DNA of 64,000 bases from Thermoanaerobaculia bacterium (lineage in GTDB: Bacteria; Acidobacteriota; Thermoanaerobaculia; UBA5066): positions 161,224 through 225,223 of the forward strand of contig CAWFJJ010000001.1 in NCBI GenBank assembly GCA_963816185.1. The letters are read 5' to 3'. The translations under genes and the position numbers were made by a program. The notes under the pieces were generated by a model. The model was given only the letters and a program-made list of their open reading frames with translations, did no database searches and was not told where the DNA came from. Positions within the stretch are counted from its first letter, which is position 1. Every line of letters starts with the position of its first letter. Shown here piece after piece: positions 1 through 64,000 of the stretch.

Positions 1-278
1 CGCCGTCGTTGATGACGACGCGGTAGCTGTCGAGGGAGAGCGTGCGCGCGATCTGGGTGAGCGCGACGAGACAGGGGCCGAGAAGCGCGGCGTGATCACC
101 CGAGGCGTCGGAAAGGCGCGCGACGTGCGTCTTCGGAATCACGAGCACGTGCGTGGGCGCCTTCGGGTCGACGTCGTGAAATGCGAGCACGCGCTCGTCC
201 TCGAAAGCGATCTTCGCGGGAATCTCCTTTCGAACGATCCGGCAGAAGAGGCACGAAGGGTCGGGCGAAGGGCTCATC
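1..278 (-). CDS. HIT-family (histidine triad) protein, partial. The start is at 278; the 3' end runs off the window.
   Basis: Reverse-strand translation from ATG at 278 gives MSPSPDPSCLFCRIVRKEIPAKIAFEDERVLAFHDVDPKAPTHVLVIPKTHVARL. This is a typical Hint/HIT N-terminus. The six-frame track shows only its antisense. Confidence 0.75.
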
Positions 279-285
279 GGGCGGA

Positions 286-1572
286 TTATCCGTCGATCCG
301 CTCGACGGAGGCTCCGAGACTTCGCAAGCGCTGATCCATCGCCGCATAGCCCCGGTCGAGATGGTAGATGCGGCGCACGCGCGTCTCGCCCCGGGCGACG
401 AGGCCCGCCAGGACGAGAGCCGCGGACGCGCGGAGATCCGAGGCGGTCACGGGTGCGCCCTCGAGCTTCGAAGGCCCGTGCACGAGAGCCGTGCGCCCTT
501 CGACGCGCACGTCGGCGCCGAGGCGCGCGAGCTCCACGGCGTGCAGGAAGCGGTTCTCGAAGATCGTCTCGACGAGTCGGGACGTTCCCGTGGCCTGCGT
601 CATGAGGGCGAGAAATTGCGCCTGCAGGTCGGTCGGAAAGCCGGGGTGCGGCGCAGTCTCGATGTCCACGCCCTCGAGCGGCCGCGAGGCGAAGACCCGG
701 ACGCCGTCTTTCGTCGTCTCGACGCCGGCCCCGGCGCGGCGGAGGGCGTCGAGAAACGCCTCGAGATCGCGCGCCCGCGCGCCGGAAACGGTCACGTCGC
801 CCCCGGTGATCGCGCCGGCGGCGAGGTACGTTCCCGCTTCGATGCGATCCGGCAGGATCGTGTGAGGGGAAGAGCCCGTGCCCGAGAGCTTCTCGACGCC
901 CTGGACCGTGATCGTGGGAGTCCCCGCGCCCGTCACGCGCGCCCCCATGCGATTGAGGAGGAGCGCCACGTCCTCCACCTCGGGCTCTCGCGCCGCGTTT
1001 TCGATCACCGTCGTCCCGCGCGCGAGGGCCGCGGCGAAGAGCACGTTCTCGGTGCCGGTCACGGTGGGAGTCGGGAAGCGGATCGCCGTTCCGGTGAGCC
1101 GGCCTCTTCCGCGCCCGACGCGCGAGACGTGCGCGTGGATGTAGCCTTTCTCGACGGCGATCCTCGCGCCCAGCGCCTCGAGCGCGAGGAGGTGCAGGTC
1201 CACGGGCCGGAGGCCGATCGCGCACCCTCCGGGCAGCGAGACGCGCGCCTCGCCGAAGCGCGCGACGAGCGGGCCGAGGACGAGGATGGAGGCCCGCATC
1301 GTCCGGACGAGGTCGTAGGGGGCCTCGGTCGAGGAGACGTGCGACGCGTCGACGACCCGGCGCGAGGGCGTGGGCGCTTCGACCGAAACGCCCATGCCGT
1401 CGAGAAGGCGCGTCATCGTGGCGACGTCCGCAAGGTTGGGCACCTCGTCGAGCGTCACGGGAGCGTCCGTGAGAAGCGCGGCGGCGAGAGCCGGAAGCGC
1501 GGCGTTCTTCGCGCCGCTCGCGCGGACGGTGCCCGCGAGGCGTACGGGGCCCTTGAGGAGGAAGGCGTCCAT
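286..1572 (-). CDS. murA: UDP-N-acetylglucosamine 1-carboxyvinyltransferase
   Basis: 428-aa ORF with full-length MurA-like sequence (LKGPVRLAGTVRASGAKNAALP ... RIYHLDRGY ...). Confidence 0.95.
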   Translation of the reverse strand: MDAFLLKGPVRLAGTVRASGAKNAALPALAAALLTDAPVTLDEVPNLADVATMTRLLDGMGVSVEAPTPSRRVVDASHVSSTEAPYDLVRTMRASILVLGPLVARFGEARVSLPGGCAIGLRPVDLHLLALEALGARIAVEKGYIHAHVSRVGRGRGRLTGTAIRFPTPTVTGTENVLFAAALARGTTVIENAAREPEVEDVALLLNRMGARVTGAGTPTITVQGVEKLSGTGSSPHTILPDRIEAGTYLAAGAITGGDVTVSGARARDLEAFLDALRRAGAGVETTKDGVRVFASRPLEGVDIETAPHPGFPTDLQAQFLALMTQATGTSRLVETIFENRFLHAVELARLGADVRVEGRTALVHGPSKLEGAPVTASDLRASAALVLAGLVARGETRVRRIYHLDRGYAAMDQRLRSLGASVERIDG

Positions 1573-1602
1573 CTGAGAAGGAGTCTACGGGCTCGCGCGC
1601 CC

Positions 1603-2466
1603 TCAGAGCCGCCGCGCGGTCGCCGTGCGCGGGATTCCGGCCGTGTCGAGGCGGATGTCGACGAGCCGGAACGTGCCCGACGCCTCCACGAGCGCCGAGA
1701 CGTCGCGGGCCTGCGCATACCCGAACTCGAACACGAAGGGCGCGCCGGGACGGAGGAAGACGGCCAGCGCCGCGAGGAGCGCACGCATCGGCTCGAGCCC
1801 GTCGTCCCCGCCGTAAAGCGCGAGGGGCGGCTCGAAGTCGGAGACCGTCTTCGAGAGATGCGGGGCGTCGGCTACGGGAACGTAGGGCGGGTTCGCGACG
1901 GCGAGGTCGAAGAGCGGCCGGGGGGCGAACGCCGAAAGCCAGTCGGAGGCGACGATCATCACCCGCTCGCACACGCCGTGGCGGCGCGCGTTGGCGGCGG
2001 CGAGCGCGAGAGCGGCCGGCGAGCGGTCGATCGCGAGAACGCGCGCCTCCGGGCGCTCGAGCGCGAGCGTGACCGCCAGGATACCGCTGCCCGTGCCGAG
2101 GTCGGCGAGTGCGCGGGCGCCGGGCGCGGCGGAGCGCGCCGCTTCGATGATGCCCTCCGTCTCGAGGCGGGGGATCAGCGCGCGCGAGTCGACTCGGAAC
2201 GTGCGGCCGAGGAATTCCCATTCGCCGAGAAGGTATTGCAGCGGCTCGCCGGCAGCGCGGCGCGCGACGAGCGTCTCGAACGCCGTTCGGCTCGTGGCAT
2301 CCGCCGACTCGGATCGCCGGCCCAGAAACCAGGCGCGGGGGCGCGCGGCGGCCCGGGCGAGAAGCTCTTCCGCCTCGTACGGCGCGTTTTCTTCGCCGGA
2401 GAGGCGGCGCCGCCCCTCGGCAAGGAGAGCGCCCCAGGTCGGTTCGGGCTCCGTGGAGAAGCTCAT
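1603..2466 (-). CDS. prmC: Release-factor glutamine N5-methyltransferase (HemK/PrmC)
   Basis: 287 aa. It has the LQYLLGEWEF motif, a SAM-binding DLGTGSG motif and an NPPY motif. Confidence 0.9.
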   Translation of the reverse strand: MSFSTEPEPTWGALLAEGRRRLSGEENAPYEAEELLARAAARPRAWFLGRRSESADATSRTAFETLVARRAAGEPLQYLLGEWEFLGRTFRVDSRALIPRLETEGIIEAARSAAPGARALADLGTGSGILAVTLALERPEARVLAIDRSPAALALAAANARRHGVCERVMIVASDWLSAFAPRPLFDLAVANPPYVPVADAPHLSKTVSDFEPPLALYGGDDGLEPMRALLAALAVFLRPGAPFVFEFGYAQARDVSALVEASGTFRLVDIRLDTAGIPRTATARRL

Positions 2467-2493
2467 TCGGGTCTCGTGTTTAAGATAGGAACG

Positions 2494-4039
2494 ATGTCCG
2501 GCTCCCGGATTCTCGTCCTTTTCGCCCTCCTGCTCCTCGGCGCTGGGCGTCCTGCTCGGACTGCCCTCGTCCCTCGCGCCGGCCGCAGTCGTGATCGCCG
2601 TGGCGGCCGTTCTCGTTTTTCTCGCGGCGAGCCGGTCCCCCTCGTCCGCGGGTTCCCGCGCGGAGCCGGTGACGTCCGTGCGCGCGGTCTTCGGGCCGGC
2701 CGTGGACGCGATCGAGGCCGTCGCCGTCTACACGCTGGATCGGGCCGGCCGGATCGGCTACGCGAACAGAGGCGCGCGCCGCGCCCTCGGGATCGAGGAA
2801 CGCGACGTGGAAGGGCACGCCTCTTCGGAGCTGCCCGCCCTCGGCGCCGAGGCGCCCGAGATGATCGAGGGTCTGAACGAGGTCTTCGAGACCGGCCAGG
2901 CTCGAGCCGCTCGGCGGATCCTGCTGCCCGGGGACGGCGCGACGAAGGTCGAGTCGATCGTCTCGATGACGCCTGTCTTGCGGTACGGCAAGGTCGTCGA
3001 GGCCGCCATCTGGCGCGTCGACACGCGCGGTCCGGCAGGCGAGGACGAGCACCTCGCGCGCCTGCTCGATTCGTCGCCCGCGGGCCTCCTCGGCGTGGAC
3101 GCCGTGGGCCGCATCGAGGCGGTGAGCCGCCGGCTCGCGGAGTGGGTGGGGCGCCGCGCGGACGCTCTCGAGGGCCTCGACGTGGAGCGCTCGGAAGTCC
3201 TGCCCGAAGAGCTACGGGCGCTCATCCGCGCGCACGCCGTGAACCGGGCCCCGCAGGGCACGCCGACCACCCCGGTCGAGGAGGACGTCTCTCTCGTCAC
3301 GCCCGAAGGCGTTTCCCGGATGCTGCACGTCGTCGTGACGCCGCGCCCGGGCGGCGGAGCAGACGCCGTCTTTCTCGACGGGAGCTCGCGGCGCCGGCTC
3401 CTTGCCGAGCTGGACGCGGCCCGTCGGGCGCTCGCCGAGGCGCGCGAAGCCGCGGTGGACGTCCTGCAGTCCACGACGCGCGATCTCAAGACGCGCGTTC
3501 AGGAGATCGTGGCGGCGGCACGCCGCGCGGCGGACGAGACTTCCGGTCCGATCCAGCGCGCGCGCGCCGAGGCCGAGCTGAAGGCGACGAGCGACGAGCT
3601 TCTCGCGAGCGTCGACGAGAGCGGACCCCGGGACGCCCGCCGGCCGATCGGTGGCGCAGACGGCCGTCCGCGCGTCCTGCTCGTGGAGGACAACGAGGAA
3701 AATCGCGAGCTTCTCGCCCACATGCTGAGGTCGCGCGGCGCCGAGGTGCTCACGGCGGGCAGCGGTCGCGAGGCCGTGGACGCGGCCGCGGGCTTCCGCT
3801 TCGATTTCGTCCTCCTGGACCTGCACATGCCCGAGATGGACGGCTTCCAGGTGCTGAGGCGGCTGCGCGGCCTGCCGGACGGAGAGCGGTTGCCGGTCAT
3901 CGCGCTCACCGCGCTCACGTCCGACCTCATCAAGGAGCGATGCGAAGCGGAGGGAATGAACGACTTCGTGTCCAAGCCCGTGACGCTCGCGCGCGTCGGG
4001 GAGCTCGTGGCGAAATGGGGGCGTACGGGTCGGACCTGA
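2494..4039 (+). CDS. Membrane-anchored PAS-domain response regulator (REC at C-terminus). It has an apparent 1-nt frameshift near 2545.
   Basis: The ATG at 2494 encodes MSGSRILVLFALLLLGA in frame 1. From ~2545 frame 2 is continuous through two predicted TM helices, then through 2591..4039 with a PAS-like region and a C-terminal receiver (RVLLVEDNEENRELL ... DFVLLDLHMPEMDG ... DFVSKP). Removing one G from the GGG at 2544-2546 joins the frames. Confidence 0.7.
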
Positions 4040-4459
4040 CTACCAGCGCATCCGGTAGAGCATCGCGTAGACGACGACGCCGGTCAGGGAGACGTAGAGC
4101 CAGATCGGCAGCGTGAACCGGGCGAGCCTGCGATGCCGTTCGAACCGCCCGCGCCGGGCGAGGACGAACGTCGCGATCGCGAGCGGCGCGACAACGGCCG
4201 CGAGAACCGTGTGCGTGAAGAGAATGCCGAGATAGAGCGTCCGCGCGCGGCCCGTGCCGGGGAATCGCACGCTTCCGACCTGCGCGTGATAGGCGAGGTA
4301 CGAGACGAGGAAGAGCGTCGAGCACAGGAAGGCCGCCGTCATCGTGCGGCGGTGCGCGGCGATCTGCCGCTTCCGGATGAACGTCCAGCCGACGACGAGG
4401 AGGACGGCGCTCGTCGCGTTGAGGCAGGCGTTCAGCGTCGGCAGGTCGCGGACCGTCAT
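4040..4459 (-). CDS. DUF420 membrane protein (CtaM-like, cytochrome-oxidase associated)
   Basis: C-terminal 139 aa of the 248-aa ORF start at the internal Met (MTVRDLPTLNACLNATSAVLLVVGW ...). It is a four-TM DUF420-like sequence. It overlaps the stop of the upstream permease by 4 nt. Confidence 0.65.
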   Translation of the reverse strand: MTVRDLPTLNACLNATSAVLLVVGWTFIRKRQIAAHRRTMTAAFLCSTLFLVSYLAYHAQVGSVRFPGTGRARTLYLGILFTHTVLAAVVAPLAIATFVLARRGRFERHRRLARFTLPIWLYVSLTGVVVYAMLYRMRW

Positions 4460-5233
4460 CGGGCCCGAGGCTCTCGCGCGGCGGCGAGGCGGGCGGCGGG
4501 GCCCGCGGGAAAGCGCGCGACGACGGCCACGGCGGCCGCGAACATGAGGACGGCGAACGCCGCCGTCACGGCCCACGAGAGCGACGGAGACATCCACGCC
4601 GGCGCGGAGCCGCCGAGGGCCCGGCGCAGAGCCGCCACGCCGTAGGTGAGGGGGTTCACGGCCATCGCCGCGTGCAGCCACGATGGGGCGCCGTCGACCG
4701 GGAAGAAAGCCCCCGAGAGGAGCCACATCGGAATCAGGAAGAGATTCATGATCGCGTGGAAGCCCTGTGTCGATTCGAGCGACCACGCGATCGCGAATCC
4801 GAGGGACGTGAGCGCGAAGGAGAGGACCGCGAGCAGCGCGGCGGCGCCCAGAAGGCCCGGTCCGTCGACCTTGAGGCCGGTCAAAGGCACGAGGAGGAGC
4901 AGGGGAAGGCCCTGCATCAGCCCGAGCGCCGCCCCCCCGAGGATCTTTCCGAGCGCGATCGAGGCGGGAGCAACCGGCGAGACGAGGACTCCCTGCAGGA
5001 AGCCCTCGCGCCGGTCCTCGATGACGGAGATCGTCGCGAAGATCGCGGCGAAGAGGACGACGAGGACGACCGTGCCCGGGAAGAAATAGCCGAACGAGTC
5101 CTCGCGGAACGACCGCGGAAGCCCGAGCCCACGAGGATCCACATGACGAGGGGGGGAGCGACCGCTCCGACGATGCGGCTCTTCTGCCGGAAGAAGCGGA
5201 CGATCTCCCGGCGCGCGAGGGCGAGGGAGGAGC
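4456..5233 (-). CDS. ABC-2 type transporter permease. It has an apparent frameshift at a G7 tract.
   Basis: N-terminus VSSSLALARREIVRFFRQKSRIVGAVAPPLVMWILVGSGF in the frame of ORF 4917..5498. The body (VVLFAAIFATISVIEDRREGFLQGVLVSPV ...) is in the frame of ORF 4456..5142. The junction coincides with the ggggggg run at 5146-5152. The GTG start lies immediately after the ATPase stop. Confidence 0.7.
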
Positions 5234-5244
5234 TCACGGGAACC

Positions 5245-6216
5245 TCATGTTGCGTCTTGCCCGCTCTCCGGCGTGTCCGCCTCGCGGAAGCGTCGGCCCG
5301 TCTTCGCGATGAACACGTCCTCGAGCGAGGGCGCGCCGAGCGTGACGGATTTGAAGGCGCCCGGGAACGCCTCGACGAGACGGGGCACGAACGTGTGCGC
5401 CGCCTTCCGCTCCACCCGGACGGTGGGTCCGACGACGGTGATCCGGCCCGCCTCGGCGCCGAAGCGGCTCTCGATCCCGGCCGCGAGAGCCGGCGCACCG
5501 GTGTCGTCCTTCGCCTCCACCGTCACGACGTCGCCGCCGAGCGTGGCTTTCAGCGCGGCGGGCGTGTCGAGCGCGAGCAGGCGTCCCCGGTCGAGGAGGC
5601 CGATGCGGTGCGCCGCCTCGGCCTCTTCGAAGAGATGCGTCGTCAGGAGGATCGCCGTGCCCGCGCGGGCGAGAACGGCGAGCGCGTCGATGAGATCGCG
5701 CCGGGCGCCGGGGTCGAGACCGGTCGACGGCTCGTCGAGGAGAAGCACGGGCGGAGCGTGAAGAAGCGCTTTGGCGATCTCCACGCGTCGCGCGAGGCCC
5801 CCGGACAAGGTCTCGACGAGATCGCGCGCACGGTCCTCGAGACGGAACATCTCGAGGAGCTCGCGGATGCGCGCGGCGCGCGCGCCCGACGGAAGGCCGT
5901 ACAGGTCGCCCTGGAGCGCGAGGTTCTCCCCGACGGTCAGCTTCTTGTCGAGGCTCGCCGCCTGGAACACGACGCCGAGCCGCCGGCGCACGGCGCGGCG
6001 CGCGGCCGTCGGATCGAGCCCGTCGATGGAGAAGCTCCCCGCGCCCGGAGGCAACAGGGTCGCGAGAATCCGGAAGAGCGTCGTCTTGCCGCCGCCGTTC
6101 GGGCCGAGAAGCGCGAAGATCTCGCCCCGCGGCACCGAAAACGTGACGTCCGTCAGCGCGGCGCGCGCGCCGAAGGCGCGGGAGAGAGAACGGGCTTCGA
6201 CGGCGGGTGGCGTCAC
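5245..6216 (-). CDS. ABC transporter ATP-binding protein
   Basis: 323 aa. Walker A GPNGGGKTT, signature LSGGLARR, Walker B LLLDEP. Confidence 0.9.
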   Translation of the reverse strand: MTPPAVEARSLSRAFGARAALTDVTFSVPRGEIFALLGPNGGGKTTLFRILATLLPPGAGSFSIDGLDPTAARRAVRRRLGVVFQAASLDKKLTVGENLALQGDLYGLPSGARAARIRELLEMFRLEDRARDLVETLSGGLARRVEIAKALLHAPPVLLLDEPSTGLDPGARRDLIDALAVLARAGTAILLTTHLFEEAEAAHRIGLLDRGRLLALDTPAALKATLGGDVVTVEAKDDTGAPALAAGIESRFGAEAGRITVVGPTVRVERKAAHTFVPRLVEAFPGAFKSVTLGAPSLEDVFIAKTGRRFREADTPESGQDAT

Positions 6217-6240
6217 GTTCGCGGTGAGGATTCTCTCGCG

Positions 6241-7122
6241 TCAGACGCGGTCGAGGACGAGAAGGATGAGAATCGCCGGAAGCCAGCCGATCGACGCAAG
6301 AAAGAGCGAGCGGGCACGTCCGTCCGTCGTCTCGCGTGCGAAGGCGAGCGATGCCCGGAGGAAGACGAGCGTCAGGACGAACGCCCCGAGCGCGTACGCG
6401 AAACCGGCCGTTCCCACGAGGGAAGGCAGGAGGCTGATGGGCAGAAGCACGGCCGTCCAGAGAAGCGTCTGCCGGGCCGTCCGCCGCCCGGAGGGGTCGA
6501 TGACGGGGAGGATTCTCACTCCCGCGCGGGCGTAGTCGGCTCGGTGGCGCCACCCGATCGCGAAGAAATGCGGAAGCTGCCAGACGAAGAGGATCGCGAA
6601 GAGCGCGAGGCCCGGAAGGCCGATCGCGCCCGCCGCCGCGGTGTACCCGCCCAAGGGCGGGAGCGCGCCGGGCACGGCCCCGACGACCGTGGAGGCAGGC
6701 GAGCGGACCTTCATCGGCGTGTAGAGGCAGACGTACGAGACGAGCGTGAAGGCGGCGAGGGCGGTCGTCAGAACGTTCGTGAAGAAGAAGAGCTCGGCGA
6801 GGCCCACGACCGAGAGCGCGCCCGCGAAGAAGGCGGCGCCGTGGAGACTGATGCGCCCGGACGGCAGGGGGCGGTCCTGCGTGCGCCTCATCAGGCCGTC
6901 GACGCCCACCTCGCGCACCTGGTTGAAGGCGCTCGTGCCGGAGGCGACGAGAGCGGTCCCGAGGAGCGTGTGGAGAAGGAGCGGCAGGGCGAGGGAGGAC
7001 AGCGGCCCTCTCACCCCCGCGACGAAACCGACGAACGCCGTCATCACGACGAAGACGGTGATGCGCGGCTTCGTGAGGGCGACGTAAGACGCGAACGCGG
7101 AGGAGTTGCGACTCAGGCTCAT
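6241..7122 (-). CDS. ctaB: Protohaem IX farnesyltransferase (haem O synthase)
   Basis: Internal start MSLSRNSSAFASYVALTKPRITVFVV. It is a polytopic UbiA-family sequence. There is an ATGA overlap with ctaA. Confidence 0.85.
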   Translation of the reverse strand: MSLSRNSSAFASYVALTKPRITVFVVMTAFVGFVAGVRGPLSSLALPLLLHTLLGTALVASGTSAFNQVREVGVDGLMRRTQDRPLPSGRISLHGAAFFAGALSVVGLAELFFFTNVLTTALAAFTLVSYVCLYTPMKVRSPASTVVGAVPGALPPLGGYTAAAGAIGLPGLALFAILFVWQLPHFFAIGWRHRADYARAGVRILPVIDPSGRRTARQTLLWTAVLLPISLLPSLVGTAGFAYALGAFVLTLVFLRASLAFARETTDGRARSLFLASIGWLPAILILLVLDRV

Positions 7123-8126
7123 GCGCGCAGGCGGGAGCTTACCGCGTTCGGAAGATTCCGGCAGGCCCCGGCCGAGACCGTGGCGAGGACGCCCGTGACC
7201 CAGCACAGGGCGCCCCCGGCGAGATGGGCGGCCGTCAGGGGCGGCGCTTTTTTCGACCAGATGGAAAGGGCGCCGAGGAGGATCTGGATCGCGACGAGGC
7301 CGGTCCATGTCGCGGCGAATCCGGCGAAAACACCGCTCACCGCCGAGAGTCGTGAGAGCGCGCGCACGGCAGCGAGGACGAGAACGAGAACGACGACGGC
7401 TCCGATCCTGTGCGCGAGGTGGAGGCCTACGCCGCGGCGATGGAGCTCATCCGCGGAGGGCCAGAGGCCGCCGAAGACGGTTGGGAAATCCGGGATCGCG
7501 AGGCCGGCCCCCGTGTGCCGCATGACCGCACCGAGGACGATCTGGACGTAGATCGCCGCGGTGGCGACCAGCGTCCATTGGAAAGCAGACGAGAGGTTTT
7601 TCTGCTGATATTCGGCGGCTGCATTTGCAGCCGTCGATAGCGTCAGATCATTCCACGTCTTCGAGCACATGAGCGCCACTACCGCAGTGAGGGCGAAGAC
7701 GATCTCGGCGAGGGCGGCGTGTGCAGACGAGATCGCCGGAGGCAGAAGAAACAGCACCGTGAGGCCGCCCAGGAGGGCCTGCAGCAAAATCGCTCCAAAC
7801 GCGACGGCGGCGAGGACCTTGACCGCTTTCCTGCCTTCTAAGAAAAAAAGAAACGCGCCCAGCTCCAGACCCACCAATGTGGAGACAGCCGCCGCGATGA
7901 GCCGATGGCCGTGCTCATAGAGGATGCCGCCGACCATCGGCGGCATGAGCTTGCCGTACGAGAGCGGCCAGTCCGGGACGGCGAGACCCGACCCGGTGGA
8001 CGTGACGAGCGCGCCCGCGACGAGGAGCAGGAAGACTCCAAGCGCGACGACGCGCGTTCCGATCCTCAGAATTCCGGCGTTCCGCGCCGCGTGTGCGTCC
8101 CTGTCCTTCGTCCTGTCCGCGCTCAT
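7119..8126 (-). CDS. ctaA: Haem A synthase (CtaA/COX15 family)
   Basis: Eight-TM protein from the internal Met (MSADRTKDR...). It has conserved His-containing helices (YEHGHRLIAA, HAALAE, HLAHRIGAV). Confidence 0.8.
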   Translation of the reverse strand: MSADRTKDRDAHAARNAGILRIGTRVVALGVFLLLVAGALVTSTGSGLAVPDWPLSYGKLMPPMVGGILYEHGHRLIAAAVSTLVGLELGAFLFFLEGRKAVKVLAAVAFGAILLQALLGGLTVLFLLPPAISSAHAALAEIVFALTAVVALMCSKTWNDLTLSTAANAAAEYQQKNLSSAFQWTLVATAAIYVQIVLGAVMRHTGAGLAIPDFPTVFGGLWPSADELHRRGVGLHLAHRIGAVVVLVLVLAAVRALSRLSAVSGVFAGFAATWTGLVAIQILLGALSIWSKKAPPLTAAHLAGGALCWVTGVLATVSAGACRNLPNAVSSRLRA

Positions 8127-8139
8127 CCCGTCTGGGAAA

Positions 8140-8985
8140 TCAGGCTCCGGCCTTGAACGTGAACGCGAGCGGCTTGGACTCGGTCGCGCCGACCGTGACC
8201 TGTTGCGTCTGGGTGCCGAGCTTCTCGTGCCACGCCTCGATCGTGTACGTACCGGCCGGCAGGTTCTTGATCGCGTAGGTGCCATCCGCCGCCGTGACCG
8301 CGAAGAACGGGTGCGCGACGACGCCGCAATAGGCGGACATCCAGCCGTGCACGTCGCACTTGATGTGGATCATGACCTCGGGCTTGTCGAATTTCTTCGT
8401 GTACTTCATCCCCTTGACGGGCATCCCGAGGTTGAAGGACTCGTTCTTCTCCGGAAGGGAATGGATGTTGTGAAGCGTGTCGTCGCTGTTCAGGATGTCG
8501 AGGCTCTGGCCCGCGACCATGCCGAAAACGTGCGGATGGTACGTGCAGCCCCTCTGGTCGATGACGGCCGCGGCGGCGGGCGGAGGATACGTTCCGGAGA
8601 TGCCCGACTTCACGTACACGAATACATTCGCGAGACCCTTGTCGGGGCCGACGACGATCTCTTCCTTCGCCACTTCGCCCGGGTGCTGCTTCGCGCAGAA
8701 CGCGTCGGCAGACATCTTGAACTTCTCGGGCGGCGGCACCGCCCCTTCGAAGACGATCTTGCCGGTGATCGAGGCCGAGCCCGTGGCGCCGGCGGCGGGG
8801 CCGGCGGCGGATGAGGCCGGAGCCGCCGGAGCGGCGGCGCCCTCCGTCGCGGCGCCCTTGGCCCGCGCGGACTTGGGCTGGTCCTCGTCCTCGTCCTTGC
8901 CGCCGCACCCGGCGGCGAGAACGGCCGCGAGCGCGGTGACGGCGCAGACGGAGACGAAGCGGAAGCGGATTGCGGAACCGGACAT
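8140..8985 (-). CDS. Lipoprotein with a cupredoxin-like copper site motif and a C-terminal carboxypeptidase-regulatory-like beta-sandwich
   Basis: Start MSGSAIRFRFVSVCAVTALAAVLAAGC with lipobox LAAGC. GGAGG lies 6 nt upstream of the start. H186 ... C221-x2-H224-x2-M227 (HIKCDVHGWM) has amicyanin/pseudoazurin-like spacing. C-terminus GTYAIKNLPAGTYTIEAW. Confidence 0.55.
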   Translation of the reverse strand: MSGSAIRFRFVSVCAVTALAAVLAAGCGGKDEDEDQPKSARAKGAATEGAAAPAAPASSAAGPAAGATGSASITGKIVFEGAVPPPEKFKMSADAFCAKQHPGEVAKEEIVVGPDKGLANVFVYVKSGISGTYPPPAAAAVIDQRGCTYHPHVFGMVAGQSLDILNSDDTLHNIHSLPEKNESFNLGMPVKGMKYTKKFDKPEVMIHIKCDVHGWMSAYCGVVAHPFFAVTAADGTYAIKNLPAGTYTIEAWHEKLGTQTQQVTVGATESKPLAFTFKAGA

Positions 8986-9042
8986 GCGGACCTCCTCGAC
9001 GGTCGATTTCCTTATCATGTTCCCCCGGAACGAGGGAAATCG

Positions 9043-10167
9043 ATGATAGACAATCGTCCGATGCGCGTCGAATTCGCGGTACTCCGGCACGTCGAGATGC
9101 CCCTCAAGTTCCGTTTCCGCACGTCCTTCGGGGAGACGGGCGTGAAGAAGTTCCTCCTCCTCGAGGTCCGCGCCGACGGCCTTTCCGGATGGGGCGAGTG
9201 CGTCGCCGAGGAAGGGCCGTTCTATTCGCCCGAGACGATCTCCACGGCGTCCTCGATCCTCACGGCGTTCCTGCTGCCGCTCGTTCTCGGCAAGTCCGTC
9301 GCGTCTCCCGAGGAGTTCGAGCGTCTCTCCTCGCGCATCCGCGGGAACCGGATGGCGAAAGGCGCCGTCGAGTGCGCGCTCCGTGACCTGTTCGCGAAGG
9401 CGGCCGGCGTCCCCCTGGGGAAGTCGCTCGGGGGCTCGCGCGAGAAGATCGAGGTCGGTGTCTCGCTCGGCATCTCGCCGACGCCGGCGGAGACCGTCGA
9501 GAACGTGAGGAAGCACGTCGAGCAGGGCTATCGCCGCATCAAGCTGAAGATCGAGCCGGGCTCGGATCAGGACCGGCTCTCCGCCGTGCGCGCCGCGTTC
9601 CCGGACATCACGCTCACGGTCGACGCGAACGCCGCCTATACGCCCGCGCAGGCGGACATGCTGCGCGCCCTCGACGCGTTCCGGCTCGACTACATGGAGC
9701 AGCCTCTGCACCACGAGGACCTCGTCGCGCACGCCGAGCTCGCGAGAACGCTGAAGACGCCGATCTGCCTCGACGAGTCGATCCGCTCGGCCGCCGACGC
9801 GAGGGCCGCGATCCAGCTCGGCGCCTGTAAGGTCCTCAACGTCAAGATCGGCCGCGTCGGCGGGCACGGCGAAGCCGTGCGGATTCACGACGCCGCGCGA
9901 GCCGCAGGCGTGCCGGTGTGGTGCGGGGGCATGCTCGAGGCCGGAATCGGTCGCGCCCACAACGTCGCGATCGCGAGCCTGCCGGGCTTTTCGAAGCCGG
10001 GCGACACGTCATCCTCGTCCCGCTACTTCGAGGAGGACATCGTGGCACCCCCGCTCGAAGCCACGGACGGGCTCATGCCCGTGCCGAAGGGGCCGGGCAT
10101 CGGGGTCGCGATCCGGCCGGAGATCCTCTCCCGTGTCACGACGGGAATCCAGGAGCTTCGCGCGTGA
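9043..10167 (+). CDS. Enolase-superfamily N-succinylamino acid racemase / o-succinylbenzoate synthase family enzyme
   Basis: 374 aa. It carries MR/MLE/OSBS hallmark segments (KIEVGVSLG, RIKLKIEPG, TVDANAAY, DYMEQP, CLDES, KIGRVGG). Confidence 0.85.
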   Translation: MIDNRPMRVEFAVLRHVEMPLKFRFRTSFGETGVKKFLLLEVRADGLSGWGECVAEEGPFYSPETISTASSILTAFLLPLVLGKSVASPEEFERLSSRIRGNRMAKGAVECALRDLFAKAAGVPLGKSLGGSREKIEVGVSLGISPTPAETVENVRKHVEQGYRRIKLKIEPGSDQDRLSAVRAAFPDITLTVDANAAYTPAQADMLRALDAFRLDYMEQPLHHEDLVAHAELARTLKTPICLDESIRSAADARAAIQLGACKVLNVKIGRVGGHGEAVRIHDAARAAGVPVWCGGMLEAGIGRAHNVAIASLPGFSKPGDTSSSSRYFEEDIVAPPLEATDGLMPVPKGPGIGVAIRPEILSRVTTGIQELRA

Positions 10168-11306
10168 GCGCGCGCGTCCGCGACCTCGCCGCGCTGTTTG
10201 CCGCGCGTCAGAAGTCGATGCTGTCCGACCTCGAGGCCCTCGTCGTGCGGGAGAGCCCGTCCGGCGAGCCCGCCCTGGTCGGCACCCTCACGCGCTGGAT
10301 CGCGGCGCGCCTCGAAGAGGCTGGAATTCCGGCTTCGGGTGTTCCGTGCGCGGGTCGCGGCGACGCCCTGCTCGCGCGCGCCGGCCCCGAGCGCGGGGGC
10401 ACTCTTCTGCTCGGCCATCTCGACACGGTCTGGCCCGCCGGCACGCTGAAAGGGATTCCGTTTCGCGTCGAGGCCGGCGTCGCGCGGGGGCCGGGCGTCT
10501 TCGACATGAAGGGGGGCATCGCCGTCGCCCTCGCCGTCCTCGAGGCCGTCGCGCATGGAGATGTGACTCCTGCCGGGGGCTTCACGCTCCTCCTGACGCC
10601 GGACGAGGAGGTCGGGACACACGCTTCGCGCGACCTCCTCGTCGCCGAGGCCCTGAAGCGCGACCGGGTGTTCGTCCTCGAGCCGTCGGGCGAGGGCGGT
10701 GCCGCGAAGATCGCACGGAAGGGAGTCGGCCTCGTGGCGGTCCGCTTTTCCGGCGTGGCCGCGCACGCGGGGCTCGAGCCCGAGAAGGGGGCTTCGGCCC
10801 TCCTCGAGATGGCGCGGTTCGCGCTGTATGCCGACGCGCTCGCAGACCTTCCGTCGGGCACCTCGGTCGTGCCGACGGTCGCGGCGTCGGGCACGGTGAC
10901 GAACGTCGTGCCCGAGAGCGCCTCGCTCTCGGTGGATTTCCGGCTCTGGACCCAGGCCGAGGGAGAGCGCGTCCTCGCGGGACTTCGCGCGTACCGTCCG
11001 GGGGACTCGCGGGTAGAGGTCACACTCGACGGCGGCGTCAACCGTCCGCCCATGGAGGCGACCGAAGCGTCACTCGCGCTCCACAGGCGCGCCGCGGCGC
11101 TCGCGAAGACGCTCGGTTTCGACCTCGGGGCGGTGCGCGTCGGCGGAGGTTCCGACGGGAATCTCACGGCCTCCGCGGGCGTCCCGACGCTGGACGGCCT
11201 CGGGCCTTCGGGCGCCGGCGCGCACGCCCGCACGGAGCATCTCCTCGTGGAGGATCTTCCCCGGCGCGCGGCTCTCCTCGCGGGTCTCCTCGAGGATGCG
11301 GCGTGA
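10164..11306 (+). CDS. M20-family amidohydrolase (desuccinylase/deacetylase-like)
   Basis: The GTG start overlaps the preceding stop (GTGA). It has M20 motifs (LLGHLDTVWP, GVFDMKGG, DEEVG) and a C-terminal dimerisation region. Confidence 0.8.
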   Translation: MSARVRDLAALFAARQKSMLSDLEALVVRESPSGEPALVGTLTRWIAARLEEAGIPASGVPCAGRGDALLARAGPERGGTLLLGHLDTVWPAGTLKGIPFRVEAGVARGPGVFDMKGGIAVALAVLEAVAHGDVTPAGGFTLLLTPDEEVGTHASRDLLVAEALKRDRVFVLEPSGEGGAAKIARKGVGLVAVRFSGVAAHAGLEPEKGASALLEMARFALYADALADLPSGTSVVPTVAASGTVTNVVPESASLSVDFRLWTQAEGERVLAGLRAYRPGDSRVEVTLDGGVNRPPMEATEASLALHRRAAALAKTLGFDLGAVRVGGGSDGNLTASAGVPTLDGLGPSGAGAHARTEHLLVEDLPRRAALLAGLLEDAA

Positions 11307-12082
11307 GCGGACGCCTCGTGGTCCGGGAGCTCAGGACCCCGGAGGAATTCATCGAGACGGCGCACGTCTCGAAGGCCGCGTGGGGATTCGCCGAACGTTT
11401 CCTCTCGCCCGCGAGCGACCTCGTCGCGGCCACGCACGCAGGCGGTCTCACGGCCGCTGCGTTCGAGGGGAAGAAGATGCTCGGCTTCGTGCACGGCATC
11501 CCGCGCACGAACGTGGGCGAGCCGTGCCAGCATTCGCACCTCCTCGCCGTCCGGCCCGATGCGCAAGGGCGCGGGCTCGGCGCGACGCTCAAGCTCTTCC
11601 AGCGGGCGTGGTGCCTCGAGCGTGGGATCCGGCTCGTGACCTGGACCTACGACCCGTTCCTGCTGAAGAACGCGAAGCTGAACATCGCGCGGCTGCGCGC
11701 GACGGTGCGGACCCTCCTGCCGGATTTCTACGGCCACATGGGCGGCATCTACGCCGGCCTGCCGACGGACCGGTTCGAGGTGAACTGGCGCCTCGACGAT
11801 CCGCTCGTCGAGAGCGCGGCGCGGGGCGAGGAGCCGCCTCCGGACGGCACGGCCGGCGCGCCGGCGGTGACCCGGCCAGGGCAGATTCCCGAAGCAAGGC
11901 GGGTTCTCCTTCCGTTCCTCGCGGACGCGCCCCGCGTCTATCGCACCGATCCGAAGCGGAGCCTCGCCGCGCGCAGGAAGTTCCGGAGGCTGGCCCTGGC
12001 CCTGTTCGCGGCGGGCTACGAGGTCACGGACGTGACGGCCCGGGACGGCGAGCCCGCGTACGTCCTCGACCGGGCCGGGTGA
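11303..12082 (+). CDS. GNAT-family acyltransferase
   Basis: The GTG start overlaps the M20 stop (GTGA). It has a GNAT core (HSHLLAVRPDAQGRGLGATLKLFQRAW). It lies in the C-terminal part of ORF 10133..12082. Confidence 0.65.
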   Translation: MSGRLVVRELRTPEEFIETAHVSKAAWGFAERFLSPASDLVAATHAGGLTAAAFEGKKMLGFVHGIPRTNVGEPCQHSHLLAVRPDAQGRGLGATLKLFQRAWCLERGIRLVTWTYDPFLLKNAKLNIARLRATVRTLLPDFYGHMGGIYAGLPTDRFEVNWRLDDPLVESAARGEEPPPDGTAGAPAVTRPGQIPEARRVLLPFLADAPRVYRTDPKRSLAARRKFRRLALALFAAGYEVTDVTARDGEPAYVLDRAG

Positions 12083-12108
12083 TAGAGTTTTCGACCAGGA
12101 GGACGACG

Positions 12109-12396
12109 ATGAAGAAGATTCTTCGAGTGCTGGTTCCCGCTGCCTTTCTGCTGCTCGCTCCCGTCTTCGCGCAGGCGGCCGTCGACGACTTCCAGGTGAC
12201 CGGAAACGTCACGGAGAAGACCGCCGACTCGATCACGGTCATGAAGGGCAAGGAGCGCTTCCAGATCGCGATCGACAAGGACACGAAGATGACCGGCGAC
12301 GTGAAGGTCGGCGGCAAGGTCACGATCAAGTACAAGATGCACGCGAGCTCGATCGAGGCGAAGGAAGCGGCGGCGAAGCCTGCCAAGAAGAAATAA
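12109..12396 (+). CDS. Small secreted Lys-rich protein
   Basis: AGGAGG lies upstream of ATG 12109. Signal peptide MKKILRVLVPAAFLLLAPVFAQA. 95 aa. Confidence 0.5.
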   Translation: MKKILRVLVPAAFLLLAPVFAQAAVDDFQVTGNVTEKTADSITVMKGKERFQIAIDKDTKMTGDVKVGGKVTIKYKMHASSIEAKEAAAKPAKKK

Positions 12397-12466
12397 AGAA
12401 GGAAGCGACGAGCCGGCGCGCCAGCCCTCTTTACCTTCTAAGAAAGAATTTCTTTCTTTCTCTTTC

Positions 12467-13549
12467 TCAGGCTTTCGCCAGCTCTTCCTTCAGCTTCTCG
12501 GCTTGGAAGTGCGCGACGAGCGGGTCGATCAGCTCGTCGAGGCGTCCGTCGAGAATTTCCGGGAGCCGGTGTGACGTGAAGGCGATGCGATGGTCCGTCA
12601 CCCGGCTCTGGGGAAAGTTGTACGTCCGGATCTTCTCGGAGCGGTCGCCCGAGCCCACCATCTTCTTGCGGTCGGCGGCGTAAGCGGCTTCCTTCTTCGC
12701 ACGCTCCGCCTCGTAGATGCGCGCCTTGAGGACACGCATCGCCTTCGCCTTGTTCTTGATCTGCGAGCGCTCGTCCTGACACTGCACGACGACGCCGGTG
12801 GGGACGTGCGTGAGGCGCACCGCCGAGTACGTCGTGTTGACGCCCTGCCCGCCCGGCCCGGACGCGCAGAAGAGATCCACCCGGACGTCCTTGTCCAGGA
12901 TCGAAACGTCCACGTCCTCCGCCTCGGGCAGGACGGCGACCGTGGCCGCGGAGGTGTGGATGCGCCCGGCGGCCTCCGTGGCCGGAACGCGCTGCACGCG
13001 GTGAACGCCGCCCTCATACTTGAGACGCGAGTAGGCGCCTTCGCCCTCGACGATGGCCTCGACCTCCTTGAGGCCGCCGGCGCCGCCGGAGTCGCTGCGG
13101 TCGATGATCTCGACTTTCCAGCCGCGGCTTTCGGCGTAACGCACGTACATCCTCAGGAGCTCCTCGGCGAAAAGGGCAGCCTCGTCGCCACCGGTCCCCG
13201 CCCGGATCTCGAGGACGACGTTCTTGCCGTCGTTCGGGTCCTTGGGCAGAAGGAGAAGGCGAATCTCCTCCTCGATCGCGGTACAACGCGCCCTCAGGCT
13301 CTCGAGCTCCTGCTGCGCGATGGGCCGCAGCTCGTCCGCGGGCGGAAGCGTGTCGAGAAGCTCCTGGGCTCCGGCGAGCTGCACGTCGATCCTCTTCCGC
13401 TCGCGGTTCTTCTCGACGATCGGCAGGATCTCGCGCATCGCCCGCATCGTCTTCGTCGCGAGGGCGTGGTCGGCGAGCACCTCGGGCGAGGCCGCGCGGG
13501 CTTCGAGATCGGCGTAGCGGCGTTCGATCTCGTCGAGTCTTTGAAACAT
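12467..13549 (-). CDS. prfA: Peptide chain release factor 1
   Basis: 360 aa from [12 protein letters not shown]. It has the PAT tripeptide region and the GGQ motif (SGPGGQGVN). Confidence 0.95.
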
Positions 13550-13587
13550 GGGAGGCGGACGCGGGCGGCCCGGGAGGACCGCCGCGA

Positions 13588-13851
13588 TCAGGCGGTCGTC
13601 GGGACGGCGGGCTTGGCGGGCTTCTCTTTGGCCGCGGCGGCCGCGGCCTTGGGCGTGTTCGCGTAACGCTTCTGGAAACGCTCGACGCGGCCGGCCGTGT
13701 CGACGAGCTTCGATTTGCCCGTGAAGAACGGGTGGCAATTCGAGCAGATCTCGAGGCGGAGCTCGGTCTTCGTGCTTTTCGTCTTCCACGTGTTTCCGCA
13801 CGCGCAATGCACGGTCACGTCGTGGTAGGCGGGGTGGATCTTCTCTTTCAT
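13588..13851 (-). CDS. rpmE: 50S ribosomal protein L31
   Basis: 87 aa. [28 protein letters not shown] ... [10 protein letters not shown], with a Zn ribbon. Confidence 0.95.
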
Positions 13852-13967
13852 CTCGGGGCTCCCTTCACGGCTCCGCCGCGTGTGAGCGGCGCCGGAACCG
13901 CGAAGAATAACATGGGCCTGCCGTACGGGGAACCCCCAGAACCGATTGTCCTTGCTAGACTTCGCGC

Positions 13968-15630
13968 GTGCTCGTTCTCAACGTGCGCGTGCCCGGAGAG
14001 CCGGCGCGCCGCATCCGGCTCGACCGCCCGGTCCTGACGCTCGGCCGCTCCTCCACGAACGACGTCCCCCTCGGGGATCGGACGCTCTCGCGCGTGCACG
14101 CACGAATCGAGGGCGTCCTCGACGGCGGGCCGATCCGTCTCGTGGACCTCGGATCGCGGAACGGCACGTCCCTGAACGGCTCGCGCATCACGGAGCCGAC
14201 GCCGCTTTCGGCCGGGGACCGCATCCAGCTCGGCGAGACGCTCGTGGAGATCATCGAGGAATCCACGACCCGCGTCGTCATCGATCCCTTCGGGGAAGAG
14301 AGCTCCAAGAGAACGACGTTCCTGCAGTCCTCCAAGGATCTCCTGCGTCCGCACAAGCAGGAGCGGGACTCGAAGCTCGGGGCCGAGGAGCTCGCGCGCC
14401 TGAACGCGTCGCTCCGGATGCTCAACGAGATCTCCGTCGAGCTTCTCGGCGATATCCCGTTGAACCGCCTGCTCGAGCTGATCCTCGAAAAGACCTTCAC
14501 GTTCCTGCAGCCCGACCGCGGTCTCCTGATGCTCGCGGACGAGCACGGGGAGCTGAAACCGGAGAAGGTGAAGTATGCCCCGGGCGTCGACCCGTCCGAC
14601 ATCCGGCTCAGCAAGACGCTCATCCAGTCGGTGGTGGAAAAGAAGAACGGCGTCCTCCTGATCGACGCGGCGACGGACGCCGGTCTCGGCGCCGCCGAGT
14701 CGATCCGGATCCAGGGCATCACGTCCTGCATGGCGGCCCCTCTTTTCGTCGAGGACAGGGTCATCGGACTCATCTACCTCGAGGTGCGGCTCGGGCGGAA
14801 GAGCTTCAGCGAGGAGGACCTGCGCCTCCTGACCTCCCTCGCGAACACGTCCGCCATCAAGATCCAGAATCTGCGCCTGCAGGAAGGCGCCGCGGCCCGG
14901 AAGCGCATCGAGAGCCGAGATGGCTCTCGCGTGGGACATCCAGCGGCGCCTGCTGCCGGAAGCCGAGCCCATCCTGCCGCACACGGAGCTCCTCGGCCGG
15001 ACGGTTCCGGCGAGCACGGTCTCGGGGGACTATTACGACTTCTTCGAGCGGGGGGACAAGTCGCTCGACGTCGTCGTCGCGGACGTGAGCGGAAAAGGCA
15101 TGGGCGCCTCGATTCTCGCGGCCTCGGTGCAGGCCGCGTTCCAGGCGTGGGCCGGAGAGCACTTCCCGCCGGATCGGCTCTGCTCGCGGCTCAACGAGAT
15201 GGTCTTCCGGCGCACGAGCCCGGAGAAGTTCATCACGTTCTTCCTCGCGCTCTACGATCCCGAGTCGGGCTCCGTCGTGTTCACGAACGCGGGTCACAAC
15301 CCGGGCATTCTCGTGCGGGCCGGCGGCGCCACGGAGCTGCTCGGCGCCCACGGGCCTCCGCTCGGGCTCTTTCCGGGAAAGACCTACGGTTCGGGGACCT
15401 TCACGCTGGAGACGGGCGACGTCCTCGCCCTCTACACCGACGGCGTGACGGAGGCCGCGAATCCCGAGGACGAGGAATTCGGGACGCCGCGCCTCGTCGA
15501 GACGCTCGTGAGGGCGCGCCGGGGCTCAGTCGCGCAGATCGAAGCCGAGGTCGGCGCGGCTCTCACGGCGTTTACCGCCGGCACGCCTTTCGGCGATGAC
15601 CGGACGTTCGTCGTACTGAAGCGAACCTAG
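13968..15630 (+). CDS. FHA-GAF-PP2C (SpoIIE-type) serine/threonine phosphatase. It has an apparent +1 frameshift near 14900.
   Basis: ORF 13968..15599 carries an FHA domain ([13 protein letters not shown] ... SRVHARI ... [10 protein letters not shown]) and a GAF domain. ORF 14920..15630 in the +1 frame carries the PP2C domain ([14 protein letters not shown] ... GDYYDFF ... [13 protein letters not shown] ... [11 protein letters not shown]). The frame-0 continuation is low-complexity. Confidence 0.75.
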
Positions 15631-15679
15631 ACGAGAACCCGGACACCGGCGCCACGGGGCTCAATGCGCGGACGGAATC

Positions 15680-16288
15680 TCAGCCGCCCTTCGGCTCCCC
15701 CATGAGTTCTCCTCGCTCGTTGTAATAGCACCGGCAGTTGCGGCGGAGCTCTCCGTTGAGCATGGTGCGGGCTCGGTGCAGCCTGATCTTGACGGTTCCC
15801 ACGGAGAGGGAGAGGCGACGAGCGGTCTCCTCGCTCGTCAAATCCTCGAACTCGCTGAGGACGTATACGTCGTGGTAGCGGGGGGGAAGCTTTCGGACGT
15901 AGTCGAGGTAGCACGCGACCATCTCGTTCCGAACCGCGTTCTCCTCGGGCGTGCGCGAGCCGGGGTCCGGAAGGCGCGAAGAGGCGGTGTCTTCCTCGTC
16001 ATTTCGCCACGCGGGCTCGGAGCGTTTTCGTCGGGCCGCATCCCGGACCGTGTTGAGGGTGATCGTGTAGATCCAGGATGTCAGCTTCGAGGAGTCCGAG
16101 ACCGTCGACAGGGACCGACGAATCTTGACGAAGACCTCCTGGGCGATGTCGTCGGCTTCGTTGCGGCCGAGCAGCTTGGCCGCATAAGCCACCACCTTGC
16201 CGTGGTAGGTCTCGTAGATCCGAGAGAGGTCGAGGGCCCCATCGCTCACCGGCGCTCCTCCACGGAACCGTCCCTCGAATTGTCCCAC
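15680..16288 (-). CDS. ECF-subfamily RNA polymerase sigma factor
   Basis: 202 aa. It has region 2 (DIAQEVFVKI) and region 4 HTH (TSEETARRLSLSVGTVKIRLHRAR). The C-terminal tail has CRCYYNE. Confidence 0.85.
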   Translation of the reverse strand: MGQFEGRFRGGAPVSDGALDLSRIYETYHGKVVAYAAKLLGRNEADDIAQEVFVKIRRSLSTVSDSSKLTSWIYTITLNTVRDAARRKRSEPAWRNDEEDTASSRLPDPGSRTPEENAVRNEMVACYLDYVRKLPPRYHDVYVLSEFEDLTSEETARRLSLSVGTVKIRLHRARTMLNGELRRNCRCYYNERGELMGEPKGG

Positions 16289-16358
16289 CGATGGACGATC
16301 CGCCGAGCGGCCGCGTATCTCACCCCCGCCCGTTTTCGTCTCGGGATGTGAAGTCGGG

Positions 16359-16374
16359 CCTCAGGGCCCTGAGG
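16359..16374. promoter_or_regulatory. Perfect 16-bp palindrome cctcagggccctgagg. It may be an operator for a dimeric regulator.
   Basis: The palindrome was read directly. It lies 12 nt upstream of the DUF2892 start. It is also in the upstream region of the divergent ECF sigma gene. Confidence 0.3.
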
Positions 16375-16385
16375 GGAGAGCAGCA

Positions 16386-16586
16386 ATGAGGAAGAACATC
16401 GGAAACGTCGAGCGCATCGTCCGGGTGGTTCTCGGGATCGTGGTGGTGTCACTGGCATTCGTGGGTCCCCGGTCGCCTTGGGCGTTGCTGGGGATCATTC
16501 CGATCGTGACGGGATTGATCGGCTATTGCCCACCGTACGCCCTTTTCGGCATCGACACCACGCGCCTCACGTATGGCAAGGGGTGA
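16386..16586 (+). CDS. DUF2892 (YgaP-like) small inner-membrane protein
   Basis: 66 aa. MRKNIGNVERIVRVVLGIVVVSLAFVG ... GLIGYCPPYALFGIDT. Two TM helices and a conserved GxCP motif. Confidence 0.6.
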   Translation: MRKNIGNVERIVRVVLGIVVVSLAFVGPRSPWALLGIIPIVTGLIGYCPPYALFGIDTTRLTYGKG

Positions 16587-16626
16587 GTCCAAGATGGACT
16601 CGGTGCGTCAATCTCGCCGGAGGAAC

Positions 16627-18033
16627 CTACGCGCGAGGCGGCGCGGCGGCCTCCGGCTCGACCGCGTCCCGGGCGTCTCGTGAAAGCATGCCGTGGCGCT
16701 TCAGCATCTCGTTCAGCGTCGTCGGCTTGAGGCCGAGGAGCTCGGCCGCGCGCTTCTGAACGCCCGACGCGCGCTGCAAGGCCGCCGAAAGCAGCGAGCG
16801 CTCGTAGGCGGCGACGGCATCCTTGAAGGAGAGCCCCTCGGCGGGCAGCGCCGCCGCGCGCGGCACGGAGCGCCGCACGGTGTCCGGAAGCTGGTCGAGG
16901 TCGATGACGCCGTGGCCGAGAACGAGGGCGCGCTCGAGGACGTTCTCGAGCTCGCGCACGTTGCCGGGCCAATCGTGGTCGAGGAGCGCCTTCATCGTCG
17001 CAGGCGTGACGGAGGGGACGGCCCTGCCGTTCTCCGCGGCGGCTCGCGCGAGGAGCGTCTCCACGAGAAGCGGCACGTCCTCGCGGCGCTCGCGCAGCGG
17101 AGGAAGCGGAATCGTGATGACGCAGAGGCGGTAGAAGAGGTCTTCGCGGAAGCGGCCCTCGGCCACGAGCCGCGCGAGATCGGCGTTCGTGGCCGCGATG
17201 ACGCGCACGTCGGCGTGCTGCGGCTCGACCGCGCCCACGGGCAGGAATTCGCGCTCCTGCAGGACGCGCAGGAGCTTCGCCTGCGTCTCGATCGGGACCG
17301 TGCCGATCTCGTCGAAGAAGATCGTGCCCTGGTCGGCCGCCTTGAACAGGCCCTTCTTGTCGGCGACCGCACCCGTGAACGAGCCCCGCACGTGTCCGAA
17401 GAGATTCGACTCGAGAAGGTCGGGCGGGAGAGCTCCGGAGTGTACGGTGACGAACGGGCCCGACGCCCGCGGAGACAGCCGGTGGAGCGCCTTGGCGACG
17501 AGCTCCTTGCCCGTTCCGCTCTCTCCGGTGATCAGGATTGTCGAGCGCGCGGCCGCCGCCTGGCGGATCGTCTCGAACACGCGCTCCATCGAGGCCGAGC
17601 GCCCGATGATCTCCTTGAGGCCGGGCGGAGTTTCGAGGCGCGCCTTGAGGGCTCGGTTCTCGGCCACGAGCCGGCGCTTCTCGAGCGCCTGCTTGACGAC
17701 GTGGACGACCTCCTCGTTCCGGAATGGCTTGGGGAGGTAGTGAAACGCGCCTTCGCGCATCGCGGCGATCGCGCTCTCGACGGATGAGTACGCGGTCACG
17801 ACGACGATCGGCACCTCGGGATGCCGCGCCTTGACCTCCGACAGGACTTCGAGGCCCGGGCGGTCGGGGAGCATGAGGTCGAGGAGCAGCAGGTCGATGG
17901 GCTCCTTGGCGAGGCGGTCGAGCCCCTCTGCCGCTGTTGCGGCTTCGCGCGTCACGAACCCGGCCTTCGCGAGCACGGACCCGAGAACGTCGCGGATGAC
18001 GGGCTCGTCGTCGAGAATGAGAACGGTGGACAT
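16627..18033 (-). CDS. Sigma54-dependent response regulator (NtrC family: REC + AAA+ + HTH)
   Basis: 468 aa. REC (ILILDDEPVIRDVL ... LLLLDLMLPD), AAA+ (GESGTGKE, GAFTGA-like, ESNLFGH) and C-terminal Fis-type HTH. Confidence 0.95.
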   Translation of the reverse strand: MSTVLILDDEPVIRDVLGSVLAKAGFVTREAATAAEGLDRLAKEPIDLLLLDLMLPDRPGLEVLSEVKARHPEVPIVVVTAYSSVESAIAAMREGAFHYLPKPFRNEEVVHVVKQALEKRRLVAENRALKARLETPPGLKEIIGRSASMERVFETIRQAAAARSTILITGESGTGKELVAKALHRLSPRASGPFVTVHSGALPPDLLESNLFGHVRGSFTGAVADKKGLFKAADQGTIFFDEIGTVPIETQAKLLRVLQEREFLPVGAVEPQHADVRVIAATNADLARLVAEGRFREDLFYRLCVITIPLPPLRERREDVPLLVETLLARAAAENGRAVPSVTPATMKALLDHDWPGNVRELENVLERALVLGHGVIDLDQLPDTVRRSVPRAAALPAEGLSFKDAVAAYERSLLSAALQRASGVQKRAAELLGLKPTTLNEMLKRHGMLSRDARDAVEPEAAAPPRA

Positions 18034-18036
18034 TTT

Positions 18037-20778
18037 TCAGGTCGCGGCGGGAAGGGATACGGTGAATCGGGCGCCACGCTTTCCCGCGGACGTCACCGTC
18101 AACGTCCCGCCATGCGCGTGGATGATATCCCTCGCGATGGCGAGCCCGAGTCCGGTCCCCCCCTTCGCGGTCTTCGTGGAATAGAACGGCTCGAACACGC
18201 GGGCCGCCTCGGCATCCGTCAGGCCGGGTCCGTTGTCCTCGACGGAGAAGATGACGTGGCCGTCGTCTGCGGCAACGCGCAGCGTGACGGCAGGCGGCGG
18301 ATCGCCGGCCGCGCGCGGCAAAGAAGGCGATGTCACCGCCTCGAGCCCGTTCTTGGCGAGATTCACGAGCACCTGGACGAGGGCGTCGCGATGGCCGGAG
18401 ACCGCCGGGAGGCCGGGCGCGGCCTCGACGTCGAGCGTTGCGCACCGCGCCGCGCTCTCGTCCGCGAGCGCCCATCCGGTCTCCTCGGCGAGGGCGGCAG
18501 GGTCGAGGCGCACGAACTCGCGCGGCTTCCCGCGCGCGAGGTCCAGAAGGCTGCCGACGAGGCGCGAGGCCCGGAAGGCCTGGCGTTCGATCTTCTCGAC
18601 GAGCGTCCGGCGGGGATCGTCGCTGGGCGTCTCGTCGAGAAGCAGGCGCGCGAACCCTGCAACGCCCGCGAGCGGCGTATTGACCTCGTGCGCGACGCCG
18701 GCCGAGAGGGTGCCGAGGGCCGCGAGGCGCTCGCGGTCGGCGAGCGCGCGTTCGAGGCGCGCGGTCTCGGTTGCGTCGTAGAGGACGAGTACGCGGGCGT
18801 GGGATCCCGGACCCGCGCCGGGAAATGGCGAGACGGCGACGTTGAGGACGCGCGGCCCCGAGCCGAGGTCCGCCTCGAGCCGCGCGGGCGGCATCTGGGA
18901 AACGAGCGCGGCAGGCAGCACATCCGCTGCCAGCGTGCCCACGAGGGACGTTGCGTCGCGCCCGAGGAGGGCTTCGAAGGCCGGGTTGACCGACGTGAAT
19001 CGGCCCAGATCATCGGTGGCTGCGATTGCCGCGGCCGAGCCCGCGACGACGTTCTCGTGAAAGCGCTGGAGCGTCCGGTAACGGTCGGCCTCGACGCGCA
19101 GCTCGTCGAACAAACGCGCGTGGTCGAGCGCGAGCGCCGCCGGCGCGAGAACGGTTTCGAGAAGCTCCGTGTCCTCGGCCGACAGGGGAACGCGCCCGGC
19201 GCGGTCGCCGACCGCGAAAAGGGCGAGGAGCCGCCCGGAAACGGTCAAGGGCGCGAGCGTGCGGAACCCTGCGTGCCTCAGGCGCGAGACGGCGGCGGTC
19301 GGACGCGCCGCAAAATCCTGCCGCGACAGGCGCGTCGTACGCGAGAGGGCCCTCGCGGGAAGCTCCGAGAGCGCGAGCGGCGGGCCTCCGTCGACGTCCA
19401 CGCCGAGGAGGACGTCCTCCTCGACGGGCAGGAGGGCCGCGCGCGAGACGCCGAGACCCCGCGAAACGCGGTCCGCAAGAATGTTCTGAAGGTCTTTGAA
19501 AGCCCGCGGCGTCGGCAGCTCTCGAACGAGCGCGAGCAGGCCTTCACGATCCCGCAGGGCTTCGCGATACTGAAGGCGCGTGAGCGCGGTCGAAAGGCCC
19601 CGACGCACGGGTCCGAAGCTGAGCGCCATGAGAAGTCCGGCGGACACCTGCAACGCCGCCCTCGCGTGGGGAATCCCCACGGCCACAGGCTGCGCGAGAA
19701 GAAGCTGGGCGAGCGTGAAGAAGCCGGCTCCTACGAGCAGGGCGCCGAGCACCGACGCCGTTTGGCGGCCGAGAACCTCGACGTCCCACAGGCGGTAACG
19801 CGTGAGCGACGCGAGGAAAGCCGCTGGAACGAGCGCGAGAGGAAGCACCGAAAGCGACGAGACGATCGGAATCGAGCCCCCGAGAAGCCGGGGCACGAGA
19901 TTCAGGAGAACGAGGGGAAGCATGCCCACGGCCGTGCCGAGCAGGAGGAAGCGGACCTGCTTCTCCGTCAGAAGGTCAGTCGGCCGCCGCGCGAGGACGA
20001 GGAGCCGTACGGCCGCAAGGGCGGCTCCCGACGCCATCCAGATGATCTGCGCGCGGTCGAGGGCGTTCACCGCTGCCGACGTGTCGCGTCCCGCCCTTCC
20101 GGAATACACGGCCGCAGTCGCGATGAGAAGCAGCGCAGCGGGCGCGAACGGGAGCCACGCGGGTGTGCGACGCATGCGCCTTGGGAACGTGAAGACGAGC
20201 GAGAGAAGGAGAGCGGGGAACAGCGCGCGCGCAACGTCCTCGATCAGAACCGCCGCGCGAAACAGCCCGTCGATCGGCGGCACCGGCGTCAGGGTGAGGA
20301 CGAGAGCCACCGAAAGGGCGAAGCCGGAGAAGACGAGCGATTCTCGCGACGGCGGGGAGGGGCGGGCCGCCGCCAAGCCCGCCGCCAGGAACGCGAGGCC
20401 CACGGCGAAGAGGAAGAGGTAGCGCCAGTCCCAGGACGACACCGGGACGTTCCGGAATGTCCGAAGCGCGTCGCCTCGGAGGACGGTCACCTCGGCGGAG
20501 CGCTCCGCGAGCCAGCGCGAAGGATCGCCCGCACGCCGCGCCTCGTCTCCGTCGACGAGCAGCAGCAAGTCACCGGGCTTCAGACCCGACGGGGCGGCGG
20601 ATTCGCCGACTCGGCGCACGCGGAGGCCCTCCGGCTCGGGCGAAACCAGGACGTCGGCCCGACCGAATGCCGAAACCTTACGCGCCAGGCAAAGCGCGGA
20701 CGGCACGAGCGCGAGCGCGAGAGAGCACAGCACGAACCATCGCGCTAGGGCGCGCACCCAGGGAGATCGAGCCTCCAT
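18037..20778 (-). CDS. Sensor histidine kinase with an N-terminal PDZ-like domain, a multi-TM domain, GAF/PAS, HisKA and HATPase
   Basis: 913 aa. H-box LSAGVAHEVNTPL. G-boxes DNGPGL and GGTGLGL. The N-terminal half is polytopic, with the motif RYRLWDVEV. Confidence 0.9.
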   Translation of the reverse strand: MEARSPWVRALARWFVLCSLALALVPSALCLARKVSAFGRADVLVSPEPEGLRVRRVGESAAPSGLKPGDLLLLVDGDEARRAGDPSRWLAERSAEVTVLRGDALRTFRNVPVSSWDWRYLFLFAVGLAFLAAGLAAARPSPPSRESLVFSGFALSVALVLTLTPVPPIDGLFRAAVLIEDVARALFPALLLSLVFTFPRRMRRTPAWLPFAPAALLLIATAAVYSGRAGRDTSAAVNALDRAQIIWMASGAALAAVRLLVLARRPTDLLTEKQVRFLLLGTAVGMLPLVLLNLVPRLLGGSIPIVSSLSVLPLALVPAAFLASLTRYRLWDVEVLGRQTASVLGALLVGAGFFTLAQLLLAQPVAVGIPHARAALQVSAGLLMALSFGPVRRGLSTALTRLQYREALRDREGLLALVRELPTPRAFKDLQNILADRVSRGLGVSRAALLPVEEDVLLGVDVDGGPPLALSELPARALSRTTRLSRQDFAARPTAAVSRLRHAGFRTLAPLTVSGRLLALFAVGDRAGRVPLSAEDTELLETVLAPAALALDHARLFDELRVEADRYRTLQRFHENVVAGSAAAIAATDDLGRFTSVNPAFEALLGRDATSLVGTLAADVLPAALVSQMPPARLEADLGSGPRVLNVAVSPFPGAGPGSHARVLVLYDATETARLERALADRERLAALGTLSAGVAHEVNTPLAGVAGFARLLLDETPSDDPRRTLVEKIERQAFRASRLVGSLLDLARGKPREFVRLDPAALAEETGWALADESAARCATLDVEAAPGLPAVSGHRDALVQVLVNLAKNGLEAVTSPSLPRAAGDPPPAVTLRVAADDGHVIFSVEDNGPGLTDAEAARVFEPFYSTKTAKGGTGLGLAIARDIIHAHGGTLTVTSAGKRGARFTVSLPAAT

Positions 20779-20790
20779 GCCAAAGTTCGC

Positions 20791-20806
20791 AGCAAGGGAG
20801 ATGCCA
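20791..20806 (-). promoter_or_regulatory. Candidate sigma54 (-24/-12) promoter TGGCAT-N5-TTGCT for the HK-NtrC operon
   Basis: The reverse complement of 20791-20806 is tggcatctcccttgct. It is one mismatch from TGGCAC-N5-TTGC. The GC of the -12 element lies 14 nt upstream of the HK ATG, so the transcript would be leaderless or nearly so. Confidence 0.45.
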
Positions 20807-20944
20807 GTTATCCGATTCCTTGAATCAGTTTAACTCATTGATGAAATGGGTCTTGCCTGCCATGGAGGGGGGCGAAGAGGTCATGCCTCACGAAATCTTG
20901 AAGACAAACCCGACTATTTGGAGAGCCGACCTTGAAAAGGCAGA

Positions 20945-22882
20945 CTAGAACGAGACCGCGAATCCGCCAGCGAGTCGGCGATTCAGCTTCTCCTCGTCCT
21001 CCCCCTCACGCCGCTTGCCGAGCTCCAGGGAGAACAACGCGCGCAGGTCCGAACCGATCGAGCGCATCGCCTCGAGCGGGATGGACTGCCCGAGCGTGAG
21101 ATCCACCGCCTCGACGTCGTTGTGCAGGACCGCTGTTCCGCGCGTGAGCGATTGCGTCACGACGCGGTAGCCCATGCCGAGCGACGTGTCTGTGGCGCGG
21201 ATGCGGATTGCGGCCCGCACGACGCCCCACGTCGCGTCGTCGGACTGAATCTCGCCGTCGCGCTGTCCCGAGAGCTTTCCCGCGCGCATCGAGACGCGGC
21301 CGTCGAGAGCCTTGCCGAGCCGCGCGGCGGCGCCGAACGAGACGTCCGTCGCGATGTCGTTCGCGAAGAAATAGAGCGAGTCGAGTCGGTCGAGAAAATC
21401 CGGATCGAAAAGCAGGCGGTAGGTGCCCGTGAGCTCGCGACGCGACGCCTCGAGGAAGAGATTCTGGTCCTCGCCGGTCTGCCATCTCAGGCCCGCCTTG
21501 TACAACGCGCGCGAGCGCCGCGTGAGATCGGCCTCGTCGGTGCCCGCCTCTCCCGGCAGGAGCTCGTCGCCGTCGAGACGCCGCTCGAAGCGGCGCGCGG
21601 CGAAGCCGTAGAGCTTCCAGCCGTCGCGCGTCGCGATCGCGAGCGTGACCTCGGGTGTAATGCCGCGCGAACGCTCCGACACGTCGCCCGTCCCGCCCGT
21701 CTCGATCACGAAGACGTCGAGCAAACGGACGCCCGCGACGGCGCCCGCCCGCGTCTCCCGGTCGAAAGGCGACGTCTGGCCGGCGAACTCGTTCATGGCG
21801 CTCCGATAGGAGACGGAGACGCGCGCGAACGTCGAGGAGGAGAGGTCGGTTTGATAGCGGGCGGCGACGTCGACGGCGTTCGACTCCCGCGCGAAAAGGT
21901 CCGCCACGGGCCCTGCCGACAACAGCCGTGACTGCGAGACGACGTGGGCGGAGACCGATGCCTGTGAGCGCTCCGAGACGGCGCCGTTCCAATCGAGAGA
22001 GTGTGCGGCAAAGCGTGCGCCGTCGGCGTCGTCGGCCACGGTCTGCTGGCGGGAGGAGAGGTGAATGTTCTGGCCCGAGCCCATCGGCCCCGATGCCAGG
22101 TCGAGCGCCACGCGCGACGCATCGCCCGTCTTCTCGCCCGACATCGCGGCGAGCCGCGCGTAGGCGCCCGAGGCTCCCCAGCGCAGCTTGTCTCCGGCCG
22201 TTCCGCTCAGATCGAGCGAGGCCCGTGACAGGGAGGAGGCGCCCGCGGCGCCGAATCCCGCGGTGGACGCCACGGACGCGCGGACGGGAAGTGAGGTCGT
22301 TCGCCCGTCACGGCCTGCGATCGAGACGGGGGGCGTCGCGTTCTCGGGTCCTTGCTCGAGGGCGGCCAGCACCGCGGGGACCTCGCGCAGGACGTCGCCT
22401 GGCGCGACGGCGCGTGCGATCCATGCGTCGAGGGGTCCGCCCGTCGCCTCGGGGAGGATGCCGGCCGGAGGTTCGAGATCGAGGCGTACGAAGGAGAGTG
22501 CGCCGTCGGAGGTCGCCCGGTGCAGTAAGCGTACGAGCGCGGGGCGGAAGCCCGGCACGACGGAGAGGACCGTGTAGAGGCCTTCGGCCGCGTCGCCGAG
22601 GACGAACGTGCCGTCCGTGTCGCTCTTGAGGAGCTTCACGACGCTCGCTCCTCCGGCCGTCACGCCGCGCACGACGAGGGCGGCGCCCGGGACGGGCACG
22701 CCGCCGGCCCTCACGATGCCCGACAGAGGGGCCCGGCGCGCTCCGGCTTCGCCCGCGGCCGCGGGGCGCGCAAGAAGCGCCGCCGCAGCCACTCCGGCAA
22801 GCAGGCGTCCGGTCGAGCGGCTCAAAAGGGTCACGAACCCTCCCCTTTGACTATCATCCGCCCGGTTTCGGCGCCCCGTCAA
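20945..22882 (-). CDS. Outer-membrane beta-barrel protein with an N-terminal carboxypeptidase-regulatory-like domain
   Basis: 645 aa. Signal peptide (LLAGVAAAALLARPAAA). CarbopepD_reg-like motif GIVRAGGVPVPGAALVV ... TDGTFVL. The remainder is amphipathic beta-strand-rich and ends in a terminal F. Confidence 0.65.
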   Translation of the reverse strand: MTGRRNRADDSQRGGFVTLLSRSTGRLLAGVAAAALLARPAAAGEAGARRAPLSGIVRAGGVPVPGAALVVRGVTAGGASVVKLLKSDTDGTFVLGDAAEGLYTVLSVVPGFRPALVRLLHRATSDGALSFVRLDLEPPAGILPEATGGPLDAWIARAVAPGDVLREVPAVLAALEQGPENATPPVSIAGRDGRTTSLPVRASVASTAGFGAAGASSLSRASLDLSGTAGDKLRWGASGAYARLAAMSGEKTGDASRVALDLASGPMGSGQNIHLSSRQQTVADDADGARFAAHSLDWNGAVSERSQASVSAHVVSQSRLLSAGPVADLFARESNAVDVAARYQTDLSSSTFARVSVSYRSAMNEFAGQTSPFDRETRAGAVAGVRLLDVFVIETGGTGDVSERSRGITPEVTLAIATRDGWKLYGFAARRFERRLDGDELLPGEAGTDEADLTRRSRALYKAGLRWQTGEDQNLFLEASRRELTGTYRLLFDPDFLDRLDSLYFFANDIATDVSFGAAARLGKALDGRVSMRAGKLSGQRDGEIQSDDATWGVVRAAIRIRATDTSLGMGYRVVTQSLTRGTAVLHNDVEAVDLTLGQSIPLEAMRSIGSDLRALFSLELGKRREGEDEEKLNRRLAGGFAVSF

Positions 22883-22906
22883 CCGGAGTTTGAAGCGAGT
22901 GACACG

Positions 22907-23818
22907 TCAGGCCGCCGGTCCCAGACCAAGCGTGGCGCGGATCACGTGCCGGGCGACCGAGGGATTCTCCTTGAGCCGCCGCGTCGAGTAGGCGTACCAG
23001 TCCGCTCCGAACGGGACGTACACGCGCAGCCGGTGGCCGGCGTCGAGAAGGCTGCGCCTGAGGACGGGGTCTACGCCGAGAAGCATCTGAAACTCGTAGC
23101 GGTCGGGTCCGAGAGAGAGACGGTCGATCGTGGCCAGCGCGCGCTGCACGCAGGCCTCGTCGTGCGTCGCGATACACGCGTAGCAGCCCGCGGACAGGTG
23201 CTTGTCGACGAGCGCACTGAAGCTGTCGATGATCGTCGCGCGCTCCTTCCAGGCGATCGTGCGGGGCTCCACGTAAATACCCTTGCAGATCCTCACGTTC
23301 ATGCGGGCTGCGACGAGGCGGTCGAGATCGTGCAGGCTGCGCTTCAGGTAGGCCTGAATCGCGACCCCCACGGCGGGGAACTTCGCCTTGAGCTCGAGCG
23401 CAAGGCGGAGCGTCGACTCCGTGTAGGGGCTGTCCTCCATGTCGAGGCGGACGAACATGCCGTGCGAGGCGGCGCGCGCGCAGATGTCCGTGCAGTTGTC
23501 GAAGGCGAGAGCCGGGTCGATCGCGAGACCCACGGCGGTCGCCTTCACGGAGACGTTCGCGTCGAGGCCGCTCGAGGCGATCGCGTCGATGACGCGCAGG
23601 TACTGATCCCGCGTGGTCCCCGTCTGCTCCTTGCGGGTCACGCTCTCCCCGAGAATGTCGAGCGTTGCCATCGCGCCCTCCGCAGCGAGCGCGCGCACGG
23701 TGGCGAGCGCGTCGTCGAGAGTCGCACCCGCCACGTACCGCGAAGCCACGCGCTTCACGAGCGCGCGCGGAACGAGCGGAAGGGTGCCGACGACGAGGCG
23801 GTCGAACAGCGCCGTCAT
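22907..23818 (-). CDS. Proline dehydrogenase (monofunctional)
   Basis: 303 aa. It is a TIM-barrel ProDH-like sequence (ATLDILGES, VSVKATAVG, VRLDMEDS, YVPFGADWYAY, RRLKEN). Confidence 0.85.
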   Translation of the reverse strand: MTALFDRLVVGTLPLVPRALVKRVASRYVAGATLDDALATVRALAAEGAMATLDILGESVTRKEQTGTTRDQYLRVIDAIASSGLDANVSVKATAVGLAIDPALAFDNCTDICARAASHGMFVRLDMEDSPYTESTLRLALELKAKFPAVGVAIQAYLKRSLHDLDRLVAARMNVRICKGIYVEPRTIAWKERATIIDSFSALVDKHLSAGCYACIATHDEACVQRALATIDRLSLGPDRYEFQMLLGVDPVLRRSLLDAGHRLRVYVPFGADWYAYSTRRLKENPSVARHVIRATLGLGPAA

Positions 23819-24534
23819 CCGTTCTCCGGCGTTCGGGCAAGGACGAGGGCCCGCACCTCGGCCGCTCCCGCTGCTGAGAGCGCGTCGGCCGCCGCGAACA
23901 GGGTCGCGCCCGTCGTGACGACATCGTCGACCAGAACGAGGACGCGCCCTCGTGCCCGGGGAGATGCGGCAAACGCGCCCTTGACGTTCGCACGCCGGCC
24001 CGGCGCGGGCAGAGAAGACTGCGGTGGCGTGTCGCGTGTGCGAGAGAGAAGGACCCGGTTCGGCGTATCGAGGCGGCGGCTCGTCTCGTGGGCGAGAAGC
24101 ATGGCCGGATCGTACCCGCGCTCGCGGTTACGCCGCCGGGTGGACGGCACGCTCACGAGCGCGTGAGCGCCGTCCGTAATTCCCGTGGAGAGGGCGAGAG
24201 CGGCCAGGCGATCGCCGAGAGGCGCCGCCAGGAGGTCCCAGCCGGCGAACTTGAACGCGTGATGGAGCGTGCGCAGGCCGCCCGCGTAGAGACCGAATGC
24301 GGCCGTGCGCGTCACCGCCGGGGGGGCGAGGCGGCAGCTCGCGCAGGGTGAACCGCTGCCCGGCAACGCGCAGCGCGGGCATGCGGCGGCCGCGTCGAGG
24401 ATGGGGAGCGACGCCCAGCAGGCTCGGCATACGCCCCCGCCGCCGAGATCGACGCGCGGGGCGTCACAGACGCCGCATCGCGATGGAGCCAGGAGCTCGA
24501 GTAGGGGCGCGAAAAATGCGTGGCCCGACGTCAT
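23815..24534 (-). CDS. comF: ComF-family phosphoribosyltransferase-like protein
   Basis: N-terminal Cys cluster (SRCGVCD ... CRACW ... CPRC ... CASC). C-terminal PRTase motif VLVLVDDVVTTGAT. Possible starts extend upstream to 24609. There is an ATGA overlap with the ProDH start. Confidence 0.7.
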   Translation of the reverse strand: MTSGHAFFAPLLELLAPSRCGVCDAPRVDLGGGGVCRACWASLPILDAAAACPRCALPGSGSPCASCRLAPPAVTRTAAFGLYAGGLRTLHHAFKFAGWDLLAAPLGDRLAALALSTGITDGAHALVSVPSTRRRNRERGYDPAMLLAHETSRRLDTPNRVLLSRTRDTPPQSSLPAPGRRANVKGAFAASPRARGRVLVLVDDVVTTGATLFAAADALSAAGAAEVRALVLARTPENG

Positions 24535-24655
24535 CTGTGTCGCTGTTCCGGCGCCCGGCACGGTCATCGATTCTAGACGAGGGATTGCCGGCCTCCGTAT
24601 TCGCAGCATGCATCATGTCTTCGGTCGGGCCCTCTCTGACGTATCCTCGCCGGCG

Positions 24656-25249
24656 ATGTCGCGACGATTCGCGCGCGCGTTCGCGCTCGCCGCCCTTCTC
24701 GTCTTGTGGTGTCGTGTCGTCTCGGCGCAGACGACGCGGGTCCAGGAGTTCCCGTTCGCCGTCGGCGCCGGCGGATCTTTCGTGAACGACACGGGGCATT
24801 CCGCCGACGTGAAGGCCTTCTCGACCGGCGGGTTCCACGCCTTTGCCGAGCTCGCTCTCGACCCGGGCGTTCTTCTTCAGGTGCGGTACGAGAGCTTCCT
24901 GCTGCCGGGCAGGGCCTCCCAAGCTCCTTTCCAGCCCGCGGCCGCCGCTCCCCGAACGAAGGTGGAGGCGGGCGACGTGACCGTTGCCTACGTTTTCCGC
25001 GAGGAGTGGTGGGAGGCTGGCCTGTTTGCCGGAGTCGGCCTTTACGGCCTCACGCCACGATCTCCCGAGGCGGGCCAGACGCCCGTTGCCGTCCACGAGA
25101 CCGTCTTCGGCTGGAATGGCGGGTTACTCCTCACCTTCCAGCTCGCACGGCGCTGGGACCTGCGCGTCGAAGCAGCGGGCTATCTCCTGCAAGACGTTGC
25201 CGCGACCAAGATCGTTCGCCTCGGCGGCTCCGTCGCGTACCACTTTTAG
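24656..25249 (+). CDS. Small outer-membrane beta-barrel protein
   Basis: Signal peptide MSRRFARAFALAALLVLWCRVVSAQ. The strands alternate in hydrophobicity. It ends in the C-terminal aromatic VAYHF. An alternative start is at 24608. Confidence 0.55.
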   Translation: MSRRFARAFALAALLVLWCRVVSAQTTRVQEFPFAVGAGGSFVNDTGHSADVKAFSTGGFHAFAELALDPGVLLQVRYESFLLPGRASQAPFQPAAAAPRTKVEAGDVTVAYVFREEWWEAGLFAGVGLYGLTPRSPEAGQTPVAVHETVFGWNGGLLLTFQLARRWDLRVEAAGYLLQDVAATKIVRLGGSVAYHF

Positions 25250-25637
25250 TAATCCCGATCACGTTTCGACGCCCAAAACGGTGGGCTCCCACCCGACCTT
25301 TCGGTCGGGCGGGGATTGCGGCGGTGGGATTGACTAACTGAGGCTCTGGATGGAGGGAAGAAACTGGAGGGCCCGGCGGCCGAATGGCCGGCGGGACTGG
25401 GGGGTGGAAATGAAGATCGTCGTATCCATTTGAGATTTTGTCGAAATGTCCGTTTCGATCTCCTGTCCATGTATACGCAAGGTCGATGCCTTCTGTTTCC
25501 GCCTCAGCGAGAAAAACAGTAAGCCATTTAATCCAAATCGCTTACACGCGATCAGGGTCTCTTGCATGAGGCGGGAAATTCCTGCGCGAGAGATCGAAAA
25601 TGGACACTCCCGGTGCGAAAACGACACTTCGCCCGAC

Positions 25638-26096
25638 TCAGGCTCCTTCCGAAAGGGGCAGAAGCGTGGAGTCTTTCTTGACGGAAAGGGAGAGCTCGAC
25701 GCGGGTTCTCACGACGCCACGAAGCGTCTGGACTTTCTCCCTCAGGATCGCCTCCAGGTGCTCCACGTCGCGAGCGCGGATCTTCAGCCGGTAGCCGAAG
25801 TCGCCCGAGATCGCATAGCACTCCTGGACGTCGAGCAGGGCTTCGATCTCCTCGAGAAACGGTCGCTCGAAACGCGGGTGCTCGAGCAGGACGTCCACGT
25901 GCGCCACGAGGGGCATTCCGACGAGGCGAGGATCGAGGAGAGCCGTGAAGCGCCGGATGAATCCGCGCGTCTCCAGTTTCTTGATCCGCTCGTTGACGGA
26001 TGGCGTCGTGAGCCCGACCGTTTCCGCGATTCTCGCCTGCGAGATCTTCGCGTCCCGCTGGAGGATATCGAGGATCCGGCGATCGATGTCGTCCAT
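25638..26096 (-). CDS. Lrp/AsnC-family transcriptional regulator
   Basis: 152 aa from MDDIDRRILDILQRDAKISQARIAETVGLTTPSVNERIKKLE. HTH plus RAM domain. Confidence 0.85.
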   Translation of the reverse strand: MDDIDRRILDILQRDAKISQARIAETVGLTTPSVNERIKKLETRGFIRRFTALLDPRLVGMPLVAHVDVLLEHPRFERPFLEEIEALLDVQECYAISGDFGYRLKIRARDVEHLEAILREKVQTLRGVVRTRVELSLSVKKDSTLLPLSEGA

Positions 26097-26177
26097 ATAA
26101 AATTCGGTCTGAAGGTTCGAAACCCGAACTTTATATGGTTGCAGGGCCCGAAGCAACCAGGGCGCCTTGCTCCAGGG

Positions 26178-27431
26178 TCAGGCGGCTGGACCGGGAACCT
26201 CGGCTCCTTTCGGGATCACCACGACACCTCCCTCGGAGACGTGGAAGCGCTTGCGATCCTCCTCCGCGTCGAAGCCGATCTCGGTGTGGGGCGGAATCTG
26301 CACGCCGCGGTCGACGATGACCCGGCGGAGGCGTGCGTAACGCCCCACGTCGACGCCGTCCATGAGCACGCACTCCTCGACGTGGGAGAACGAGTTGATC
26401 CTCACGCGCGGGAACAGGATCGAGCGGTGAATCGTGCCGCCCGAGATGATGCAGCCCGACGCGACCGTCGAGTCGGTCGCGATTCCGATACGCTGGGAGA
26501 CCGCGTCCGCGAAGACGAACTTCGCGGGCGGCTGCTGCGAGGCGTGGCTCTTGAGCGGCCACTTGTGGTTGTAGAGGTTGAGCGGCGGCGTCACCGAGAT
26601 CAGGTCCATCGAAGCATCCCAGTAGGAATCGATCGTGCCGACGTCCCGCCAGTAGGGCGCGAGATCCTCGGCTCCCGGGACGCGGTTCGTCGAGAAGTCG
26701 TACGCGTAGAGGCCCACGCCACCCGCCAGCAGCGCCGGGATGATCGTCTTGCCGAAGTCGTGGGAGGTGTCCTGAAGGGCGTCGTGCTCGAGCGCATCGA
26801 TCAGGACGCCCGCGCGGAAGATGTAATTGCCCATCGACGCGAGCGCGAGGTCGGGGTGGCCGGGCATCGGGCGGGGCACCGCGGGTTTCTCGTGGAAGTT
26901 GACGATCCTTCCGTTTTCATCGACGTCGAGGATGCCGAACCGGGAGGCCTCGGCGATCGGCACGGGAATCGCCGCGATCGTGAGGTCGTGCCCGCCTTCC
27001 TCGTGGGCGAGGAGCATCGGGTTCACGTCCATCATGTAGATGTGGTCGCCGCCGAACACGCAGACGTGGTCGGGCTCCTCGTCGAAGATCAGGTCGAGAT
27101 TCTGGTAGACCGCGTCCGCCGTCCCTCGGAACCAGTGCGGTCCGCGGCGCATCTGGGCCGGCACGGGATCCACGAACTGTCCGATGTCGGAGCTCAGGCG
27201 CCAGGTGCGGATGATGTGCTCGATGAGCGAGTTCGACTTGAATTGCGTCAGGACCTTGATCTTCGTGAGGCCGGAGTTGACGCAGTTGTTGAGCGCGAAA
27301 TCGATGATGCGATAACGGCCGCCGAACGGGACGGCGGGTTTCGCGCGATCCCGCGTGAGCGGAAACAGTCGCTCACCCATCCCGCCGGCGAGGATGATCG
27401 AGAGGACGTCGCGATGCTGCAGGATCTTCAC
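26178..27431 (-). CDS. glgC: Glucose-1-phosphate adenylyltransferase
   Basis: 417 aa. N-terminal LAGGMGERLFPLT and a C-terminal left-handed beta-helix region. Confidence 0.9.
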   Translation of the reverse strand: MKILQHRDVLSIILAGGMGERLFPLTRDRAKPAVPFGGRYRIIDFALNNCVNSGLTKIKVLTQFKSNSLIEHIIRTWRLSSDIGQFVDPVPAQMRRGPHWFRGTADAVYQNLDLIFDEEPDHVCVFGGDHIYMMDVNPMLLAHEEGGHDLTIAAIPVPIAEASRFGILDVDENGRIVNFHEKPAVPRPMPGHPDLALASMGNYIFRAGVLIDALEHDALQDTSHDFGKTIIPALLAGGVGLYAYDFSTNRVPGAEDLAPYWRDVGTIDSYWDASMDLISVTPPLNLYNHKWPLKSHASQQPPAKFVFADAVSQRIGIATDSTVASGCIISGGTIHRSILFPRVRINSFSHVEECVLMDGVDVGRYARLRRVIVDRGVQIPPHTEIGFDAEEDRKRFHVSEGGVVVIPKGAEVPGPAA

Positions 27432-27520
27432 GCGGCTCCCGCCCTGAGATGCCCCACGATCGTACCGCGTTCGGCGCTCCTTTCGGGGGTTGGCGCGCGT
27501 CGGGTATCGTAGCGGCGCGG

Positions 27521-28528
27521 ATGGCCACGAAGGATCCCTACGAGGTTCTCGGCGTCGATCGTAAGGCGAGCGAAGCCGAGATCAAGAAGGCGTACCGCCG
27601 TCTTGCGCGAAAGCACCATCCGGACGTGAACGTCTCGGACGCGGCCGCGAAGAGAAAGTTCCAGGAGATCGCCGCCGCTTATGAGGTCCTCAAGGACCCG
27701 AAGCGCCGGAAGCACTTCGACATGACCGGCGACGCCGGAGGCCCGCCCGAAGCCGGCGCGCCGCGCCCGTCCGGAGCCGGGCCGTTCGGCGGAGGCGGTC
27801 CGTTCGGTGGAACGCCCCGCGGGACCTCGGGCTTCCGCTGGTCGGGCGACTTCGGCGACCTCTTCTCCGATCTCTTCTCGGGCGCCCGCGCAGGAACGCC
27901 CCGCGGCTTCGACGAGGAGGACGACGACGCGGCAGCGGAGCTCACGATCTCCTTTCGGGACGCGGTCCTCGGCGGAACCATCGCGCTGCAGATGCGATAC
28001 CCGCGCCGTTGCAGCCGGTGCGGCGGGTCGGGCCGGGTGGGTACCTCGACCTGCCCCACGTGTCACGGCGCGGGAGAGGTCGTGTCGAAGGAGCGCCTCG
28101 CCGTACGCATTCCCGCCGGCGTCGCGACCGGCTCGAAGGTGCGCGTGCCGGGCAAGGGCCGCAGCGAGAAGGGTGATCTCTACGTCGCCCTCACCGTCGT
28201 TCCGCACCCGTACTTCGTGCGCGAGGGCGACGACATCCTCGCCGAGGTGCCGGTGACGGTGTCGGAGGCTTACCTCGGCGCGGAGATCGACGTTCCGACG
28301 ATTCACGGGCCCGTGCGGGCCCGAATCCCGCCCGGGACCGCCGGAGGCCAGCGTTTCCGGCTCAAGGGCTACGGGGTGAGGAGCGGGCGAGGGGTGGACG
28401 GGGACCACACCTACCGCGTCTCGATCGCGATGCCGGGGCGCCCCACGGACGAGGGACGCGCCCTCGCCGCCAAGTTCGCCGTGCTCTACGAGAAGGATCC
28501 GCGCGCAGACCTTCCGCGCGGGCTGTGA
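27521..28528 (+). CDS. DnaJ-class J-domain chaperone (CbpA/DnaJ-like with a reduced Zn-finger)
   Basis: J-domain DPYEVLGV ... KKAYRRLARKHHPD. It has a Gly/Phe-rich linker, two CxxCxG repeats and a C-terminal DnaJ_C region. Confidence 0.85.
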   Translation: MATKDPYEVLGVDRKASEAEIKKAYRRLARKHHPDVNVSDAAAKRKFQEIAAAYEVLKDPKRRKHFDMTGDAGGPPEAGAPRPSGAGPFGGGGPFGGTPRGTSGFRWSGDFGDLFSDLFSGARAGTPRGFDEEDDDAAAELTISFRDAVLGGTIALQMRYPRRCSRCGGSGRVGTSTCPTCHGAGEVVSKERLAVRIPAGVATGSKVRVPGKGRSEKGDLYVALTVVPHPYFVREGDDILAEVPVTVSEAYLGAEIDVPTIHGPVRARIPPGTAGGQRFRLKGYGVRSGRGVDGDHTYRVSIAMPGRPTDEGRALAAKFAVLYEKDPRADLPRGL

Positions 28529-28539
28529 CCGATCGCCTT

Positions 28540-29655
28540 CTACTGCCTCTCGGACATGTCCGTCAAGACCGCGAGAGCGCGGTCGACGGGGAAGTCCGGT
28601 CGGGTCGGGATCGTGAGGATCGAGCTCGACCCGCCAGGGAGGTAAGAGAGGCCCGTGTCCGTGCTCCAGTAGAACGTCGGGACGCCGGCCGGCGAGATGA
28701 TCGTGCCGATTTCCATCTGGTACGGCAGGTCGATCTGGGTCGGGAGCGAGCGCTCGGTGAACGCCCGGCCGATGGGCGTGTGGCCGCGCGCGAACGACGT
28801 CCTTTGCGAGGGTGTGAGGCCGTCGGGCGGCACGAGCTTCGGAAGGTTGTCGGGAAACGCGAGGCGGATGACCTGCTGCGTGCGGGTCGCGAGATTCGCG
28901 AAGGACACGAGCACGCCGCCGTTCGTCCCCACGTCGCGCTGCAGGCCGGGGTGCGCGTACGACGACACGGGGAGGCCTGAGCTGTCGGTCGGGCCGGCGG
29001 CGCCGTTCAGCTCGTTGAGGTTCCACGCCGTGACGTCGTCGAGTCCGAGGCTGCCGTCCTCGATGAAGACGGCGGCATAGCGGGCCTGCGAGGCGCCGCT
29101 CTCTTCCCACCACACGATGGAGAGAATCGAGCGGCTTTTCGTGACCAGCTGGCCGTCGGCGTTCGTGTCCGTGTACGTCTGGCGCGTCACGAGAAGCCTC
29201 GGACTGACCGAAATGTAGAGGCCGGGGTTCGGCAGGAAGCTGCCGTCGACCCAGGAGCCGTCGCGGCGGATCGCGACCAGGACGTCCGAGAAGAAGCCGC
29301 GAACGCGGGAATACACGATGAAGACGGTCTGTGTCGCCTCGTCGAATTCGATCGACGACTCGAGCTTGAAGAAATCGTTCACGGTCCCGCCGACGACCTC
29401 GACCGTCGGCTGACCTCCGGGAGGGGTCGTGCGCAGCGCGAGGACGCGGAACGCCGCGTCGGATGCGTTCGCGCCGTTGACGACGTCACCGTAGGAAGCC
29501 GGGAACACCTCGTAGAGCGTTCCGTCCTTCGCGAGCACGGCGGACGCCGCGTCCGCCCGCCCCGCGAAAAGCCCGAAGGTCGCGAGCACGAGGAGGCCCG
29601 CGAGGGCAGAGGCGAGGCGGAAGGGAAGGCGGCGGGTGATCGAGCGGCGCTTCAC
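28540..29655 (-). CDS. Secreted hypothetical protein
   Basis: The GTG start sits 2 nt after the TPR gene stop. The signal-peptide region is VKRRSITRRLPFRLASALAGLLVLATFGLFAGRADA. No recognisable domain. Confidence 0.45.
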   Translation of the reverse strand: MKRRSITRRLPFRLASALAGLLVLATFGLFAGRADAASAVLAKDGTLYEVFPASYGDVVNGANASDAAFRVLALRTTPPGGQPTVEVVGGTVNDFFKLESSIEFDEATQTVFIVYSRVRGFFSDVLVAIRRDGSWVDGSFLPNPGLYISVSPRLLVTRQTYTDTNADGQLVTKSRSILSIVWWEESGASQARYAAVFIEDGSLGLDDVTAWNLNELNGAAGPTDSSGLPVSSYAHPGLQRDVGTNGGVLVSFANLATRTQQVIRLAFPDNLPKLVPPDGLTPSQRTSFARGHTPIGRAFTERSLPTQIDLPYQMEIGTIISPAGVPTFYWSTDTGLSYLPGGSSSILTIPTRPDFPVDRALAVLTDMSERQ

Positions 29656-29657
29656 GG

Positions 29658-30563
29658 TCAGCTCCGGAGGTTGATCACGTTGCGGAAATCGAAGACCTCG
29701 AGGTACGCACGGAGGTTCTTGAATTCCGGGTAGAGGTTCGCGAGCCGGTCGAAGTAACCGCGCGCGGCGGCGTCGTCGCCCGCGAGGTGGCACGTCTCAC
29801 CGAGGAGGTAGAGGAAGCTCTTCTCGACGGCGGGCTCCCCGCACAAGGGCACGCGCTCGAGGCCGCACTCGCCGAAAAAGCGAGCCTCCGCGTGCCGATC
29901 GCTCTTCAAGTACCCGAAGCACAGGTCCAGAAGAGGGTAGACCGTGTAGCTTCGGGCGTCCTCTCTCTCGAGCGTCTCGAAGGCCTCGTGTACGAAGGTG
30001 AGGCCTTCGGAAACGCGGTCGAGAGCGATGAGGCAATAGCCGAGGTTGTCGCGCCAGACGGCGCGAAAGATGGTGGACACGCCTTCCCGCCCATCGGTCC
30101 TTTCGAGCGCGCGGCGGTAAATCGCCGCGGCTTCCTCGAAACGACTGTCGACGGTCAGCAGCATGCCCGACTGGTTGTCGCAATGCGCGAGGATCGCCTC
30201 GTCGCCGAGCGCCTCGGCGTGGCGGCGCGCGATACGGTTGTAGAAGAGCGCCTTCTCGAAGTCGCGGCGTAGCTCGTAAACGCGCGCCGACGCATGCGCG
30301 GCGCGAACGGCCGTCGCGGGGCTCGCGGACCGGAGCAGGACGCGCTTGAGCTCGACGAGGACGTCGTCCGCCGGACCCGCCTCGATCGCGGCGTAGGCGC
30401 GGCAGACGTACATCCAGTCTTCGAAGGCGGGGTCTTCGGTCTCACGAGCGGACTCGAGGGCCCGGTCATAAGCCGAAAGCGCGGCGGGAAACTCACCCTT
30501 CTCGAGCAGGGCGAGCGCTTCCTGGCGGGCCGCTTCCGCGGTGGCGCGCGGAGCTTCAGTCAT
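29658..30563 (-). CDS. Tetratricopeptide-repeat protein
   Basis: 301 aa of repeated helical-pair motifs. It overlaps the upstream XRE gene by 8 nt. Confidence 0.65.
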   Translation of the reverse strand: MTEAPRATAEAARQEALALLEKGEFPAALSAYDRALESARETEDPAFEDWMYVCRAYAAIEAGPADDVLVELKRVLLRSASPATAVRAAHASARVYELRRDFEKALFYNRIARRHAEALGDEAILAHCDNQSGMLLTVDSRFEEAAAIYRRALERTDGREGVSTIFRAVWRDNLGYCLIALDRVSEGLTFVHEAFETLEREDARSYTVYPLLDLCFGYLKSDRHAEARFFGECGLERVPLCGEPAVEKSFLYLLGETCHLAGDDAAARGYFDRLANLYPEFKNLRAYLEVFDFRNVINLRS

Positions 30564-30984
30564 CTCCGTCCCCGTCGTGGCTGTCGTCGCCGTCGGGCCG
30601 GGTCTTGTCGACCTGCATTCTCTTGAACGTGACGAATTCGCGGACTTCGCGGCGCGCGCCTTCGGGGAGGGCCGACCAGTCGCGCGCGAGAGGCGCCTCG
30701 TCGAACGGAGCCGGCGGTACGTCGGCCGCCGCCATGTCTGACGACCCCGCCTCGGCCGGGGGCTCCTCGAAGAAGTGGCTCATGGAAAGCTCGAACACCT
30801 GAAGGATCCTGAAGAGAGTGTCGAGACCGACCTTGTACTCACCGTTCTCCATCCGCGACAGGTCGGATTGCGTCACGCCGATGCGGGAGGCGAGCTCCGC
30901 CTGCGTCAGATGCCGGCTCTTCCGGATTTGACGGATCTTCTGCCCCACCAGGAGGATCTGGGACGCACGCGGCACAGCGCTCAT
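30556..30984 (-). CDS. XRE-family helix-turn-helix transcriptional regulator
   Basis: 142 aa. HTH KIRQIRKSRHLTQAELASRIGVTQSDLSRMENGE. Acidic C-terminal tail. Confidence 0.8.
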   Translation of the reverse strand: MSAVPRASQILLVGQKIRQIRKSRHLTQAELASRIGVTQSDLSRMENGEYKVGLDTLFRILQVFELSMSHFFEEPPAEAGSSDMAAADVPPAPFDEAPLARDWSALPEGARREVREFVTFKRMQVDKTRPDGDDSHDGDGDD

Positions 30985-31062
30985 GAGCCTTCATCATCTA
31001 AGATAGTCTCTCCGCCCCGTGTGTCAAGCGGTTTCGGGTGACTTCGGATAAGCGCTACCTCA

Positions 31063-31830
31063 TTGAAGAACAAGATCTTCCTCCTTTCGGAGCTCCTCCG
31101 AAGAGACCTGGCGGCCCGATACGGGGGCAGTTTCGCGGGTCCCTTATGGGCGGTCCTGAACCCGGCTGTCTTCTGCGCGCTCAACGCCTTCGTGTTCGCC
31201 TTTGTCATCAAACTTCCGGTTCCAGCCGGTTTCAAAGGCAGTTATGTGGAGTTCCTCCTGGCAGGCCTCCTCCCCTGGCTCGGCATCCAGGAGGCGGTGA
31301 TGAGGGCCACGGTGTCGGTGAGCGACCAGGCGCATCTCGTCAAGAAGCTGCGTTTCCCGGTTCATCTCCTGACGGCGTCCGCGCTCGGAGCCGCGCTCGT
31401 CGTCCAGGCGATCGGAATGAGCCTCCTGACCGTTTTCCTCCTCGTGACCGGACGCGGCTCCGTGAATTTCGGCCTCCTCGTCGCCGCCTTCGCTTTCGAG
31501 TGCCTCCTTCTCGCCGGGCCGGCCCTCGTTCTCTCGTCGCTGAACGTCTTCTTCCGCGATCTCGCTCAGCTTCTCCCGCCGTTTCTCATGATCGCGTTCT
31601 ACCTCTCGCCGATCATCTATCCCGAATCGATGGTCCCGCGCTTCGCCGCGCCCTTCCTCGCGTTCAACCCGCTGCGCGATCTCCTCGCACTTTTTCGCGC
31701 TGCGCTGTTCGGGGCGCCGCCGCCATCTCTCGCGCACCTCGCCGGGTGGTCGGCCGTGCTCGTCGTGGTAGGCTTGCTGGGAGTCCGGTTCTTTCGGCGG
31801 TGCCGCCCGTCGTTCGCGGACCTTCTCTAG
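31063..31830 (+). CDS. wzm: ABC-2 type polysaccharide export permease (Wzm/KpsM-like)
   Basis: 255 aa with a TTG start and six TM segments. N-terminal LLRRDLAARYGGSFAGPLWA is typical of Wzm/TagG. Confidence 0.75.
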   Translation: MKNKIFLLSELLRRDLAARYGGSFAGPLWAVLNPAVFCALNAFVFAFVIKLPVPAGFKGSYVEFLLAGLLPWLGIQEAVMRATVSVSDQAHLVKKLRFPVHLLTASALGAALVVQAIGMSLLTVFLLVTGRGSVNFGLLVAAFAFECLLLAGPALVLSSLNVFFRDLAQLLPPFLMIAFYLSPIIYPESMVPRFAAPFLAFNPLRDLLALFRAALFGAPPPSLAHLAGWSAVLVVVGLLGVRFFRRCRPSFADLL

Positions 31831-31893
31831 AATGACTCTTCATCGCCCGAAGGCCGAAGGCCCGAGGGTTCCGTGCGCTGCTAGGAGTTTTCC

Positions 31894-33600
31894 GTGAAAG
31901 TGTCCCTCTCCGCCCTCTTGGCGGCTGTACTGGCTGCGGCTATCGGCTGCTCGTCCTCTGGGCCTTCGGCTCCCGCCGCGAAAACCGCGGCCGAAGAGAA
32001 GGCCGCAGAGGACGCGAAGCGAAGTGAACGCGCGAAGGCGCTCCTCGGCCTGCAGCCTCCGGCGCCGGTTCCGGGAGAAGAGACCGGCGAAGTTCCAACG
32101 ACGACGGTCGTGGACCCTGACACCGGAAAGAAGCTCCTCAGGATCCCAAAGCAGATCCTCTATTACGAGAAAGGGGGACGCCTCTTCAACGCCGTCGTGG
32201 TCGGGCCGGGACTCCCGATCGTCCGCGAGGACGACAAGGCGTACTTCATCCTCGCGCCTCCGGAGCGGCCGAAGCCAGCTCCGGGGAAAGCCGGCGAGCC
32301 GGAACCCGAAGACCTCAAGCCGATCATCGAGCTCCCGGCGAGCGAAGCCGCCGTCGTGACGCCGAAGGTCTCGAAGGGCGCGTTTCGTTTCGAGGAGATC
32401 TCCGATGGTTTGCCGGTCGGGGGCATGTGGCGTGAGAACTTCGACGTGGGAGACGTCCTTGGGCAGGGCCGTCCCCAGATCGTCGTGCCGCCGGCCCGGC
32501 TCACGGGCAACTTCATTCGCGTGTACCGGCTCGACAAGGGCGAGGACGACAAGTGGCGCTGGCACCTGGCCAACGTCACGTTCGAAAACGCCGAGAATAT
32601 TCAAGCGGCTTACGGTGCCGCCACCCTCGCGGACATGGACGGCGACGGCAAGCTCGACATCGTCTTCGGAGGACACGGCTCTGGACCCGCGATCGCGTTC
32701 AACAAGGGTGGAGGCGCGTTCAAGGTCGAGACCCTGGGTCTGCCCCGGCAGATGTCGACGCGTGCGATCGCCGTCGGAGACCTCAACGGCGACGGCCGGC
32801 AGGACCTTCTCGCCATCTCCGACGATCCCGAGTGGCTGCTCGCCGCCGGCAAGCCGCACGCCGACAAGGGCAGCTCCTACGTGCGGGGGTACGACGTCCG
32901 GGCCTTCCTGAACGAAGGCACGCGTTTCCGCGAAATTCACAAGGGCCTCGAAGGAGCCTGTTTCGGGTACTCGATTGCGCTCGTCGTGCCGAAGGACGCG
33001 AAGGACGGGCTGCCGTTCTATTCGTCCGGCTGCCGGTACACCTCGAGCGCCACGCATCTCTTCGAGTTCGATCCCAAGCTTGAGGAATTCCGCTACGCGG
33101 GCGTCGGCGTGGTGGAGCTCTTCTCCCAGCACATGGGATCGGCCGCCGGCACGTACCACGGCCGGCCCGCGGCCTTCGCCTCCTGGTTCAAGCGTTCGCC
33201 GTTCGGCGCCACGCCCAAGATCGACGGGCAGGGGGTCACGGTCTATTACCGGGACGTGGACGGGAAGATGGCGAGCAAGCGCGTTGTGAAGACGCTCCAG
33301 CCCGAGGCCCCCGGGTCATCCGGCATCGCCGTCGGGGACCTGAACGGAGACGGCCTCGACGACGTCGTGTGGTGCGACGAAACGTCGCAGCGCATACGGG
33401 TCTTCTTCCAGACGTCCGAGGGCGAATTCGAAGAGCTGCCGACCGAACGGGAGCCGACCTTCATCAACCATCCGACCTCGCTCCGGATCGCGGACTTCGA
33501 CGGGGACGGGCACAAGGACGTCGCCCTCATGTACCAGTACCTCACAGGGGACGAAACCCGGGCGGGTGGATTACGCGTCTTTCGAGGCCTCCCGAAGTGA
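31894..33600 (+). CDS. FG-GAP/VCBS-repeat beta-propeller lipoprotein
   Basis: GTG start with an AGGAG RBS. Lipobox AAAIGC. Repeated DxDGDGxxD motifs (DMDGDGKLD, VGDLNGDGRQD, VGDLNGDGLDD, ADFDGDGHKD). Confidence 0.7.
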   Translation: MKVSLSALLAAVLAAAIGCSSSGPSAPAAKTAAEEKAAEDAKRSERAKALLGLQPPAPVPGEETGEVPTTTVVDPDTGKKLLRIPKQILYYEKGGRLFNAVVVGPGLPIVREDDKAYFILAPPERPKPAPGKAGEPEPEDLKPIIELPASEAAVVTPKVSKGAFRFEEISDGLPVGGMWRENFDVGDVLGQGRPQIVVPPARLTGNFIRVYRLDKGEDDKWRWHLANVTFENAENIQAAYGAATLADMDGDGKLDIVFGGHGSGPAIAFNKGGGAFKVETLGLPRQMSTRAIAVGDLNGDGRQDLLAISDDPEWLLAAGKPHADKGSSYVRGYDVRAFLNEGTRFREIHKGLEGACFGYSIALVVPKDAKDGLPFYSSGCRYTSSATHLFEFDPKLEEFRYAGVGVVELFSQHMGSAAGTYHGRPAAFASWFKRSPFGATPKIDGQGVTVYYRDVDGKMASKRVVKTLQPEAPGSSGIAVGDLNGDGLDDVVWCDETSQRIRVFFQTSEGEFEELPTEREPTFINHPTSLRIADFDGDGHKDVALMYQYLTGDETRAGGLRVFRGLPK

Positions 33601-33666
33601 GGTTTCCGGCCGGAACGACACTCTCCTAGCGGATATGCGCGTCCACCATATTTTTCGGGAAACCCC

Positions 33667-33695
33667 TTGACATCGAGGAATTTTATTCCTATTGT
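33667..33695 (+). promoter_or_regulatory. Sigma70-type promoter candidate (TTGACA-17 nt-TATTGT)
   Basis: The -35 hexamer is at 33667-33672 and the -10 hexamer at 33690-33695. It lies in a low-GC intergenic region ~200 nt upstream of the 33894 gene. Confidence 0.4.
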
Positions 33696-33893
33696 TCGAC
33701 CAATGTTCAGGAGACTGGTGTCAGCCAGACTAGATATGCGCCCGCAGGGCGCTGCAAACCGGATTTCAAATTGAATTTCGGGAGGTGATTCAATATCGCG
33801 CGCGGCAGGAGCCGGATTAACCTTTCGAAAAACTCTCTTGAAAGAACTCACTCGGCACTAACGGATCCACTCGAATCATCGGTAGGAGTAAAA

Positions 33894-35640
33894 ATGAAAA
33901 AGTTTTCCGTCCTCATCGCCTTGGTGCTCCTCGCGGTCGCGGGCACGGGCTATGCGGTCACCTGCGCGTATGACAACGTGCCGGCGGCCACGTTGCTCGT
34001 TCCGTACTGGAAGGTGTCCCTGAACGGGGCCGCGGGCGCGCCCATCCCCACCGGCGGCACGGACACCCTCGTGTCGATCGTCAACGTCTCCACGCCGGGC
34101 GTCATCGCGCACGTCACGGTCTGGAACAAGTATTCCAAGGCTGTCATCGACTTCAACCTTCCCCTCACCGGGAAGGACGAAGTCTCGTTCTCGATGCGCG
34201 ACATCATGAACGGCAGGCTGAGCCCGAACTTCCCGCAGTGCGACCTGCTCCTGCCTGCGGCTGATCTCGCGAAGTGCCTGGCGACCTACAAGGTCGACCC
34301 GTGCGGCCTGAAGAACCCCGGCCTGCCGACCGCGGTGTACGTGCCGAGCGTCGGCTTCGGCCAGACCCAGTTCATCCGCTTCTCGCACCCCGATGCGGCT
34401 GCCCTGGGCACCGATGTCCTCACGTCGATCTCGCAGTACAACCTCACCACTCAGGACGCGATCGGAGCGGGCTTCCGCGGCAGTCGTGTGGAACTCGCTC
34501 GACGAGTCCGGCGACGTCACGTCGTTCACGTCCTCCTCGGGCGCGAACATCCTCGACAAGGACAACCCGGCTTGCGGCTGGGCCGCCAGCAACCCGGTGG
34601 GTGGCGCCCTGTCCGGCTACCTCACGATCGACGTCGTGAACTATTGCACGAACTTCTTCCCCGACCAGGCCGACTTCTACAACAAGGACGCGATCGCGAC
34701 GGCCGGTTGGACCCAGTCCGCGTACACGAACTTCCCGTGCACGACCGGAGTCGCATGCGCCGTCACGTACACGCCGAACGTCCTGATCGGCGACGTGTTC
34801 TACGTTGACACCGCCACGCAGGGCGGCAACGTCTCGGGCGACCCGGCTGTCGCGCTCGAGTTCGACGCGCGCCTCCCGTTCTCGAACGCAAATGAATCGA
34901 TAAACAAGACCTTCTTCGGCAAGTTCGTCGAGCTGGTCGCCGGCGCGACGGCCGCGTGCCCCGCAGAGCTCACGATTGGTTGCCAGAACCCGAACGTCCC
35001 CGTGAATTTCCGGTTCCCCGGCGACGGCCGCGAGCCCCTCGGCGACCATTACGGCTTCCGCTATCTGGCCGACCAGGCCAACGGCCTTCAGTCCTGGATC
35101 ACCGTTTGGCGCAGCGACATCTACCTGGACACCGCTGGCCTCCCCACCGAGGTCAACCTGTGTGACTGGGCCGATCCCACGAAGGACGCCAACAACGGCG
35201 CCTCGGGCTCTGGGCTCTTCGACGATCTGCACCAGGTCGTGATCCTCACCTACGACAACGACGAGAACCTGTTCGGCGGCGTCGGCGTTCCTCCGGGCCC
35301 GTCCGGTCAGCAGCCCGGCAGCTCGTCCCCGAACTACATCTTCCTCGAGTCCCAGCGCATCGACCTGCTCGCGTCATCGACCGCAGGGACTGGCTGGAAC
35401 CCGCAGCCCTTCAAGGGCGGCTGGGTCGACATCACGTTCCGCGGACCCACGTGGACGGGCGCGGATGATGAGACCGGCTTCTGGAACCAGGCTTGGGTCG
35501 GCGTGCAGCACACTGCTCCCGGCGCGTTCATCAGCGTCGGTCACGCCGCGTCAGACCTGAACAATGACTTCCAGTGCCAGCCGAACAGGTCCACGTTTGG
35601 AACGTACGTCAACTTCCAAACGCCCTCAAACGGCTTCTAA
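33894..35640 (+). CDS. Secreted Cys-rich protein of unknown function. It has an apparent +1 frameshift near 34478.
   Basis: AGGAGT RBS. Signal peptide MKKFSVLIALVLLAVAGTGYA. ORF 33894..34808 continues in ORF 34393..35640. The junction ggcttccgcggcagtc is consistent with one extra C. The C-terminal frame extends with no stop. The gene is flanked by its own promoter candidate and terminator. Confidence 0.55.
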
Positions 35641-35662
35641 AGTCTCTTTTTCCTGATTCCCT

Positions 35663-35699
35663 GGGCGGGCGGCTTCGGCCGCCCGCCCTTTTCTTTTCT
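35663..35699 (+). terminator. Rho-independent terminator
   Basis: Perfect 11-bp GC stem gggcgggcggc-ttcg-gccgcccgccc followed by ttttcttttct. Confidence 0.65.
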
Positions 35700-35853
35700 G
35701 AAAGATGCCCCACATCCGGGACACTTCGATCCGGCCCCTCGGCCACGCGTAAATGACGAAACCGGCTGGACACGGCCCACGCTCGGAGATAAACTTACGC
35801 TCGGATCACCTTCGCCCTGGAAGGGTTATTCGCGCCCCTAATCGAGGACCCAG

Positions 35854-38800
35854 ATGCCCCATGTGACCCGCACTCGTCGCCACGATCGTTCTCGCGCGTC
35901 CCTTTTCGTGGCAGGCCCCGCCGCCATGGGACTTCTCCTGGTTCTTGCAACGCTTCCTTCGCGCCTGGAGGGTCAGTGCACGCTGTCGGGCTCGCCGGCT
36001 GCGTTCGAACCGAATCCACCCGGCGTCACGCGGCCCGGAACCCTGAGTAGCGGATTCAACAACAGCCTCGTGCTCTATCAGCCGGCGGCAGCGGTCCGTA
36101 TCGGCTCCTCATGCAGGAGTCGTTCGGCTACTCGGTCCTCGATCTCACGACACCGACGAATCCGACCGCGCTCACGTACCACGACATCCGGTTTCCGTTA
36201 GGCGGCCCCAACAGCGTGCGCGCAAGCCGGCGACGGGCAGAATCTCGTTCAGACGATCGCCGTGTCTCCGGACGGGGTGCGCGGGGCCTTCTCGATGACG
36301 GGGCTGTCGGCGACGATCCAGACGGCCGTCGGAACTCCCAGCGGCGGAGGCGGCTTTACCCTCTGGGGGGATTTCTATCCCAAGCGTTCGAACAGCACGC
36401 TCGTCCAGCACATCGGCACACGTTACATCGCGTACGACATCCACCCGAACGTCGTGACGGCCTCGGACGTCAGCTCGTTACCGGGGGGCTCTCTCCAGCC
36501 CAACAACCTCTCGTACGAGATCACGACGTGGCCGGGCGGAGGCCGCGCGGTCCTGGCCGGGAACTACATTCTCTACCAGATCACCGGCGCCATCCGGGTC
36601 ATCGATGCGTCCCTTCCGGGACCCGTCGGAAACATCACGGCCTCTTACCCGCAGACGTCCATCACGAACGCCGATTTTCCCGGCGGCCGCACGATCGCGA
36701 ACTTCACGGCGGCCGTCGATCCGGCCGACGCGACGAAGCTCTGGGTCCTCGTGGAGCTGAGCGCGCTGGCCGGCGAGAACTCGCCCAGCTACGGGCTTCT
36801 CTCCGTCACGAAGAGCGGCCTCGGAAAGGTCTCGGCGGGCCCGACCTGGCGAGTCCCGTCGCAGACGGGCGACGTGTGGCTGCCCGTGGGGATGAGCTCG
36901 GCTCTCGTTGCGAACGGCACCGACCTGTTCGTCCTGATGTGGGCGGAGAGCCAGCTCCCGACGAACCAGTTCCTCCTCTATTCGACGACGGCGGGAGCAT
37001 GGGGGAGCGTGGCTCCGAGCTCATTTCCCGTGAGCGGCACGACGTTCGCGCTCCCGGGGAGGACGGCGGGCTTCGGGGTCGCGGGGACCAGCTCCGTCTA
37101 CTTGTACGTGCCCACGACGGTGTCCGCATACGTGATCCCGATGTCCTGCGTTTCCGTAAACGCGCCCGCGGTCGCATCGATGACCGTCGCCAACCAGGCG
37201 GGCGCAGCTCTCAACAACGGCGACACCGTGTTCCTGGGCGACCGGATCACGATCACTCCGTCGATCAACCCGCCGCCGTCGACCCAGCCCCTGACGGGAT
37301 TCGGCTGGAACTTCGACCTCGACTTTCACGCGGGCGCCGCGTCCGAAGACAACGGCGCCACCGCGTCGCCACGCCTCCATGCGCCGGACAACACCCTGGG
37401 GGTGTTCGGCGTCAGCCAGCAGGCTCCTCTCCCCGCGACCATCTTCGGCCCTTGTGATCCTCAGGTGGGCGGCGTGACCGTGAGTAGCGGCGCCGGCTGC
37501 TGGACCTCGGTCACGACGAACGGCGCGTTCGCCGGCGGCACGGCGGATTTCAACGCGCAAAGTCCGGTCGCGAAGGCCCTCACCTTCGCATTCGAGGCGA
37601 ACAACGTCCTCGGCAGTGCGGGCTCGAAGCTTTTCACGCTGAACTGGGCGATCCCTACGGCGAAGCTCCAGACGACGCAGGTCCTGTCCGGCAGTCCGCT
37701 CGTGAGCGCCTCCGACGGCCACCCGATGGCCACAGGCTTCAAGTGGTATTTCGGCGCGACTTCGGGGGCCCTGACGCAGGCGGCATGTGCCGGCCCGACG
37801 TGCGTGCCGACGTTCGACACGACGGGCACCTACAACTACTGGCTCACGGCGACGTACGCGAACGGGTACGTGACGCCGGACTGCCCGGGCGCTCCGAACT
37901 GCACGGCCGCGATGGGGACGTACACCATCACCGACTTCGCGCCGGCGTTCACCGTGAACGGCAGCACGAGCGGCCCGATCACGGGGGTCATCAACCAGAA
38001 CTTGAACGTGACGAACAGCTCGCAGCGCGGCCAGACCGTGACCGCCGCGGGAGGTTTCTATTACAGCCTCTGCAAGGTTCCCTGTACGGGCGGGGACCAA
38101 TACGTGCTCTGGGGCACGATGGGCGATGCCCCGCCGAGCGGCTCGCCTCCGTATGGTCCGGCGACGATTCCGATCCCGGCCGACGGCCGGGACCTACGCC
38201 CTCAAGATCAGGGTGAATTACACGAACCCGACCGGGACGGCGTTCTGGCCGGATCCGGCAGGCGTCTCCTACTTCACCGTGAACGTCGTGGACGTGACCC
38301 CGCTCGTCGTGACCGAGTCCGTGAACCCTGCGAGCGCGTCCGTCGGCCAGAACGTGACGTTCTCGTGCAACGCGAGCGGCGGCCTCACGCCCTATTCGTA
38401 CCAGTGGCGAAACCCGATCTCGTTCGTCATCCCTGGCGCAACGGGGCCGACGTACACGACCACGTCGACCGTCGCGGGGGGCGTCACGGCCTACTGCTTC
38501 GTCACGGACAGCCAGCAGCCGGTTCCCGCCTCGAGCAGCGCGAGCGCGACCGCGACGTTCACCGGAGGAGGAGGCGGAGGGGGAGGCGGCGGCGGCAATC
38601 TCTCCGTATACGTCTCGGCGAGTCCAAACCCCGGCGCGGTCGGCCAGCCGGTCACGTTCTCGTGCGGCGCCTCCGGCGGGACGGCTCCCTACTCGTACGT
38701 GTGGCGTTCGCCGGCCACGAGCGCGTTCCAGATCCCGGGAGCGACTTCGTCGAGCTACACGACGTCGTCGTCGGTCGTCGGGAGCCTCTCGGCGGGATGC

Positions 38801-40966
38801 ACCGTCACGGACAACGCCGGCGCGCAGAGCACCAACTCGACTACCGTCGCGATCAACGCTCCGGCCGGTCCGCCCGCCGTGTGCGTGGACGCGAACTTCA
38901 CGGTTCTCGACCGGGGAACCGCCCCCTGGGCCCAGATCCCGTCTTCCTCGGCGCTCGGGATTCAGTACTTCGCGGTGGAAACCGGACAGAAGCTCGCCCT
39001 GGTGGCTTCCGGCACCGGCCTGGCGAGCGCGGACTGGACGTTCGGAAACGGCGACACCGCGAGCGGCAATCCGGTGTGGTATTCGTACGCGACCGCCGGG
39101 ACGTTCAACACGACCCTCACCCTGAACTCGGCAACGGCGGGAACGGCCTGCACGAGGTCCTACAAGTTCATCGTCGCGGGCCCCTCGGGCCTCTTCACGG
39201 CGTACTACGCGGACAGCTCGCAGTTCACCTCGACGCAGGTGCAATCCGGGAAGGAGCTGACTTTCCTGGCCACGGACTCGGCCGACAGCTACGCGTGGGA
39301 CTTCGGCGACGGCACCACGGCGACCGGGAAGAGCGTGACGCACGCGTTCCACGTCAGCGGCGGGACGAGCGTCACGTTCACGACGACCCTCACCGTGACG
39401 ATCGGCTCGCAGAACTTGACGACGACGCAGAACTTCACCGTCATTCCGCCGCCCGAGCCGCCGAAGTGGTTCGTCGCGGGCATGGCGTACCTCCAGGGCT
39501 CGCTCGGGGACACGCTCTGGCAGACGGACGTCACCCTTTTCAACCCCGACCCGACCCGTCCGGGTACGTATTCACTCGCCTTCCTCGACGGAAGATCCCC
39601 CGTCGATCCGGCCAACCTCGTCTGGAAGACGATCAATCTCGGCGCGCAGCAGAGCATCTCGTCGCCGAACATCCTGGCCTTCTTCGGGCAGCCGCTCGGA
39701 AGCTACGGAGCCCTTCTCGTGCGGGGCGACTCGGCTCCCGTACCGCCCGTTCTGACGGCGCGTACGTTCAACAGCGGCGACCCCACGAAAGGGACGTTCG
39801 GTCTGTCCGTGCCGTCCACGCAGCCGTCCAGCGGCCTGACGCCTCAGGCCGCGCTCGCGCAGCAGTTCCTCATCGGCCTGCGTGACGACGACACGGCTTA
39901 CACGAACATCGGCCTCATGAACGTCACGACCGACTGGAGCCACGCGCGGCTCGAGTTCACGGATCGCAGCGGAGCCACGAGCTTCGGCAATGTGAACGTG
40001 GACGTGCCGCCGTACGGCGTCGCGCAGCTCTCGCGCCCGCTCTTCGCGGCTCCGCCCAACGGCGTGGGGTTCACGGATGCGCTGGACGAATTCAGCGTCA
40101 AGGTGTCGGTCCTCTCCGGCGGCGCGGTCTTCCCCTACGCGACCGTCATCGACCGCCGGTCGACGGACTCGATCGTCGTGACCGCGTCCGACCGGCCCTC
40201 GCCCACGTCTCGCATGCCCGGCATCATTCGCCTGCAGGGCGCGAACAACACCACGTGGCGGAGCCGTTTCTACATCACGAACCCGTCGACGACGTCCCGT
40301 AAGGCGTCGATCTCCTACTCCTTCATTCCCTGCGACGCGACCGGCTTCTGCAGGGGCCGCGTCACGGGCCTGCAGGCCGACGTGACGATGCTGCCTGGCG
40401 AGACGCTCTGGGCCGACGACTTCCCGAAAGTGTGGCTGGCCGGCTTCGGGTTCGACGTCTCCGACACCACGTCCTACGCGTCCTCGTACGTCGACGTCTC
40501 TCCTTCCCCCGACGACCCGAACCAGGATCCGCTGCTCGTCCTCGGCCAGACGTACAACGACCAGCCGAACGGCCCCGTGGGCCTTCAGGTGCCGGGCTTC
40601 ACCGACGCGGACACCGCTTCGAAGAACGGCGCTTACAAGCGCCTCCTCCTCGCGGGCCTGATCTCGAACGCCTCGTACCGCACGAACGTCGCGGTGTTCC
40701 TCCAGAGAGGCACGTCGGGAAAGTGCACGTTGCACGTGCTGTCCGACACCGGCGTCGAGCTGGGCCACCAGGACATCGGATTCGGCGGCACGAACACGTT
40801 CGTCCAGATCAACGACTCCGCGCTCTTCGGATCGATCTCCGGCAACAAGGACCGGCTCACGATCGTGATCGACTCGTTCGACGGCTCGCCCATCTCGGCG
40901 TACGCGACCGTCGTCGACAATACCTCGGGCGACGCGACGTTCCTGAAGGCCCAACCGGCCCCCTGA
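35854..40966 (+). CDS. Giant secreted Ser/Thr/Gly-rich surface protein (~1700 aa) with PKD-like repeats and a poly-Gly11 tract. It is broken by at least 3 apparent frameshifts.
   Basis: Signal peptide in ORF 35854..36201. The protein continues in frame 0 (36111..), frame 1 (36262..) and frame 2 (38126..40966). Each junction gives a continuous sensible protein. PKD signatures: WDFGDGTTATGKSVTHAF and TFSCNASGGLTPYSYQWR/TFSCGASGGTAPYSYVWR. The junction at ~38190 (ggccgggacc) fits one extra G. Confidence 0.55.
38564..38596 (+). repeat. (GGN)11 simple repeat encoding Gly11
   Basis: The run ggaggaggaggcggagggggaggcggcggcggc lies inside the giant protein gene. Confidence 0.8.
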
Positions 40967-40989
40967 CGATCGCCGAGACCACCGTTCCA

Positions 40990-41026
40990 GAATGCCCGGG
41001 CCCGAAGCCCGGGCATTCTTTCTTCC
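40990..41026 (+). terminator. Rho-independent terminator
   Basis: 12-bp stem gaatgcccgggc-ccgaa-gcccgggcattc followed by tttcttcc, directly after the giant gene stop. Confidence 0.6.
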
Positions 41027-41074
41027 AGGGAGCGCTTTCGTCCCGCGGAGGCTTCGGGCAACATCGAGACTCCG

Positions 41075-42271
41075 ATGCCCTCTCTCCCTTATTCGTTCTC
41101 GAACCTGAGCAAGGTCTACCGCCTCTACTCGGCTCCGCGCGACCGCCTTCTCGAAGCGCTGACCGGCCGCCCGCGACACGCCGAGGTCCACGCGCTCTCG
41201 GACGTTTCCGGGGGCATCGACCGGGGCGCGGTCCTCGGCGTCATCGGCGAGAACGGCTCGGGCAAGAGCACGCTCTTCAAGATCCTTGCGGGAACCACGG
41301 CCGCGACGTCGGGCAGCGTGAGCCTGCCGGGGCGGGTGGCGTCGATCCTCGAGCTGGGGGGGGCCTTCCATCCGGAGGACACGGGCCGGCGCAACGTGAT
41401 CCTGCAGGCCGCCCTCGCGGGGCTCTCGCGCGAGGAGGTCTCCGCGGCTTTGCCGGAGATCGAGGCGTTCGCCGAGCTCGGCGATTTTTTCAACCGGCCC
41501 GTCAAGACGTACTCCTCGGGCATGCAGATGCGGCTCGCGTTCTCGGTCGCGACCGCGGTTCTGCCCGACGTGATCCTGCTCGACGAAGCGCTCGCCGTGG
41601 GCGACGGCCGTTTCCAGAAGAAGTGCGTCGACCGCATTTTCGAGCTCAAGGCCGCGGGCAAGACGATCTTCTTCTGCAGCCACGCCATGTACTACGTGTC
41701 GACGCTGTGCGACCGCGCGCTCTGGCTGAACGCGGGCCGCGTGGAGGCCGCGGGCGACGCGCAGAGCGTCGTTCTGGAGTATGAGAAGTTCCTCGCGCGG
41801 AAGGACGCCGCCGTGCCCCATCAACCCCGCCCGCCCGCGGATTCGCACGGACACATCACGGGCCTTTCCTTCGTCGGCGCCGACGGGATCGACACGGAAG
41901 AATTCCGTCCGAACGAGCCGTGGGTCGCCGAGGTCTCGTTCGAGGGCGACACACCCGAACGGCTCATGCACGTTCATCTGGGCGTCGCGACGCTCGATGG
42001 TGTCGTGTGCTTTACGGCCGACTCTCGTCTCGATGGCGCGGGACCCTTCGGAGGACGAACCCGGCACCGGATCCGCATCGCCCTCGAGAAATTGCCTCTC
42101 GGGAAAGGAGAGTTCGTCGCGAACGTCTTCCTTGGCGACGAGAAAGCTCTCGCGCTCTACGACTCGCGGAGCCGCACGTTCCGCGTGGAATCCGAGACTT
42201 GGCGGAACGGTCTGATGAGCCCGCCGCTCACGTGGAAGACGATTCCCGCGCGGGGCGACGGCCCCGGATGA
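41075..42271 (+). CDS. wzt: Polysaccharide ABC transporter ATP-binding protein Wzt with a C-terminal extension (putative carbohydrate-binding domain)
   Basis: 398 aa. Walker A GENGSGKST, signature YSSGMQMRL, Walker B ILLDEA. About 150 aa lie beyond the NBD (GHITGLSFVGADG ... ). This resembles the Wzt C-terminal O-antigen-binding domain. Confidence 0.85.
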   Translation: MPSLPYSFSNLSKVYRLYSAPRDRLLEALTGRPRHAEVHALSDVSGGIDRGAVLGVIGENGSGKSTLFKILAGTTAATSGSVSLPGRVASILELGGAFHPEDTGRRNVILQAALAGLSREEVSAALPEIEAFAELGDFFNRPVKTYSSGMQMRLAFSVATAVLPDVILLDEALAVGDGRFQKKCVDRIFELKAAGKTIFFCSHAMYYVSTLCDRALWLNAGRVEAAGDAQSVVLEYEKFLARKDAAVPHQPRPPADSHGHITGLSFVGADGIDTEEFRPNEPWVAEVSFEGDTPERLMHVHLGVATLDGVVCFTADSRLDGAGPFGGRTRHRIRIALEKLPLGKGEFVANVFLGDEKALALYDSRSRTFRVESETWRNGLMSPPLTWKTIPARGDGPG

Positions 42272-43275
42272 GGATCGCGTACATCCTCGAGTCCCTCGAG
42301 CTGTCAGGCGGCGTCAAAGTCGTCGTCGCGCACGCCGAAGGACTCGCAGCCCGGGGACACGACGTCTCGATCGTGACGAGGGACGCACGGCATGACTGGC
42401 TCGAGATCCGGGTGCCGATCGTGGCCGTTCAGCATTTCGGCCCCGAGACGCTGCCCGAAGCCGATGTCCACGTCGCGACATGGTTCCCGACGGTCCTCCC
42501 CGTCGTCAACGCGCACCGCGCCGCGCAGGTCTTTCATTTCTGCCAGGGCTACGAGGCGCCCCATCCGCACACCGTTCACCGGCTTGCGGAGATCGAAGAG
42601 GCCTATCGGCAGGGGATTCCGAAGCTGCTCGTCTCAGCGCACCTTCTCCCGCTTCTCGAAGGGCGTTATCCGGGGCCCTTCCACGTCCTGCCGCAGGCGA
42701 TTTCGGCGCGGGACTTCGCGCCGCCCGATCCCGAGCGCACCCGGCCGCGGCGCCCCTCGGTCCTCGGCGTCGTCGGCCCGTTCGAGGCTCCTCTGAAGGG
42801 GATCGGCTTCGCGCTCCGTGCGGCCCTCAGGCTCCGCGAGGGAGGCCGCGACGTGCACCTTCACCGTGCGAGCGCCCTGCCGCTCACCGAGGCCGAGCGG
42901 GACCTGTGCGCGCCCGACGCGTATTCCCACGCGCTTCCCGCGGCGGCGATGCCGGCGTGGTACCACGGCCTCGACGTCCTCCTGTATCCCTCTTTCGACG
43001 CCGAGGGCTTCGGGCTTCCGCCGCTCGAGGCGATGGCCTCGGGGGTCCCGGCCGTCATCTCCGACATCCCGTCGCTCGTCGTCCTGCCGCCTGACGCGGT
43101 CTCCCGCGTCTCGGCCGGCGATTTCGCGGCGATGTCGCGGGAGGCAGCCGGCCTCCTCGACGACCCGGCGTTGTGGGCCGAGCGGCGCGCCCGGGGTCTC
43201 GAGGTCGCCCGGACGTTCACGATCGACCGCGTCCTCGACCGGCTCGAGGAAATCTTCTGTCAGAAGACGTCGTGA
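42268..43275 (+). CDS. Glycosyltransferase family 4 (GT-B)
   Basis: 335 aa. ATGA overlap with wzt. The C-terminal motif EGFGLPPLEAMASGVPAV is typical of GT4. Confidence 0.8.
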   Translation: MRIAYILESLELSGGVKVVVAHAEGLAARGHDVSIVTRDARHDWLEIRVPIVAVQHFGPETLPEADVHVATWFPTVLPVVNAHRAAQVFHFCQGYEAPHPHTVHRLAEIEEAYRQGIPKLLVSAHLLPLLEGRYPGPFHVLPQAISARDFAPPDPERTRPRRPSVLGVVGPFEAPLKGIGFALRAALRLREGGRDVHLHRASALPLTEAERDLCAPDAYSHALPAAAMPAWYHGLDVLLYPSFDAEGFGLPPLEAMASGVPAVISDIPSLVVLPPDAVSRVSAGDFAAMSREAAGLLDDPALWAERRARGLEVARTFTIDRVLDRLEEIFCQKTS

Positions 43276-44222
43276 TCGAGAAACCGGTAGTCGAAGGTGG
43301 GCGCGGCGCGCACGAGATCGAACGCGGGATGGAACGGGCGCACCGTGAAATGCGTATCGCTGACCGCCGGCGCGAAGCCCAGCTCGGCCGCGCGGGCGGC
43401 GAGACCGCTCTTCGAGCCCGCGCGCAGGACCAGCGTCCGCGCCCCGGTTCCCGCGAGCGCCTCCACGATCGTGTCGAGAAGGTCCGCCACGGCGCCGCCA
43501 TCTTCGTCCGCGGCCTGAAGATCGACGAGGAGGGCGCGGTCGGCGACGGTCCGAAGGGCGGCGTACGCCGTCGAATGGCCCCGCCCGTCGAGGAGCTCGT
43601 GAACGTCGTACGAGACGCCCGGGCGCGCGAAGCGCCAGTCGAGCGTGGAGCGCGAGCGGTCGGTGCGCCAGCCTGCTCGGGCGTGGAGCTCCTCGGCGAG
43701 CGCGTCATGAGCCTTCGAGACGACCGGGCCGCGGCGATGCCGCAGCCGGCGCCGCCTCAGGCGCGCGAGGAAGCCGGAGCTGCCGATGGCGCGCGTCCAT
43801 TCCGCAGCAGGCTCGACAGAGATGTATTCGAGCATCCGCTCGCCCGCGAGGAGGTGCCGGTCGTTCGGGAACCCGAGGACGAACGGGGCACCCGCCGCGC
43901 CGTTCCGGTCGAAGAACTCCAGGGCGACGCGCTGAAAAAGCACGCGGCGTCCGAGCGCGCGGGACGACGGCGCGGTCATCACGTCTACCGCGGAGAGCCC
44001 GGGGAGATTGCCCTCGCGTCCGCGGTAGCGCGTCCCGAGGCCTCCGAAGAACCCGACCGCTTTCTCTCCGTCGAATGCGCCGACGGACACCGCAGAGTGC
44101 GGGCAGCGGTCGTATTTCCACGCCCAGTCTTCCGGCGAGGCCTCGGCCCCGAACGCCGCGCGAAAGAGCTCGAGAAGAGCCGGCCGGTCGGCGGGCGTCG
44201 CAGGTCGCACCTTGACGTGCAT
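43260..44222 (-). CDS. GNAT-like acyltransferase (Acetyltransf_6/FemAB-like)
   Basis: 320 aa. N-terminal ATPADRPALLELFRAAFG. Weak GNAT-fold similarity only. Confidence 0.5.
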   Translation of the reverse strand: MHVKVRPATPADRPALLELFRAAFGAEASPEDWAWKYDRCPHSAVSVGAFDGEKAVGFFGGLGTRYRGREGNLPGLSAVDVMTAPSSRALGRRVLFQRVALEFFDRNGAAGAPFVLGFPNDRHLLAGERMLEYISVEPAAEWTRAIGSSGFLARLRRRRLRHRRGPVVSKAHDALAEELHARAGWRTDRSRSTLDWRFARPGVSYDVHELLDGRGHSTAYAALRTVADRALLVDLQAADEDGGAVADLLDTIVEALAGTGARTLVLRAGSKSGLAARAAELGFAPAVSDTHFTVRPFHPAFDLVRAAPTFDYRFLDHDVF

Positions 44223-44239
44223 CGGCCCGAAAATACCTC

Positions 44240-45301
44240 ATGCCCCTGATTTCCGCCGTCCTCGTGAGCTATCGGTCCGCGGGCCTGGCCGTGCGCGCGA
44301 TCGAGAGCCTGCGCAGTGACGCGGCGAAAGCGAACCTCGCGCTCGAGACGATCGCCGTCGTGAACTCGGGCGACCCGGAGGAAGCGCGCGCTCTCGCCTC
44401 GGCCGCCGATCGCGTCGTCGATCCCGGCCGCAACCTCGGCTTCGCGGGCGGCCTCAACGCCGGGATCTCTGTCGCGCGCGGGGAGATCCTCGTCCTCGCG
44501 AATCCCGACGTCGTCGTCGGCGCGGGGACGCTCGAGGCGCTCTCGGCCGAGGTGCTCGGCTCCTTCGTCGCGGCGGGTCCGGCGCTCTTCCTCGACGAAG
44601 CCGAGACGCTCCACCTGCCGCCCGCCGAGGAGCCGCACCCGTTCGAGCTCGCGCGCCGCCGGCTCCGAGGAGCCGACTGTCAGGCAGCGTTCCGGCGGCG
44701 GTACCGGCGCGCACGGGGCGCGGCCGAAGCGGCGGAGAGAAACGAGACTCGCCTCACGACGGCCCTTTCGGGGGCGTTCATCGCGGTGTCTCGGCGGACG
44801 CTCGAGCGCGTCGGTGCTTTCGATGAGGGCTACGCACTCTACTTCGAGGAGAACGACTGGCAGCGGCGCCTGAGGAAGACCGGAGGCCGGCTGTCGCGCG
44901 TCGGCGCCGCGCGCGTCGTCCATCGGTACAACCAGAGCGCCCGGCTCGAGCCGCGCGCCGCAGCCTGGTTCGCGGCGTCCGAACGCCGCTATTTCGAGAC
45001 GTATTTCGGCGTGCGGGGCTCACGCGCGCTCGACGCTCTCGCGGCCACGCCGTCGCGGGCTGCTGACGCTCCCGTTCCGGCGCCTCTCGCGAACGGCATC
45101 CTTCTCTTCGACGCGCCGTCCGCCGCCATCGCGCTTTCGCCGGTATCGGACTTCGGTGCGTTCGCGCTCGATCCGTGCGCCTCGGGCGGCTCCTGGCGTC
45201 CGCCGGAAAACGTCAGGCGAGGCTTCGGCGGCGCCACGTGGTTCGTGCGGGCCGTGGACCTCGAGACGGGCCGCATCCTGTCCGAAGGTACTCTCTCCTG
45301 A
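44240..45301 (+). CDS. Glycosyltransferase family 2
   Basis: N-terminal VLVSYRS ... IAVVNSGD. GT-A DxD-type region NPDVVV. It also has GAFIAVSRRTLERVGAFDE. Confidence 0.8.
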   Translation: MPLISAVLVSYRSAGLAVRAIESLRSDAAKANLALETIAVVNSGDPEEARALASAADRVVDPGRNLGFAGGLNAGISVARGEILVLANPDVVVGAGTLEALSAEVLGSFVAAGPALFLDEAETLHLPPAEEPHPFELARRRLRGADCQAAFRRRYRRARGAAEAAERNETRLTTALSGAFIAVSRRTLERVGAFDEGYALYFEENDWQRRLRKTGGRLSRVGAARVVHRYNQSARLEPRAAAWFAASERRYFETYFGVRGSRALDALAATPSRAADAPVPAPLANGILLFDAPSAAIALSPVSDFGAFALDPCASGGSWRPPENVRRGFGGATWFVRAVDLETGRILSEGTLS

Positions 45302-45374
45302 TGCTCCGGCGCTTCTCGAGCGGTGAAGGGGGAAGGGGGAAACACGTCCGTGTTTCCCCCATCACTCACAGCTG

Positions 45375-47387
45375 CTAGCGCGCCCTTCCTAGGCGCGTGC
45401 GAAGCACGCGGCGCGCTAGCTGGGCGGCCTTCCAGACCCTCGAGCCGGCGATCGCGCTCAGCGTCTTTCCGAGCTCGTGTCGCTCGGCCACGAGGCTCGT
45501 GCGCGTGCGGTGCTCGAAGGCGAGGAGCTCGAGCGCGGCACGCTCGCCCGGCGACACCTCCCGCGCAGGAGGGAGCCGGTCCATGAACGCGCGGAAACGC
45601 GTGGCCGTGAGCTTCCATGTGAAGCGCCGAGCCGTCTCGACGCCCTTTGCCGCGAGTCGCTCTCGGAGCGCCGGATCGTCGAGCAGCCGCCGGATGCCCG
45701 CCTCGAGCGCCTTTGAATCCCGCGGGGGCACGACGAGCGCGTTGACTCCGTCGATCGCGTATTCGGCGGCGCCGCCGGAGTCTGTCAGGACGCACGCGGC
45801 CCCGCTCGCCATGCCCTCGAGCCCGATGAGGCCGAAGCCCTGGAAGAGAGAGGGATCGATCACGATGTGTACCGTCGAGAGGAGGTTCGGCACCGCGTCC
45901 CGCTGTATCGTGCCGAGATGCGTGTGCCGGAAGCGGGGCGCGTCGGCCGGCACCGTCGCGTGCCCGAAGAGGACGATGTCGACGCCGGGCCGGTTCGCGA
46001 TCTCGGCGAGCGCGGGAAGAAGGAACTTCATCCCACGCCGCTCGTCCTGCCGCAACATCGCGGTGATGCGGATCGGGGGGCCCGCCTGCCTGTCCCCCCG
46101 CGGGTAGTACACGTCGGGATCCGCGCTGATCGGGATGGGAGTCGCCACGTGTCCGTCGCGCGTCTCGATCTCGCGGGCGAGCCAGGTCGAGATCGTGACG
46201 ATGCGGGGTATGAGGTCGTACGTTCGCGCGACGTACTCGGGCGAGTCGAAGCCGAACCAGCCTTCGTAATCCTGGACGAAGTAGGCCGTCTGGATTCCGC
46301 GGGATGCCGCGGCGGCAGCCACGTGGGCTGCGGTCTGGTATCCCGTGGCGACGAGCAGCTTCGCGGGCGGGCAGCGTTCGAGGAATTCCGCCGCCGAGAG
46401 CCGAAGCGGCCGGAAGAAGAGCTCCATCTCGATTTCCGGCGGCACGGTCTCGAAGACGACGACGCCGGCGCGCACGCCCTGGAGCACGAGCGCGTTCGCG
46501 AGCTCGAGGACGTCCGCCACGCCCCCGTAGATCCCGAGGAGCGGCAGGACGAAGAGGACGTCGTAAGGAGCCGCCGGCTCGGAATCGGGCAGCGTCCACT
46601 CGAACGTCACGGCGTCGCGCACGGCGCCGAGCTCGTTCCTGCCGTTGAACTCGGCGAGCTCCTTCTCGTGCCGTTCACGCCAGCGGGACATCAGGATCCT
46701 GAGGTTCGCAGCGATCCGCACATCGGAATCGGGAAAGCTCGCGCCTTGGCGGTGGTGAATCCACGTGTCGTCGGCGACGACGCAGCGCCAGCCCGCCGCG
46801 CGCGCCCGGTAATGGAGGTCGGTCTCCTCGCAGTAGCCGCGTCCGAAGACCTCGTCGAAAACCCCGAGCGTGCGGATGACCTCGCGCCGCACGAGAAGGC
46901 AGTGGCCGACGATCGTCGTCGCATCGGGGTACCGCGCGGGGCTGGTCCGCGCGACGCGGCGGGCGAACGAGAAGACGTTCTCGCCGGGAGGGAGCTTCAC
47001 CGAGAGGTTCACGGCGCTGCCCGAGAGGGGGCAGCAGAGGCCGATCGCGGGATCCCCTTCGCAACGCGCCACCATCCGCTCGAGAGCGCCCTCCGTGAGA
47101 AGGGTGTCGGAATTCAGGAGGCAGACCCACGGCGCGTCGGAGAACAGGAGCCCGCGGTTCGCGGTCTTCACGAAGCCGAGATTCACCTCGTTTTCGAGGA
47201 GGACGATCCCTTCCTGCGCCCTCAGGAACTGCGTGGTCCGGTCGTTGCTCCCGTCGTTGACGACGACGACGCGCGCCCAGGAAGGGGCGAAGCGGCGCAC
47301 GCTCTCGAGGCAGTCGCGTGTCGAGCGGAGCGCGTTGTAGACCGGGATGACGAGGTCGCAGCGCACTCCCGCGGTTGGAACCGTCAT
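45375..47387 (-). CDS. Bifunctional glycosyltransferase (N-terminal GT2 + C-terminal GT4) with a C-terminal helical tail
   Basis: 670 aa from MTVPTAGVRCDLVIPVYN. The GT2 part has VVVNDGSND, CLLNSD and GHCLLVRREV. The GT4 part has GFGLIGLEGMASGAACVLTD. ATGA overlap with the next gene. Confidence 0.8.
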   Translation of the reverse strand: MTVPTAGVRCDLVIPVYNALRSTRDCLESVRRFAPSWARVVVVNDGSNDRTTQFLRAQEGIVLLENEVNLGFVKTANRGLLFSDAPWVCLLNSDTLLTEGALERMVARCEGDPAIGLCCPLSGSAVNLSVKLPPGENVFSFARRVARTSPARYPDATTIVGHCLLVRREVIRTLGVFDEVFGRGYCEETDLHYRARAAGWRCVVADDTWIHHRQGASFPDSDVRIAANLRILMSRWRERHEKELAEFNGRNELGAVRDAVTFEWTLPDSEPAAPYDVLFVLPLLGIYGGVADVLELANALVLQGVRAGVVVFETVPPEIEMELFFRPLRLSAAEFLERCPPAKLLVATGYQTAAHVAAAAASRGIQTAYFVQDYEGWFGFDSPEYVARTYDLIPRIVTISTWLAREIETRDGHVATPIPISADPDVYYPRGDRQAGPPIRITAMLRQDERRGMKFLLPALAEIANRPGVDIVLFGHATVPADAPRFRHTHLGTIQRDAVPNLLSTVHIVIDPSLFQGFGLIGLEGMASGAACVLTDSGGAAEYAIDGVNALVVPPRDSKALEAGIRRLLDDPALRERLAAKGVETARRFTWKLTATRFRAFMDRLPPAREVSPGERAALELLAFEHRTRTSLVAERHELGKTLSAIAGSRVWKAAQLARRVLRTRLGRAR

Positions 47388-48409
47388 CGCTTCAGGAGCT
47401 CCTTGAGCTTCCACCACGGTGTGAAGAGACGCCACGCGAGAGAGCTGTTCATGGCATCGACGGTCGCGCGAAGTCGGACGTTCTCGACGGCGAGCGCCTG
47501 CTCACGCGTCGCGGACTCTTCGCTCTGGCGCGCGGTGTGATCCCGTGTCGCACGCAGCTCGGCTTCGCGGGCGGCGGCCGCGGCGAGGGCCGCCCGGTCC
47601 GCCTCACTCCGCGCGCGGGCCTCTCCGGCTTCGCTCTCGAGGCTGTCGATGACGGCCATCTCGGTCGAAACCGACCGCCGAGCCGCATGTTTCTCGAAGA
47701 GGCGGCGGCGAGCCGTCTGCGCTTCCGCCGAGTGCCACGGAAAGGCGGCCGTGATGTTCGACGCGTCGTTACGGACCCGGTAGACGGCGGTGACGGAAGG
47801 CAGATGATGGAACCGCGTCCGCGCGGAGAGGCGGATGAGGAAATCCCAGTCCTCGAACTCGTCGAAGGTCTCGTCGAAGCCGCCGATCTCTTCCGCGAGT
47901 GCGCGGCGATGCGCGAGGCCGATGAGGGGAATGTCATTCTTGTAGAGGAGACGCGCGGCATCGAACGGCCTCCCGTAGACCGTGATCTCGCGCCCGCCGC
48001 GGTAACGACCGTCGTCGCCGAGCACCTGCTCGATCTGGCGGACGGACGTGTAGGCGGCGCGGTACTCGTCGCTGCCGTCGAGAAAACGCACCAGCGTGTC
48101 GAGATGAGCGGGCAGGTAGAGGTCGTCGTCGTCGAGATACGCCACGTACGTGCCGCGCGCGGCCGCGAGGCCGGCGTTCAGGGACCGCGTTCTCCCGCCC
48201 GGTGGAGGCGGAACGAGCACCTGGATGGCACGGCCCGGCGCAGGGTCGAGAAGTCCGGCCGGAAGGAGGCCGCCGTCGTTCACGAGAACGGTCTCGAAGT
48301 CGGAGAACGTCTGGGCGCGAAGGCTGTCGAGGGCCTCGGCGAGGAGGCTCGGCCGGTCCTTCGTCCGGAGCAGCACGGAAACGCGCGGCGCGCTTGCCTG
48401 ATCGACCAC
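47384..48409 (-). CDS. Glycosyltransferase family 2 with a C-terminal coiled-coil and a Trp-rich amphipathic tail
   Basis: GTG start. GT2 motifs VSVLLRTKDRP ... VLVNDGG ... YLDDDD. The last ~100 aa are heptad/Ala-Arg-Glu rich and end in SSLAWRLFTPWWKLKELLKR. Confidence 0.8.
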   Translation of the reverse strand: MVDQASAPRVSVLLRTKDRPSLLAEALDSLRAQTFSDFETVLVNDGGLLPAGLLDPAPGRAIQVLVPPPPGGRTRSLNAGLAAARGTYVAYLDDDDLYLPAHLDTLVRFLDGSDEYRAAYTSVRQIEQVLGDDGRYRGGREITVYGRPFDAARLLYKNDIPLIGLAHRRALAEEIGGFDETFDEFEDWDFLIRLSARTRFHHLPSVTAVYRVRNDASNITAAFPWHSAEAQTARRRLFEKHAARRSVSTEMAVIDSLESEAGEARARSEADRAALAAAAAREAELRATRDHTARQSEESATREQALAVENVRLRATVDAMNSSLAWRLFTPWWKLKELLKR

Positions 48410-48441
48410 TGAACTGATTGTAGGCGGTAAGCTTCCCCGAG

Positions 48442-49224
48442 ATGCCGTCCCCTGATTTTCCGGACGAGCGCGAACTCGTGCCTTACGAGGCGTCGACGTT
48501 CTTCGCGAGTCGCGTCGTCGTATTCGCCCCGCATCCGGACGACGAGGTCCTCGGCTGCGGCGGGGCGCTCGCGGACCTCCTCGACCGCGGGGCCCGCCTC
48601 GACGTCGTCCTCGTGACGGATGGCGCGGCGGGGGCGCGCGACGCCGAAGAGCGTGGGCGCATCGCGAAAACGCGGATGGAGGAATCGCGCCGGGCTCTCG
48701 ACGCGCTCGGCGGCGGGGCGTTGCATGCTGGCGGCTTTCCCGATCGCGGCCTCGCGGACCGGCTCGACGACGTCGAGGCGCTGCTCGAGAGATGGCTGCT
48801 CGAAGCGTCGCCCGACCTCGTTTTCGCGCCGTCGCCGGTCGAAACGCATCCCGATCATCGCGCGGTCGCTGCCTCTCTCCTCCGGCTGGCGGCGCGTCCC
48901 GCCGGCGATGCAGCGGCCCGGGCGCTGGAGGGGACGATCGTGGCGTTCTTCGAGCTCTCCCAGCCCTTCCGTCCCAACTTTCTCTTCGACGCCACTCGCG
49001 TCGCCGACCGCAAGGAGCGGGCGATGGCCGCGTTCTTTTCCCAGGCTGCCGAGCGAGACTACGCGGGGTTCGCAAGGGGTCTCAACGCCTACCGCCGGAT
49101 GACGCTTTCCGCGGACGTCGCCTCCGTCGAGGCGTACTCCGTGGCAGCCGGTTCCCGGCTTCGTCGCGACCCGGAAGGGGTCGTCCGGGCGCTCCTTCCC
49201 GTCGCGGCGGCAGGGAAGAGATAA
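48442..49224 (+). CDS. PIG-L/LmbE-family N-acetylglucosaminyl deacetylase
   Basis: 260 aa with the HPDDE motif (VVFAPHPDDEVLGCGG) and a later HPDH motif. Confidence 0.85.
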   Translation: MPSPDFPDERELVPYEASTFFASRVVVFAPHPDDEVLGCGGALADLLDRGARLDVVLVTDGAAGARDAEERGRIAKTRMEESRRALDALGGGALHAGGFPDRGLADRLDDVEALLERWLLEASPDLVFAPSPVETHPDHRAVAASLLRLAARPAGDAAARALEGTIVAFFELSQPFRPNFLFDATRVADRKERAMAAFFSQAAERDYAGFARGLNAYRRMTLSADVASVEAYSVAAGSRLRRDPEGVVRALLPVAAAGKR

Positions 49225-49325
49225 TGGCGTCCGGGACAGGGGACATTCGGTCCGAACGCGGCGGGCAGGGCCTTTGCATTTCCGCCAAGGGGACGTGGAT
49301 TGAAACCTCGTCCGGGAGCCCCAAA

Positions 49326-50429
49326 ATGGTCACTTCCTCTTCAGATCGAATCCGTCCGGCCCTCGTCGCCTGTGCCGCGCTCTGCGCGGCCCTTCTCGTG
49401 TTCCCCCGGGCTGCCAACGCCGCTGGACAGAGCGGCGGGCACGGAGGAGGTGGCGGAAGTCACTCCGGAGTAAGTCACTCCGGCGGGGGCCATGTGAGCA
49501 GCTCTCACTCCTCGGGCCGCACGACCGCCGCGTTCCACGGCGGCAGCCGCGGCGGATTCCATGGTGGGTTCCATGGCCGCGGTTTCCGCCACTTCCGCGG
49601 GGGCTTCTCTCCGTGGTGGGGCTGGGGTTGGGGTTGGGGCGGGTGGCCGTATGACTGGTGGTGGGGCGGCCCGAGCGTCTATGTCGTCACGGGCGATGAA
49701 GACGGCTATGTGGACGTCGCCGCGCGCACCGGTCGATACGCGATCGTGAAGACCGACGTCTCGCCCGAAGAGGCGCAGCTCTACCTCGACGGCAAGTACA
49801 TCGGCTCCGCCGACGACTTCGACGGAATGCCCGGCTACCTCTATCTCGGCCCCGGGAAATACCACCTCGAGTTCCGTCTGCCGAATTACACGACCTTCGC
49901 CACGGATCTCGACGTGACGCCGGGCCAGCGCGTGCGCCTCGACCAGAAGCTGAAGCTCGCGCCGGGCAAGAGCGCCCTCGACCAGTTCCCGCCCGAATCG
50001 AAGGGCACGCCTCTCGGCCGCGTCTTCGCAAAGGGCGCCGACGGGGCCGCTGAAGCGGCCCCGCCTCCGGGGCCTCAGGGGCCGCGGTACGGGACTCGCC
50101 GCGACGACGGATGGAGCGACCGCGACACCCCGCCTCAGGGCGAGGGAATGTCCGAGGAGCAGATGGACGCCCGGCCCGAGCCCCTGCCGCGGCGGGCCGC
50201 AAACCGCGCGCGCATGAGATTCAAGGTCACGCCCGAGGACGCCGCCGTCTACGTCGACGACAAATACCTCGGCGCGGGCGAAGATCTCGAGGCCAACCCG
50301 CGGGGCGTCGTCACGGATCCCGGCAAGCACACGATCACCGTCACGCGTCCCGGTTACAAGACGAAGACCGTCGACATCACCGTCCGCATCGGCGCCCCGG
50401 TGGACGTCGTCGTGGAGCTCGAGAAGTAA
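49326..50429 (+). CDS. Secreted protein with a Gly/His-rich and Trp-rich low-complexity region followed by two PEGA domains
   Basis: Signal peptide MVTSSSDRIRPALVACAALCAALLVFPRAANA. It has the runs GGHGGGGGSHSGVSHSGGGH and WWGWGWGWGGWPYDWWWGG. Two PEGA-like repeats (PEEAQLYLDGKYIG ... PGKYHLEF and PEDAAVYVDDKYLG ... PGKHTITV). Confidence 0.7.
   Translation: MVTSSSDRIRPALVACAALCAALLVFPRAANAAGQSGGHGGGGGSHSGVSHSGGGHVSSSHSSGRTTAAFHGGSRGGFHGGFHGRGFRHFRGGFSPWWGWGWGWGGWPYDWWWGGPSVYVVTGDEDGYVDVAARTGRYAIVKTDVSPEEAQLYLDGKYIGSADDFDGMPGYLYLGPGKYHLEFRLPNYTTFATDLDVTPGQRVRLDQKLKLAPGKSALDQFPPESKGTPLGRVFAKGADGAAEAAPPPGPQGPRYGTRRDDGWSDRDTPPQGEGMSEEQMDARPEPLPRRAANRARMRFKVTPEDAAVYVDDKYLGAGEDLEANPRGVVTDPGKHTITVTRPGYKTKTVDITVRIGAPVDVVVELEK
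49614..49670 (+). repeat. Trp/Gly codon-rich low-complexity tract (tggggttgg repeats)
   Basis: Read directly. It encodes WWGWGWGWGGWPYDWWWGG. Confidence 0.7.
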
Positions 50430-50457
50430 GACATCCCCGCGAATGCGGCGAAGAAGA

Positions 50458-50486
50458 GGGCCCGGGAAACCGGGCCCTTTTTGTTG
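50458..50486 (+). terminator. Rho-independent terminator
   Basis: gggcccgg-gaaa-ccgggccc followed by tttttgttg, 29 nt after the stop of the PEGA gene. Confidence 0.7.
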
Positions 50487-50708
50487 TCTGCAAGACCGAG
50501 TCGAGTACCCGGGTGATGCATCTGCATGTTCCGCGTGGCTTCTTTCGGCCCACAACTTGCGATGCACTCTGCAAACGTCGTTTTTGACGCGATTATGCCG
50601 ATTTTTGTCTTCCCTCGTTGATGGTCGACGCCGCGAATTCGTCGCGGTGATCCGACTGGAAGAAGCCCTCGCCTGTCGAGGGCGGTTGCCACAGGAAGGA
50701 CGTCAGTC

Positions 50709-51695
50709 ATGAAGCAATTCCAATCCGCGTTTACCCGTGGACTCATCTTTGCCGCTTTCCTGACCGTAGGGGTCGCGGAACCCGGCCGCGCGGAAGAAGC
50801 CACGCATGAAGCCGGCAAAGTGATTGACGTGAGCGCCTTCCGGGCCGCTCCCGACGCGGGGGTGACGGTCACGGGCGCTTCGACGAGCGAAAGCTCTGAC
50901 TCTCGGTCTCCGGAGATCGCGGCCGGCCGTGCCGCCCTCGCACAACCTGGCTGCACGATTTGTCTCGGGGGCACGGGGTCGATCCAGTGGAACGGAGCGA
51001 GCGGGTCTTTCCATGTCGACAGCATCACCAATAACCGCAGCTCCGGCACGAGCGGATCACTCGACCTGAGGGTGGCCCTTTCGAGCTCCTTTCCCGTGTA
51101 CGGCCAGACGCTGACCTATTACTCGTTCTCGGACACACTCTCGCTGAATCCGCTCGCCGCGGGGTACATGTATTCAAACGTCAACTCGGGGGCCGTCAAC
51201 TACCACGGAAGCTCCATTCCGGCGGGTCTGTATTGGCAGCTCCTCTACTTGCGGGAGTATCAGGGCGGGGGCGTCTACCAATACGCCGACTGGATTGTGA
51301 TGCCCAACAAGATCTCGTGCAATGGCTCCGGATGCTCCGTCGTTTCATCGTGCACCGAGGACGCCTACACGATGTGTCTCGTGAACGGGCGTTACCGGGT
51401 CACGAGCCACTGGAAGAACCAGTACGCCGGCGGGGCGACGGCGAATCTCTCCAAGGCGAAGCTGACGGACACGACGGGTGCTTTCTGGATCGCGGACGCG
51501 AACACCTACGAGTACCTGGTCAGGTTCAACACGGCGACGAATAACGGCAGAATCTGGGTCGCGATCCCCACGTTTACCGACGTCGAGTTCTGGGTGGATG
51601 TGACGGACACCGTCGGCGGGCAGAGCAAGGAGTACCACAGCCTTCCGGGGAACCAGACGCTGATCTACGACCCGTTCTTCTTCATCTATCCGTAG
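50709..51695 (+). CDS. Secreted hypothetical protein (Cys-containing, beta-rich)
   Basis: Signal peptide MKQFQSAFTRGLIFAAFLTVGVAEPGRA. No recognisable domain. Confidence 0.45.
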   Translation: MKQFQSAFTRGLIFAAFLTVGVAEPGRAEEATHEAGKVIDVSAFRAAPDAGVTVTGASTSESSDSRSPEIAAGRAALAQPGCTICLGGTGSIQWNGASGSFHVDSITNNRSSGTSGSLDLRVALSSSFPVYGQTLTYYSFSDTLSLNPLAAGYMYSNVNSGAVNYHGSSIPAGLYWQLLYLREYQGGGVYQYADWIVMPNKISCNGSGCSVVSSCTEDAYTMCLVNGRYRVTSHWKNQYAGGATANLSKAKLTDTTGAFWIADANTYEYLVRFNTATNNGRIWVAIPTFTDVEFWVDVTDTVGGQSKEYHSLPGNQTLIYDPFFFIYP

Positions 51696-51728
51696 ACGCG
51701 GGGCGGGGTCCGATATCCTGACGGGACC

Positions 51729-53261
51729 GTGTCGGTTCCTCGATCGGATCGCATCCCGCCCCTGTTGCTCGCTGCGTTCGCCGCCCTGGGGGCGTTGCCG
51801 GTCGTGCGCTCCCTCGTCGTCGCCGACGTCAACCTCTGCTACCCGTACATGACGGCGGACTCGTACGACTGGATCAGCAACGGCCTCTTCTGGTCGGGCA
51901 AGCCGGTCCTCGCGAGCCTGCGGCCGCCGGGGCTGCCCCTTGTCATCGCCGGGCTCTCGAGGCTCGGGGCGCTGTCGCTGCTCCCCGTCGTGAGCTTTCT
52001 CTTCCTCGGCCTCTCGACGGCTCTCCTCTACCTTCTCCTGAGGGAGCGGCACGACGCGTGGATCGCGGCGGCGGCCTCCTGGTTCTTCTTCGCGAACGAC
52101 GCCGTGCAGGACCTCGCGAGATACGTGCTGGCCGAGACCTACGCGACGCCCTTCGTCATCCTCGCGGCGCTCGCGTTCGTGCGCGCGGAACGCGACGTCC
52201 GGTGGTACCGCGTGATGGGAGGGGCGCTCGCGACCGCGTTCCTCTTCTCGTACGCCGCGGTTCCCGCGGGCATCGGGCTCGCGGTCGCCGTCGTCGCCGT
52301 GCGGGCCGGGGACGTGCGGAGCAAGGAGCTCTGGAAGGGCGCGCTGTCGACCGTGGTTGTCGCCCTCGGCTGGTTCGCCGTGCGCTCGTGGTTCCAACAC
52401 GCCCACCCGGACGCTCCTCGCCACGACTTCGAGGCGCTGCTCAGGCCGACGCTGTCGAACCTGACGTCGTACGCGATTTCCGGCGTCGCACTCCTCGGGC
52501 TCCTGCTGCTTCCGCTTTACGCGCTGGGGGCGTTGCGGCTCCTCGCCGGCGGCGTGGCCTCCCGCCGTTACCGGGCCGCGTCGATCTTCGCCGCCTCGGC
52601 GATCCTCGTCTTCATGGTCTTCTTCTACGACTGGGCCGACAAGCGATTCCTCGTCTACGTCCTCCCGTTCGCTACGTGCGCTTTCGCGGAGGGGCTCGAG
52701 AGTCTGCGGAGGTACGCAAAGCGAGGGCGCCTCGCGGCAACGGCGGCAGCCGCCTTCCTCGCCGCGTGTCTTCTCTGGAACCAGATCCGGTACCCGAGTT
52801 ACGGCTTTGGCTATCTCGCCCTGACGCCGGAGCGGTTCTTCGTGGCGGGGCGCACGACCGCGGCCAACCTGAAGACCGAGCTGCACCTGACGGGTGCGCA
52901 CCTCGTGCGCCTCCACGAGACGCTGGCCTCGAGTTTTTCGCGTGGGCTCTTCGATCCCCGTCCGCGCCCGGCGCCCTGTTCTCTCGCCGATCCCGCCTTC
53001 ACGTGCCTCGGGGCGCTCAAGGGTGCGGCGGACAGACTCCTCGCGGAGGGCCAGCCGATCGGATTCCGGCCGCCACAGAGCTGGCCCGCGGACAGGCTCG
53101 TGAGCTTCATTCGGCTCCGCAACATTTTCCTGAGGCCGATCGTCGATCCCGGAGCCGCCGACATCAGCCTGGCGGGTGTCGAGGCCGCACCGGGTGCGGA
53201 CTTCTCCCAGCCTCCGTTCGTGGCCCGCTGCGGGCCGTACGTACTCGTGCGGACGCGTTGA
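51729..53261 (+). CDS. Polytopic membrane protein. It is a candidate GT-C-fold glycosyltransferase or glycan ligase/polymerase.
   Basis: 510 aa with a GTG start. About 10 predicted TM helices in the first 330 aa, then a soluble C-terminal domain. The GT-C assignment is inference from architecture and locus context only. Confidence 0.4.
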   Translation: MSVPRSDRIPPLLLAAFAALGALPVVRSLVVADVNLCYPYMTADSYDWISNGLFWSGKPVLASLRPPGLPLVIAGLSRLGALSLLPVVSFLFLGLSTALLYLLLRERHDAWIAAAASWFFFANDAVQDLARYVLAETYATPFVILAALAFVRAERDVRWYRVMGGALATAFLFSYAAVPAGIGLAVAVVAVRAGDVRSKELWKGALSTVVVALGWFAVRSWFQHAHPDAPRHDFEALLRPTLSNLTSYAISGVALLGLLLLPLYALGALRLLAGGVASRRYRAASIFAASAILVFMVFFYDWADKRFLVYVLPFATCAFAEGLESLRRYAKRGRLAATAAAAFLAACLLWNQIRYPSYGFGYLALTPERFFVAGRTTAANLKTELHLTGAHLVRLHETLASSFSRGLFDPRPRPAPCSLADPAFTCLGALKGAADRLLAEGQPIGFRPPQSWPADRLVSFIRLRNIFLRPIVDPGAADISLAGVEAAPGADFSQPPFVARCGPYVLVRTR

Positions 53262-53323
53262 CGGTTAGTCGCCGAGCGAGAGTCGGAGGCGACGCATGGG
53301 GTATCGTGAGATTCAGAGACCCA

Positions 53324-54034
53324 ATGAAGTACGACGCCGTCATGGCCGCCCTTCGCGCGTTCGTCGTCGAGGGCGGCAAGCCCGAGAGCATCTTCCTTCT
53401 CACCGAAGGAGGAATGCGCGAGATCTACGATTGCATCGTCAAGAATCGGCTGCGCGCCTGCCTCGAGCTTGGGAGCGGATTCGGCGCGACGAGCTGTGTG
53501 ATGGGAGCGGCTGTGGCGGAGACGGGGGGCACCGTCACCACCATCGATCTTGCCCTCCACTGGCCCGCAAACGCCTCCACGTTGAAGGCGCACGTTGGAC
53601 TCGGTAACGAGCTCGAGGTCGTCGCGGATCCGCTCGGTTACAACTGGTACCTCGCCGACCTGATCGCAAAGCGGACCGTCAGCGGGAAGTGCGAGCCGCT
53701 GTTCGACTTCTGTTTCCTGGACGGCGCGCACGAGTGGGAGCCGGACGCTCTCGCAGTGATCCTCGCCGCGAAGCTCCTGAAGCCGGGCGGCTGGCTTGTC
53801 CTCGACGACCTCGACTTTGCTCTCCGGAGCATGCCGACGTGGAAGGAGTCGCACGGCCACCTGTCCGACCGCGAGCTCGACTCGTACCAACTCAAGATGG
53901 TCTGGGACCTCGTGATCAGACAACATCCCGACCTGACAGCCTTCGAAGTCACTGGGAACGGACGTATCGGCTGGGCGAGGAAGGTGGGCGTTTCGGCGGG
54001 CAAGGGATTGTTTTCCCGGCTCCTGGGCGGATGA
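53324..54034 (+). CDS. Class I SAM-dependent methyltransferase (O-methyltransferase-like, Methyltransf_24/TylF-type)
   Basis: SAM motif LELGSGFGATS. Acidic motif FCFLDGAHEWE. A possible GTG start at 53306. Confidence 0.7.
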   Translation: MKYDAVMAALRAFVVEGGKPESIFLLTEGGMREIYDCIVKNRLRACLELGSGFGATSCVMGAAVAETGGTVTTIDLALHWPANASTLKAHVGLGNELEVVADPLGYNWYLADLIAKRTVSGKCEPLFDFCFLDGAHEWEPDALAVILAAKLLKPGGWLVLDDLDFALRSMPTWKESHGHLSDRELDSYQLKMVWDLVIRQHPDLTAFEVTGNGRIGWARKVGVSAGKGLFSRLLGG

Positions 54035-54080
54035 CCGCCTCCTCCTCGCCTCGGACTCGCTGACCGTACAATTCCGTCGT

Positions 54081-56106
54081 TTGAGCCAGGATTCGTTCGA
54101 GGAGCTCCGCGAAGAGCTGGAGAAGACCCGCGCCGAGCTTTCGGAGGCGCGGGCGCGCATCGCGGGGATGGAGATGAGCTTCTTCTGGAAGGTCCGCAAT
54201 GCGTGGTGGAGGCTCAAAGGCGGGCTCGCCGGCAGCGCGCCGTCCGGCGAGCACACCGCGCGGCCCGCTGCGGATCCAGCGCTCGTCCACGTTCCCGGCT
54301 TCGCGCCCGTTCGCATCCGGCGCGCCGCATTCGATTGCTCGTCGGATGCCGTCGACGTCGTCGTTCTCGTTCACGACGATCTGCCCGTTCTCGAGGAGTG
54401 CCTCGGGGCCCTGCTCCGGCACGCGCGTCCCCCTTACAAGCTCTTCCTCGCCGATCCGGGCGTGTCGCCCGCGCCGCGGACCTGGCTGGAGGGTTTCGCG
54501 CGCGATCAGGGAGCCGTCCTCGTGCAGGGCGCAGACGCCTTCCAGGAAGCGTGTGGCGCGGGCGCGTCACGCTTCGCTCTCCTGCTCGACGGGCGCGCGC
54601 GCGTCGCGGCGGATTTCCTCGACCGGCTGATCGCCTGTCTCGCCTCCGATCCGAGAGACGGCGGGTGTCATTCCCCTCGCCGCCGACATTCCGGGCGCCG
54701 GCCCGGCCTTCGAGCGCGTCGAGCGCGCGCTGGCCGACGGGGATAGGGCTCCCGCGACTCTCCTCGCCGCCGAGTCGGCTCGGCTCTTTCCGGCATCCGG
54801 AGACGGTGGCGGCTGCGCGCTCCTCGTGAGGCGACCGGCATTGCGCTCCGGCGGATCGGAGCGCTCGCCAGGTGAGGTCCTCGCCCGGATGCGGGCCGAT
54901 AAGAAGCGGATTCTCCTTGCGGACGACACGTGGGTGGCCGGCGCCGCCGCCGCGGCCCCGGAGGCGCCGGACCGCGTGACCGCCGGCATCGCGGCCCGTT
55001 TCGCGATTCTGCCGGAGCGGGTCGGCCTTCGGGAGCGCGCGCGACGGCGGTGGGAAGGGAAGCGCGTCCTGTACGTCCTGCCGGTGCTCGAGCGCGGAGG
55101 CGGGTCGAACGTCGTCCTGGCGGAAGCGCGGGCGATGACGCGGATGGGCGTCGAAGCGCGCGTCTTCAACCTCGCGGGTCACCGATCCGTCTTCGAGAAG
55201 AGCTATCCGGCGCCGGGCGTTCCGATCGTCTACGGACGCGAGTCCGATCTCGTCGAGATCGCGCAGGGCTTCGACGCCGTGATCGGGACGGCTCACTACT
55301 CGGTGCCTTGGATGGTGCCGCTCGCGAGGCTTTCGCGGCCTCCGGTTCTCGGCTACTGCATCCAGGATTACGAGCCGCTCTTCTACGCCGAAGGCTCGGA
55401 CGATTGGAAGCGTGCGTTCGCCTCGTACTCTCTCGTGCCGGGCATGCGACGTTTCTCGAAGTCCGCGTGGAATGCCGACGAGGTCGTCGCCCGGACGGGC
55501 CTCGACTGCGCGCTCGTGAGCGCGAGCTTCGACGCGGACATCTTCCGCCCCCGGCTGCCGGAGCCTGCCGCAAGCCCGGTGCGGATCGCCGCGATGGTGC
55601 GTCCCTCGACGCCGCGGAGGCAGCCAGGCCTCACCGTCGACGTGATGCGGGCCCTCGCGCAGAAGCTCGGCGACCGGGTCGAGGTCGTCCTCTTCGGGTC
55701 CGAGCGGTCGGATCCCGCCCTGCGTCCACTTCGCCTCGACTTTCCGCACCGCTTCCTCGGCGTCCTCGACGACCGGCAGCTCTCGGCTCTCCTGTCGCAG
55801 GTGCACGTCTTCGCGGATCTCTCGACGTATCAGGCGCTCGGCGTCGCATCGCTCGAGGCCATGGCATCGGGCGCCGTGGTCGTCGTCCCGAAGACGGGCG
55901 GAGCGAACACATTCGCCACGCACGAGATCAACGCCCTCGCCGTCGACACGTCGTCCCGGGACGCTTGCGTCGCCTGCCTCGAGCGGCTCGCCACGGACGA
56001 GGCGCTCCTCCGGCGCCTCGCCGCTCAGGCGATCGCGGACGCCGGTCTCCATACGCCCGACCGCGCGGCGGCGGGCATCCTCGAGGTCCTGTTTGCACAA
56101 GCGTAG
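54081..56106 (+). CDS. Bifunctional glycosyltransferase (N-terminal coiled-coil + GT2 + GT4). It has an apparent frameshift near 54640.
   Basis: ORF 54081..54746 has a coiled coil (EELREELEKTRAELSEARARIAGME) and a GT2 start (VDVVVLVHDD). The GT2 domain continues in the frame of ORF 54826..56106 (GVIPLAADIPG ... GGCALLVRR), then the GT4 part (ASLEAMASGAVVVVP). The junction ggcgggtgtc fits one extra G. Confidence 0.65.
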
Positions 56107-57155
56107 GGTCCACGTCCTCCACGGCTTCTATGGCGCGGAGATTCCCTACAGCTGCACGTACATCCGCCTCCTGCGCCCGCTCTCGCATCCGGCCCTCGCT
56201 GACGAGATCGACCTGACGCACGGCACGGCGGAAGCGGTGCCCGACTGCGACCTCCTCGTCGTCGAGCGGCACGTTCTCTGGCCGTACGAGAGGCAGCTGG
56301 ACGGATTCGTCCGCGTGCTTTCCCGTTGCCGGCAGAAGGGCATCCCCGTCGTCTACGAGCTCGACGACAACCTGCTCGACCTCCACCGCGACGAGCCGTG
56401 GGAGACCGTACCCGGGAGACTCGCTCCGCGCCGTCGTCGCGTTTCTCGCGCGCCAGGCCGACGGCATGATCGTCTCGACGCCGGCGCTCGCGGAGCGCGT
56501 GGCGGATCTCAGAAGCGGGGTTCTCGTCGTGCCGAGTGCGCTCGACGAACGGCTCTTCGGCTCCGCGCCGGATCCCTTCCTGTCGCATTCATCCACGGTG
56601 ACGATCGGCTACATGGGCACGCTGACGCACGAGGCGGACCTCCGCATGGTGCTCGCGCCGCTCCGGGCGCTCCTCGCGCGCCACGCCGGAAGGGTGCGGC
56701 TGGAGCTCGTGGGCGGAGTCGCGGGGCGGAGGACGGCGTCACTTTTCGATGGCCTGCCGTTCCGGATGCGGGAGCCGGGGAACGAGGACCCTTACCCGAG
56801 GTTCGTCCCGTGGATGCGGCAGCATCTGCGATGGGACGTCGCGATCGCGCCGCTCGAGGACAACCCTTTCACGCGGTGCAAGTCCGACCTCAAGTACCTC
56901 GACTACGCGGCGCTCGGGATTCCGGCCGTCTTCAGCGACGTGCGCCCCTACCGGGATACGGTGCGCCATCGCGAGACGGGTCTCCTCGCTGCGAACGAGC
57001 CCAAGGCGTGGGCGGACGCGCTCGAGGAAATCGTGAGAGACGGCGCCCTTCGCGCACGGCTCGCGGAGGCCGCGAAGGCCGAGGTACACGGCAGCCGGAT
57101 GCTGAGGACGAACGCCGTGCTTTGGCGCGAGGTCCTGCTTTCGGTCGGTCGTTAG
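56093..57155 (+). CDS. Glycosyltransferase (GT-B, family 1/4-like). It has an apparent frameshift near 56420.
   Basis: N-terminal part in ORF 56093..57895 (TTG start). It continues in ORF 56466..57155 (GDSLRAVVAFLARQADGMIVSTPALAERV ... IGYMGTL). The junction gtacccgggagac fits one extra G. Confidence 0.6.
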
Positions 57156-57814
57156 CGCGATTCGCTGAGCCACTCCATCGCGGCCCCGACGTCCTCGCCC
57201 GCAAAGCGGCCCTTCGACACGTCGATTCGCTCGAGGATCCAGCGCTTCCCGTTGCGCTCGAGCGCGATCGAGCGAAGCGGGCGCGACTCGGGGGGCGGCT
57301 TGTCGCGGCGCACCTCCAGGCGGACTCCCCACTCCCGGACGACGCCCTTGTAGAGCCTGAGCGCGTGCTCGACGGGGATGCGCCTTCTGTGAAGGTCGAT
57401 CGCGACGTCCGGGTGAATCACGTATGTGATCTCGCGGAGCAGCCAGCGCGCGTGCAGGATGTTCTCCCAGAAGTCGACGAACCACACGCAGATGTGAAGG
57501 TAGTGGTCCTCGTTGAAGAACATCTTGTGGTCGATGATGAACGCCGAGTTCTCCCACGCGTAAGGAGTCCAGAACTCGAGGGTCGCGCCGTCCTCCGCGA
57601 CGCGCGTGATCTCGGCGAAGAGGGCGGTCGGGTCCTTGACGTGCTCGAGAAAGTGCGAGGAGTGCACGTACGCGACGCTCCGGTCGGGAAACGGGAGCGG
57701 GGCGTTCAGGAGGTCGACGACCTGGTCGACGCCGGGGCCGGGCAGGACGTCGAGCCCGATGGTGCCGTCCTTCTTCTTGGCTCCGCAGCCCAGGTCGATT
57801 CTCAGTCCCGCCAT
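57152..57814 (-). CDS. Class I SAM-dependent methyltransferase
   Basis: 220 aa from MAGLRIDLGCGAKKKDGTIGLDVLPGPGVDQVVDL, with a GxGxG-type SAM motif. Its stop is convergent with and overlaps the GT stop. Confidence 0.65.
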   Translation of the reverse strand: MAGLRIDLGCGAKKKDGTIGLDVLPGPGVDQVVDLLNAPLPFPDRSVAYVHSSHFLEHVKDPTALFAEITRVAEDGATLEFWTPYAWENSAFIIDHKMFFNEDHYLHICVWFVDFWENILHARWLLREITYVIHPDVAIDLHRRRIPVEHALRLYKGVVREWGVRLEVRRDKPPPESRPLRSIALERNGKRWILERIDVSKGRFAGEDVGAAMEWLSESR

Positions 57815-57846
57815 CGCGCCGCCATTATCGTCCGGGGTCGCGAGCC

Positions 57847-59460
57847 TCAATTGTGTCCTCCGCGTGAATCTCGATCTTCGGCGCCTCGAAGATGAGCGGG
57901 TCGCGCCCTTGGGACTCTTCGCCGGCGAGGCGCAACGGACCCGTTTCGCCGTCGAGGAGGGCGATCGACGAAAGGGGGCGTGTCGCTTCGCGAGGAAGAA
58001 AGTCGTTCTCCAGGGAACGGTAGCCTCCGCCGTGACCGAGAGCGGCGACGCGCCGAGCTGCGGGTCGGCGCGGGGTCGCGCGACGCGTGCTCGGGCGCTC
58101 GGGGGCATCGACGCGCCCCCAAGCGGCCTGCCGGGCGGGAGGTAGTAGACCGAGTCGGTGGCAGGGTCGACGCCGGGCCTCGAGGTAGACGCTCGGCATG
58201 AGCGGCGACGAGGCGATACGTTCGTCCGGCTCCGTAAGCGCCTCTATGTACCGCGCGACATTCAACCAGGCGCCGCCTCCGCGACGAGCCTCGGGACATC
58301 GCGGAATCGAAAGGACTCGTGTCGCGCCGCCGCTGAAAGGGCGGGAATGAAGACGAGAGCGACGAGGTCGCAACGAGTCGCGGCCTCCGGAAGCTACCGG
58401 CCCACGGAAAGAAGGCTGCCACGGCGAAGATCGCGAGGCAGCGGAATGGCACGGGAGTCGCCGGGCCGGAGAAGCCCGCCCAGAACGAGGACCATCGGTG
58501 ACGCGAGCAATGCGAGGGCCACGCCTGCCAAAGCGCCTCGCGGCGAAACCTCGGCGATGAGGAAGAACGGAAGACGAGGAGCGCAATTACGACGAAATCT
58601 CCGGCGGAGGAGGCCTGGAGTGCACGGCGAGGGCGTCCGGATAGAGTCGGGCGCCGTACTCGCCCCGACCCAGGCGTTGAGGACCTGGGCGATTCCACCG
58701 ACGAACGGGCGTTGCCGAGAACGTCGTAGAGAAGATCGACTTGACATCCAAGAAACTTTCGCGAAAACAACCCTGGTCGCCGAACGAGGTGCCGGGCCAC
58801 AACGAAGCGCTGCCGAGGCTCGCCGTCACCCGCCGAAGGATCGCCCATGCGCGGCGAGGTGCGGTTGGGCCAGGGCAACGATGAGGAGGAGGCCAAACCA
58901 TGATTCCGCCGCCCCAGGACCACGAGGCCAGGATTCCTCCGAAGGCGAGAGCCTTGGCGAGGGGAATCGGCCGGCTGGGCCAGCGCGCGAGGGCAAATGC
59001 CCCGATCGCCACGCCGAGCTGCGAAAGCCCGTACTGAAGAGCGGGACTCGCCGAATGTGAAAACGGTGACGCGCGACGTCGAGAAGAGGAGGAGCGACAG
59101 CAGGGGCAGGAGGAGCCAGCGCAACGCCGCCGGGAATGGCACGGGCGAGGAGAACCAGCGTCGCCGGCCACGAGCGCAAGACCGAGGCCGAGCTCGACCC
59201 ACACGGACCATTCGAAGAATCGCGCGTTCAGGTAATAGATCGGGATTACCGCGATCAGGGAGTGCCCACCCACGACCTAAGCCTCGCGAATGTACTTCGC
59301 GAACGAACAGGTGCCGTCGAAGACATCGAGACGACGAGAGGAACGCGCATCCCGTAGTCGTTCGAAAGGTTGTTCTCGCCGTTCGTGAAGACGATCCACG
59401 CCATGCGCACCGGTGGGAGAAGCGCCAGGGCCGAAGCAGCGACAGGACCTTTGCGCCGCG
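57847..59460 (-). pseudogene. Probable disrupted or heavily frame-shifted membrane-protein gene downstream of holB
   Basis: Minus-strand ORF fragments in all three frames carry TM-like segments (MAWIVFTNGENNLSNDYG, GHSLIAVIPIYYLNARFFEWSVWVELGLGLALVAG, LQYGLSQLGVAIGAFALARW, WLLLPLLSLLLF). No single frame is open. The function is unclear. Confidence 0.3.
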
Positions 59461-59484
59461 GGAGACAGGCCTCGTCGTCGGCGC

Positions 59485-60429
59485 TCACAGCCCCAGCGCG
59501 AAGGCTTCCGTCGCGAGCTTCACGTTGCGGCGCGAGTCCGTGAGGCTCGCGGCGAGGTCGAGGGCGCCCGACGCCGCGTCGAGGAGGTCCGCGGCCCTGA
59601 CCGTGCCGAGGTGCGCGAGATCGGCGAAGCGTTCGCGGAAGAGGATGTGGCGGCCGGCGGGATCGACGGGCGCCGCCGCGGCATCGCGCAGGAGCTGCGC
59701 GAGGAGCTGGAGGCGGCGCACGGCCTCGGGGCCGTCGTCGGCTCCGAGGAGCGTTCCGAGGGCGAGCGACCACGACAGCGAGCGCGTGAGGAAGATTCCG
59801 GAGACGGCCTCGAGGAGCGCGTCCCGCGTGGCGCGCGCCTCGGCGAGGTCCAATTCGGCGGCTTCGTCGGCGTCGTGCGGCGCGAAGGCCGCGCGCGCCT
59901 CCGCTTCTTCCTCACCCAAGCCGCGGCTTCTCAGAGCGGCGGCCGTCTCTTCACGCGTGGCGCCCGGGACCGGGCGGAGCGCGACGCGCGAGAGGATCGT
60001 GGACGGGAGAAGGCGCGGGCGCGTGGCCGTGAGGATGAAGCGCGTCTTCGTGGGCGGCTCCTCGAGGATCTTCAGGAGCGCGCTGAAGGCCGCGCTCTCG
60101 GTGCGGTCCACGTCGAGGAGGACGACGGCGCGCCGCGGCGCCTCGTAGGGAAGCCGCGTCGCGTCCGCGGCGACCGCGCGCACGAGCGCGGTCGGCAGCG
60201 TCGTCTCCTTGCCGTCGGCCTCCTCGAACGGCGGGGGGTTGACGCGGCGCCGCCTCTCGGGCGCGGCGACCATGAGGTCGGGATGCTCGCGCCGGTAAAC
60301 GCGCCGCGCGGCGGGGGATTCGGGGTCGAAGCCGGGTCCGCAGACGATCTCGGCCGCCGCCTCGAGCGCCAGCGCCTCGAGACGCCGCCCGCCCGGTCCC
60401 GCGAGGAGGACGACCGGAGCGCCGCTCAT
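59485..60429 (-). CDS. holB: DNA polymerase III subunit delta-prime
   Basis: 314 aa. LKILEEPPTKTRFILTATRPRLLPSTILSRV. There is an ATGA-type overlap with tmk. Confidence 0.85.
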   Translation of the reverse strand: MSGAPVVLLAGPGGRRLEALALEAAAEIVCGPGFDPESPAARRVYRREHPDLMVAAPERRRRVNPPPFEEADGKETTLPTALVRAVAADATRLPYEAPRRAVVLLDVDRTESAAFSALLKILEEPPTKTRFILTATRPRLLPSTILSRVALRPVPGATREETAAALRSRGLGEEEAEARAAFAPHDADEAAELDLAEARATRDALLEAVSGIFLTRSLSWSLALGTLLGADDGPEAVRRLQLLAQLLRDAAAAPVDPAGRHILFRERFADLAHLGTVRAADLLDAASGALDLAASLTDSRRNVKLATEAFALGL

Positions 60430-61100
60430 CGGCGGCTCGACGCAGGCGCGCGGCGGCGGGACCGGAAGAGGATCTGAAGATCTTCTTCGAGTGAAGAGAA
60501 GACCTCGTCCGCGGACGGCGTCGCGTCGATGACGACGAATCGTCTCGGCTCGCGTCGAGCGCGACGCCGATAGGCCGCGCGCACTCTTTCATGGAATTCT
60601 CTTCCCTCCTCCTCGAACCGATCGAACGATGCGCCCTTTCGGCCCGCGACGCGGGCGAGCGCCGTCTCGACCGGGAGATCGAAGAGGTACGTTCGATCGG
60701 GGTTCCTCCTGCACCAGCGCTCGTGGAGCTCGTCGACGCGCTTCTCGCCGAGCCCCCGGCCGGCGCCCTGGTAGGCGCGCGAGGCGTCCGTGTACCGGTC
60801 ACAGAGGACGTGCGTTCCGGCCGCGAGGGCGGGCTCGATCATCGTCATGAGGTGATGCCGCCGGTCCGCCATCATGAGGAGGAGCTCGGCACCCGCGTCG
60901 ATGTGATCCCTGGAATGGAGGAGCGCTTCGCGCAGGTGCCGCCCGAGCTCCGTCCCGCCGGGGTTCCGCGTCGCGAGGACCGGGAAGCCCCGTGCCTCCA
61001 TCCACGCGGCGGCGCGCGCGACCTGCGTGGTCTTTCCCGAGCCCTCGATCCCCTCGAACGTCAGGAACAGTCCACGGGTCACGACGCGGGATTCTCGCAT
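60426..61100 (-). CDS. tmk: Thymidylate kinase
   Basis: 224 aa from MRESRVVTRGLFLTFEGIEGSGKTTQ, with a P-loop and DRY motif. It is the C-terminal part of the 1100-aa antisense ORF. Confidence 0.9.
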   Translation of the reverse strand: MRESRVVTRGLFLTFEGIEGSGKTTQVARAAAWMEARGFPVLATRNPGGTELGRHLREALLHSRDHIDAGAELLLMMADRRHHLMTMIEPALAAGTHVLCDRYTDASRAYQGAGRGLGEKRVDELHERWCRRNPDRTYLFDLPVETALARVAGRKGASFDRFEEEGREFHERVRAAYRRRARREPRRFVVIDATPSADEVFSSLEEDLQILFRSRRRAPASSRR

Positions 61101-61150
61101 GCAGGTTCGGCGCCTGCCGCGGAACGATCGTGGCACGCCGTTCGTATACT

Positions 61151-63767
61151 GAGACTGCGCATGTCGGTTCTGACGCCGGACCCGAGCAGCCCGGAGGGCG
61201 CCGTCGGCGTACCCGGCGGCTCGCCGCGGCGCCTGCTCATCTTCGTCGGCGTCCTCGCCTGCCTTCTCGCGCTTCTGTCCGTCGTCGACATGTTCATGGC
61301 GAAGGCCTACGACGGTGTCGTGCCGGACCCGTACTCCGTGAGCGGCATTCTCATCCGCGATCTCGTCCCCGGGGGCGCGGCCGAAAAGGCAGGCCTCAGG
61401 ACCGGGGACACGGTGCTGGGCATCGGACACCACATGCTCAACAAGGCGGCCGAGGCACCCGCCGAGCTGCGCCGCCACCGCGCGGGCGAGGCGGTCGACT
61501 ACCTCGTGAGACGCGGGGAGGACGTCTTCGAGACGAAGCTCGTCCTGACGCCCTTCCGCCTGGGTTCGGCATCGTATTTCTATTTCGCGTTCCTGGGCCT
61601 CCTCTTCTTCGTCCTTGGCGCTTTCGTGATCTCGCGGCGGCCGGACGACCCGGCCGTGCAGGTCTTTTACGTCCTGTGCATTCTCTTCATGCTTTTCTTC
61701 ATCTGCCGGCTGCGTCCGTCCAGCTACTACTGGATCGACTACGTCGTTCAGGTTGCCGGCACGCTCGCCCTGTTCCTCCTGCCGGCGGTTTTTCTGCACT
61801 TCTTCCTCCTGTTCCCGAAGAAGAAGACGTTCCGGTTCGCCGACCGTGCGCCCGGCGAAGCGCCCGCGGCGCCGTGGCTCTCCGCGCTCCAGCGTTTCCT
61901 CAATCGCTCGCCGCTGCTCCTGACTCTCCTGTACACGCTTCCGCCCGTCCTTTACGTCCTCCAGATGGCGGGCGCCAGAGGCGGCGGCTCGAGGCGGCTC
62001 ATTTACGGTGCGCCCACGCTCAACTGGATCCTTCTCGCCGACTACCTCATCCTCGGCCTGCTCGCACTCGCGCACACGTGGTGGACGAGCGACGACCGGG
62101 CGGCACGCCGGCCGATCCTCGTTCTTCTGATCGGCACCGTGGCCGGCATCGTGCCGTTCGTCGTCTTCGCCGTCTTTTTCCCGTCGCTCTTTCGCGAGGA
62201 CCGGTATCTCGCCTGGGGCGTCGTGCCGATGGCGCTCATCCCGCTCACGTTCGCATACGCGATCGTCCGATTCCGCCTCTTCGACGTCGAGGTCATCGTC
62301 CGCAAATCGCTCGTCTATGCGATCCTGACGGCCGTCGTCACGGGGTTCTATGCGCTCTGCGTCGTGACGGGGAACGCGCTCGTCTCGACCGTCTCGTCGT
62401 CGACTCTCCTCTCGTCTCCCGCGTTCGCGTTCGGCTTCACCCTCGTCGTCGTGCTTCTCTTCGATCCCCTGCGCAGGCGGATGCAGCGCGTCGTGGACCG
62501 CCTGTTCTTCCGCGACCGTGCTGACTTCCAGCACGCGCTCCTGGAGATGAGCCGCTCGGTCGTCTCCCAGCTCGAGAGGCCGAAGCTGCGGGCGCTCTTG
62601 ACGTCGCGCACGGCGGACCTCCTGCGGCTCGAGAGCCTCGACCTCCTCCTGCCGCGCGGCGAGGACGGCGCCTTCACGGACGGCTCCACCGGGGGCGTGG
62701 CCCTTCCCGCCCTTCCCATGGGGGCCGTGCTGCCCCGGCTGGTCCTCGAAAGGGGGTCTCCCGTGAGGCTCGCCGAGCTGGACGGCTGGGAGCTCGACCC
62801 CGACTCGCGCGCGTTCGTGGCCGCGGCGAAACGCCGGCCCGTCACGGTCGTCCTGCCGCTCGCGACGCACGGCAAGCTCCTGGGACTTCTCGCCGTCGGG
62901 CGCAAGCGTTCCGAGGAGGAGCTTTCGCGAGAGGATCTCGACCATCTGCTGACGATCGCGAATCAGGGCGCGCTCGGGCTCGAGGCGGCGGGTCTCCACG
63001 AGGAGCTCACGCGCCGGGCGGAGATGGAGAGGGATCTGGACATCGCGCGCGAGATCCAGACGAGCCTTTTTCCGCGGGAGCTGCCGCGCGTGCCGGGGGT
63101 TTCGTTCTTCGGCGTGAGCCGGCCGGCGCGCGTCGTGGGCGGCGACTTCTACGACTTTCTCGAGGTGGACGGCGACGTGCGAGCGGGCGGGCGCCTCGGC
63201 CTCGTCGTGGGCGACGTGTCGGGCAAGTCGATCCCGGCCTCGCTCCTCATGGTCGCCGCCAAGGAGATCGTCTACGCCCGGGCGATGGCCGATCCCGATC
63301 CCGGCGTCGTCTTCCGCGAGTCGAACCGGCGCCTGTACGACATCAAGCGGCGGATGTTCGTGTCGCTCGCGTACTTCCTCCTCGACCCGAAGACGCTCTC
63401 CCTCACCTACGCGTTCGGCGGCCAGCCGACGCCCCTCCTCCTGCGCGCGGGCTCGGGCACCGCGGTGGAGATTCCGGCACCTACGAATCGGCTGCCTCTC
63501 GGAGCCTTCCGCGACGTTCCTTACGACACCGTCACGTCTTACCTCTCGCCCGGGGACCTCCTCCTCTTCTACACGGACGGCCTCAACGAGGCGATGTCCG
63601 CCGAAATGGCACCGTACGGGGACGAAAGGCTCAAGGCCTCGTTCGTCCGCCACGCAAAGCGCCCTCTGCCGCAGCTCGCCGACGAGCTTCTCGAGGACAT
63701 CCGCCAGTTTACCCAGGACGCCGAGCAATACGACGACCAGACCTTCGTCCTGATGCGCGTCGGGTAA
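61151..63767 (+). CDS. Membrane sensor phosphatase: PDZ domain, multi-TM domain, GAF and PP2C (SpoIIE)
   Basis: 872 aa from MSVLTPDPSS. PDZ (GILIRDLVPGGAAEKAGLRTGDTVLGIG). About 8 TM segments with the motif VRFRLFDVEV. GAF. PP2C (GGDFYDFL ... VGDVSGKSIPASL ... LLFYTDGLNEA). Confidence 0.85.
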
Positions 63768-63828
63768 AACTCGAAACGCCGCGGGCGCGTATCATCGAAT
63801 GGCCGCCCCGTGCGGCCTCCGGAGGCTC

Positions 63829-64000
63829 CATGCCGCTCGCGTCCCGCCGCTTCCTGCGCCCGCTCACCCTCGCCCTCGTGGTGGCGGGTCTCGTGGTGGC
63901 CGGGACCGCCGCGGCGTTCTTCCTCAGGAGCCGCCGCGAGGTCACGACGTCCTCGAAGCAGGCCCTGAAGGCTTACAACGAGGCGCGCGACAACGACCTC
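63829..64000 (+). CDS. Partial hypothetical membrane or secreted protein (5' end only)
   Basis: ATG at 63829. MPLASRRFLRPLTLALVVAGLVVAGTAAAFFL. The gene runs off the window. Confidence 0.3.

Follow-up and report, generated by a model that had tools for sequence, protein, structure and literature searches.

The window, the whole 64-kb stretch of DNA analysed here, belongs to a 696,463-bp contig of an uncultured Thermoanaerobaculia (Acidobacteriota) MAG that is entered in NCBI and ENA, and holds about 55 genes; the GC content of the genome is about 69%. Housekeeping functions are represented by prfA, rpmE, dnaJ, tmk and holB, each of them undamaged; seven other genes carry isolated single-base frame breaks, and one membrane-protein gene at 57851-59404 is heavily disrupted. 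An Rfam scan of the window, including the signal-poor stretch at 58-59.5 kb, returned zero RNA families. The lone tRNA call sits within a histidine-kinase gene and is most likely spurious.

To locate the frame breaks, the window was aligned with over 30 syntenic relatives, of which many come from short-read metagenomes (JGI and ENA contigs). The closest relatives are about 90% identical; none of those found reaches the 97% taken to mark the same species. A frameshift-aware protein-DNA alignment (hereafter DP), guided by orthologues, replaced longest-ORF tests of 1-bp edits. Such tests are misleading because spurious ORFs abound at about 69% GC, and for the same reason a long ORF restored by deleting one base from a G/C run is no proof of the site or direction of an indel. 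The locus L086/L087 (P0134), a non-syntenic paralogue, was dropped from the comparison. Locus L088 (ERZ25039488 contig_10) is syntenic and far too noisy as a reference, and was used as an example of an error signature only. Viterbi frame switches at 7174, 8140, 10163, 11302, 12070, 13600, 23818, 29664, 30580, 42262, 47388, 53247, 54026, 56093 and 60439 are ordinary gene boundaries on the basis of synteny or Pfam.

The PAS/response-regulator gene (2494..4039, forward strand; 514 aa when repaired; Pfam PAS_4 and Response_reg) carries a single surplus base within 2539-2548, the preferred placement being the C at 2541 (GG[C]GCTGGG), and this insertion removes the N-terminal membrane segment MSGSRILVLF... 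from the ORF. Blastn alignments show a gap at this site in four relatives (L006, L007, L008 and L009), and DP placed the extra base at 2539-2542 with three orthologues (84-87% amino acid identity). The ABC-2 permease gene (4456..5240, reverse strand) is missing one base at 5111-5112 (DP), where the window reads GA-CC against GAGCC in relatives (gap in 6 relatives). With a G inserted at 5112, the reading frame regains VMWILVGSGFRGSFREDSFGYFFPG and the match to the ABC2_membrane profile lengthens from positions 50-208 to positions 5-208 of 211. The FHA-GAF-SpoIIE (PP2C) phosphatase gene (13968..15630, forward strand; 553 aa when repaired, with Pfam FHA, GAF and SpoIIE all complete) has one extra base at 14910-14915, GAGAGCCGAG against GAGCG-CGAC in DNA alignments, and tblastn with 553-aa orthologues passes from frame 3 to frame 1 between 14899 and 14912.

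A conserved Cys-rich secreted protein (33894..35640, forward strand; about 580-581 aa when repaired; zero Pfam matches) is broken by one extra base at 34482-34483, GGCAGTCGTG against GGCA-CCGTC, with a gap in L107, L108 and L088; the repaired protein aligns over 97-100% of its length with more than 100 homologues of 520-600 aa. The giant PKD/Ig surface protein that follows (35908..40966, forward strand; about 1,700 aa when repaired) contains three indels, a missing base at 36080-36082 and extra bases at 36216-36218 and 38179-38180 (DP). Its orthologue in L108 is a single 1715-aa ORF, the gaps are seen in L108 and L088, P0146 corresponds to the middle frame, and six homologues go from frame 1 to frame 2 at 38181-38187. 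Two glycosyltransferase genes on the forward strand complete the set. The first (54081..56106; 674 aa when repaired; GT1/GT4-type C-terminal domain, Pfam Glycos_transf_1) has one extra base at 54648-54650, GATCCG against GA-CGG (gap in 13 metagenome relatives; 54648 by DP). The second, of GT1 type (56093..57155; about 353 aa when repaired; Pfam Glyco_trans_1_4), has one extra base at 56402-56406, GAGACCGTA against GAGA-CGTA or GAG-CCGTA (gap in 14 relatives; 56402-56405 by DP).

Exactly nine uncompensated, window-specific 1-bp indels were thus counted in seven genes (at about 2541, 5112, 14915, 34483, 36081, 36218, 38180, 54650 and 56406), seven being extra bases and two, at 5112 and 36081, missing ones. 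All aligned relatives are free of them (4, 6, 4, 3, 2, 2, 2, 13 and 14 loci, by site order). Frameshift-aware alignment recovered these breaks and no others, with no in-frame stop in the seven genes; the repaired ORFs are stop-free, their Pfam domains are complete, and the full-length repaired proteins share 64-94% identity with orthologues on both sides of the breaks. The broken genes amount to about 13-15% of the genes in the window, far above the level in a finished bacterial genome. No other uncompensated indel was present in any other gene compared with relatives; the gene lacking relatives for this comparison, a lone methyltransferase at 53.25-54.03 kb, is itself an intact ORF. Six of the nine indels lie at or beside CCG on the top strand. 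Four breaks fall within 34.5-38.2 kb and two at 54.6-56.4 kb, in a glycan locus that varies among strains, a clustering that fits lower effective coverage and also relaxed selection.

With respect to homopolymers, the nine sites follow chance: none lies in a run of at least 3, three lie in runs of 2 and six at run length 1, while 10.7% of bases are expected in G/C runs of at least 3 and 32% in runs of 2. Placement in a CC pair is possible for three indels (14915, 38180 and 56406), and the two deletions remove either a single unrepeated base or one base out of a GG pair. The window has 101 G/C runs of at least 5 bases (5-8), and every one of them is unbroken. A test for phase variation found no simple-sequence repeat tract at any of the nine sites, and the true indel sites have no slippery heptamer or long repeat.

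These breaks had been recognised in the original prediction, and each is confirmed as a 1-bp difference from every aligned relative, including two further breaks suspected in the giant protein (true sites 36080-36082 and 36216-36218). Its figure of at least nine broken genes becomes nine breaks in seven genes. The comparison with orthologues that it recommended located the true sites, and in doing so displaced the short G/C homopolymers at which the breaks had been put: five of the seven named junction motifs are off by 7-40 nt. The runs named as sites, G7 at 5146-5152, TTCCGCG at 34473-34479, GGG at 38189-38191, GGG at 54665-54667 and CCCGGG at 56409-56414, are neither longer nor shorter than in aligned relatives, or are read in frame, and are therefore not indel sites. 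Of the remaining motifs, the CC at 14914-14915 agrees with the alignments and the GGG at 2546-2548 possibly does. Nor does a one-base deletion restore the ORF in each resolved case, as had been stated: the ABC-2 permease lacks a base, and so does the break at 36081. Shortening G7 to G6 in the permease opens a high-GC frame of 332 codons that is spurious and lacks the C-terminus of the protein.

Frame switches are indeed numerous in the indel hotspot announced at 57.8-59.5 kb, which corresponds to one conserved membrane-protein gene (57851..59404, reverse strand; MAWIVFTNGENNLSNDY...; normal size about 556-564 aa). In DP alignment with relatives (45-49% identity) it shows 13-15 frameshifts, about 45 missing codons and one nonsense codon (Trp to stop at 59277-59279). 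The relatives have an intact ORF with a GC3 of 0.83-0.89, and as a control, aligning them with one another gave no frameshift in 17 of 20 comparisons and a single compensated pair in each of the remaining 3. The codon position-2 mismatch is 0.35 in the disrupted gene versus 0.21-0.25, and GC3 at identical-residue codons is 0.78 versus 0.87-0.90. The nucleotide gap-size spectrum is uninformative at about 72% identity, and a test for a mosaic of two allele clades in this gene showed no alternation. Several independent lesions are thus combined with relaxed constraint, and the gene shares with bacterial pseudogenes frameshifts, nonsense, net loss, weakened codon-position constraint and falling GC3. 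We regard it as probably a true pseudogene undergoing decay within a surface-glycan locus that varies among strains; a stretch of consensus at raw-read quality is a serious though somewhat less favoured possibility. The damage is far beyond the error rate of the nine isolated indels. The seven genes with isolated indels, unlike bacterial pseudogenes, are without those additional marks and have one to three 1-bp indels each only. The earlier statement that the broken genes are intact in vivo most likely applies to these seven, judging from their sequence, and is doubtful for the heavily disrupted gene at 57851-59404.

The nine isolated indels are best explained as long-read consensus errors at modest coverage, with a probability of about 0.8. 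The attribution to a sequencing or assembly artefact in the original prediction is most likely correct, as the differences are single-base, absent from 2-14 relatives and accompanied by no stops or decay, and we infer that they are errors and not mutations. Residual consensus errors would have left the 7 insertions and 2 deletions at ordinary, non-homopolymer positions, and would shift the frame in seven genes, so that gene callers would give fragments. The expected splitting is already present in the public calls of the source contig (P0121, 937 aa; P0257, a 384-aa fragment of the Cys-rich protein). Other very long contigs also yield truncated orthologues (P0041, P0052 and P0058), and P0125 and P0130 are truncated too, versus 1715 aa in L108. 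The error signature of the window matches that of L088 (same lineage, Flye-style naming) in consisting mostly of insertions outside homopolymers: L088 has 14 private indels (11 insertions and 3 deletions) in genes that are unbroken elsewhere, 10 of them at run length 1.

The window was probably assembled from long reads without short-read polishing, and the platform of the source contig was presumably of Nanopore type. Neighbouring relatives include MFD MAG contigs with the naming style contig_N; MFD MAGs are Nanopore-only and were produced with Flye --meta --nano-hq and one Medaka round (PMC12313526). R10.4 reads resolve homopolymers of fewer than 11 bases, but polishing is still required for bins under about 40x (PMC9262707). 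The indels most closely resemble the errors of Nanopore-only bacterial or MAG assemblies measured by the IDEEL protein-truncation test (PMC9262707; MFD-LR catalogue, PMC12313526), with which they share isolated 1-bp indels and split calls in genes that are perfect in other respects, an origin on a long contig assembled from a complex metagenome of soil or sediment, and persistence at modest coverage. They differ from the classical description of Nanopore errors, with its stress on homopolymers, in having none of nine in runs of at least 3, as would be expected of an R10.4-type chemistry if the platform is as supposed.

Collapsed strain heterogeneity, by which an extra base would arise where the assembler fused two alleles at a polymorphic position, would still be an artefact, with another cause and remedy. 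At 56402-56406 the GAGACCG of the window is indeed the union of the GAGA-CG and GAG-CCG of relatives, and six of the nine indels, together with the disrupted gene, fall in a hypervariable surface-glycan locus (31-59 kb) whose gene content varies among relatives. However, this allele-union pattern is present at one of nine sites only, and three indels lie outside the variable locus in conserved regulatory or transport genes; strain collapse is accordingly considered unlikely.

Consensus error is also preferred to genuine recent frameshifts, by which signalling, transport and surface-glycan functions would be inactivated through incipient decay or a mutator background. No broken gene is essential, so that real inactivation could be tolerated, and the apparent pseudogene in the same locus implies that some genuine decay occurs there. 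The intact state of the housekeeping genes points the same way and is uninformative, since nine random hits would spare the roughly 10% of housekeeping sequence with a probability of about 0.4. Against this, seven independent inactivations in 64 kb would have occurred with no stop, larger deletion or drop in conservation, in a free-living soil or sediment lineage whose orthologues are intact in all relatives. Natural slippage mutations concentrate in homopolymers, which the indels avoid, and bacterial mutation is generally deletion-biased, whereas insertions prevail here by 7 to 2. Genuine mutation is therefore judged quite improbable.

Homopolymer-length miscalling of the 454, Ion Torrent or Nanopore R9.4 type would make each break an over-called short G/C run. 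It likewise produces single-base frameshifts, a CC pair is a possible site for three of the indels, and GGG for that at 2541-2548. Errors of this type nevertheless sit in runs and worsen with run length, whereas in the window the long runs are intact, the runs of 2 are hit at the chance level, the named G7, GGG and CCCGGG are unaltered or in frame, indels occur at unrepeated bases, and two of them are deletions; this explanation is very unlikely. Phase-variable contingency loci (slipped-strand mispairing) also involve 1-bp indels that switch off genes for surface proteins and glycosyltransferases, and a window-specific G7 tract lies in the ABC-2 permease gene. Phase variation, programmed frameshifting and transcriptional slippage can nevertheless be rejected with near certainty because the orthologues are unbroken single ORFs that require no frameshift at any of the nine sites, the sites have no repeat tract and none is conserved in relatives, and the G7 encodes Pro-Pro in frame, 35 nt from the real break.

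Were the indels real, a population would be inactivating a block of signalling and surface genes by a non-slippage mechanism favouring CCG-adjacent sites, a prospect to which we attach little weight. The genes concerned in such a reading include those of the giant PKD protein, the Cys-rich secreted protein, the two glycosyltransferases, the ABC-2 exporter and the membrane protein. Read as consensus errors, the nine indels bring no new biology: the organism most likely carries all seven genes unbroken, as their otherwise undamaged sequences suggest. The finding is overall an ordinary one, and its value is practical. Automated annotation of the contig splits or truncates at least seven genes, which biases gene-content, pseudogene and protein-length statistics for this MAG, and residual long-read errors may fall outside homopolymers.

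By homology and synteny, the window is assigned to an uncultured lineage of Thermoanaerobaculia (Acidobacteriota). At the G+C content of the window (68-70%, with no Ns), spurious open reading frames of several hundred codons are present in all frames, and the length of an ORF by itself therefore has no value as evidence. Frame breaks were assessed from codon-usage segmentation and, above all, from orthologous loci. Syntenic DNA covers nearly the entire window: L006-L012 were used as reference for 1-14 kb, L001-L005 for 7-30.7 kb, L107 and L108 for 23.9-45.7 kb, and L089-L106 (18 metagenome contigs) for 44.5-64 kb. Long collinear blastn alignments gave 75-90% nucleotide identity between the window and these relatives. 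All blastn gaps were listed, only persistent phase changes were retained, and these were then confirmed with a frameshift-aware protein-to-DNA dynamic programme (DP), whose control run on intact yet divergent relatives was free of frameshifts in 17 of 20 pairings, with one compensated pair in the remaining 3.

Comparison with orthologues by blastn gaps and DP bore out the presence of 1-bp breaks in seven genes, with nine isolated indels in all. Extra bases were located in the PAS-response regulator at 2539-2548 (gap or frame switch against 4 relatives), the FHA-GAF-SpoIIE phosphatase at 14910-14915 (4 relatives), the Cys-rich 581-aa protein at 34482-34483 (3 relatives), glycosyltransferase A at 54648-54650 (13 relatives) and glycosyltransferase B at 56402-56406 (14 relatives), and a base is missing from the minus-strand ABC-2 permease at 5111-5112 (6 relatives). 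Three indels fall in the giant PKD protein: a missing base at 36080-36082 and an extra base at 36216-36218, both detected against 2 relatives and the protein P0146, and an extra base at 38179-38180, detected against 2 relatives and six protein homologues whose matches change frame at 38181-38187. Wherever else the segmentation changes frame on the same strand, the switch is an ordinary gene boundary, not a break.

All seven repaired ORFs are without stops, and the DP alignments with orthologues extend over the full length at 64-94% identity, with no in-frame stop in any of the seven genes. Coverage of the ABC2_membrane profile (Pfam) is 5-208 of 211 after repair vs 50-208 before; the FHA, GAF and SpoIIE domains (Pfam) are each complete in the repaired phosphatase; the full span of the repaired Cys-rich protein is matched by more than 100 homologues of 520-600 aa; and the giant protein is a single 1715-aa ORF in L108. 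The public proteins P0121 (937 aa) and P0257 (384 aa), which are 100% identical to window fragments, are the source contig's own truncated gene calls. The Cys-rich and giant proteins belong to a conserved Thermoanaerobaculia gene pair (33894-40966 in the window, 10001-17129 in L108), in which the gene for a secreted Cys-rich protein of ~580 aa, without Pfam domain and with more than 400 homologues, is followed directly 3' by that for a ~1,700-aa protein with PKD/Ig repeats; the neighbours of the pair are ABC-2/Wzt exporter genes and a glycosyltransferase cluster.

According to the alignment to relatives, the frame breaks of the original prediction are real, and its locations for them and its attribution to short G/C homopolymers are incorrect. 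Run length at the aligned indel sites is 1 in six of nine, 2 in three and at least 3 in none (by chance, 32% of bases are in G/C runs of at least 2 and 10.7% in runs of at least 3), and none of the 101 G/C runs of 5-8 bases in the window lies at a break. Four proposed indel sites, TTCCGCG (34473-34479), GGG (38189-38191), GGG (54665-54667) and CCCGGG (56409-56414), have equal length in the window and in the aligned relatives. The G7 run (5146-5152), to which the ABC-2 break had been assigned, encodes an in-frame Pro-Pro; removing one G yields a 332-codon open frame that is the wrong frame and is devoid of the permease C-terminus, and a base inserted at 5112 brings back ...VMWILVGSGFRGSFREDSFGYFFPG..., the same as in the orthologue. 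This run is private to the window sequence (relatives carry AGAGGCGG, AGAGGAGG or similar) and is only 35 nt from the true break. Of random positions, 56% have a G/C run of at least 3 no more than 10 nt away, and the association reported earlier is therefore expected by chance. Homopolymer error, the mechanism put forward originally, is wrong.

Six of the nine indels are at or directly before a top-strand CCG (12% for random sites), in the contexts GA|CCG, G[C]CGAG, CAG|CCG, GG[C]CGAC, GA[T]CCGAG and GA[C]CGTA, the positions given for this observation being 2541, 5112, 14915, 36081, 38180, 54650 and 56406. The enrichment was noted post hoc, with a nominal P of 2e-4 and of ~0.01 after correction for 64 trimers. 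Such a pattern could reflect context-specific or modification-related basecalling error; the errors of L088, a syntenic contig with a Flye-style name (ERZ25039488 contig_10), show no CCG pattern (3/14, by eye).

On these comparisons, the nine indels are probably artefacts (probability of about 0.8). Without the indel-rich region at 57.8-59.5 kb, error density is ~9 per 62 kb, or roughly Q38. The same indel signature is displayed by L088, where genes that are intact in the window and in L107/L108 carry 14 isolated 1-bp indels private to that contig, including 11 insertions and 10 at run length 1. Over the whole L088 locus, private 1-bp indels in conserved genes number about one per 250 nt, and the called genes are broken into pieces of 80-320 aa, a far worse case of the same problem. 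Truncated orthologues are found on other very long contigs (P0041, P0052, P0058, P0125 and P0130). Relatives under adjacent ENA accessions come from the long-read MAGs of Microflora Danica (contig_12409, for instance, is MFD04944.bin.2.108). This catalogue is Nanopore-only, with assembly by Flye --meta --nano-hq and a single round of Medaka polishing, and was checked by its authors for Nanopore-associated errors (PMC12313526). With R10.4, homopolymers of fewer than 11 bases are resolved at the consensus level and bins below ~40x still require polishing (PMC9262707), a pattern that the window resembles in having correct long runs and residual scattered non-homopolymer indels.

Collapsed strain variation may contribute to the indels, since the site at 56402-56406 resembles the union of two alleles found among relatives. 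Six of the nine are concentrated in the strain-variable glycan locus (31-59 kb), which fits either lower effective coverage or a strain mixture. Genuine mutation would require seven independent inactivations among ~55 genes, none with a further lesion, and is opposed by the bias to insertions (7 vs 2) and by the way the indels steer clear of homopolymers, where real slippage indels cluster.

Other features were recorded along the window. The Methyltransf_24 gene (53249-54031) and the Methyltransf_11/23 gene (57155-57796) are absent from most metagenome relatives. Between the genes for the FHA phosphatase and the sigma-54 regulator (15680-16288), the window has one ORF of ~200 aa, L001 has none, and L002/L003 have four genes. 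Window positions 55696-57115 are matched twice in opposite orientations by L102 (Ga0075520_1005062; 3343 to 1925 and 3324 to 4742), which suggests a palindromic assembly artefact of the fold-back type. The 93-nt tRNA-Ser(GGA) called by ARAGORN at 18367-18459 (+), within a minus-strand histidine-kinase gene and without Rfam support, is most likely a false positive.

The supposed hotspot at 57.8-59.5 kb does contain many frameshifts, which belong to one badly damaged gene. Relatives have here an unbroken ORF of 556-564 aa on the minus strand (GC3, the G+C at third codon positions, of 0.83-0.89) whose product has no Pfam match, and the window copy (57851-59404, minus strand) aligns with it end to end at 45-49% identity, with 13-15 frameshifts, ~45 codons missing and one nonsense codon, in place of Trp, at 59277-59279. 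The product is a conserved membrane protein (MAWIVFTNGENNLSNDY...) of a fast-evolving family (only ~58% amino acid identity between two clades), encoded in relatives between the glycosyltransferase cluster and holB. Mismatch at codon positions 1, 2 and 3 is 0.39-0.45, 0.34-0.36 and 0.52-0.55, compared with 0.30-0.34, 0.21-0.25 and 0.40-0.48 in the most divergent intact pairs, and GC3 at identical-residue codons is 0.78 vs 0.87-0.90; both flanks are intact (methyltransferase at 57155-57796, holB from 59488). A genuine pseudogene is somewhat favoured over a patch of raw-read quality, the latter being a less probable yet serious alternative, because a drop of ten points in GC3 cannot result from errors at a rate of a few per cent.

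The original view, that the breaks are sequencing artefacts and the genes are whole in vivo, probably holds for the seven genes and is doubtful for the one at 57851-59404. The nine indels would represent a commonplace quality defect in a long-read MAG.

Follow-up and report, generated by a model that had tools for sequence, protein, structure and literature searches.

A predicted cupredoxin lipoprotein and a putative ABC-2 exporter accompany haem A synthesis and cytochrome oxidase genes in Thermoanaerobaculia and other bacteria

In a 64-kb window (the whole stretch of DNA analysed, 64,000 nucleotides) from a bacterium of the Thermoanaerobaculia (Acidobacteriota), genes for haem A synthesis are found together with a putative copper lipoprotein and an ABC-2 transporter, raising the question of which enzyme this gene set serves and what the lipoprotein and the transporter contribute to it. 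All six genes of the haem A/oxidase biogenesis cluster described in the initial annotation are present at 4040-8985 on the minus strand, in the order lipoprotein-ctaA-ctaB-ABC ATPase-ABC-2 permease-DUF420/CtaM:

9043..9071, minus strand: sigma-70-like promoter match upstream of the lipoprotein gene, the sole match in the region
8140..8985, minus strand: lipoprotein, 281 aa, start ATG at 8985 with GGAGG upstream
8905..8985, minus strand: signal peptide and lipobox-like LAAG/C, cut before Cys27 (8905-8907)
8338..8472, minus strand: putative type-1 copper ligands of the lipoprotein, His172 (8470-8472), Cys210 (8356-8358), His213 (8347-8349) and Met216 (8338-8340)
7119..8126, minus strand: ctaA, haem A synthase, 335 aa (PF02628 COX15-CtaA, 108 bits, cut-off 29.9)
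6241..7122, minus strand: ctaB, haem O synthase, 293 aa (TIGR01473, 264 bits, cut-off 210)
5245..6216, minus strand: ABC ATPase, 323 aa, with DrrA-type C-terminal extension
4456..5237, minus strand: ABC-2 permease, 260 aa if the missing base is restored (PF01061, 83 bits)
5110..5114, minus strand: 1-nt deletion breaking the permease frame, versus relatives
4040..4459, minus strand: DUF420/CtaM-family membrane protein, 139 aa (PF04238, 152.6 bits, profile positions 1-130 of 130)

The genes had been regarded as mostly overlapping by 4 nt, but such ATGA overlaps are restricted to two of the five junctions (ctaA/ctaB and permease/DUF420), the remaining three being gaps of 13, 24 and 7 nt. Nevertheless, packing on one strand, a single promoter-like site upstream (a consensus match only, at 9 of 12 positions) and the lack of any minus-strand terminator-like site within the cluster are in line with a single operon. 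Among close relatives, the identical six genes in identical order are found in locus L001, and L002 has the arrangement of the window with SCO1 inserted before DUF420. As neither an oxidase structural gene nor SCO1 is encoded in the 64-kb window, we infer the target enzyme. Taken as a whole, we consider it likely that the six genes form one operon equipping an A-family, CuA-containing haem-copper oxidase encoded outside the window, with the ABC pair as a dedicated but optional accessory of the maturation module.

The haem branch of this proposal follows established family functions, with CtaB and then CtaA presumably converting haem B via haem O to haem A. Judged from its sequence, CtaA, which lacks a Cys pair in either outer loop, is assigned to class D/type 1.5 in the scheme of PMC8239418. 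The statement of the initial annotation that DUF420, named CtaM in Firmicutes, is needed there for aa3 oxidase activity agrees with the literature (PMC4958251, PMC9145763, PMC13344008), where ctaM tends to adjoin ctaA/ctaB (79 of 120 genomes; PMC4958251), and homology to CtaM of Bacillus and Staphylococcus points to an action of DUF420 in late oxidase maturation on the copper side. The CtaA, CtaB and DUF420/CtaM families are thus common to this cluster and to ctaA-ctaB-ctaM of Bacillota such as Bacillus subtilis and Staphylococcus aureus. In contrast to the latter, however, CtaA is here of the Cys-less class, and the leading lipoprotein and the ABC-2 exporter, as well as SCO1 in relatives, are additions that the Bacillota oxidase assembly set does not have (PMC9145763).

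In the lipoprotein, Cys27 and Gly28 are invariant among 42 homologues; the strict lipobox [LVI][ASTVI][GAS]C is unmatched due to Ala at position -3. A low-complexity linker reaching to about residue 63 is followed by beta strands at 71-127, a predicted cupredoxin domain (about residues 138-232) and, at the C terminus, a CarboxypepD_reg-like beta-sandwich (229-276), to which the Pfam CarboxypepD_reg match is limited, bearing out the domain named in the initial annotation. The AF2 model (mean pLDDT 77.8, most 10-residue blocks from residue 71 on above 85) contains a confident cupredoxin domain with amicyanin, plastocyanin, pseudoazurin and the type-1 copper domain of NirK as best Foldseek PDB matches (probability 1.0, target-normalised TM 0.56-0.74). 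Altogether, the 50 Foldseek matches listed comprise blue-copper proteins, cupredoxin domains of NirK and a multicopper oxidase, and an uncharacterised Cupredoxin_1 protein from Bacillus anthracis. The proposed type-1-copper-like ligand set also stands: His172, located in NSDxTLHNIH, Cys210, His213 and Met216 as well as Asn173 are invariant in alignments A2 (42 sequences) and A3 (20 sequences from several phyla at 35-54% identity), and the set is kept in about 30 of 33 distant homologues. Six-frame translation of the window gives a single C-x2-H-x2-M motif, at 8358, which is not a chance match, as it is conserved among homologues. Taking ligand pattern and structure model together, on which the assignment rests because Pfam is blind to the domain, we are confident in predicting a cupredoxin with a putative type-1 ligand set.

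Like amicyanin, plastocyanin and pseudoazurin, the lipoprotein combines the modelled fold with His...Cys-x2-His-x2-Met and an Asn following the first His, and its His-to-Cys spacing of 38 residues and its C-x2-H-x2-M loop resemble those of amicyanin. In contrast to these proteins, it is lipid-anchored, carries the CarboxypepD_reg-like beta-sandwich, has His175 and a Cys97/Cys147 pair as additional invariant residues, and contains a domain that escapes detection by Pfam (even at E<=10) and by PDB profile search. A weak alignment pairs KCDVHGWM with CTLHPWM in the cupredoxin domain of 9cck_A. Moreover, the genomic context is ctaA and coxII and not methylamine dehydrogenase or photosynthesis.

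Some copper chaperones use cupredoxin folds, and a copper chaperone or handling protein for oxidase assembly, in the manner of PCuAC, NosL, CupA or CopI, would be consistent with further invariant residues (H175, D168, N185 and Q144) that could make a second site. Likewise, the lipoprotein is found with biogenesis and not structural genes in the window and in 28 of 51 loci from a metagenome sample independent of the permease survey described below. However, ligand set and loop match the classical electron-transfer blue-copper type, the lipoprotein is devoid of H(M)x10Mx21HxM, CxxC and CxxxC motifs, and neither PCuAC nor NosL is among the 50 Foldseek matches listed. In the 51-locus sample, the gene next after the lipoprotein is ctaA (28), coxII (10), ctaB (3) or coxI (2) in 43 cases, favouring an electron carrier; however, since the lipoprotein gene invariably leads its operon, having ctaA or coxII as a neighbour may be a matter of position instead of partnership. 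When operons contain coxII, the lipoprotein gene is directly upstream of it, often tandemly duplicated in two or three copies, which is at odds with a chaperone. At one of these loci (L163), the adjacent COX2 shows a CuA motif but is not fused to a cytochrome c domain, and hence needs an external donor. Most likely, the lipoprotein is an electron carrier for the oxidase, and we regard a NosL- or PCuAC-type chaperone as improbable. As a lipid-anchored type 1 blue-copper protein, it would deliver electrons to the oxidase at the outer membrane face. Another single-copper cupredoxin linked to an aa3-type oxidase is the membrane-associated AcoP of Acidithiobacillus ferrooxidans, which sustains the activity of cytochrome c oxidase and binds both this enzyme and cytochrome c (PMC4059628). 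Unlike in the lipoprotein, the ligand loop of AcoP is long (C-x6-H-x4-M) and its copper site green; AcoP belongs to the iron-oxidation chain of an acidophile, and it is absent from the 50 Foldseek matches listed.

The permease had been taken as one intact ORF, a break in its frame having been missed. Compared to the intact 260-aa orthologue of L001, one base is missing at about 5112 (TTCCGCGG-TCG versus TTCCGCGGCTCC), placing residues 1-42 in one frame and the remainder in another. At this site, relatives show CGCGGCTCC or CGGGGATCT, whereas the window has CGCGG-TCG. In the other close relatives examined the permease is intact, and this uniqueness of the deletion would fit a genuine frameshift and an exporter decaying as a pseudogene. 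Against this, the remainder of the permease contains no stops and shares 98% identity with the reconstructed protein, and an unrelated gene 9 kb away (13968-15621) is likewise frame-broken relative to L001; with two of 18 genes within 20 kb affected, indels introduced during assembly are a better explanation than targeted decay. In addition, several of the close relatives come from MAGs whose records carry names of the contig_12409 kind, a naming style that we take to be typical of indel-prone long-read assemblers. The break is thus probably an assembly error and decay is unlikely; if it is real, the exporter would be inactive in this organism.

The permease exceeds the Pfam threshold for ABC2_membrane and ABC2_membrane_3 alone, matches an ABCG-type membrane domain, and reaches 133 bits against the DrrB subfamily (cut-off 223). 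Similarly, DrrA is the best NCBIfam match of the ATPase (258 bits, cut-off 312), whose nearest solved relatives are the nucleotide-binding domains of the lipid transporters ABCA3/4/7/1 and, over full length, 4yer. By sequence, the pair is accordingly classified as a DrrAB/ABCA-like (type V) exporter, both subunits having their best profile matches there and the DrrA-like C-terminal extension being shared. It differs from these systems in scoring below the subfamily cut-offs, in a family-specific permease motif, S-x-Q-G-F-His161-A-x-Met164 (His161 kept in 64 of 64 and Met164 in 61 of 64 distant relatives), and in a context of oxidase biogenesis instead of antibiotic or lipid gene clusters. The kinship with NosFY-NosL suggested by the initial annotation is one of theme only: an ABC ATPase, an ABC-2-type permease, a copper lipoprotein and a copper enzyme are common to the NosDFY-NosL system of N2O reductase maturation, but NosD and nosZ are not present here, the permease profile matched no NosY chain in the PDB, and the lipoprotein has a predicted cupredoxin and not a NosL fold. 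An identity of the pair with NosFY was consequently rejected. The same applies to CcmAB of cytochrome c maturation system I, the other candidate put forward, which resembles the proposed system as an ABC system in haem handling without nutrient import; the CcmB family is unmatched and ccmC-H neighbours are missing.

For the genomic linkage of the exporter, permease-anchored loci from 80 species-level genomes were surveyed, representing about ten phyla at permease identities of 49-97%. The suggested linkage to ctaAB was confirmed and extends to SCO1, DUF420 and cox genes. Of the 55 loci having both flanks, 47 contain a co-directional ctaA, ctaB, SCO1 or DUF420 no more than 6 kb away. Upstream of the permease, ctaB (43/59) and ctaA (36/59) prevail, downstream DUF420 (49/67) and SCO1 (37/67). 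By independent Pfam labels, L163 and L164 show lipoprotein-COX2-COX1-CtaA-CtaB-COX4_pro-COX3-ABC-ABC2-...-DUF420 and L165 a CtaA/CtaB fusion-ABC-ABC2-SCO1; in Poribacteria the order is lipoprotein-ABC-ABC2-coxII-coxI, and at some loci the pair resides within complete coxII-coxI-coxIII operons. On the other hand, it is present in only 4 of 23 lipoprotein-anchored loci and missing from most lipoprotein-ctaA-ctaB-DUF420 clusters, hence not essential to the module. This frequent absence, DrrA and DrrB drug-resistance subfamilies as best family matches and the 8 of 55 permease relatives without a cta, SCO1 or DUF420 neighbour could be explained by a general drug or lipid efflux pump travelling with cta genes and having no role in oxidase biogenesis. 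We consider this very unlikely, as the linkage persists over about ten phyla, several gene orders and translational overlaps, one ABC pair is even inserted between COX3 and DUF420, and L052 and L081 among the eight exceptions adjoin, by eye, alternative-complex-III-like respiratory genes.

Regarding its substrate, the preferred view is an exporter that would move or hand over a hydrophobic cofactor. Tentatively, this might be farnesylated haem O or A, released by CtaB at the cytoplasmic leaflet and passed on to CtaA and CoxI on the outer side. Alternatively, the exporter might cooperate with SCO1 and DUF420/CtaM, and perhaps also with the copper lipoprotein, in delivering copper to CuA and CuB, either by exporting Cu(I) or as an ATP-driven mechanical device like NosFY for NosD/NosL. 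Such a copper role accords with SCO1 directly after the permease in the 37 of 67 loci and DUF420 in the 49 of 67, with the Poribacteria lipoprotein immediately 5' of the ATPase, with the His161/Met164 pair, which would suit Cu(I), and with the function in copper efflux and trafficking to oxidases now proposed for CtaM (PMC13344008). Furthermore, seven loci combine the permease with SCO1-DUF420 but lack ctaAB and an adjacent ATPase; a copper role explains these no less well than a haem role. This alternative is only slightly less likely than the haem view. Against it, a NosD-like partner and a NosY family signal are lacking, the lipoprotein site is of the electron-transfer type-1 kind without a chaperone motif, and presence of the ABC pair and of SCO1 across clusters is not significantly associated (27/21 versus 3/6, Fisher p = 0.28). 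Moreover, we know of no ABC-2 or type V exporter that pumps a metal ion.

No paper was found on an association of the ABC pair or the lipoprotein with oxidase genes. Both accompany oxidase genes in a conserved and hitherto undescribed manner across about ten bacterial phyla.

All six genes of the haem-A and cytochrome-oxidase biogenesis cluster proposed in the initial annotation can be found on the minus strand between 4040 and 8985, bounded by one gene at either end.

Genes of the cluster and its boundaries in the window
8140-8985, minus strand, lipoprotein of 281 aa
7119-8126, minus strand, ctaA
6241-7122, minus strand, ctaB
5245-6216, minus strand, ABC ATPase
4456-5237, minus strand, ABC-2 permease
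4040-4459, minus strand, full-length DUF420 protein of 139 aa
9043-10167, plus strand, divergent enolase-superfamily gene bounding the cluster
ending at 4039, convergent PAS/response-regulator gene at the cluster's other end

The tight packing of these genes was borne out, whereas the proposed prevalence of 4-nt overlaps was not, with ATGA overlaps at two of the five junctions and gaps of 7–24 nt at the other three. The sole promoter-like match is situated immediately upstream of the lipoprotein gene, the minus strand shows no terminator-like site within the cluster, and an Rfam scan of 3500-9500 returned no RNA family. The simplest reading is that the six genes form one operon. G+C content of the window is about 68–72%. 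Thermoanaerobaculia, phylum Acidobacteriota, provide the best protein matches, and several MAGs of this class are collinear with the window at 87–92% nucleotide identity, none being identical. The divergent gene belongs to a three-gene unit (9043-12073, plus strand) encoding an MR_MLE enolase-superfamily enzyme, an M20 peptidase and a GNAT-like acetyltransferase, which also adjoins the cta cluster in the loci L001 and L002 of close relatives. Besides, a small secreted protein of 96 aa with signal peptide and Lys-rich tail (12109-12393, plus strand) is conserved in both loci and matches no Pfam family.

The permease gene of the window is not intact, its first 42 codons lying in one frame and the remaining 218 or so in another, and alignment with the closest complete relative shows that one base is lacking at about 5112. 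A continuous permease of about 260 aa is encoded by the other close relatives examined. A second break affects the unrelated gene of an FHA-GAF-SpoIIE/PP2C phosphatase (13968-15621, plus strand), which is split into 13968-14912 and 14899-15621 and whose orthologue in L001 is intact (553 aa). Since 2 of 18 genes within 20 kb are frame-broken, both breaks are probably indels of the assembly and not signs of gene decay. Programmed frameshifting as an explanation for the split permease was likewise rejected, given the one continuous frame in the relatives examined and the second broken gene nearby.

The haem-A genes and CtaM of this cluster are ordinary. CtaB converts haem B to haem O by farnesylation, and CtaA oxidizes haem O to haem A. 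The CtaB sequence is recognized as haem O synthase by TIGR01473 (264 bits versus a cut-off of 210.3, residues 12-291) and over its full length as a UbiA family protein (PF01040, 168 bits), while CtaA is identified as haem A synthase by PF02628 (108.2 bits versus 29.9) in two matched stretches, the best at residues 69-311. The sole NCBIfam match of CtaA, to an alphaproteobacterial model, is weak (33 bits versus 550), as expected for a different CtaA class. No cysteine pair is present in either extracytoplasmic loop of this protein (7119-8126, minus strand). In Bacillus subtilis CtaA, the cysteine pair of loop 1 matters for activity, and the Cys-less class may therefore rely on a different redox arrangement. 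Lacking a pair in both loops, the CtaA of the window falls into class D, or type 1.5, of a published scheme (PMC8239418). On one of the Pfam-labelled contigs (L165:6062-7975), CtaA and CtaB are fused into a single 637-aa protein, with the ABC pair and SCO1 coming next. CtaM is recognized by a full-length PF04238 match in a small membrane protein whose transmembrane segments number four or five, and the DUF420 protein can be assigned accordingly (152.6 bits, profile positions 1-130 of 130, 139 aa). CtaM is needed after haem insertion for active aa3 and caa3 oxidases and recent work links it to copper efflux and trafficking, the requirement for haem-A oxidase activity being known only from Staphylococcus aureus and B. 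subtilis (PMC4958251, PMC9145763, PMC13344008).

For the lipoprotein, Pfam returns the CarboxypepD_reg-like beta-sandwich alone (residues 229-276) and no cupredoxin family even at E ≤ 10. A profile search against PDB sequences found no match to the middle of the protein, only beta-sandwich matches to its C-terminal domain, and phmmer with the cupredoxin part gave a single, non-significant match (E = 0.12). An AlphaFold2 model built from 42 homologues reaches a mean pLDDT of 77.8, with signal peptide and linker (residues 1-63) disordered, confident prediction afterwards and 10-residue-block means of 83–98 for residues 131-280. Foldseek comparison of this model with the PDB retrieved cupredoxins at a probability of 1.0 and target-normalised TM values of 0.56–0.74, among them the type-1 copper domain of NirK, amicyanin, a Nitrosopumilus cupredoxin, plastocyanin and pseudoazurin, while neither PCuAC nor NosL is among the 50 matches listed. 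The 42 close homologues all retain His172, which is followed by Asn, together with Cys210, His213 and Met216, and the same four ligands are invariant in 20 diverse homologues of 35–54% identity from several phyla. In a weak match, the ligand loop aligns to the CTLHPWM loop of 9cck_A. Hence, the suggestion of a type-1-copper-like ligand set gains support from both the predicted fold and the conserved His, Cys, His and Met, whose order and spacing are canonical, and the refutation foreseen in the initial annotation, a lack of cupredoxin fold or metal site, is not borne out. As judged from the model and the ligands, the lipoprotein is a predicted type-1 (blue) copper cupredoxin with a putative copper site, which is predicted to be of the electron-transfer and not the chaperone type. 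A role as PCuAC chaperone was discarded, as a regular-expression search did not find the H(M)x10Mx21HxM motif and no PCuAC was among the Foldseek matches listed; CxxC and CxxxC motifs are also absent from the protein. The protein is a putative lipoprotein whose signal peptide ends in LAAG-C and whose Cys27-Gly28 is invariant in the 42 homologues; the strict lipobox pattern [LVI][ASTVI][GAS]C is unmatched at position -3. Amicyanin, plastocyanin and pseudoazurin are the closest structural analogues, and the closest functional one is AcoP, a cupredoxin that partners the oxidase of Acidithiobacillus and has a different ligand loop (C-x6-H-x4-M; PMC4059628). Paralogues without the Cys ligand are encoded just downstream of DUF420 in two loci (L043:11984-12529 and L057:11863-12498), where SANGHEWM or GINGHEWM replaces KCDVHGWM and the first His is not followed by Asn.

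For establishing the gene neighbours of the lipoprotein independently of the permease survey described below, metagenome contigs were scanned with the alignment of the 20 diverse homologues, resulting in 80 further loci, 51 of them with at least 900 nt after the gene. Within 600 nt, the next gene in these 51 loci is ctaA in 28, coxII in 10, ctaB in three, coxI in two and the ABC ATPase in one. Where at least 3.5 kb are available downstream (23 loci), ctaB is present in 20 and DUF420 in 13, but the ABC pair in only four. Therefore, lipoprotein-ctaA-ctaB-DUF420 is the conserved core, and the ABC pair, often together with SCO1, is an optional insert. The lipoprotein gene often occurs in two or three tandem copies (L075 at 1440-4023, L088, L093, L095, L123, L138 and L147), which lie directly upstream of coxII in five of these loci, while L088 and L138 end before the next gene. 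The COX2 adjoining the lipoprotein in locus L163 carries a CuA motif (CAELCGLAHYRM) and lacks a fused cytochrome c domain, so that an external periplasmic donor would be needed.

Regarding the transporter, the best subfamily matches are DrrA for the ATPase (TIGR01188, 258.4 versus 312.45) and DrrB for the permease (TIGR01247, 133.4 versus 223.05). With both subunits below cut-off, membership in the DrrAB subfamily was dismissed, and the PF01061 match (83 bits versus 26.9) places the pair in the ABC-2 class at large. Nearest to the ATPase are the nucleotide-binding domains of ABCA lipid transporters and, over its full length, the Thermotoga ABC-2 ATPase 4yer, while in the PDB profile search the permease matches an ABCG-type membrane domain; the pair is thus predicted to be a type V (ABC-2) exporter. 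The resemblance to NosFY-NosL drawn in the initial annotation did not hold up, as the permease passes only PF01061 and PF12698, stays below threshold for PF12679 (21.2 versus 27.2) and finds no NosY chain in the PDB profile search, the gene neighbours are cta, cox and SCO1 genes, without NosD or nosZ, and the lipoprotein has a predicted cupredoxin rather than NosL fold. The alternative of a CcmAB-like haem exporter has to be given up as well, with the CcmB family absent from the Pfam, NCBIfam and PDB matches and no ccm genes in the annotated neighbourhoods. A family-specific motif, S-x-Q-G-F-His161-A-x-Met164 (residues 156-164), is located at the predicted cytoplasmic end of TM5 of the permease. 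In distant relatives (identity of 62% or less), His161 is kept in 64 of 64 and Met164 in 61 of 64 sequences, and both could be ligands of the substrate, for haem iron or Cu(I) alike.

Linkage of the ABC pair to oxidase genes was surveyed with the permease alignment, giving 80 loci from species-representative genomes (permease identity 49–97%) of Acidobacteriota (five classes or orders), Elusimicrobiota, Planctomycetota, Verrucomicrobiota, Bacteroidota, Myxococcota and other "delta" lineages, Binatia, Poribacteria, NC10 and Latescibacterota, which were queried with the window's own proteins and SCO1 from L002. ORF clustering of these loci was noisy due to spurious high-GC ORFs and was used only to spot coxI, coxII and coxIII families. 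At least one of ctaA, ctaB, SCO1 and DUF420 is encoded on the same strand within 6 kb in 47 of the 55 loci with both flanks available, and the same linkage is seen in Pfam-labelled contigs, substantiating the proposed co-occurrence with ctaAB. The commonest order is lipoprotein-ctaA-ctaB-ATPase-permease-(SCO1)-DUF420, and in Poribacteria it is lipoprotein-ABC-ABC2-coxII-coxI. On an Acidobacteria-like 200-kb contig with independent, precomputed Pfam labels, overlapping genes follow the order lipoprotein-COX2-COX1-CtaA-CtaB-COX4_pro-COX3-ABC-ABC2-...-DUF420. In detail, the complete oxidase super-operon of L163 (1670-11587) reads cupredoxin lipoprotein-COX2-COX1-CtaA-CtaB-63 aa-COX4_pro-COX3-ABC-ABC2-167 aa-87 aa-DUF420-DUF374; by eye, its 167-aa product is thioredoxin/Sco-like, without a CxxxC motif. 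Of the eight "unlinked" loci, two (L052 and L081) adjoin genes that by eye resemble alternative complex III. In seven loci of Tepidisphaeraceae, Phycisphaerales and Verrucomicrobiota (L050, L057, L063, L064, L067, L070 and L072), the permease gene is followed by SCO1 without an adjacent ABC ATPase, which is therefore presumed to be encoded elsewhere; DUF420 comes next, except in L070, where it is about 7 kb away. Across clusters, the presence of ABC and of SCO1 are not significantly associated (Fisher p = 0.28).

These arrangements bear on the substrate of the exporter, which would be an accessory moving or handing over a cofactor. We lean towards farnesylated haem, given that transporters of this class handle lipid-like molecules and that ctaB usually precedes the pair. 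Almost as likely is a role on the copper side, since SCO1 and DUF420 come after the permease and the seven loci without adjacent ATPase keep just permease, SCO1 and DUF420. The lipoprotein, in turn, would serve the oxidase as a blue-copper electron carrier tethered to the membrane. Combining both, the ABC-2 pair might be a dedicated, hitherto unrecognised cofactor translocase of haem-copper oxidase assembly and the lipoprotein a new, widespread family of oxidase partners, a joint reading that we regard as possible, though rather doubtful as a whole. Such a translocase would take up farnesylated haem O or A in the cytoplasmic leaflet and flip it to the sites of CtaA and CoxI on the outer side or, alternatively, energise copper hand-over to Sco1 and CtaM. 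To our knowledge, no protein has been assigned to the step in which haem O and haem A pass among CtaB, CtaA and subunit I.

In the open-access full-text literature, no paper linking an ABC-2 or other ABC transporter to ctaAB, Sco1 or DUF420 was found, and such a transporter goes unmentioned in the text of a synteny study of haem A synthases from 2026. Nor is one mentioned among the bacterial oxidase assembly factors in a review that expects further assembly proteins yet to be identified (PMC9145763), and copper's route to the oxidase is still being worked out (PMC13344008). A ctaA link of the mycobacterial ABC-2 system Rv1456c-58c was considered and dropped, as the papers found describe Rv1456c as permease and connect its operon with MptB and the export of lipoglycans. 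Overall, the cluster is confirmed and the earlier interpretation holds in its core, whereas the NosFY, NosL and CcmAB analogies fail as claims of membership. Of interest is the conserved association, across multiple phyla, of two uncharacterised proteins with oxidase biogenesis.

Annotation would gain from this, as the two proteins are currently labelled "carboxypeptidase regulatory-like domain protein" and "ABC transporter permease", and domain libraries now fail to recognise the former as a cupredoxin. In about ten mostly uncultured phyla, a predicted ABC-2 exporter with its own His/Met motif and a putative blue-copper lipoprotein are genetically tied to oxidase and haem-A genes, making both proteins testable candidates for missing assembly steps and for the electron donor of the aa3 oxidase in those phyla. 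If the joint reading is true, the Pfam-invisible lipoprotein could serve aa3 oxidases as their physiological electron donor in Acidobacteriota, Planctomycetota, Verrucomicrobiota and related phyla, and could even be the missing redox partner of the Cys-less (class D) haem A synthase.

What the first reader, a model, noticed from the sequence alone, without database searches (positions are those of the whole stretch)
9043..12082. Translationally coupled NSAR-M20-GNAT triad: a D- to L-amino-acid conversion or N-acyl-amino-acid salvage pathway
An enolase-superfamily NSAR/OSBS-type enzyme, an M20 amidohydrolase and a GNAT acyltransferase overlap pairwise by the 4 nt GTGA. The same three activities form the irreversible D-to-L amino acid conversion operon described in Geobacillus: N-succinyltransferase, N-succinylamino acid racemase and L-desuccinylase. 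No menaquinone genes (menB/D/E) are nearby, so an OSBS role in menaquinone synthesis is unlikely.
Basis: partly seen in the sequence, partly recalled or inferred. Interest (0 to 1): 0.55.

Follow-up and report, generated by a model that had tools for sequence, protein, structure and literature searches.

The report
D-to-L amino acid conversion operon
Three overlapping genes in an acidobacterial (Thermoanaerobaculia) genome most likely encode a known pathway that turns D-amino acids into usable L-amino acids; the case is ordinary, except that the final hydrolase belongs to a different M20 branch than in the Bacillus-type operons I could retrieve.

Summary
Three + strand genes lie at 9043-10167 (enolase-superfamily NSAR/OSBS, 374 aa), 10164-11306 (M20 hydrolase, 380 aa) and 11303-12082 (GNAT acyltransferase, 259 aa). 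Each pair overlaps by GTGA, and each gene has a Shine-Dalgarno-like motif.

- **Racemase:** it is about 55% identical to the N-acylamino acid racemases of Thermus and Deinococcus. It keeps every catalytic residue and the specificity arginine (R266 in Amycolatopsis numbering).
- **GNAT:** it belongs to a distinct ~260-aa family. An NSAR gene lies within 8 kb of the GNAT in 67 of 80 genomes from six bacterial phyla plus one archaeal MAG, including the Lysinibacillus operon that the literature assigns to the Geobacillus pathway.
- **M20:** the partner is not conserved. Here it is carboxypeptidase-G2-like, as in Streptomyces, Dactylosporangium and a Chloroflexia MAG. Bacillaceae use an aminoacylase-type M20.
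- **Menaquinone:** no men or mqn genes occur in the 64 kb. A second OSBS role cannot be excluded without the whole genome.

Verdict: a new member of a known kind, in a new phylum. Interest is low to moderate.

The parts
8986..9042 (+). 57-bp divergent intergenic region ahead of the operon. It presumably holds the promoter and contains the ribosome-binding motif GAGGGA at 9032-9037.
   Evidence: Sequence read. The divergent lipoprotein gene starts at 8985 on the - strand. The consensus scan found no sigma-70-like + strand promoter, so the promoter is inferred, not shown.
9043..10167 (+). Enolase-superfamily enzyme of the NSAR/OSBS subfamily (374 aa), a predicted N-succinyl (N-acyl) amino acid racemase.
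   Evidence: MR_MLE_N plus MR_MLE_C domains. TIGR01928 scores 338.5 bits against a cutoff of 200.65. The best solved structures are Thermus NAAAR 2zc8 (1.4e-125, 55.7% identity) and Deinococcus NAAAR 1r0m (4e-125, 54.6% identity). K167, K169, D194, E219, D244, K268 and R271 are all present. By a constant offset that I took from memory, these correspond to Amycolatopsis K161, K163, D189, E214, D239, K263 and R266. All seven are invariant in 78 aligned homologues.
10164..10167 (+). GTGA start/stop overlap between the racemase and the M20 gene, suggesting translational coupling. AGGAG lies at 10151-10155.
   Evidence: Read directly. The same junction is an in-frame 4-nt overlap in 11 of 13 related Acidobacteriota loci.
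10164..11306 (+). M20 metallohydrolase of the carboxypeptidase-G2-like branch (380 aa), the predicted N-acyl-L-amino acid amidohydrolase ('L-desuccinylase').
   Evidence: Peptidase_M20 plus M20_dimer domains. The closest solved structure is carboxypeptidase G2, 1cg2 (2.1e-45). In that alignment H85, D114, E148, E149, E173 and H354 fall in the motifs HxD, D-K-G-G, D-E-E, E-P and G-x-H. I recall these as CPG2 H112, D141, E175, E176, E200 and H385. It scores below every NCBIfam cutoff. It is 44% identical (E 5e-72) to the Streptomyces rimosus M20 that overlaps GNAT-NSAR.
11303..11306 (+). GTGA start/stop overlap between the M20 and GNAT genes. GAGGA lies at 11292-11296.
   Evidence: Read directly. 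A 4-nt overlap into the GNAT gene is found in 54 of 62 related loci.
11303..12082 (+). GNAT-fold acyltransferase of a distinct ~260-aa family (259 aa), the predicted acyl-CoA (probably succinyl-CoA):D-amino acid N-acyltransferase.
   Evidence: Acetyltransf_1 scores 29.1 bits over residues 37-114. There is no NCBIfam hit and no significant PDB sequence hit (one match at E 0.13). The AlphaFold2 model has pLDDT 79 and pTM 0.80. Foldseek finds a GNAT fold over about 170 residues; the best matches include YncA and phosphinothricin, ArsN and RimI acetyltransferases. The acyl-CoA motif Q88-x-x-G91-x-G93 is present. The protein is homologous over its full length to the NSAR-linked GNATs of Deinococcus (43%), Bacillus sp. 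F19 (29%) and Lysinibacillus (hhalign E 9e-34).
12109..12396 (+). Small secreted protein (95 aa, signal peptide) lying 26 nt after the GNAT stop, with AGGAGG at 12097-12102. It is probably co-transcribed. Whether it belongs to the pathway is unknown.
   Evidence: The 26-nt gap leaves no room for a terminator. It is conserved at this position in L001, L002 and 12 Acidobacteriota loci. The only family hit is a non-significant DUF5666 match (E 0.021).

Best explanation
This is a chromosomal operon for the irreversible conversion of D-amino acids to L-amino acids through N-acyl intermediates.

Proposed steps:
1. The GNAT (11303-12082) acylates the alpha-amino group of a free D-amino acid, using an acyl-CoA that is most likely succinyl-CoA.
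2. The enolase-superfamily racemase (9043-10167) interconverts the N-acyl-D and N-acyl-L forms. It uses a two-base mechanism (K169 and K268) on a Mg2+-stabilised enolate held by D194, E219 and D244.
3. The carboxypeptidase-G2-like di-zinc M20 hydrolase (10164-11306) removes the acyl group from the L form only. This releases the L-amino acid and pulls the equilibrium forward. The net cost is one thioester per molecule.

The three genes are translated as a unit through GTGA overlaps.

What is shown: the gene structure, the family memberships, conservation of the catalytic residues and conservation of the gene linkage. What is inferred by homology and context: the acyl donor, the D-specificity of the GNAT, the L-specificity of the M20 and the range of amino acids handled.
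For: Published pathway: GNAT succinyltransferase plus NSAR/OSBS plus M20 L-desuccinylase, first found in Geobacillus kaustophilus, with operons also reported in Lysinibacillus and Roseiflexus.

Racemase:
- It passes the NSAR/OSBS-subfamily model.
- It is about 55% identical to the solved N-acylamino acid racemases of Thermus and Deinococcus. The Deinococcus enzyme is used as an NSAR in biocatalysis (PMC7431475).
- All catalytic residues and the R266 equivalent are present.

GNAT:
- The fold is confirmed, and the nearest structures include GNATs named for amino-acid substrates.
- It is in the same family as the GNATs of the Bacillus sp. F19 and Lysinibacillus M20-GNAT-NSAR operons.
- Linkage to NSAR is seen in 67 of 80 genomes across Acidobacteriota, Deinococcota, Alphaproteobacteria, Chloroflexota, Bacillota and Actinomycetota. 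Start/stop overlaps are conserved.

M20:
- The catalytic motifs that align with those of CPG2 are intact. From my own knowledge, CPG2 itself cleaves an N-acyl-L-glutamate amide bond.
- The same M20 branch sits beside GNAT-NSAR in Streptomyces rimosus (44% identity), Dactylosporangium, a Chloroflexia MAG and a Limnochordales MAG.

Context elsewhere points to D-amino acid and D-peptide use. Neighbours include peptide and amino acid ABC transporters, beta-lactamase-family serine hydrolases, a D-aminoacylase and a membrane dipeptidase.

No men or mqn genes occur in the 64 kb.
Against: - No activity was measured here.
- The sequences of the biochemically characterised Geobacillus kaustophilus GNAT and M20 could not be retrieved. 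The link to the characterised enzymes therefore runs through Lysinibacillus and Bacillus homologues and through literature statements (one search found no named Geobacillus entry in its top 120).
- The M20 is not orthologous to the Bacillaceae operon hydrolase (20% identity, E 0.003; TIGR01891 against a CPG2-like profile), so its substrate is an extrapolation.
- Most Alphaproteobacteria loci have the NSAR-GNAT pair without any M20 nearby. The hydrolase step is therefore not always encoded with the pair.
- NSAR/OSBS enzymes are often promiscuous, so OSBS activity may also exist.
- The window has no transporter or regulator next to the operon that would point to a substrate.
Confidence: 0.75

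Rival explanations
1. The enolase enzyme is bifunctional. It serves this pathway and is also the cell's o-succinylbenzoate synthase (MenC) for menaquinone synthesis, as the literature proposes for Roseiflexus and Lysinibacillus.
For: It scores above the cutoff of the NCBIfam 'equivalog' model TIGR01928, o-succinylbenzoate synthase. Every homologue in annotated records is named menC. [quoted passage not shown]
Against: No men genes occur in 64 kb. The only UbiA gene is heme O synthase. The closest solved relatives are named N-acylamino acid racemases. Whether this organism uses the classical or the futalosine route could not be determined: the genome is not available and no paper was found.
Confidence: 0.15
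2. The operon salvages exogenous N-acyl amino acids. The racemase and M20 together deacylate both enantiomers of N-acetyl or N-succinyl amino acids taken up from the environment, and the GNAT has an unrelated or detoxifying role.
For: Racemase plus L-specific acylase is sufficient for complete use of racemic N-acyl amino acids. That is the industrial 'acylase process' run with the Deinococcus enzymes. A D-aminoacylase gene lies near the pair in Deinococcus sp. QL22.
Against: The most conserved linkage is racemase-GNAT, not racemase-hydrolase: 67 of 80 loci have the pair, while only about 16 have a window-type M20. The GNAT is translationally coupled in 54 of 62 loci. An acyltransferase is pointless in a pure deacylation route.
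Confidence: 0.07
3. The three genes are functionally unrelated neighbours. The M20 is a dipeptidase or glutamate carboxypeptidase, and the GNAT acetylates some other amine.
For: The M20 falls below every curated family cutoff, and the GNAT has no curated family.
Against: The order and the 4-nt overlaps are conserved from 58 to 93% GNAT identity within Acidobacteriota. The same three families recur in Streptomyces, Dactylosporangium, Chloroflexia and Limnochordales in different gene orders.
Confidence: 0.03

Closest known systems
[quoted passage not shown] Sakai et al. 2006, as cited.
   Same: It has the same three enzyme superfamilies in one operon. The racemase is in the same NSAR/OSBS subfamily. 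The GNAT is in the same family as the GNATs of the Bacillaceae operons.
   Different: It is in a different phylum (Acidobacteriota, class Thermoanaerobaculia). The gene order is NSAR-M20-GNAT. The M20 is carboxypeptidase-G2-like. The Geobacillus sequences themselves were not compared, because they could not be retrieved.
Lysinibacillus and Bacillus sp. F19 operons: M20 aminoacylase-GNAT-NSAR (L090, L093) and NSAR-GNAT-M20 aminoacylase (L005).
   Same: The GNAT is homologous over its full length, including the C-terminal ~85-residue extension. The racemase is about 45% identical to the Bacillus sp. F19 NSAR and keeps the same catalytic residues.
   Different: Their M20 passes TIGR01891 ('amidohydrolases', 266-269 bits) and is only 20% identical to the window's M20. 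Those loci also carry peptide transporters (PTR2 or an ABC system), which the window lacks.
Streptomyces rimosus pSRIMHP (L007) and Dactylosporangium (L087) clusters, M20-GNAT-NSAR. As far as I could find, these are uncharacterised.
   Same: The M20 is of the same carboxypeptidase-G2-like branch (44% identity, E 5e-72). The GNAT family and NSAR subfamily are the same. The M20 and GNAT overlap by 4 nt.
   Different: The gene order differs. The Streptomyces locus adds a membrane dipeptidase and a serine hydrolase.
N-acylamino acid racemases of Deinococcus radiodurans (PDB 1r0m) and Thermus thermophilus (PDB 2zc8).
   Same: They are 54.6% and 55.7% identical over the full length, with identical catalytic motifs.
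   Different: Their own gene neighbourhoods were not examined. The second Deinococcus copy, on megaplasmid MP1, sits in an NSAR-binding protein-GNAT cluster with no M20.
Carboxypeptidase G2 (PDB 1cg2).
   Same: It has the M20 catalytic domain plus the dimerisation domain, and the aligned catalytic motifs are conserved. From my own knowledge, its chemistry is hydrolysis of an N-acyl-L-amino acid amide.
   Different: The match is only 158.8 bits. The window protein falls below the glutamate carboxypeptidase family cutoff (213.6 against 349). The 380-aa product has no N-terminal extension and I saw no signal peptide in its translation, so it is probably cytoplasmic. That is my own reading, not a tool result.
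DgcN-DgcA D-glutamate pathway: N-acetylation of D-Glu followed by N-acetyl-D-Glu racemase. This is recalled from my own knowledge; only the name of the NCBIfam model NF042940 was seen here.
   Same: The logic is the same: acylate the D-amino acid, then racemise the N-acyl form with an enolase-superfamily enzyme.
   Different: The window racemase scores 119.7 bits against a cutoff of 400 for DgcA, so it is not a member. The acyltransferase here is a GNAT.

Membership tests
NSAR/OSBS subfamily, MLE subgroup, enolase superfamily | Enolase N-terminal capping domain plus C-terminal barrel domain | tested here: met
   PF02746 (53.7 bits) and PF13378 (184.5 bits), both above their cutoffs.
NSAR/OSBS subfamily, MLE subgroup, enolase superfamily | KxK motif and second catalytic Lys, plus the three acidic metal ligands (Amycolatopsis K161/K163, K263, D189, E214, D239) | tested here: met
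   K167, K169, K268, D194, E219 and D244 are present and aligned with 1r0m and 2zc8. All are invariant in 78 homologues.
NSAR/OSBS subfamily, MLE subgroup, enolase superfamily | Second-shell arginine (Amycolatopsis R266), conserved in this subfamily and absent from other OSBS subfamilies | tested here: met
   R271 lies in the motif NVKIGRVGG and is invariant in 78 homologues.
NSAR/OSBS subfamily, MLE subgroup, enolase superfamily | Score above the curated subfamily model | tested here: met
   TIGR01928 scores 338.5 bits against a cutoff of 200.65.
NSAR/OSBS subfamily, MLE subgroup, enolase superfamily | Measured racemisation of N-succinyl amino acids | not testable with these tools
   Needs an enzyme assay.
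[quoted passage not shown] | GNAT, NSAR and M20 genes in one operon | tested here: met
   The genes are on the same strand with 4-nt overlaps and are conserved in relatives.
[quoted passage not shown] | GNAT homologous to the pathway's N-succinyltransferase | tested here: inconclusive
   It is homologous over its full length to the GNATs of the Lysinibacillus and Bacillus operons, which the literature assigns to this pathway. The characterised Geobacillus kaustophilus sequence itself was not retrieved.
[quoted passage not shown] | M20 orthologous to the hydrolase of the Bacillaceae operons (TIGR01891 aminoacylase type) | tested here: not met
   The window M20 scores 41.8 bits on TIGR01891 (cutoff 153.75). 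It is 20% identical to the Bacillus sp. F19 M20 (E 0.003). The Bacillaceae M20s score 266-269 bits on TIGR01891.
[quoted passage not shown] | Succinyl-CoA as donor, D-specific acylation, L-specific hydrolysis | not testable with these tools
   Needs biochemistry.
MenC (OSBS) of menaquinone biosynthesis | Encoded with other men genes | tested here: not met
   No MenB, MenD, MenE or MenF type domains, and no Mqn domains, are found in 64 kb. The UbiA gene is heme O synthase.
MenC (OSBS) of menaquinone biosynthesis | The organism uses the classical men pathway and has no other menC | not testable with these tools
Carboxypeptidase G2 / glutamate carboxypeptidase (M20A) | Di-zinc ligands and general-base Glu, plus the dimerisation domain | tested here: met
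   H85, D114, E148, E149, E173 and H354 align with the corresponding CPG2 motifs. M20_dimer scores 53.8 bits.
Carboxypeptidase G2 / glutamate carboxypeptidase (M20A) | Score above the curated family cutoff | tested here: not met
   PRK06133 scores 213.6 bits against a cutoff of 349, and PRK07473 scores 216.4 against 386. The protein is a related but separate branch.
GNAT superfamily | GNAT fold with the acyl-CoA binding motif Q/R-x-x-G-x-G/A | tested here: met
   The AlphaFold2 model has pTM 0.80. Foldseek gives probability 1.00 to many GNAT structures. The motif Q88-G-R-G91-L-G93 is present.
DgcA N-acetyl-D-Glu racemase | Score above the equivalog cutoff | tested here: not met
   NF042940 scores 119.7 bits against a cutoff of 400.

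The most novel reading that the evidence does not exclude
The conserved unit is the racemase-GNAT pair, and the deacylase has been recruited independently at least three times: aminoacylase-type M20 in Bacillaceae, dipeptidase-like M20 in Deinococcus ficus, and carboxypeptidase-G2-like M20 here and in Actinomycetota and Chloroflexota. On this reading, the G2-like branch is an uncharacterised family of N-acyl-L-amino acid hydrolases. Its substrate range may differ from that of the Geobacillus enzyme. One possibility is acidic residues such as D-Glu released from peptidoglycan, given the glutamate specificity of CPG2. The conserved small secreted protein downstream might be a fourth, lineage-specific component.
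Probability: 0.3. Interest if true: 0.4.

Novelty: new member of a known kind. Interest (0 to 1): 0.25.

Why it matters
It extends a biochemically defined D-amino acid salvage route to Acidobacteriota (Thermoanaerobaculia), a group known mostly from metagenomes. There it is a stable chromosomal operon set among housekeeping genes.

It also has practical value for annotation:
- The racemase is named 'menC, o-succinylbenzoate synthase' in every annotated record examined, including records from Alphaproteobacteria.
- The partner GNAT family is unnamed, or is mislabelled 'chorismate synthase'.

The tight NSAR-GNAT linkage (67 of 80 genomes) gives a simple rule for separating racemase-type members from true MenC. 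The swapping of the M20 partner points to an untested family of L-specific deacylases that could be useful in amino acid biocatalysis.

Tried and rejected
- **Exact-sequence look-ups.** The racemase found nothing. The GNAT found only a 1-kb read assembly without DNA. The source genome is therefore not in the collection, and its men or mqn content cannot be read.
- **Key papers.** Sakai 2006, Odokonyero 2018 and Odokonyero 2014 are not held. Their content is cited only through later open papers.
- **Geobacillus GNAT.** A profile search with the Bacillaceae GNATs, meant to pick up the Geobacillus kaustophilus enzyme by name, returned no named Geobacillus entry in its top 120.
- **Quinone pathway literature.** A search for the menaquinone route of Thermoanaerobaculia found nothing.
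- **RNA elements.** An Rfam scan of the whole window found none.
- **Promoter and terminator scan.** It found no + strand promoter or terminator for the operon.
- **GNAT homologues without NSAR.** Loci L023, L039, L061, L062 and L065 were checked for an alternative conserved partner. Their neighbours are unrelated, so no second partner family emerged.
- **Small downstream ORF.** It gave no significant Pfam or PDB match.
- **UbiA gene upstream as MenA.** Rejected: it is heme O synthase and lies next to ctaA.


Full report
**What is in the sequence**

The window has about 68-70% G+C. On the + strand there are three genes:
- 9043-10167 (ATG, 374 aa)
- 10164-11306 (GTG, 380 aa)
- 11303-12082 (GTG, 259 aa)

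GTGA is read directly at 10164-10167 and at 11303-11306, so each start codon overlaps the preceding TGA. Each start has a purine-rich ribosome-binding motif 5-8 nt upstream: GAGGGA 9032-9037, AGGAG 10151-10155 and GAGGA 11292-11296.

Upstream, a lipoprotein gene runs divergently (8140-8985, - strand; CarboxypepD_reg domain). Beyond it lie ctaA and ctaB: COX15 plus heme O synthase, the latter scoring 264 bits on TIGR01473 against a cutoff of 210.3.

Downstream, 26 nt after the GNAT stop, a fourth + strand ORF (12109-12396) encodes a 95-aa protein with a signal peptide, preceded by AGGAGG. The next genes, prfA and rpmE, are convergent. The unit is therefore a discrete operon of three genes, possibly four. 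It has no transporter or regulator of its own.

**Organism**

Homologues of the GNAT at 63-92% identity come almost only from metagenomes. Where they are named, the source is Thermoanaerobaculia or Acidobacteriota.

A close relative is contig_12409 of ERZ25039533 (3.88 Mb, locus L001). It has the same gene order from EPSP synthase to proline dehydrogenase. Its independently called genes for the triad are 374, 380 and 258 aa, with the same 4-nt overlaps, and a 96-aa gene follows.

**The racemase**

Gene 1 has both enolase-superfamily domains. It scores 338.5 bits on TIGR01928, the model that covers the NSAR/OSBS subfamily (cutoff 200.65).

Its best matches among solved structures are:
- Thermus thermophilus N-acylamino acid racemase, 2zc8 (1.4e-125)
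- Deinococcus radiodurans N-acylamino acid racemase, 1r0m (4e-125)
- Amycolatopsis NSAR/OSBS, 1sja (2.4e-101)

Identity is 55.7% to the Thermus enzyme and 54.6% to the Deinococcus enzyme.

The KxK motif (K167, K169), the metal ligands D194, E219 and D244, and the second catalytic lysine K268 are all present. So is R271, the equivalent of Amycolatopsis R266. The literature describes that arginine as conserved in this subfamily, absent from other OSBS subfamilies, and important for racemase activity. All seven residues are invariant in the 78 sequences I aligned.

**The hydrolase**

Gene 2 has the Peptidase_M20 and M20_dimer domains. Its closest solved relative is carboxypeptidase G2 (1cg2, 2.1e-45). 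H85, D114, E148, E149, E173 and H354 align with the motifs that I recall as the CPG2 zinc ligands and general base.

It falls below every NCBIfam cutoff. The best scores are on PRK07473, PRK06133 (glutamate carboxypeptidase) and PRK07338.

**The acyltransferase**

By sequence, gene 3 is only weakly recognisable as a GNAT: Acetyltransf_1 scores 29 bits, there is no NCBIfam model, and there is no significant PDB sequence hit.

An AlphaFold2 model built on 25 homologues has mean pLDDT 79 and pTM 0.80. It matches GNAT structures over about 170 residues. The best matches include enzymes named for amino-acid or N-terminal substrates: YncA and the phosphinothricin, ArsN and RimI acetyltransferases. 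The acyl-CoA motif Q88-x-x-G91-x-G93 is present.

An additional ~85 C-terminal residues are conserved throughout the family.

**Linkage across genomes**

A tblastn search of plasmid records returned the same taxa for the GNAT and the racemase queries, among them Deinococcus (19 records each), Streptomyces (13) and Sulfitobacter (4). Annotated loci show the arrangements below.

| Locus | Organism | Gene order |
|---|---|---|
| L003 | D. radiodurans MP1 | NSAR, binding protein, GNAT |
| L004 | D. ficus | NSAR, binding protein, GNAT, M20 |
| L005 | Bacillus sp. F19 | peptide ABC transporter, NSAR, GNAT, M20, S9 peptidase, two beta-lactamase-family proteins |
| L006 | Sulfitobacter | amino acid ABC transporter, NSAR, GNAT |
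| L007 | S. rimosus | membrane dipeptidase, M20, GNAT, NSAR, serine hydrolase |
| L008, L009 | two Deinococcus strains | NSAR, GNAT, peptide ABC transporter, serine hydrolases (and, in L008, a D-aminoacylase) |
| L090, L093 | Lysinibacillus | peptide transporter, M20, GNAT, NSAR |

I then scanned one genome per species with a GNAT alignment. At least 433 relatives were confirmed, and the best 80 loci were returned.

Local phmmer searches of all ORFs in those 80 loci gave these counts:
- 67 loci have an NSAR homologue of at least 200 bits within 8 kb.
- 66 of these are on the same strand as the GNAT.
- In 61, the NSAR gene lies upstream of the GNAT.
- Of the 13 loci without NSAR, about six are cut by contig ends.

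The loci span Acidobacteriota, Deinococcota, Alphaproteobacteria, Chloroflexota, Bacillota and Actinomycetota, plus one Nitrososphaerales MAG.

The gene before the GNAT overlaps its start by 4 nt in 54 of 62 loci. The NSAR-to-M20 junction does so in 11 of 13 Acidobacteriota loci. Translational coupling is therefore a conserved property, not an accident of this window.

**Relation to the published pathway**

[quoted passage not shown] It also states that the NSAR/OSBS genes of Lysinibacillus and Roseiflexus lie in operons with these genes.

The window's GNAT is in the same family as the Lysinibacillus and Bacillus GNATs over its whole length:
- BLASTP: 29% identity, E 4e-38
- Profile-profile comparison: probability 99.9, E 9e-34, 256 aligned columns

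I could not retrieve the Geobacillus proteins themselves.

**The M20 partner varies**

At least three M20 types sit beside the NSAR-GNAT pair:
- **Aminoacylase type.** The Bacillus and Lysinibacillus M20s pass TIGR01891 'amidohydrolases' at 266-269 bits. The Bacillus sp. F19 M20 is only 20% identical to the window's M20.
- **Dipeptidase-like type.** The D. ficus M20 is of this kind.
- **Carboxypeptidase-G2-like type.** The S. rimosus M20 has the same NCBIfam profile as the window's and is 44% identical to it (E 5e-72).

M20s of the window's type also flank the pair in Dactylosporangium (L087), a Chloroflexia MAG (L058) and a Limnochordales MAG (L022), and in 14 of the 15 Acidobacteriota loci that carry both NSAR and GNAT.

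Most alphaproteobacterial loci have no M20 within 8 kb. The conserved core is therefore NSAR plus GNAT, and the hydrolase is interchangeable.

**Menaquinone**

Pfam scans of the remaining window genes, together with synteny to L001, show no MenB, MenD, MenE or MenF type domains and no Mqn domains. The rest of the window holds regulators, a polysaccharide synthesis cluster and housekeeping genes.

I could not determine which quinone pathway the organism uses. A second, OSBS role for the enzyme therefore remains possible, as the literature proposes for Roseiflexus and Lysinibacillus.

**Conclusion**

The proposed mechanism is:
1. N-acylation of D-amino acids by the GNAT, most likely with succinyl-CoA.
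2. Racemisation of the N-acyl amino acid by the enolase-superfamily enzyme.
3. L-specific deacylation by the M20.

Only the family memberships, the residue conservation and the gene linkage are shown here. The acyl donor, the stereospecificities and the amino acid range are inferred.

This is a new member of a known pathway in a phylum where I found no report of it. It uses a carboxypeptidase-G2-like hydrolase that is shared with actinomycete and Chloroflexia clusters and appears to be biochemically untested.

Noticed in passing
window 12109-12396 (+): A small secreted protein (95 aa, signal peptide, AGGAGG ribosome-binding site) lies 26 nt after the GNAT stop. It is conserved at this position in L001, L002 and 12 Acidobacteriota loci, but not outside that lineage. 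The only family hit is a non-significant DUF5666 match (E 0.021).
   Followed up: partly
GNAT homologues P0001-P0120 and P0163: JGI names many members of this GNAT family 'chorismate synthase', and one UniRef entry (Lysinibacillus piscis) carries the same name. This looks like a propagated mis-annotation. NCBI calls them generic 'GNAT family N-acetyltransferase'.
   Followed up: no
L003-L009, L090, L092 (annotated plasmid records): Every NSAR homologue next to the GNAT is annotated 'menC, o-succinylbenzoate synthase'. RefSeq records add a menaquinone GO term, including the Sulfitobacter record. The linkage to the GNAT suggests these are racemases.
   Followed up: partly
L091 (CP031730.1, 'Stenotrophomonas rhizophila' plasmid) compared with L090 (Lysinibacillus fusiformis pMGMM7): The two loci have the same gene order and nearly the same gene coordinates over 10.8 kb. 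The Stenotrophomonas record is probably a mislabelled or contaminating Lysinibacillus replicon.
   Followed up: no
L003 6115-6992 (D. radiodurans R1 megaplasmid MP1): The substrate-binding protein gene between NSAR and GNAT is split into two overlapping CDS, which suggests a frameshift or pseudogene. This second Deinococcus NSAR copy has no M20 nearby.
   Followed up: no
L070 (Nitrososphaerales archaeon MAG contig, 8952 bases): A GNAT homologue (33% identity) has an NSAR homologue on the opposite strand about 0.9 kb upstream. This is either horizontal transfer into an archaeon or a binning error.
   Followed up: no
window 8140-8985 (-): A divergent lipoprotein (lipobox LAAGC) has a CarboxypepD_reg domain and Cys/His/Met motifs (HNIH, CDVHGWM) that resemble a copper site. 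It lies next to ctaA and ctaB and may relate to oxidase assembly. The copper-site reading is my own and was not tested.
   Followed up: no
window 38153-57850: A large surface-polysaccharide cluster: several GT2 and GT4 glycosyltransferases, a Wzt-type ABC ATPase, a PIG-L deacetylase, methyltransferases and a PMT_2 protein. It is preceded by a 937-aa PKD/Ig-repeat protein (38153-40966) and an FG-GAP protein (32110-33600).
   Followed up: no
window 13968-15599 (+) and 60723-63767 (+): Two GAF-domain signalling proteins. The second (1014 aa, with a PDZ domain) has a SpoIIE/PP2C phosphatase domain. The first (543 aa, with an FHA domain) matches the L001 orthologue that carries SpoIIE. A sigma-54 activator and a histidine kinase lie at 16627-20733.
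   Followed up: no

Follow-up and report, generated by a model that had tools for sequence, protein, structure and literature searches.

One membrane sensor module of PDZ, nine transmembrane helices and GAF carried by both a histidine kinase and a SpoIIE-type phosphatase in Thermoanaerobaculia

The window analyzed here, a stretch of 64,000 nucleotides of Thermoanaerobaculia DNA, encodes a sensor histidine kinase (HK) and a membrane PP2C/SpoIIE phosphatase (PP) that carry one homologous PDZ/multi-TM/GAF sensor in front of two different outputs, HisKA-HATPase in HK and SpoIIE/PP2C in PP. An earlier note on this DNA had proposed this common N-terminal architecture with two outputs, and both parts of the proposal are confirmed, since each open reading frame exists and contains an N-terminal helix (TM0), PDZ, a TM bundle and GAF as determined by Pfam, hydropathy and AF2, and the outputs are those recognized by Pfam. 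This is a real but ordinary case of domain shuffling; the sensor family concerned is very large and poorly annotated, and Bacillus ComP appears to belong to it. We consider it likely that HK and PP are polytopic inner-membrane sensors built on one ancient module, through which the kinase would act on an NtrC-type activator and the phosphatase on phospho-STAS partner switching. The positions of all features are given in Table 1.

Table 1. Features of the kinase and phosphatase loci, numbered from the first letter of the window
Feature	Position	Strand	Residues	Description and evidence
Cognate NtrC-family response regulator (RR)	16627..18033	-		REC, sigma-54 AAA+, HTH; starts 3 nt after HK stop codon
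Sensor histidine kinase (HK)	18037..20778	-	913 aa	TM0, PDZ-like, 9 TM, GAF, PAS, HisKA, HATPase_c; ORF, Pfam, hydropathy, AF2
HK HATPase_c catalytic domain	18043..18393	-	796-912	Pfam E=1.3e-24
HK HisKA dimerisation / phospho-acceptor domain	18529..18717	-	688-750	H-box AHEVNTP; Pfam E=2.3e-14
HK PAS domain	18739..19059	-	574-625 (Pfam match)	PAS_8 E=7.6e-5, PAS_4 E=1.4e-4
HK GAF domain	19123..19494	-	429-552	Pfam GAF_2 E=9e-4, model positions 6-136 of 136
HK nine-helix membrane module	19603..20433	-	116-392	HisKA_7TM / ComP / PrsK type; hydropathy, hhalign, AF2
HK motif RYRLWDVEV	19774..19800	-	327-335	Cytoplasmic TM7-TM8 turn
HK periplasmic PDZ-like domain	20443..20661	-	40-112	Pfam PDZ_2 E=0.21; within 96.8% hhalign match to PP-family PDZ
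HK TM0	20674..20751	-	10-35	N-terminal anchor or signal-anchor helix; hydropathy
HK upstream neighbour, conserved	20945..22882	-		Secreted CarboxypepD_reg-type protein ending ...GGFAVSF
Membrane PP2C/SpoIIE phosphatase (PP)	61161..63767	+	868 aa	TM0, PDZ, 9 TM, GAF, helical linker, SpoIIE
PP TM0	61224..61295	+	22-45	Hydropathy, AF2
PP periplasmic PDZ domain	61302..61556	+	48-132	HtrA/DegS-like; Pfam PDZ and PDZ_2 E=4e-5; Foldseek
PP nine-helix membrane module	61569..62507	+	137-449	With start of juxtamembrane helix; hydropathy, hhalign, AF2
PP motif RFRLFDVEV	62268..62294	+	370-378	Cytoplasmic TM7-TM8 turn; R370 invariant
PP GAF domain	62568..62984	+	about 470-608	Pfam match 521-608, E=2.3e-4
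PP SpoIIE/PPM phosphatase domain	63186..63761	+	676-867 (Pfam match)	E=1.9e-43
TPR-protein gene downstream of PP	63875..64000	+		Start only, cut by window end; tblastn

HK is a class I histidine kinase by its HisKA (53.6 bits) and HATPase_c (87.2 bits) domains, both of which score above the gathering score, and its AHEVNTP, NLAKNG, DNGPG and GGTGLGL boxes, read in the sequence, are intact. The HisKA-HATPase output listed in the earlier note stands, but the PAS domain in front of it had been overlooked; this domain probably extends beyond its Pfam match to about residue 680. The PDZ call in HK is weak when taken alone (Table 1) but well supported across the family, in which as many as 13 of 28 members, and 33 of 65 representatives, are hit by PDZ models. 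The GAF calls in HK and PP are likewise backed by matches in family members. An AF2 model of HK residues 112-425, with the PDZ domain outside, has a pLDDT of 86.3.

The PP gene begins with the ATG at 61161; the start previously placed at 61151 is out of frame and runs into a stop codon. The TM0 helix of PP is also encoded at an orthologous locus (L002), 5' of the start called there. The SpoIIE domain (PF07228) scores 149 bits against a gathering score of 25, as in RsbU-like PPM phosphatases, and the metal-binding Asp motifs, read in the sequence, are complete (GDFYD, GDVSGK, TDG and DD). An AF2 model of PP residues 1-470 was obtained with a pLDDT of 78.9 and a pTM of 0.72. When the PDZ-containing PP model was searched with Foldseek, the top matches were the PDZ domains of DegS, DegQ, DegP, HtrA, AlgW and MucD (E=7e-5 and weaker). 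Our literature search found no publication on a phosphatase that joins PDZ, a transmembrane region, GAF and SpoIIE.

Both proteins have the layout TM0, periplasmic PDZ, nine TM helices and GAF, which gives 10 helices in each protein, with basic loops on the cytoplasmic side, according to hydropathy and to the AF2 models, which agree in helix count and order. Thus, the approximately 7-8 helices counted previously are nine after the PDZ domain, and the R[FY]RL[FW]DVEV motif, previously assigned to the last helix, sits at the cytoplasmic TM7-TM8 turn and is followed by two more helices. Conservation in the module is strongest on its cytoplasmic face, where TM3 ends in F-P, TM6 carries GTxxGxxP, and TM7 and TM8 are joined by the R-x-R-L-x-D-V-E turn. 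Residues F218, P219, G325, G329 and R370 of PP are invariant in alignment A3, and R327 of HK (column R239 of alignment A2) is invariant in A2. TM9 runs on as a basic helix, PLRRRxQxxxDRxFFR, which leads into the GAF domain.

Because the PDZ-containing model returned only PDZ matches in Foldseek, a TM-only segment of HK was also modelled. Its membrane bundle showed no significant match to solved structures (best E=0.024, TM-score <0.5), and structure therefore offers no mechanistic precedent. Its best PDB matches, which were GPCRs (E=0.02-0.1, TM-score 0.33-0.46, rmsd 6-10 Å), were dismissed as a generic resemblance among helical bundles, without homology. Since PDZ and TM segments occur together here, a site-2-protease (RseP-like) or PrsW-like membrane protease was also considered; it was ruled out because the module contains no HExxH or comparable catalytic motif. 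Pfam and NCBIfam scans of HK and PP gave no protease family matches beyond PDZ.

BLASTP aligns HK 311-571 with PP 354-627 at 29% identity (E=2e-13), a stretch that begins in TM7 and takes in the whole of GAF, and the homology stops in the helical linker directly after GAF (HK 571/PP 627). In tblastn, HK 45-571 matches the PP-orthologue locus L002 with 25.5% identity (E=6e-15). If the similarity were purely compositional, produced by hydrophobic TM segments and high GC over non-homologous membrane regions, one would point to the fact that BLASTP by itself aligns only TM7 onward, to the identity of merely ~22% over the module, and to the richness of both proteins in Ala, Leu and Arg, as expected in a genome of 68% GC. 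However, when the family profiles are truncated ahead of the motif (HK 1-318 and PP 1-361), hhalign still matches them from PDZ to TM7 over 272 columns (96.8%, E=2.4e-10), against E=0.58 for the reversed-profile control. Non-hydrophobic landmarks coincide as well (F-P after TM3, R..D...R.Q before TM6, GTxxGxxP and the R-x-R-L-x-D-x-E turn), ComP proteins from low-GC Bacillus also match the module HMM, and the two AF2 models agree. The compositional explanation, which the earlier note had itself named as the refuting outcome, is thus rejected by these comparisons and extremely unlikely. At ~22% identity, HK and PP are distant paralogues that reflect an old divergence within a huge family and not a local reuse event. 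They probably sense different ligands and do not form a matched push-pull pair. Such a pair, in which one envelope signal would drive antagonistic actions on one pathway, for example on the phosphorylation of a shared target, would be consistent with the same architecture in one genome and with sigma-54 activators at both loci (a REC-EBP adjoins HK, and a GAF-EBP is near PP in relatives). It is very improbable, given that the modules are so diverged and the PDZ domains highly so, that the genes lie 40 kb apart, each with its own conserved neighbourhood, that histidine kinases and PPM Ser/Thr phosphatases target chemically different phospho-residues, and that the HK and PP subfamilies have separate orthologues across Thermoanaerobaculia.

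Another explanation would make HK an orthologue of PrsK, HK and RR the PEP-CTERM/exosortase regulators PrsK/PrsR, and the PP locus, with its TPR protein and sigma-54 activator, a variant of the PrsT/PrsR kind that controls the expression of exopolysaccharide and PEP-CTERM proteins. PrsK has been described as a transmembrane kinase with an 'entirely novel' sensor whose stimulus is unknown, PrsR as an NtrC-like regulator and PrsT as a TPR protein (PMC1569441). These gene types speak for the PrsK explanation, as does the glycosyltransferase cluster of the window. The TM+GAF region of the PP family also matches the PrsK model TIGR02916: PP 298-621 aligns to model positions 142-471 (E=2e-14, 53 bits, cut-off 300), and residues 107-558 of a relative (P0085) align to positions 7-458. 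The score of RR against the PrsR model TIGR02915 is 360 bits, and the top NCBIfam match of the TPR protein at L002 is PrsT. However, all of these scores are far under the curated equivalog cut-offs. HK reaches 66 bits against the same 300, its best stretch being the catalytic domain only; the RR score compares with a cut-off of 503, and NtrC (E=8e-131) and AtoC score higher while also remaining below their NCBIfam cut-offs; and the L002 TPR protein has 81 against 312. Furthermore, PEP-CTERM-type tails are absent from all ORFs of the window, the proteins that were scanned included no exosortase, and PrsK as defined is not known to have a PDZ domain. Membership of PrsK/PrsR was rejected on the scores and the lack of PEP-CTERM tails in the window, and the explanation as a whole is very unlikely.

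The module appears instead, on sequence grounds, to be a divergent member of a superfamily of HisKA_7TM (PF16927), PrsK N-terminal (TIGR02916) and ComP-type sensors. It had been regarded as not assignable to a named family, but it is linked to TIGR02916 through PP (E=2e-14), to PF16927 through 7 of 65 representatives and to ComP (up to 32 bits). The Pfam search that had been recommended finds the PDZ, GAF and output domains; it finds no named membrane family in HK or PP at E<=1, and NCBIfam adds only the sub-threshold PrsK match. A profile search with the module recovered 39,346 protein clusters at E<=1e-3, of which 6,745 also passed E<=1e-30, and most module relatives are outside any Pfam family. 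Of the top 146 representatives, 51 are HisKA_3 kinases, 15 are HisKA kinases and 19 are SpoIIE phosphatases; about 40 others are short and have no recognized output. We know of no ligand in this 9-TM superfamily other than that of ComP, and of no solved structure.

The gene neighbourhoods of the two proteins are distinct: tmk and TPR genes are the neighbours on the PP side, and an OMP-like protein is the neighbour on the HK side. HK and PP had no exact match in the assembly index, and the genomic context was taken from orthologues P0135 and P0013. The pairing of HK with RR is kept at locus L001. The conserved CarboxypepD_reg-type neighbour upstream of HK is probably an outer-membrane protein, and its C-terminus is ...AVSF here and ...LSLSF in the orthologue. 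The PP-orthologue loci L002 and L003 contain genes for a TPR protein, a GAF-sigma54 activator, an RsbW-like protein (E=4e-16), a STAS protein (E=2e-10) and a GAF-SpoIIE protein, the RsbW-like and STAS genes being located 3-4 genes downstream of the PP orthologue. A tblastn search found no STAS or RsbW gene in the 64-kb window, so that the substrate proposed for PP is deduced from gene order in relatives with 72-75% identity. The Ser/Thr-phosphatase set of the window had been called unusually rich. It comprises two SpoIIE-domain genes in 64 kb, one of which, the FHA-GAF-PP2C region at 13968-15630, is frameshifted by a 1-nt insertion near 14912-15 and is not the single ORF it was taken for, so that a set unusual for Acidobacteriota is not supported. 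A glycosyltransferase cluster occupies 45-56 kb of the window.

In the scheme that we favour, with the two proteins as inner-membrane sensors on one ancient module, the PDZ domain, the helix bundle or both would detect an envelope signal. The signal would most plausibly be a peptide or the C-terminus of a protein, or else a hydrophobic ligand resembling a peptide, as ComX is for ComP. The TM7-TM8 turn and then TM9 would pass it on to GAF, from where it would travel through the helical linker, presumably in a dimer, to the output domain. The PAS-HisKA-HATPase output of HK would phosphorylate the adjacent NtrC-type activator and thereby switch sigma-54 promoters. For the RsbU/SpoIIE-type PPM domain of PP, the most likely substrate would be the phosphorylated STAS anti-anti-sigma protein from a partner-switching module; in relatives this module lies a few genes downstream, and here it would lie past the window end. 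The architecture, the homology, the intact catalytic motifs, the gene neighbourhoods and the family size are observations, whereas we infer the direction of regulation in both cases, as we do the ligand, signalling by a dimer through the linker and the STAS substrate.

A more specific proposal, speculative and on balance unlikely, is that the PDZ-bearing branch consists of direct receptors for peptides or protein C-termini that signal via phosphorylation, in effect a 'DegS without a protease'. C-termini such as ...AVSF are of the type bound by DegS-class PDZ domains. On this view HK, whose OMP-like upstream neighbour ends in ...AVSF (...LSLSF in the orthologue), would monitor unassembled outer-membrane proteins, and a second signal, from the envelope or a peptide, would enter a partner-switching/sigma-54 circuit through PP. 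In a broader form, the 9-TM module found in about 39,000 clusters, largely outside Pfam, may unite ComP, PrsK and HisKA_7TM, and its ancestral function may have been ComX-type peptide sensing.

HK and PP are a concrete case, with statistical support, in which the same membrane sensor module drives a histidine kinase in one protein and a PPM phosphatase in the other. They agree with the 'exchangeable toolkit' model of bacterial signalling (PMC12143880) and do not overturn current understanding. The comparison suggests that ComP, PrsK, the Pfam family HisKA_7TM and thousands of unannotated proteins belong to one very large 9-TM sensor superfamily. For annotation, the module merits one profile covering TM8, TM9 and the juxtamembrane helix as well, and the periplasmic PDZ domain suggests the sensing of peptides or C-termini.

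ComP has 10 TM helices, of which TM1 and TM2 flank a PDZ-fold domain in the first extracellular loop, and a cytoplasmic alpha/beta domain followed by the kinase (PMC9620489; PMC6411480). HK and PP likewise have ten TM helices (hydropathy and AF2) and a PDZ-fold domain in the first extracytoplasmic loop, recognized in PP by Foldseek and in HK by profile alignment only. A role of the ComP PDZ domain in ComX binding is a proposal only (PMC9620489). An equivalent motif (YQFVVNKIYDIDF) is present in ComP at the position of the TM7-TM8 motif. The similarity is suggestive but remote: hhalign of the module with ComP gave a probability of 50% (E=1.6e-4) over 128 columns from TM6 to TM9, and hmmsearch of a set of 45 sequences with a 218-domain module HMM gave up to 32 bits (E=2e-10), some matches spanning positions 9-274 of 304. 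These sequences are database proteins P0290-P0334, several of which bear the name ComP in NCBI or JGI records. ComP has a HisKA_3 (NarL-type) output and the partner ComA, and its ligand is the isoprenylated ComX peptide, which is encoded adjacent to it. In contrast, the outputs here are HisKA with an NtrC-type regulator (HK) or SpoIIE (PP), neither of which is of the HisKA_3/ComA kind, and in an unsystematic look no comQ- or comX-like genes were noticed beside HK or PP.

HisKA_7TM has a seven-helix N-terminal sensor, and in HK and PP TM1-TM7 precede the conserved motif. Neither protein matches PF16927 (gathering score 28.6 bits) at E<=1. The link runs through intermediates, namely P0101 (31.5 bits) and the 7 of 65 close module representatives, whose best E-value is 9e-15 and which fit the window-derived module profile at E<1e-53. 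In P0101 the PF16927 model terminates exactly at the motif RHRLMDIE; the Pfam model leaves out TM8, TM9 and the juxtamembrane helix, all of which are conserved in the HK/PP module. The likeness to PrsK consists of a multi-TM sensor followed by GAF and HisKA/HATPase, an NtrC-type sigma-54 activator as partner, and the alignment of the PP-family TM+GAF region to TIGR02916 positions 7-471. HK and PP differ in adding a periplasmic PDZ domain, and PP has a phosphatase in place of the kinase.

PP resembles phosphatases of the RsbU, RsbP and SpoIIE types in having its SpoIIE/PPM domain after GAF and a helical linker, and in the RsbW-like and STAS genes near it in orthologous loci. The GAF-linker-PPM arrangement has been proposed to carry allosteric control (PMC12143880). 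The input differs, however: in place of an RsbT-binding, PAS or REC domain in the cytoplasm, PP has a membrane sensor of 10 TM helices and a PDZ domain in the periplasm. The solved structures nearest the PP PDZ domain in Foldseek are DegS/HtrA-family PDZ domains (E=7e-5), which fit it with an rmsd of 1.6-2 Å across about 90 residues. The PDZ domain of DegS senses the C-termini of unassembled outer-membrane proteins. Unlike that of DegS/HtrA, the PDZ domain of PP has no protease domain attached and belongs to a signalling protein, where a TM helix anchors it on either side.

The histidine kinase and the membrane SpoIIE/PP2C phosphatase of the window share one homologous N-terminal module, which is joined to two different outputs. 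The earlier note had delimited the kinase exactly as its open reading frame. Its start for the phosphatase, 61151, is out of frame and runs into a stop; the end, 63767, holds, and the in-frame ATG at 61161 gives a protein of 868 aa, with its start at the same place as that of P0001, an NCBI protein 93% identical to it. Pfam searches recognized in the kinase a weak PDZ_2 match (E=0.21), a full-length GAF_2 match (E=9e-4), PAS (E=8e-5), HisKA (E=2e-14) and HATPase_c (E=1e-24), and in the phosphatase PDZ (E=4e-5), GAF (E=2e-4) and SpoIIE (E=2e-43). The catalytic motifs are unbroken in both output sequences.

The topology of the two proteins is the same by hydropathy and in both AlphaFold models (phosphatase residues 1-470, pLDDT 78.9, pTM 0.72; kinase residues 112-425, pLDDT 86.3, pTM 0.74): an anchor helix is followed by a beta-rich domain some 80 residues long and by nine further helices. 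There are thus ten transmembrane (TM) helices in total, not the 7-8 counted previously. The conserved motif (RYRLWDVEV, kinase 327-335; RFRLFDVEV, phosphatase 370-378) had been placed in the last helix; it forms a short turn that links TM7 to TM8 on the cytoplasmic side. Between it and the GAF domain lie two more TM helices, TM8 and TM9, and a juxtamembrane helix of basic character (PLRRRxQxxxDRxFFR). Because the basic loops all lie on the cytoplasmic side, the PDZ domain lies in the periplasm, and GAF and the outputs lie in the cytoplasm.

Similarity between the two TM domains might reflect composition only, which the earlier note had named as the outcome that would refute it, and homology was tested against this possibility. 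BLASTP aligned kinase residues 311-571 with phosphatase residues 354-627 (29% identity, E=2e-13), and this alignment ends in the helix directly after GAF, the point where the outputs part. Family alignments were built from database relatives of each protein, and both were trimmed before the motif; hhalign then matched kinase 40-318 with phosphatase 49-361, from PDZ through TM7 with the motif excluded, at 96.8% probability and E=2.4e-10, compared with E=0.58 for the reversed-template control. Furthermore, tblastn gave a single continuous alignment (E=6e-15) of kinase residues 45-571 with L002, a relative's locus that contains a phosphatase orthologue. Non-hydrophobic landmarks also coincide in the two proteins, namely F-P after TM3, R..D...R.Q and GTxxGxxP near TM6, and the motif's invariant Arg. 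The alignments, the reversed control and the shared landmarks therefore establish homology as opposed to a compositional likeness, and the reading of one module with two outputs, kinase and phosphatase, is supported. At about 22% identity, the divergence of the two modules is old.

In Foldseek searches, the PDZ-containing model matched only PDZ domains of the HtrA family, first those of DegS in complex with OMP peptides and next those of DegQ, DegP, HtrA, AlgW and MucD; E-values started at 7e-5, with an rmsd of about 2 Å across some 90 residues. These matches confirm the PDZ fold and class in the predicted structure of the phosphatase. The TM-only model had no PDB match of significance; its best matches, to GPCRs (E=0.02-0.1, TM-score <0.5), were taken as generic bundle similarity, and no solved structure representing the membrane domain was found in this search.

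Coordinates of the two sensor genes and associated features (window positions unless a relative's locus is named)
Feature	Positions	Strand	Remarks
Sensor histidine kinase	18037-20778	minus	913 aa
NtrC-family regulator	16627-18033		REC-AAA+-HTH; start 3 nt from kinase stop codon
Secreted protein	20945-22882	minus	645 aa; signal peptide; upstream of kinase
ECF sigma factor	15680-16288	minus	
Small ORF	16386-16586	plus	66 aa; divergent from ECF sigma gene
Membrane SpoIIE/PP2C phosphatase	61161-63767	plus	
TPR gene	63875-64000		first 40 codons only inside window
Cluster downstream of phosphatase orthologue	L002 12505-18358; L003 5630-11483		
GT2+GT4 fusion	45375-47435		
PMT_2-type membrane glycosyltransferase	51729-53261		
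GT4	54826-56106		

The gene order around the kinase is kept in L001, a relative's locus with the kinase orthologue: OMP-like protein, kinase, regulator, FHA-GAF-SpoIIE, L31 and RF1. The secreted protein of the window ends in ...GGFAVSF, and its L001 orthologue, which adjoins the PDZ-kinase on the upstream side and has a faint CarboxypepD_reg match, ends in ...GGLSLSF; both endings look like OMP-type C-termini with a terminal Phe. Speculatively, this protein could be a source of the PDZ ligand.

The ECF sigma factor reported earlier is real (TIGR02937 above cut-off), and has no obvious anti-sigma neighbour; SigZ is its closest NCBIfam model, below threshold. Its gene, which sits between those of the response regulator and the FHA protein, is absent from the otherwise syntenic L001, which suggests that it was inserted locally. 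The protein ends in ...RRNCRCYYNERGEL, and the Cys motif in this tail might be a built-in regulatory element. The divergent 66-aa ORF encodes two hydrophobic helices (MRKNIGNVERIVRVVLG...) and gave no NCBIfam match; we take it to resemble the DUF2892/YgaP-type small membrane proteins.

The FHA-GAF-PP2C gene described previously at 13968-15630 (plus strand) is not intact: a +1 frameshift lies near 14912-14915, where the window has ATCGAGAGCCGAGATG as against ATCGAGCGCGAGATG in the intact 550-aa L001 orthologue. Translation of the SpoIIE part might still begin at the ATG at 14920. The kinase orthologue in L001 is itself frameshifted (around 9761-9776), so that a sequencing or assembly error is plausible for the break in the window. 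An unusually rich Ser/Thr-phosphatase set had also been proposed; the window yielded just two SpoIIE domains, and tblastn detected no STAS or RsbW homologue there, so this description is not supported. The window also encodes a PAS-PAS-REC protein without a recognized output domain (2591-4039, plus), an FG-GAP repeat protein (31894-33600, plus) and a 946-aa PKD/Ig-repeat protein (38126-40966, plus), in which first-codon-position GC is unusually low (0.56, compared with about 0.7 elsewhere).

The phosphatase gene is divergent from tmk. Downstream of its orthologue in L002 and in L003, another relative's locus, a TPR protein is encoded first; next come a GAF-sigma54 activator and a 68-aa ORF, then an RsbW-like kinase (E=4e-16) and a STAS protein (E=2e-10), with a GAF-SpoIIE protein last. 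A glycosyltransferase gene cluster (45375-56106), which suggests a cell-envelope glycan locus, is located a few kilobases upstream of the phosphatase gene in the window.

The best reading of the two proteins is that of two independent envelope sensors. The kinase would drive sigma-54 transcription through phosphotransfer, and the phosphatase would serve a partner-switching module as its input enzyme. Signals would leave the membrane bundle via the TM7-TM8 turn and travel along TM9 to GAF and into a helical linker, a mode of transmission of the kind put forward for PPM phosphatases, kinases and cyclases in general (PMC12143880). The DegS-like PDZ domain and the precedent of ComP point to peptides or protein C-termini as the putative ligand class.

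Going by the names of the database matches, the host belongs to the Thermoanaerobaculia (Acidobacteriota). In a search of 1.84 billion representative proteins, a profile built on the TM module matched 39,346 clusters at E<=1e-3; the number falls to 25,938 at E<=1e-10 and to 6,745 at E<=1e-30. The module family ranks among the large sensor families of bacteria. Outputs were classified by local searches and Pfam in the best 146 representatives, which include 51 HisKA_3 kinases, where a large ectodomain usually takes the place of PDZ, 15 HisKA kinases and 19 proteins with SpoIIE outputs. About 40 of the 146 are proteins of about 480 aa with a PDZ-sized ectodomain and the nine-helix module, after which a mere 35-55 residues remain, and lack a recognizable output domain (P0177, P0181, P0198 and others; also P0090, P0091 and P0093). 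Either these act as sensors on their own and pass the signal to another protein, or the gene calls may have been truncated; both are possibilities. Pfam found PDZ in 33 of a subset of 65 of these best representatives, and in most representatives the membrane part has no Pfam family. The kinase and phosphatase are a case of well-precedented domain shuffling within a very large family, in which the PDZ-bearing phosphatase-output form is common but unstudied.

The membrane module had been considered not assignable to any named family; however, three links were found. PrsK is the kinase of the PEP-CTERM system, and its NCBIfam model, TIGR02916, matches phosphatase residues 298-621 (model positions 142-471, E=2e-14) and the relative P0085 (model positions 7-458), both under the 300-bit cut-off. 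Membership of the window proteins in PrsK/PrsR was rejected on these scores and on the absence of PEP-CTERM tails in the window. The L002/L003 cluster is similar in theme to PrsK/PrsR/PrsT, a phosphatase taking the place of the kinase and a GAF-EBP that of the REC-EBP. HisKA_7TM (PF16927) matches seven of the 65 close representatives (best E=9e-15) and the distant relative P0101, where the match ends exactly at the RHRLMDIE motif. Bacillus ComP is reported to have ten TM helices and, between the first two of them, a PDZ-fold domain (PMC9620489), a layout that it shares with the kinase and phosphatase, and is catalogued as the PDZ-kinase family (PMC6411480). Using ComP-family sequences retrieved from the database (the bait query itself was not counted as evidence), hhalign matched TM6-TM9, including the motif, at E=1.6e-4 and 50% probability, and an HMM of 218 module domains scored these sequences at up to 32 bits, some of the alignments covering almost the entire model. 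The module thus appears, from these sequence matches, to be a divergent branch, not reached directly by the curated models, of a HisKA_7TM/PrsK/ComP sensor superfamily, and a by-product of this comparison is that ComP, PrsK and HisKA_7TM-type sensors are tentatively brought together.
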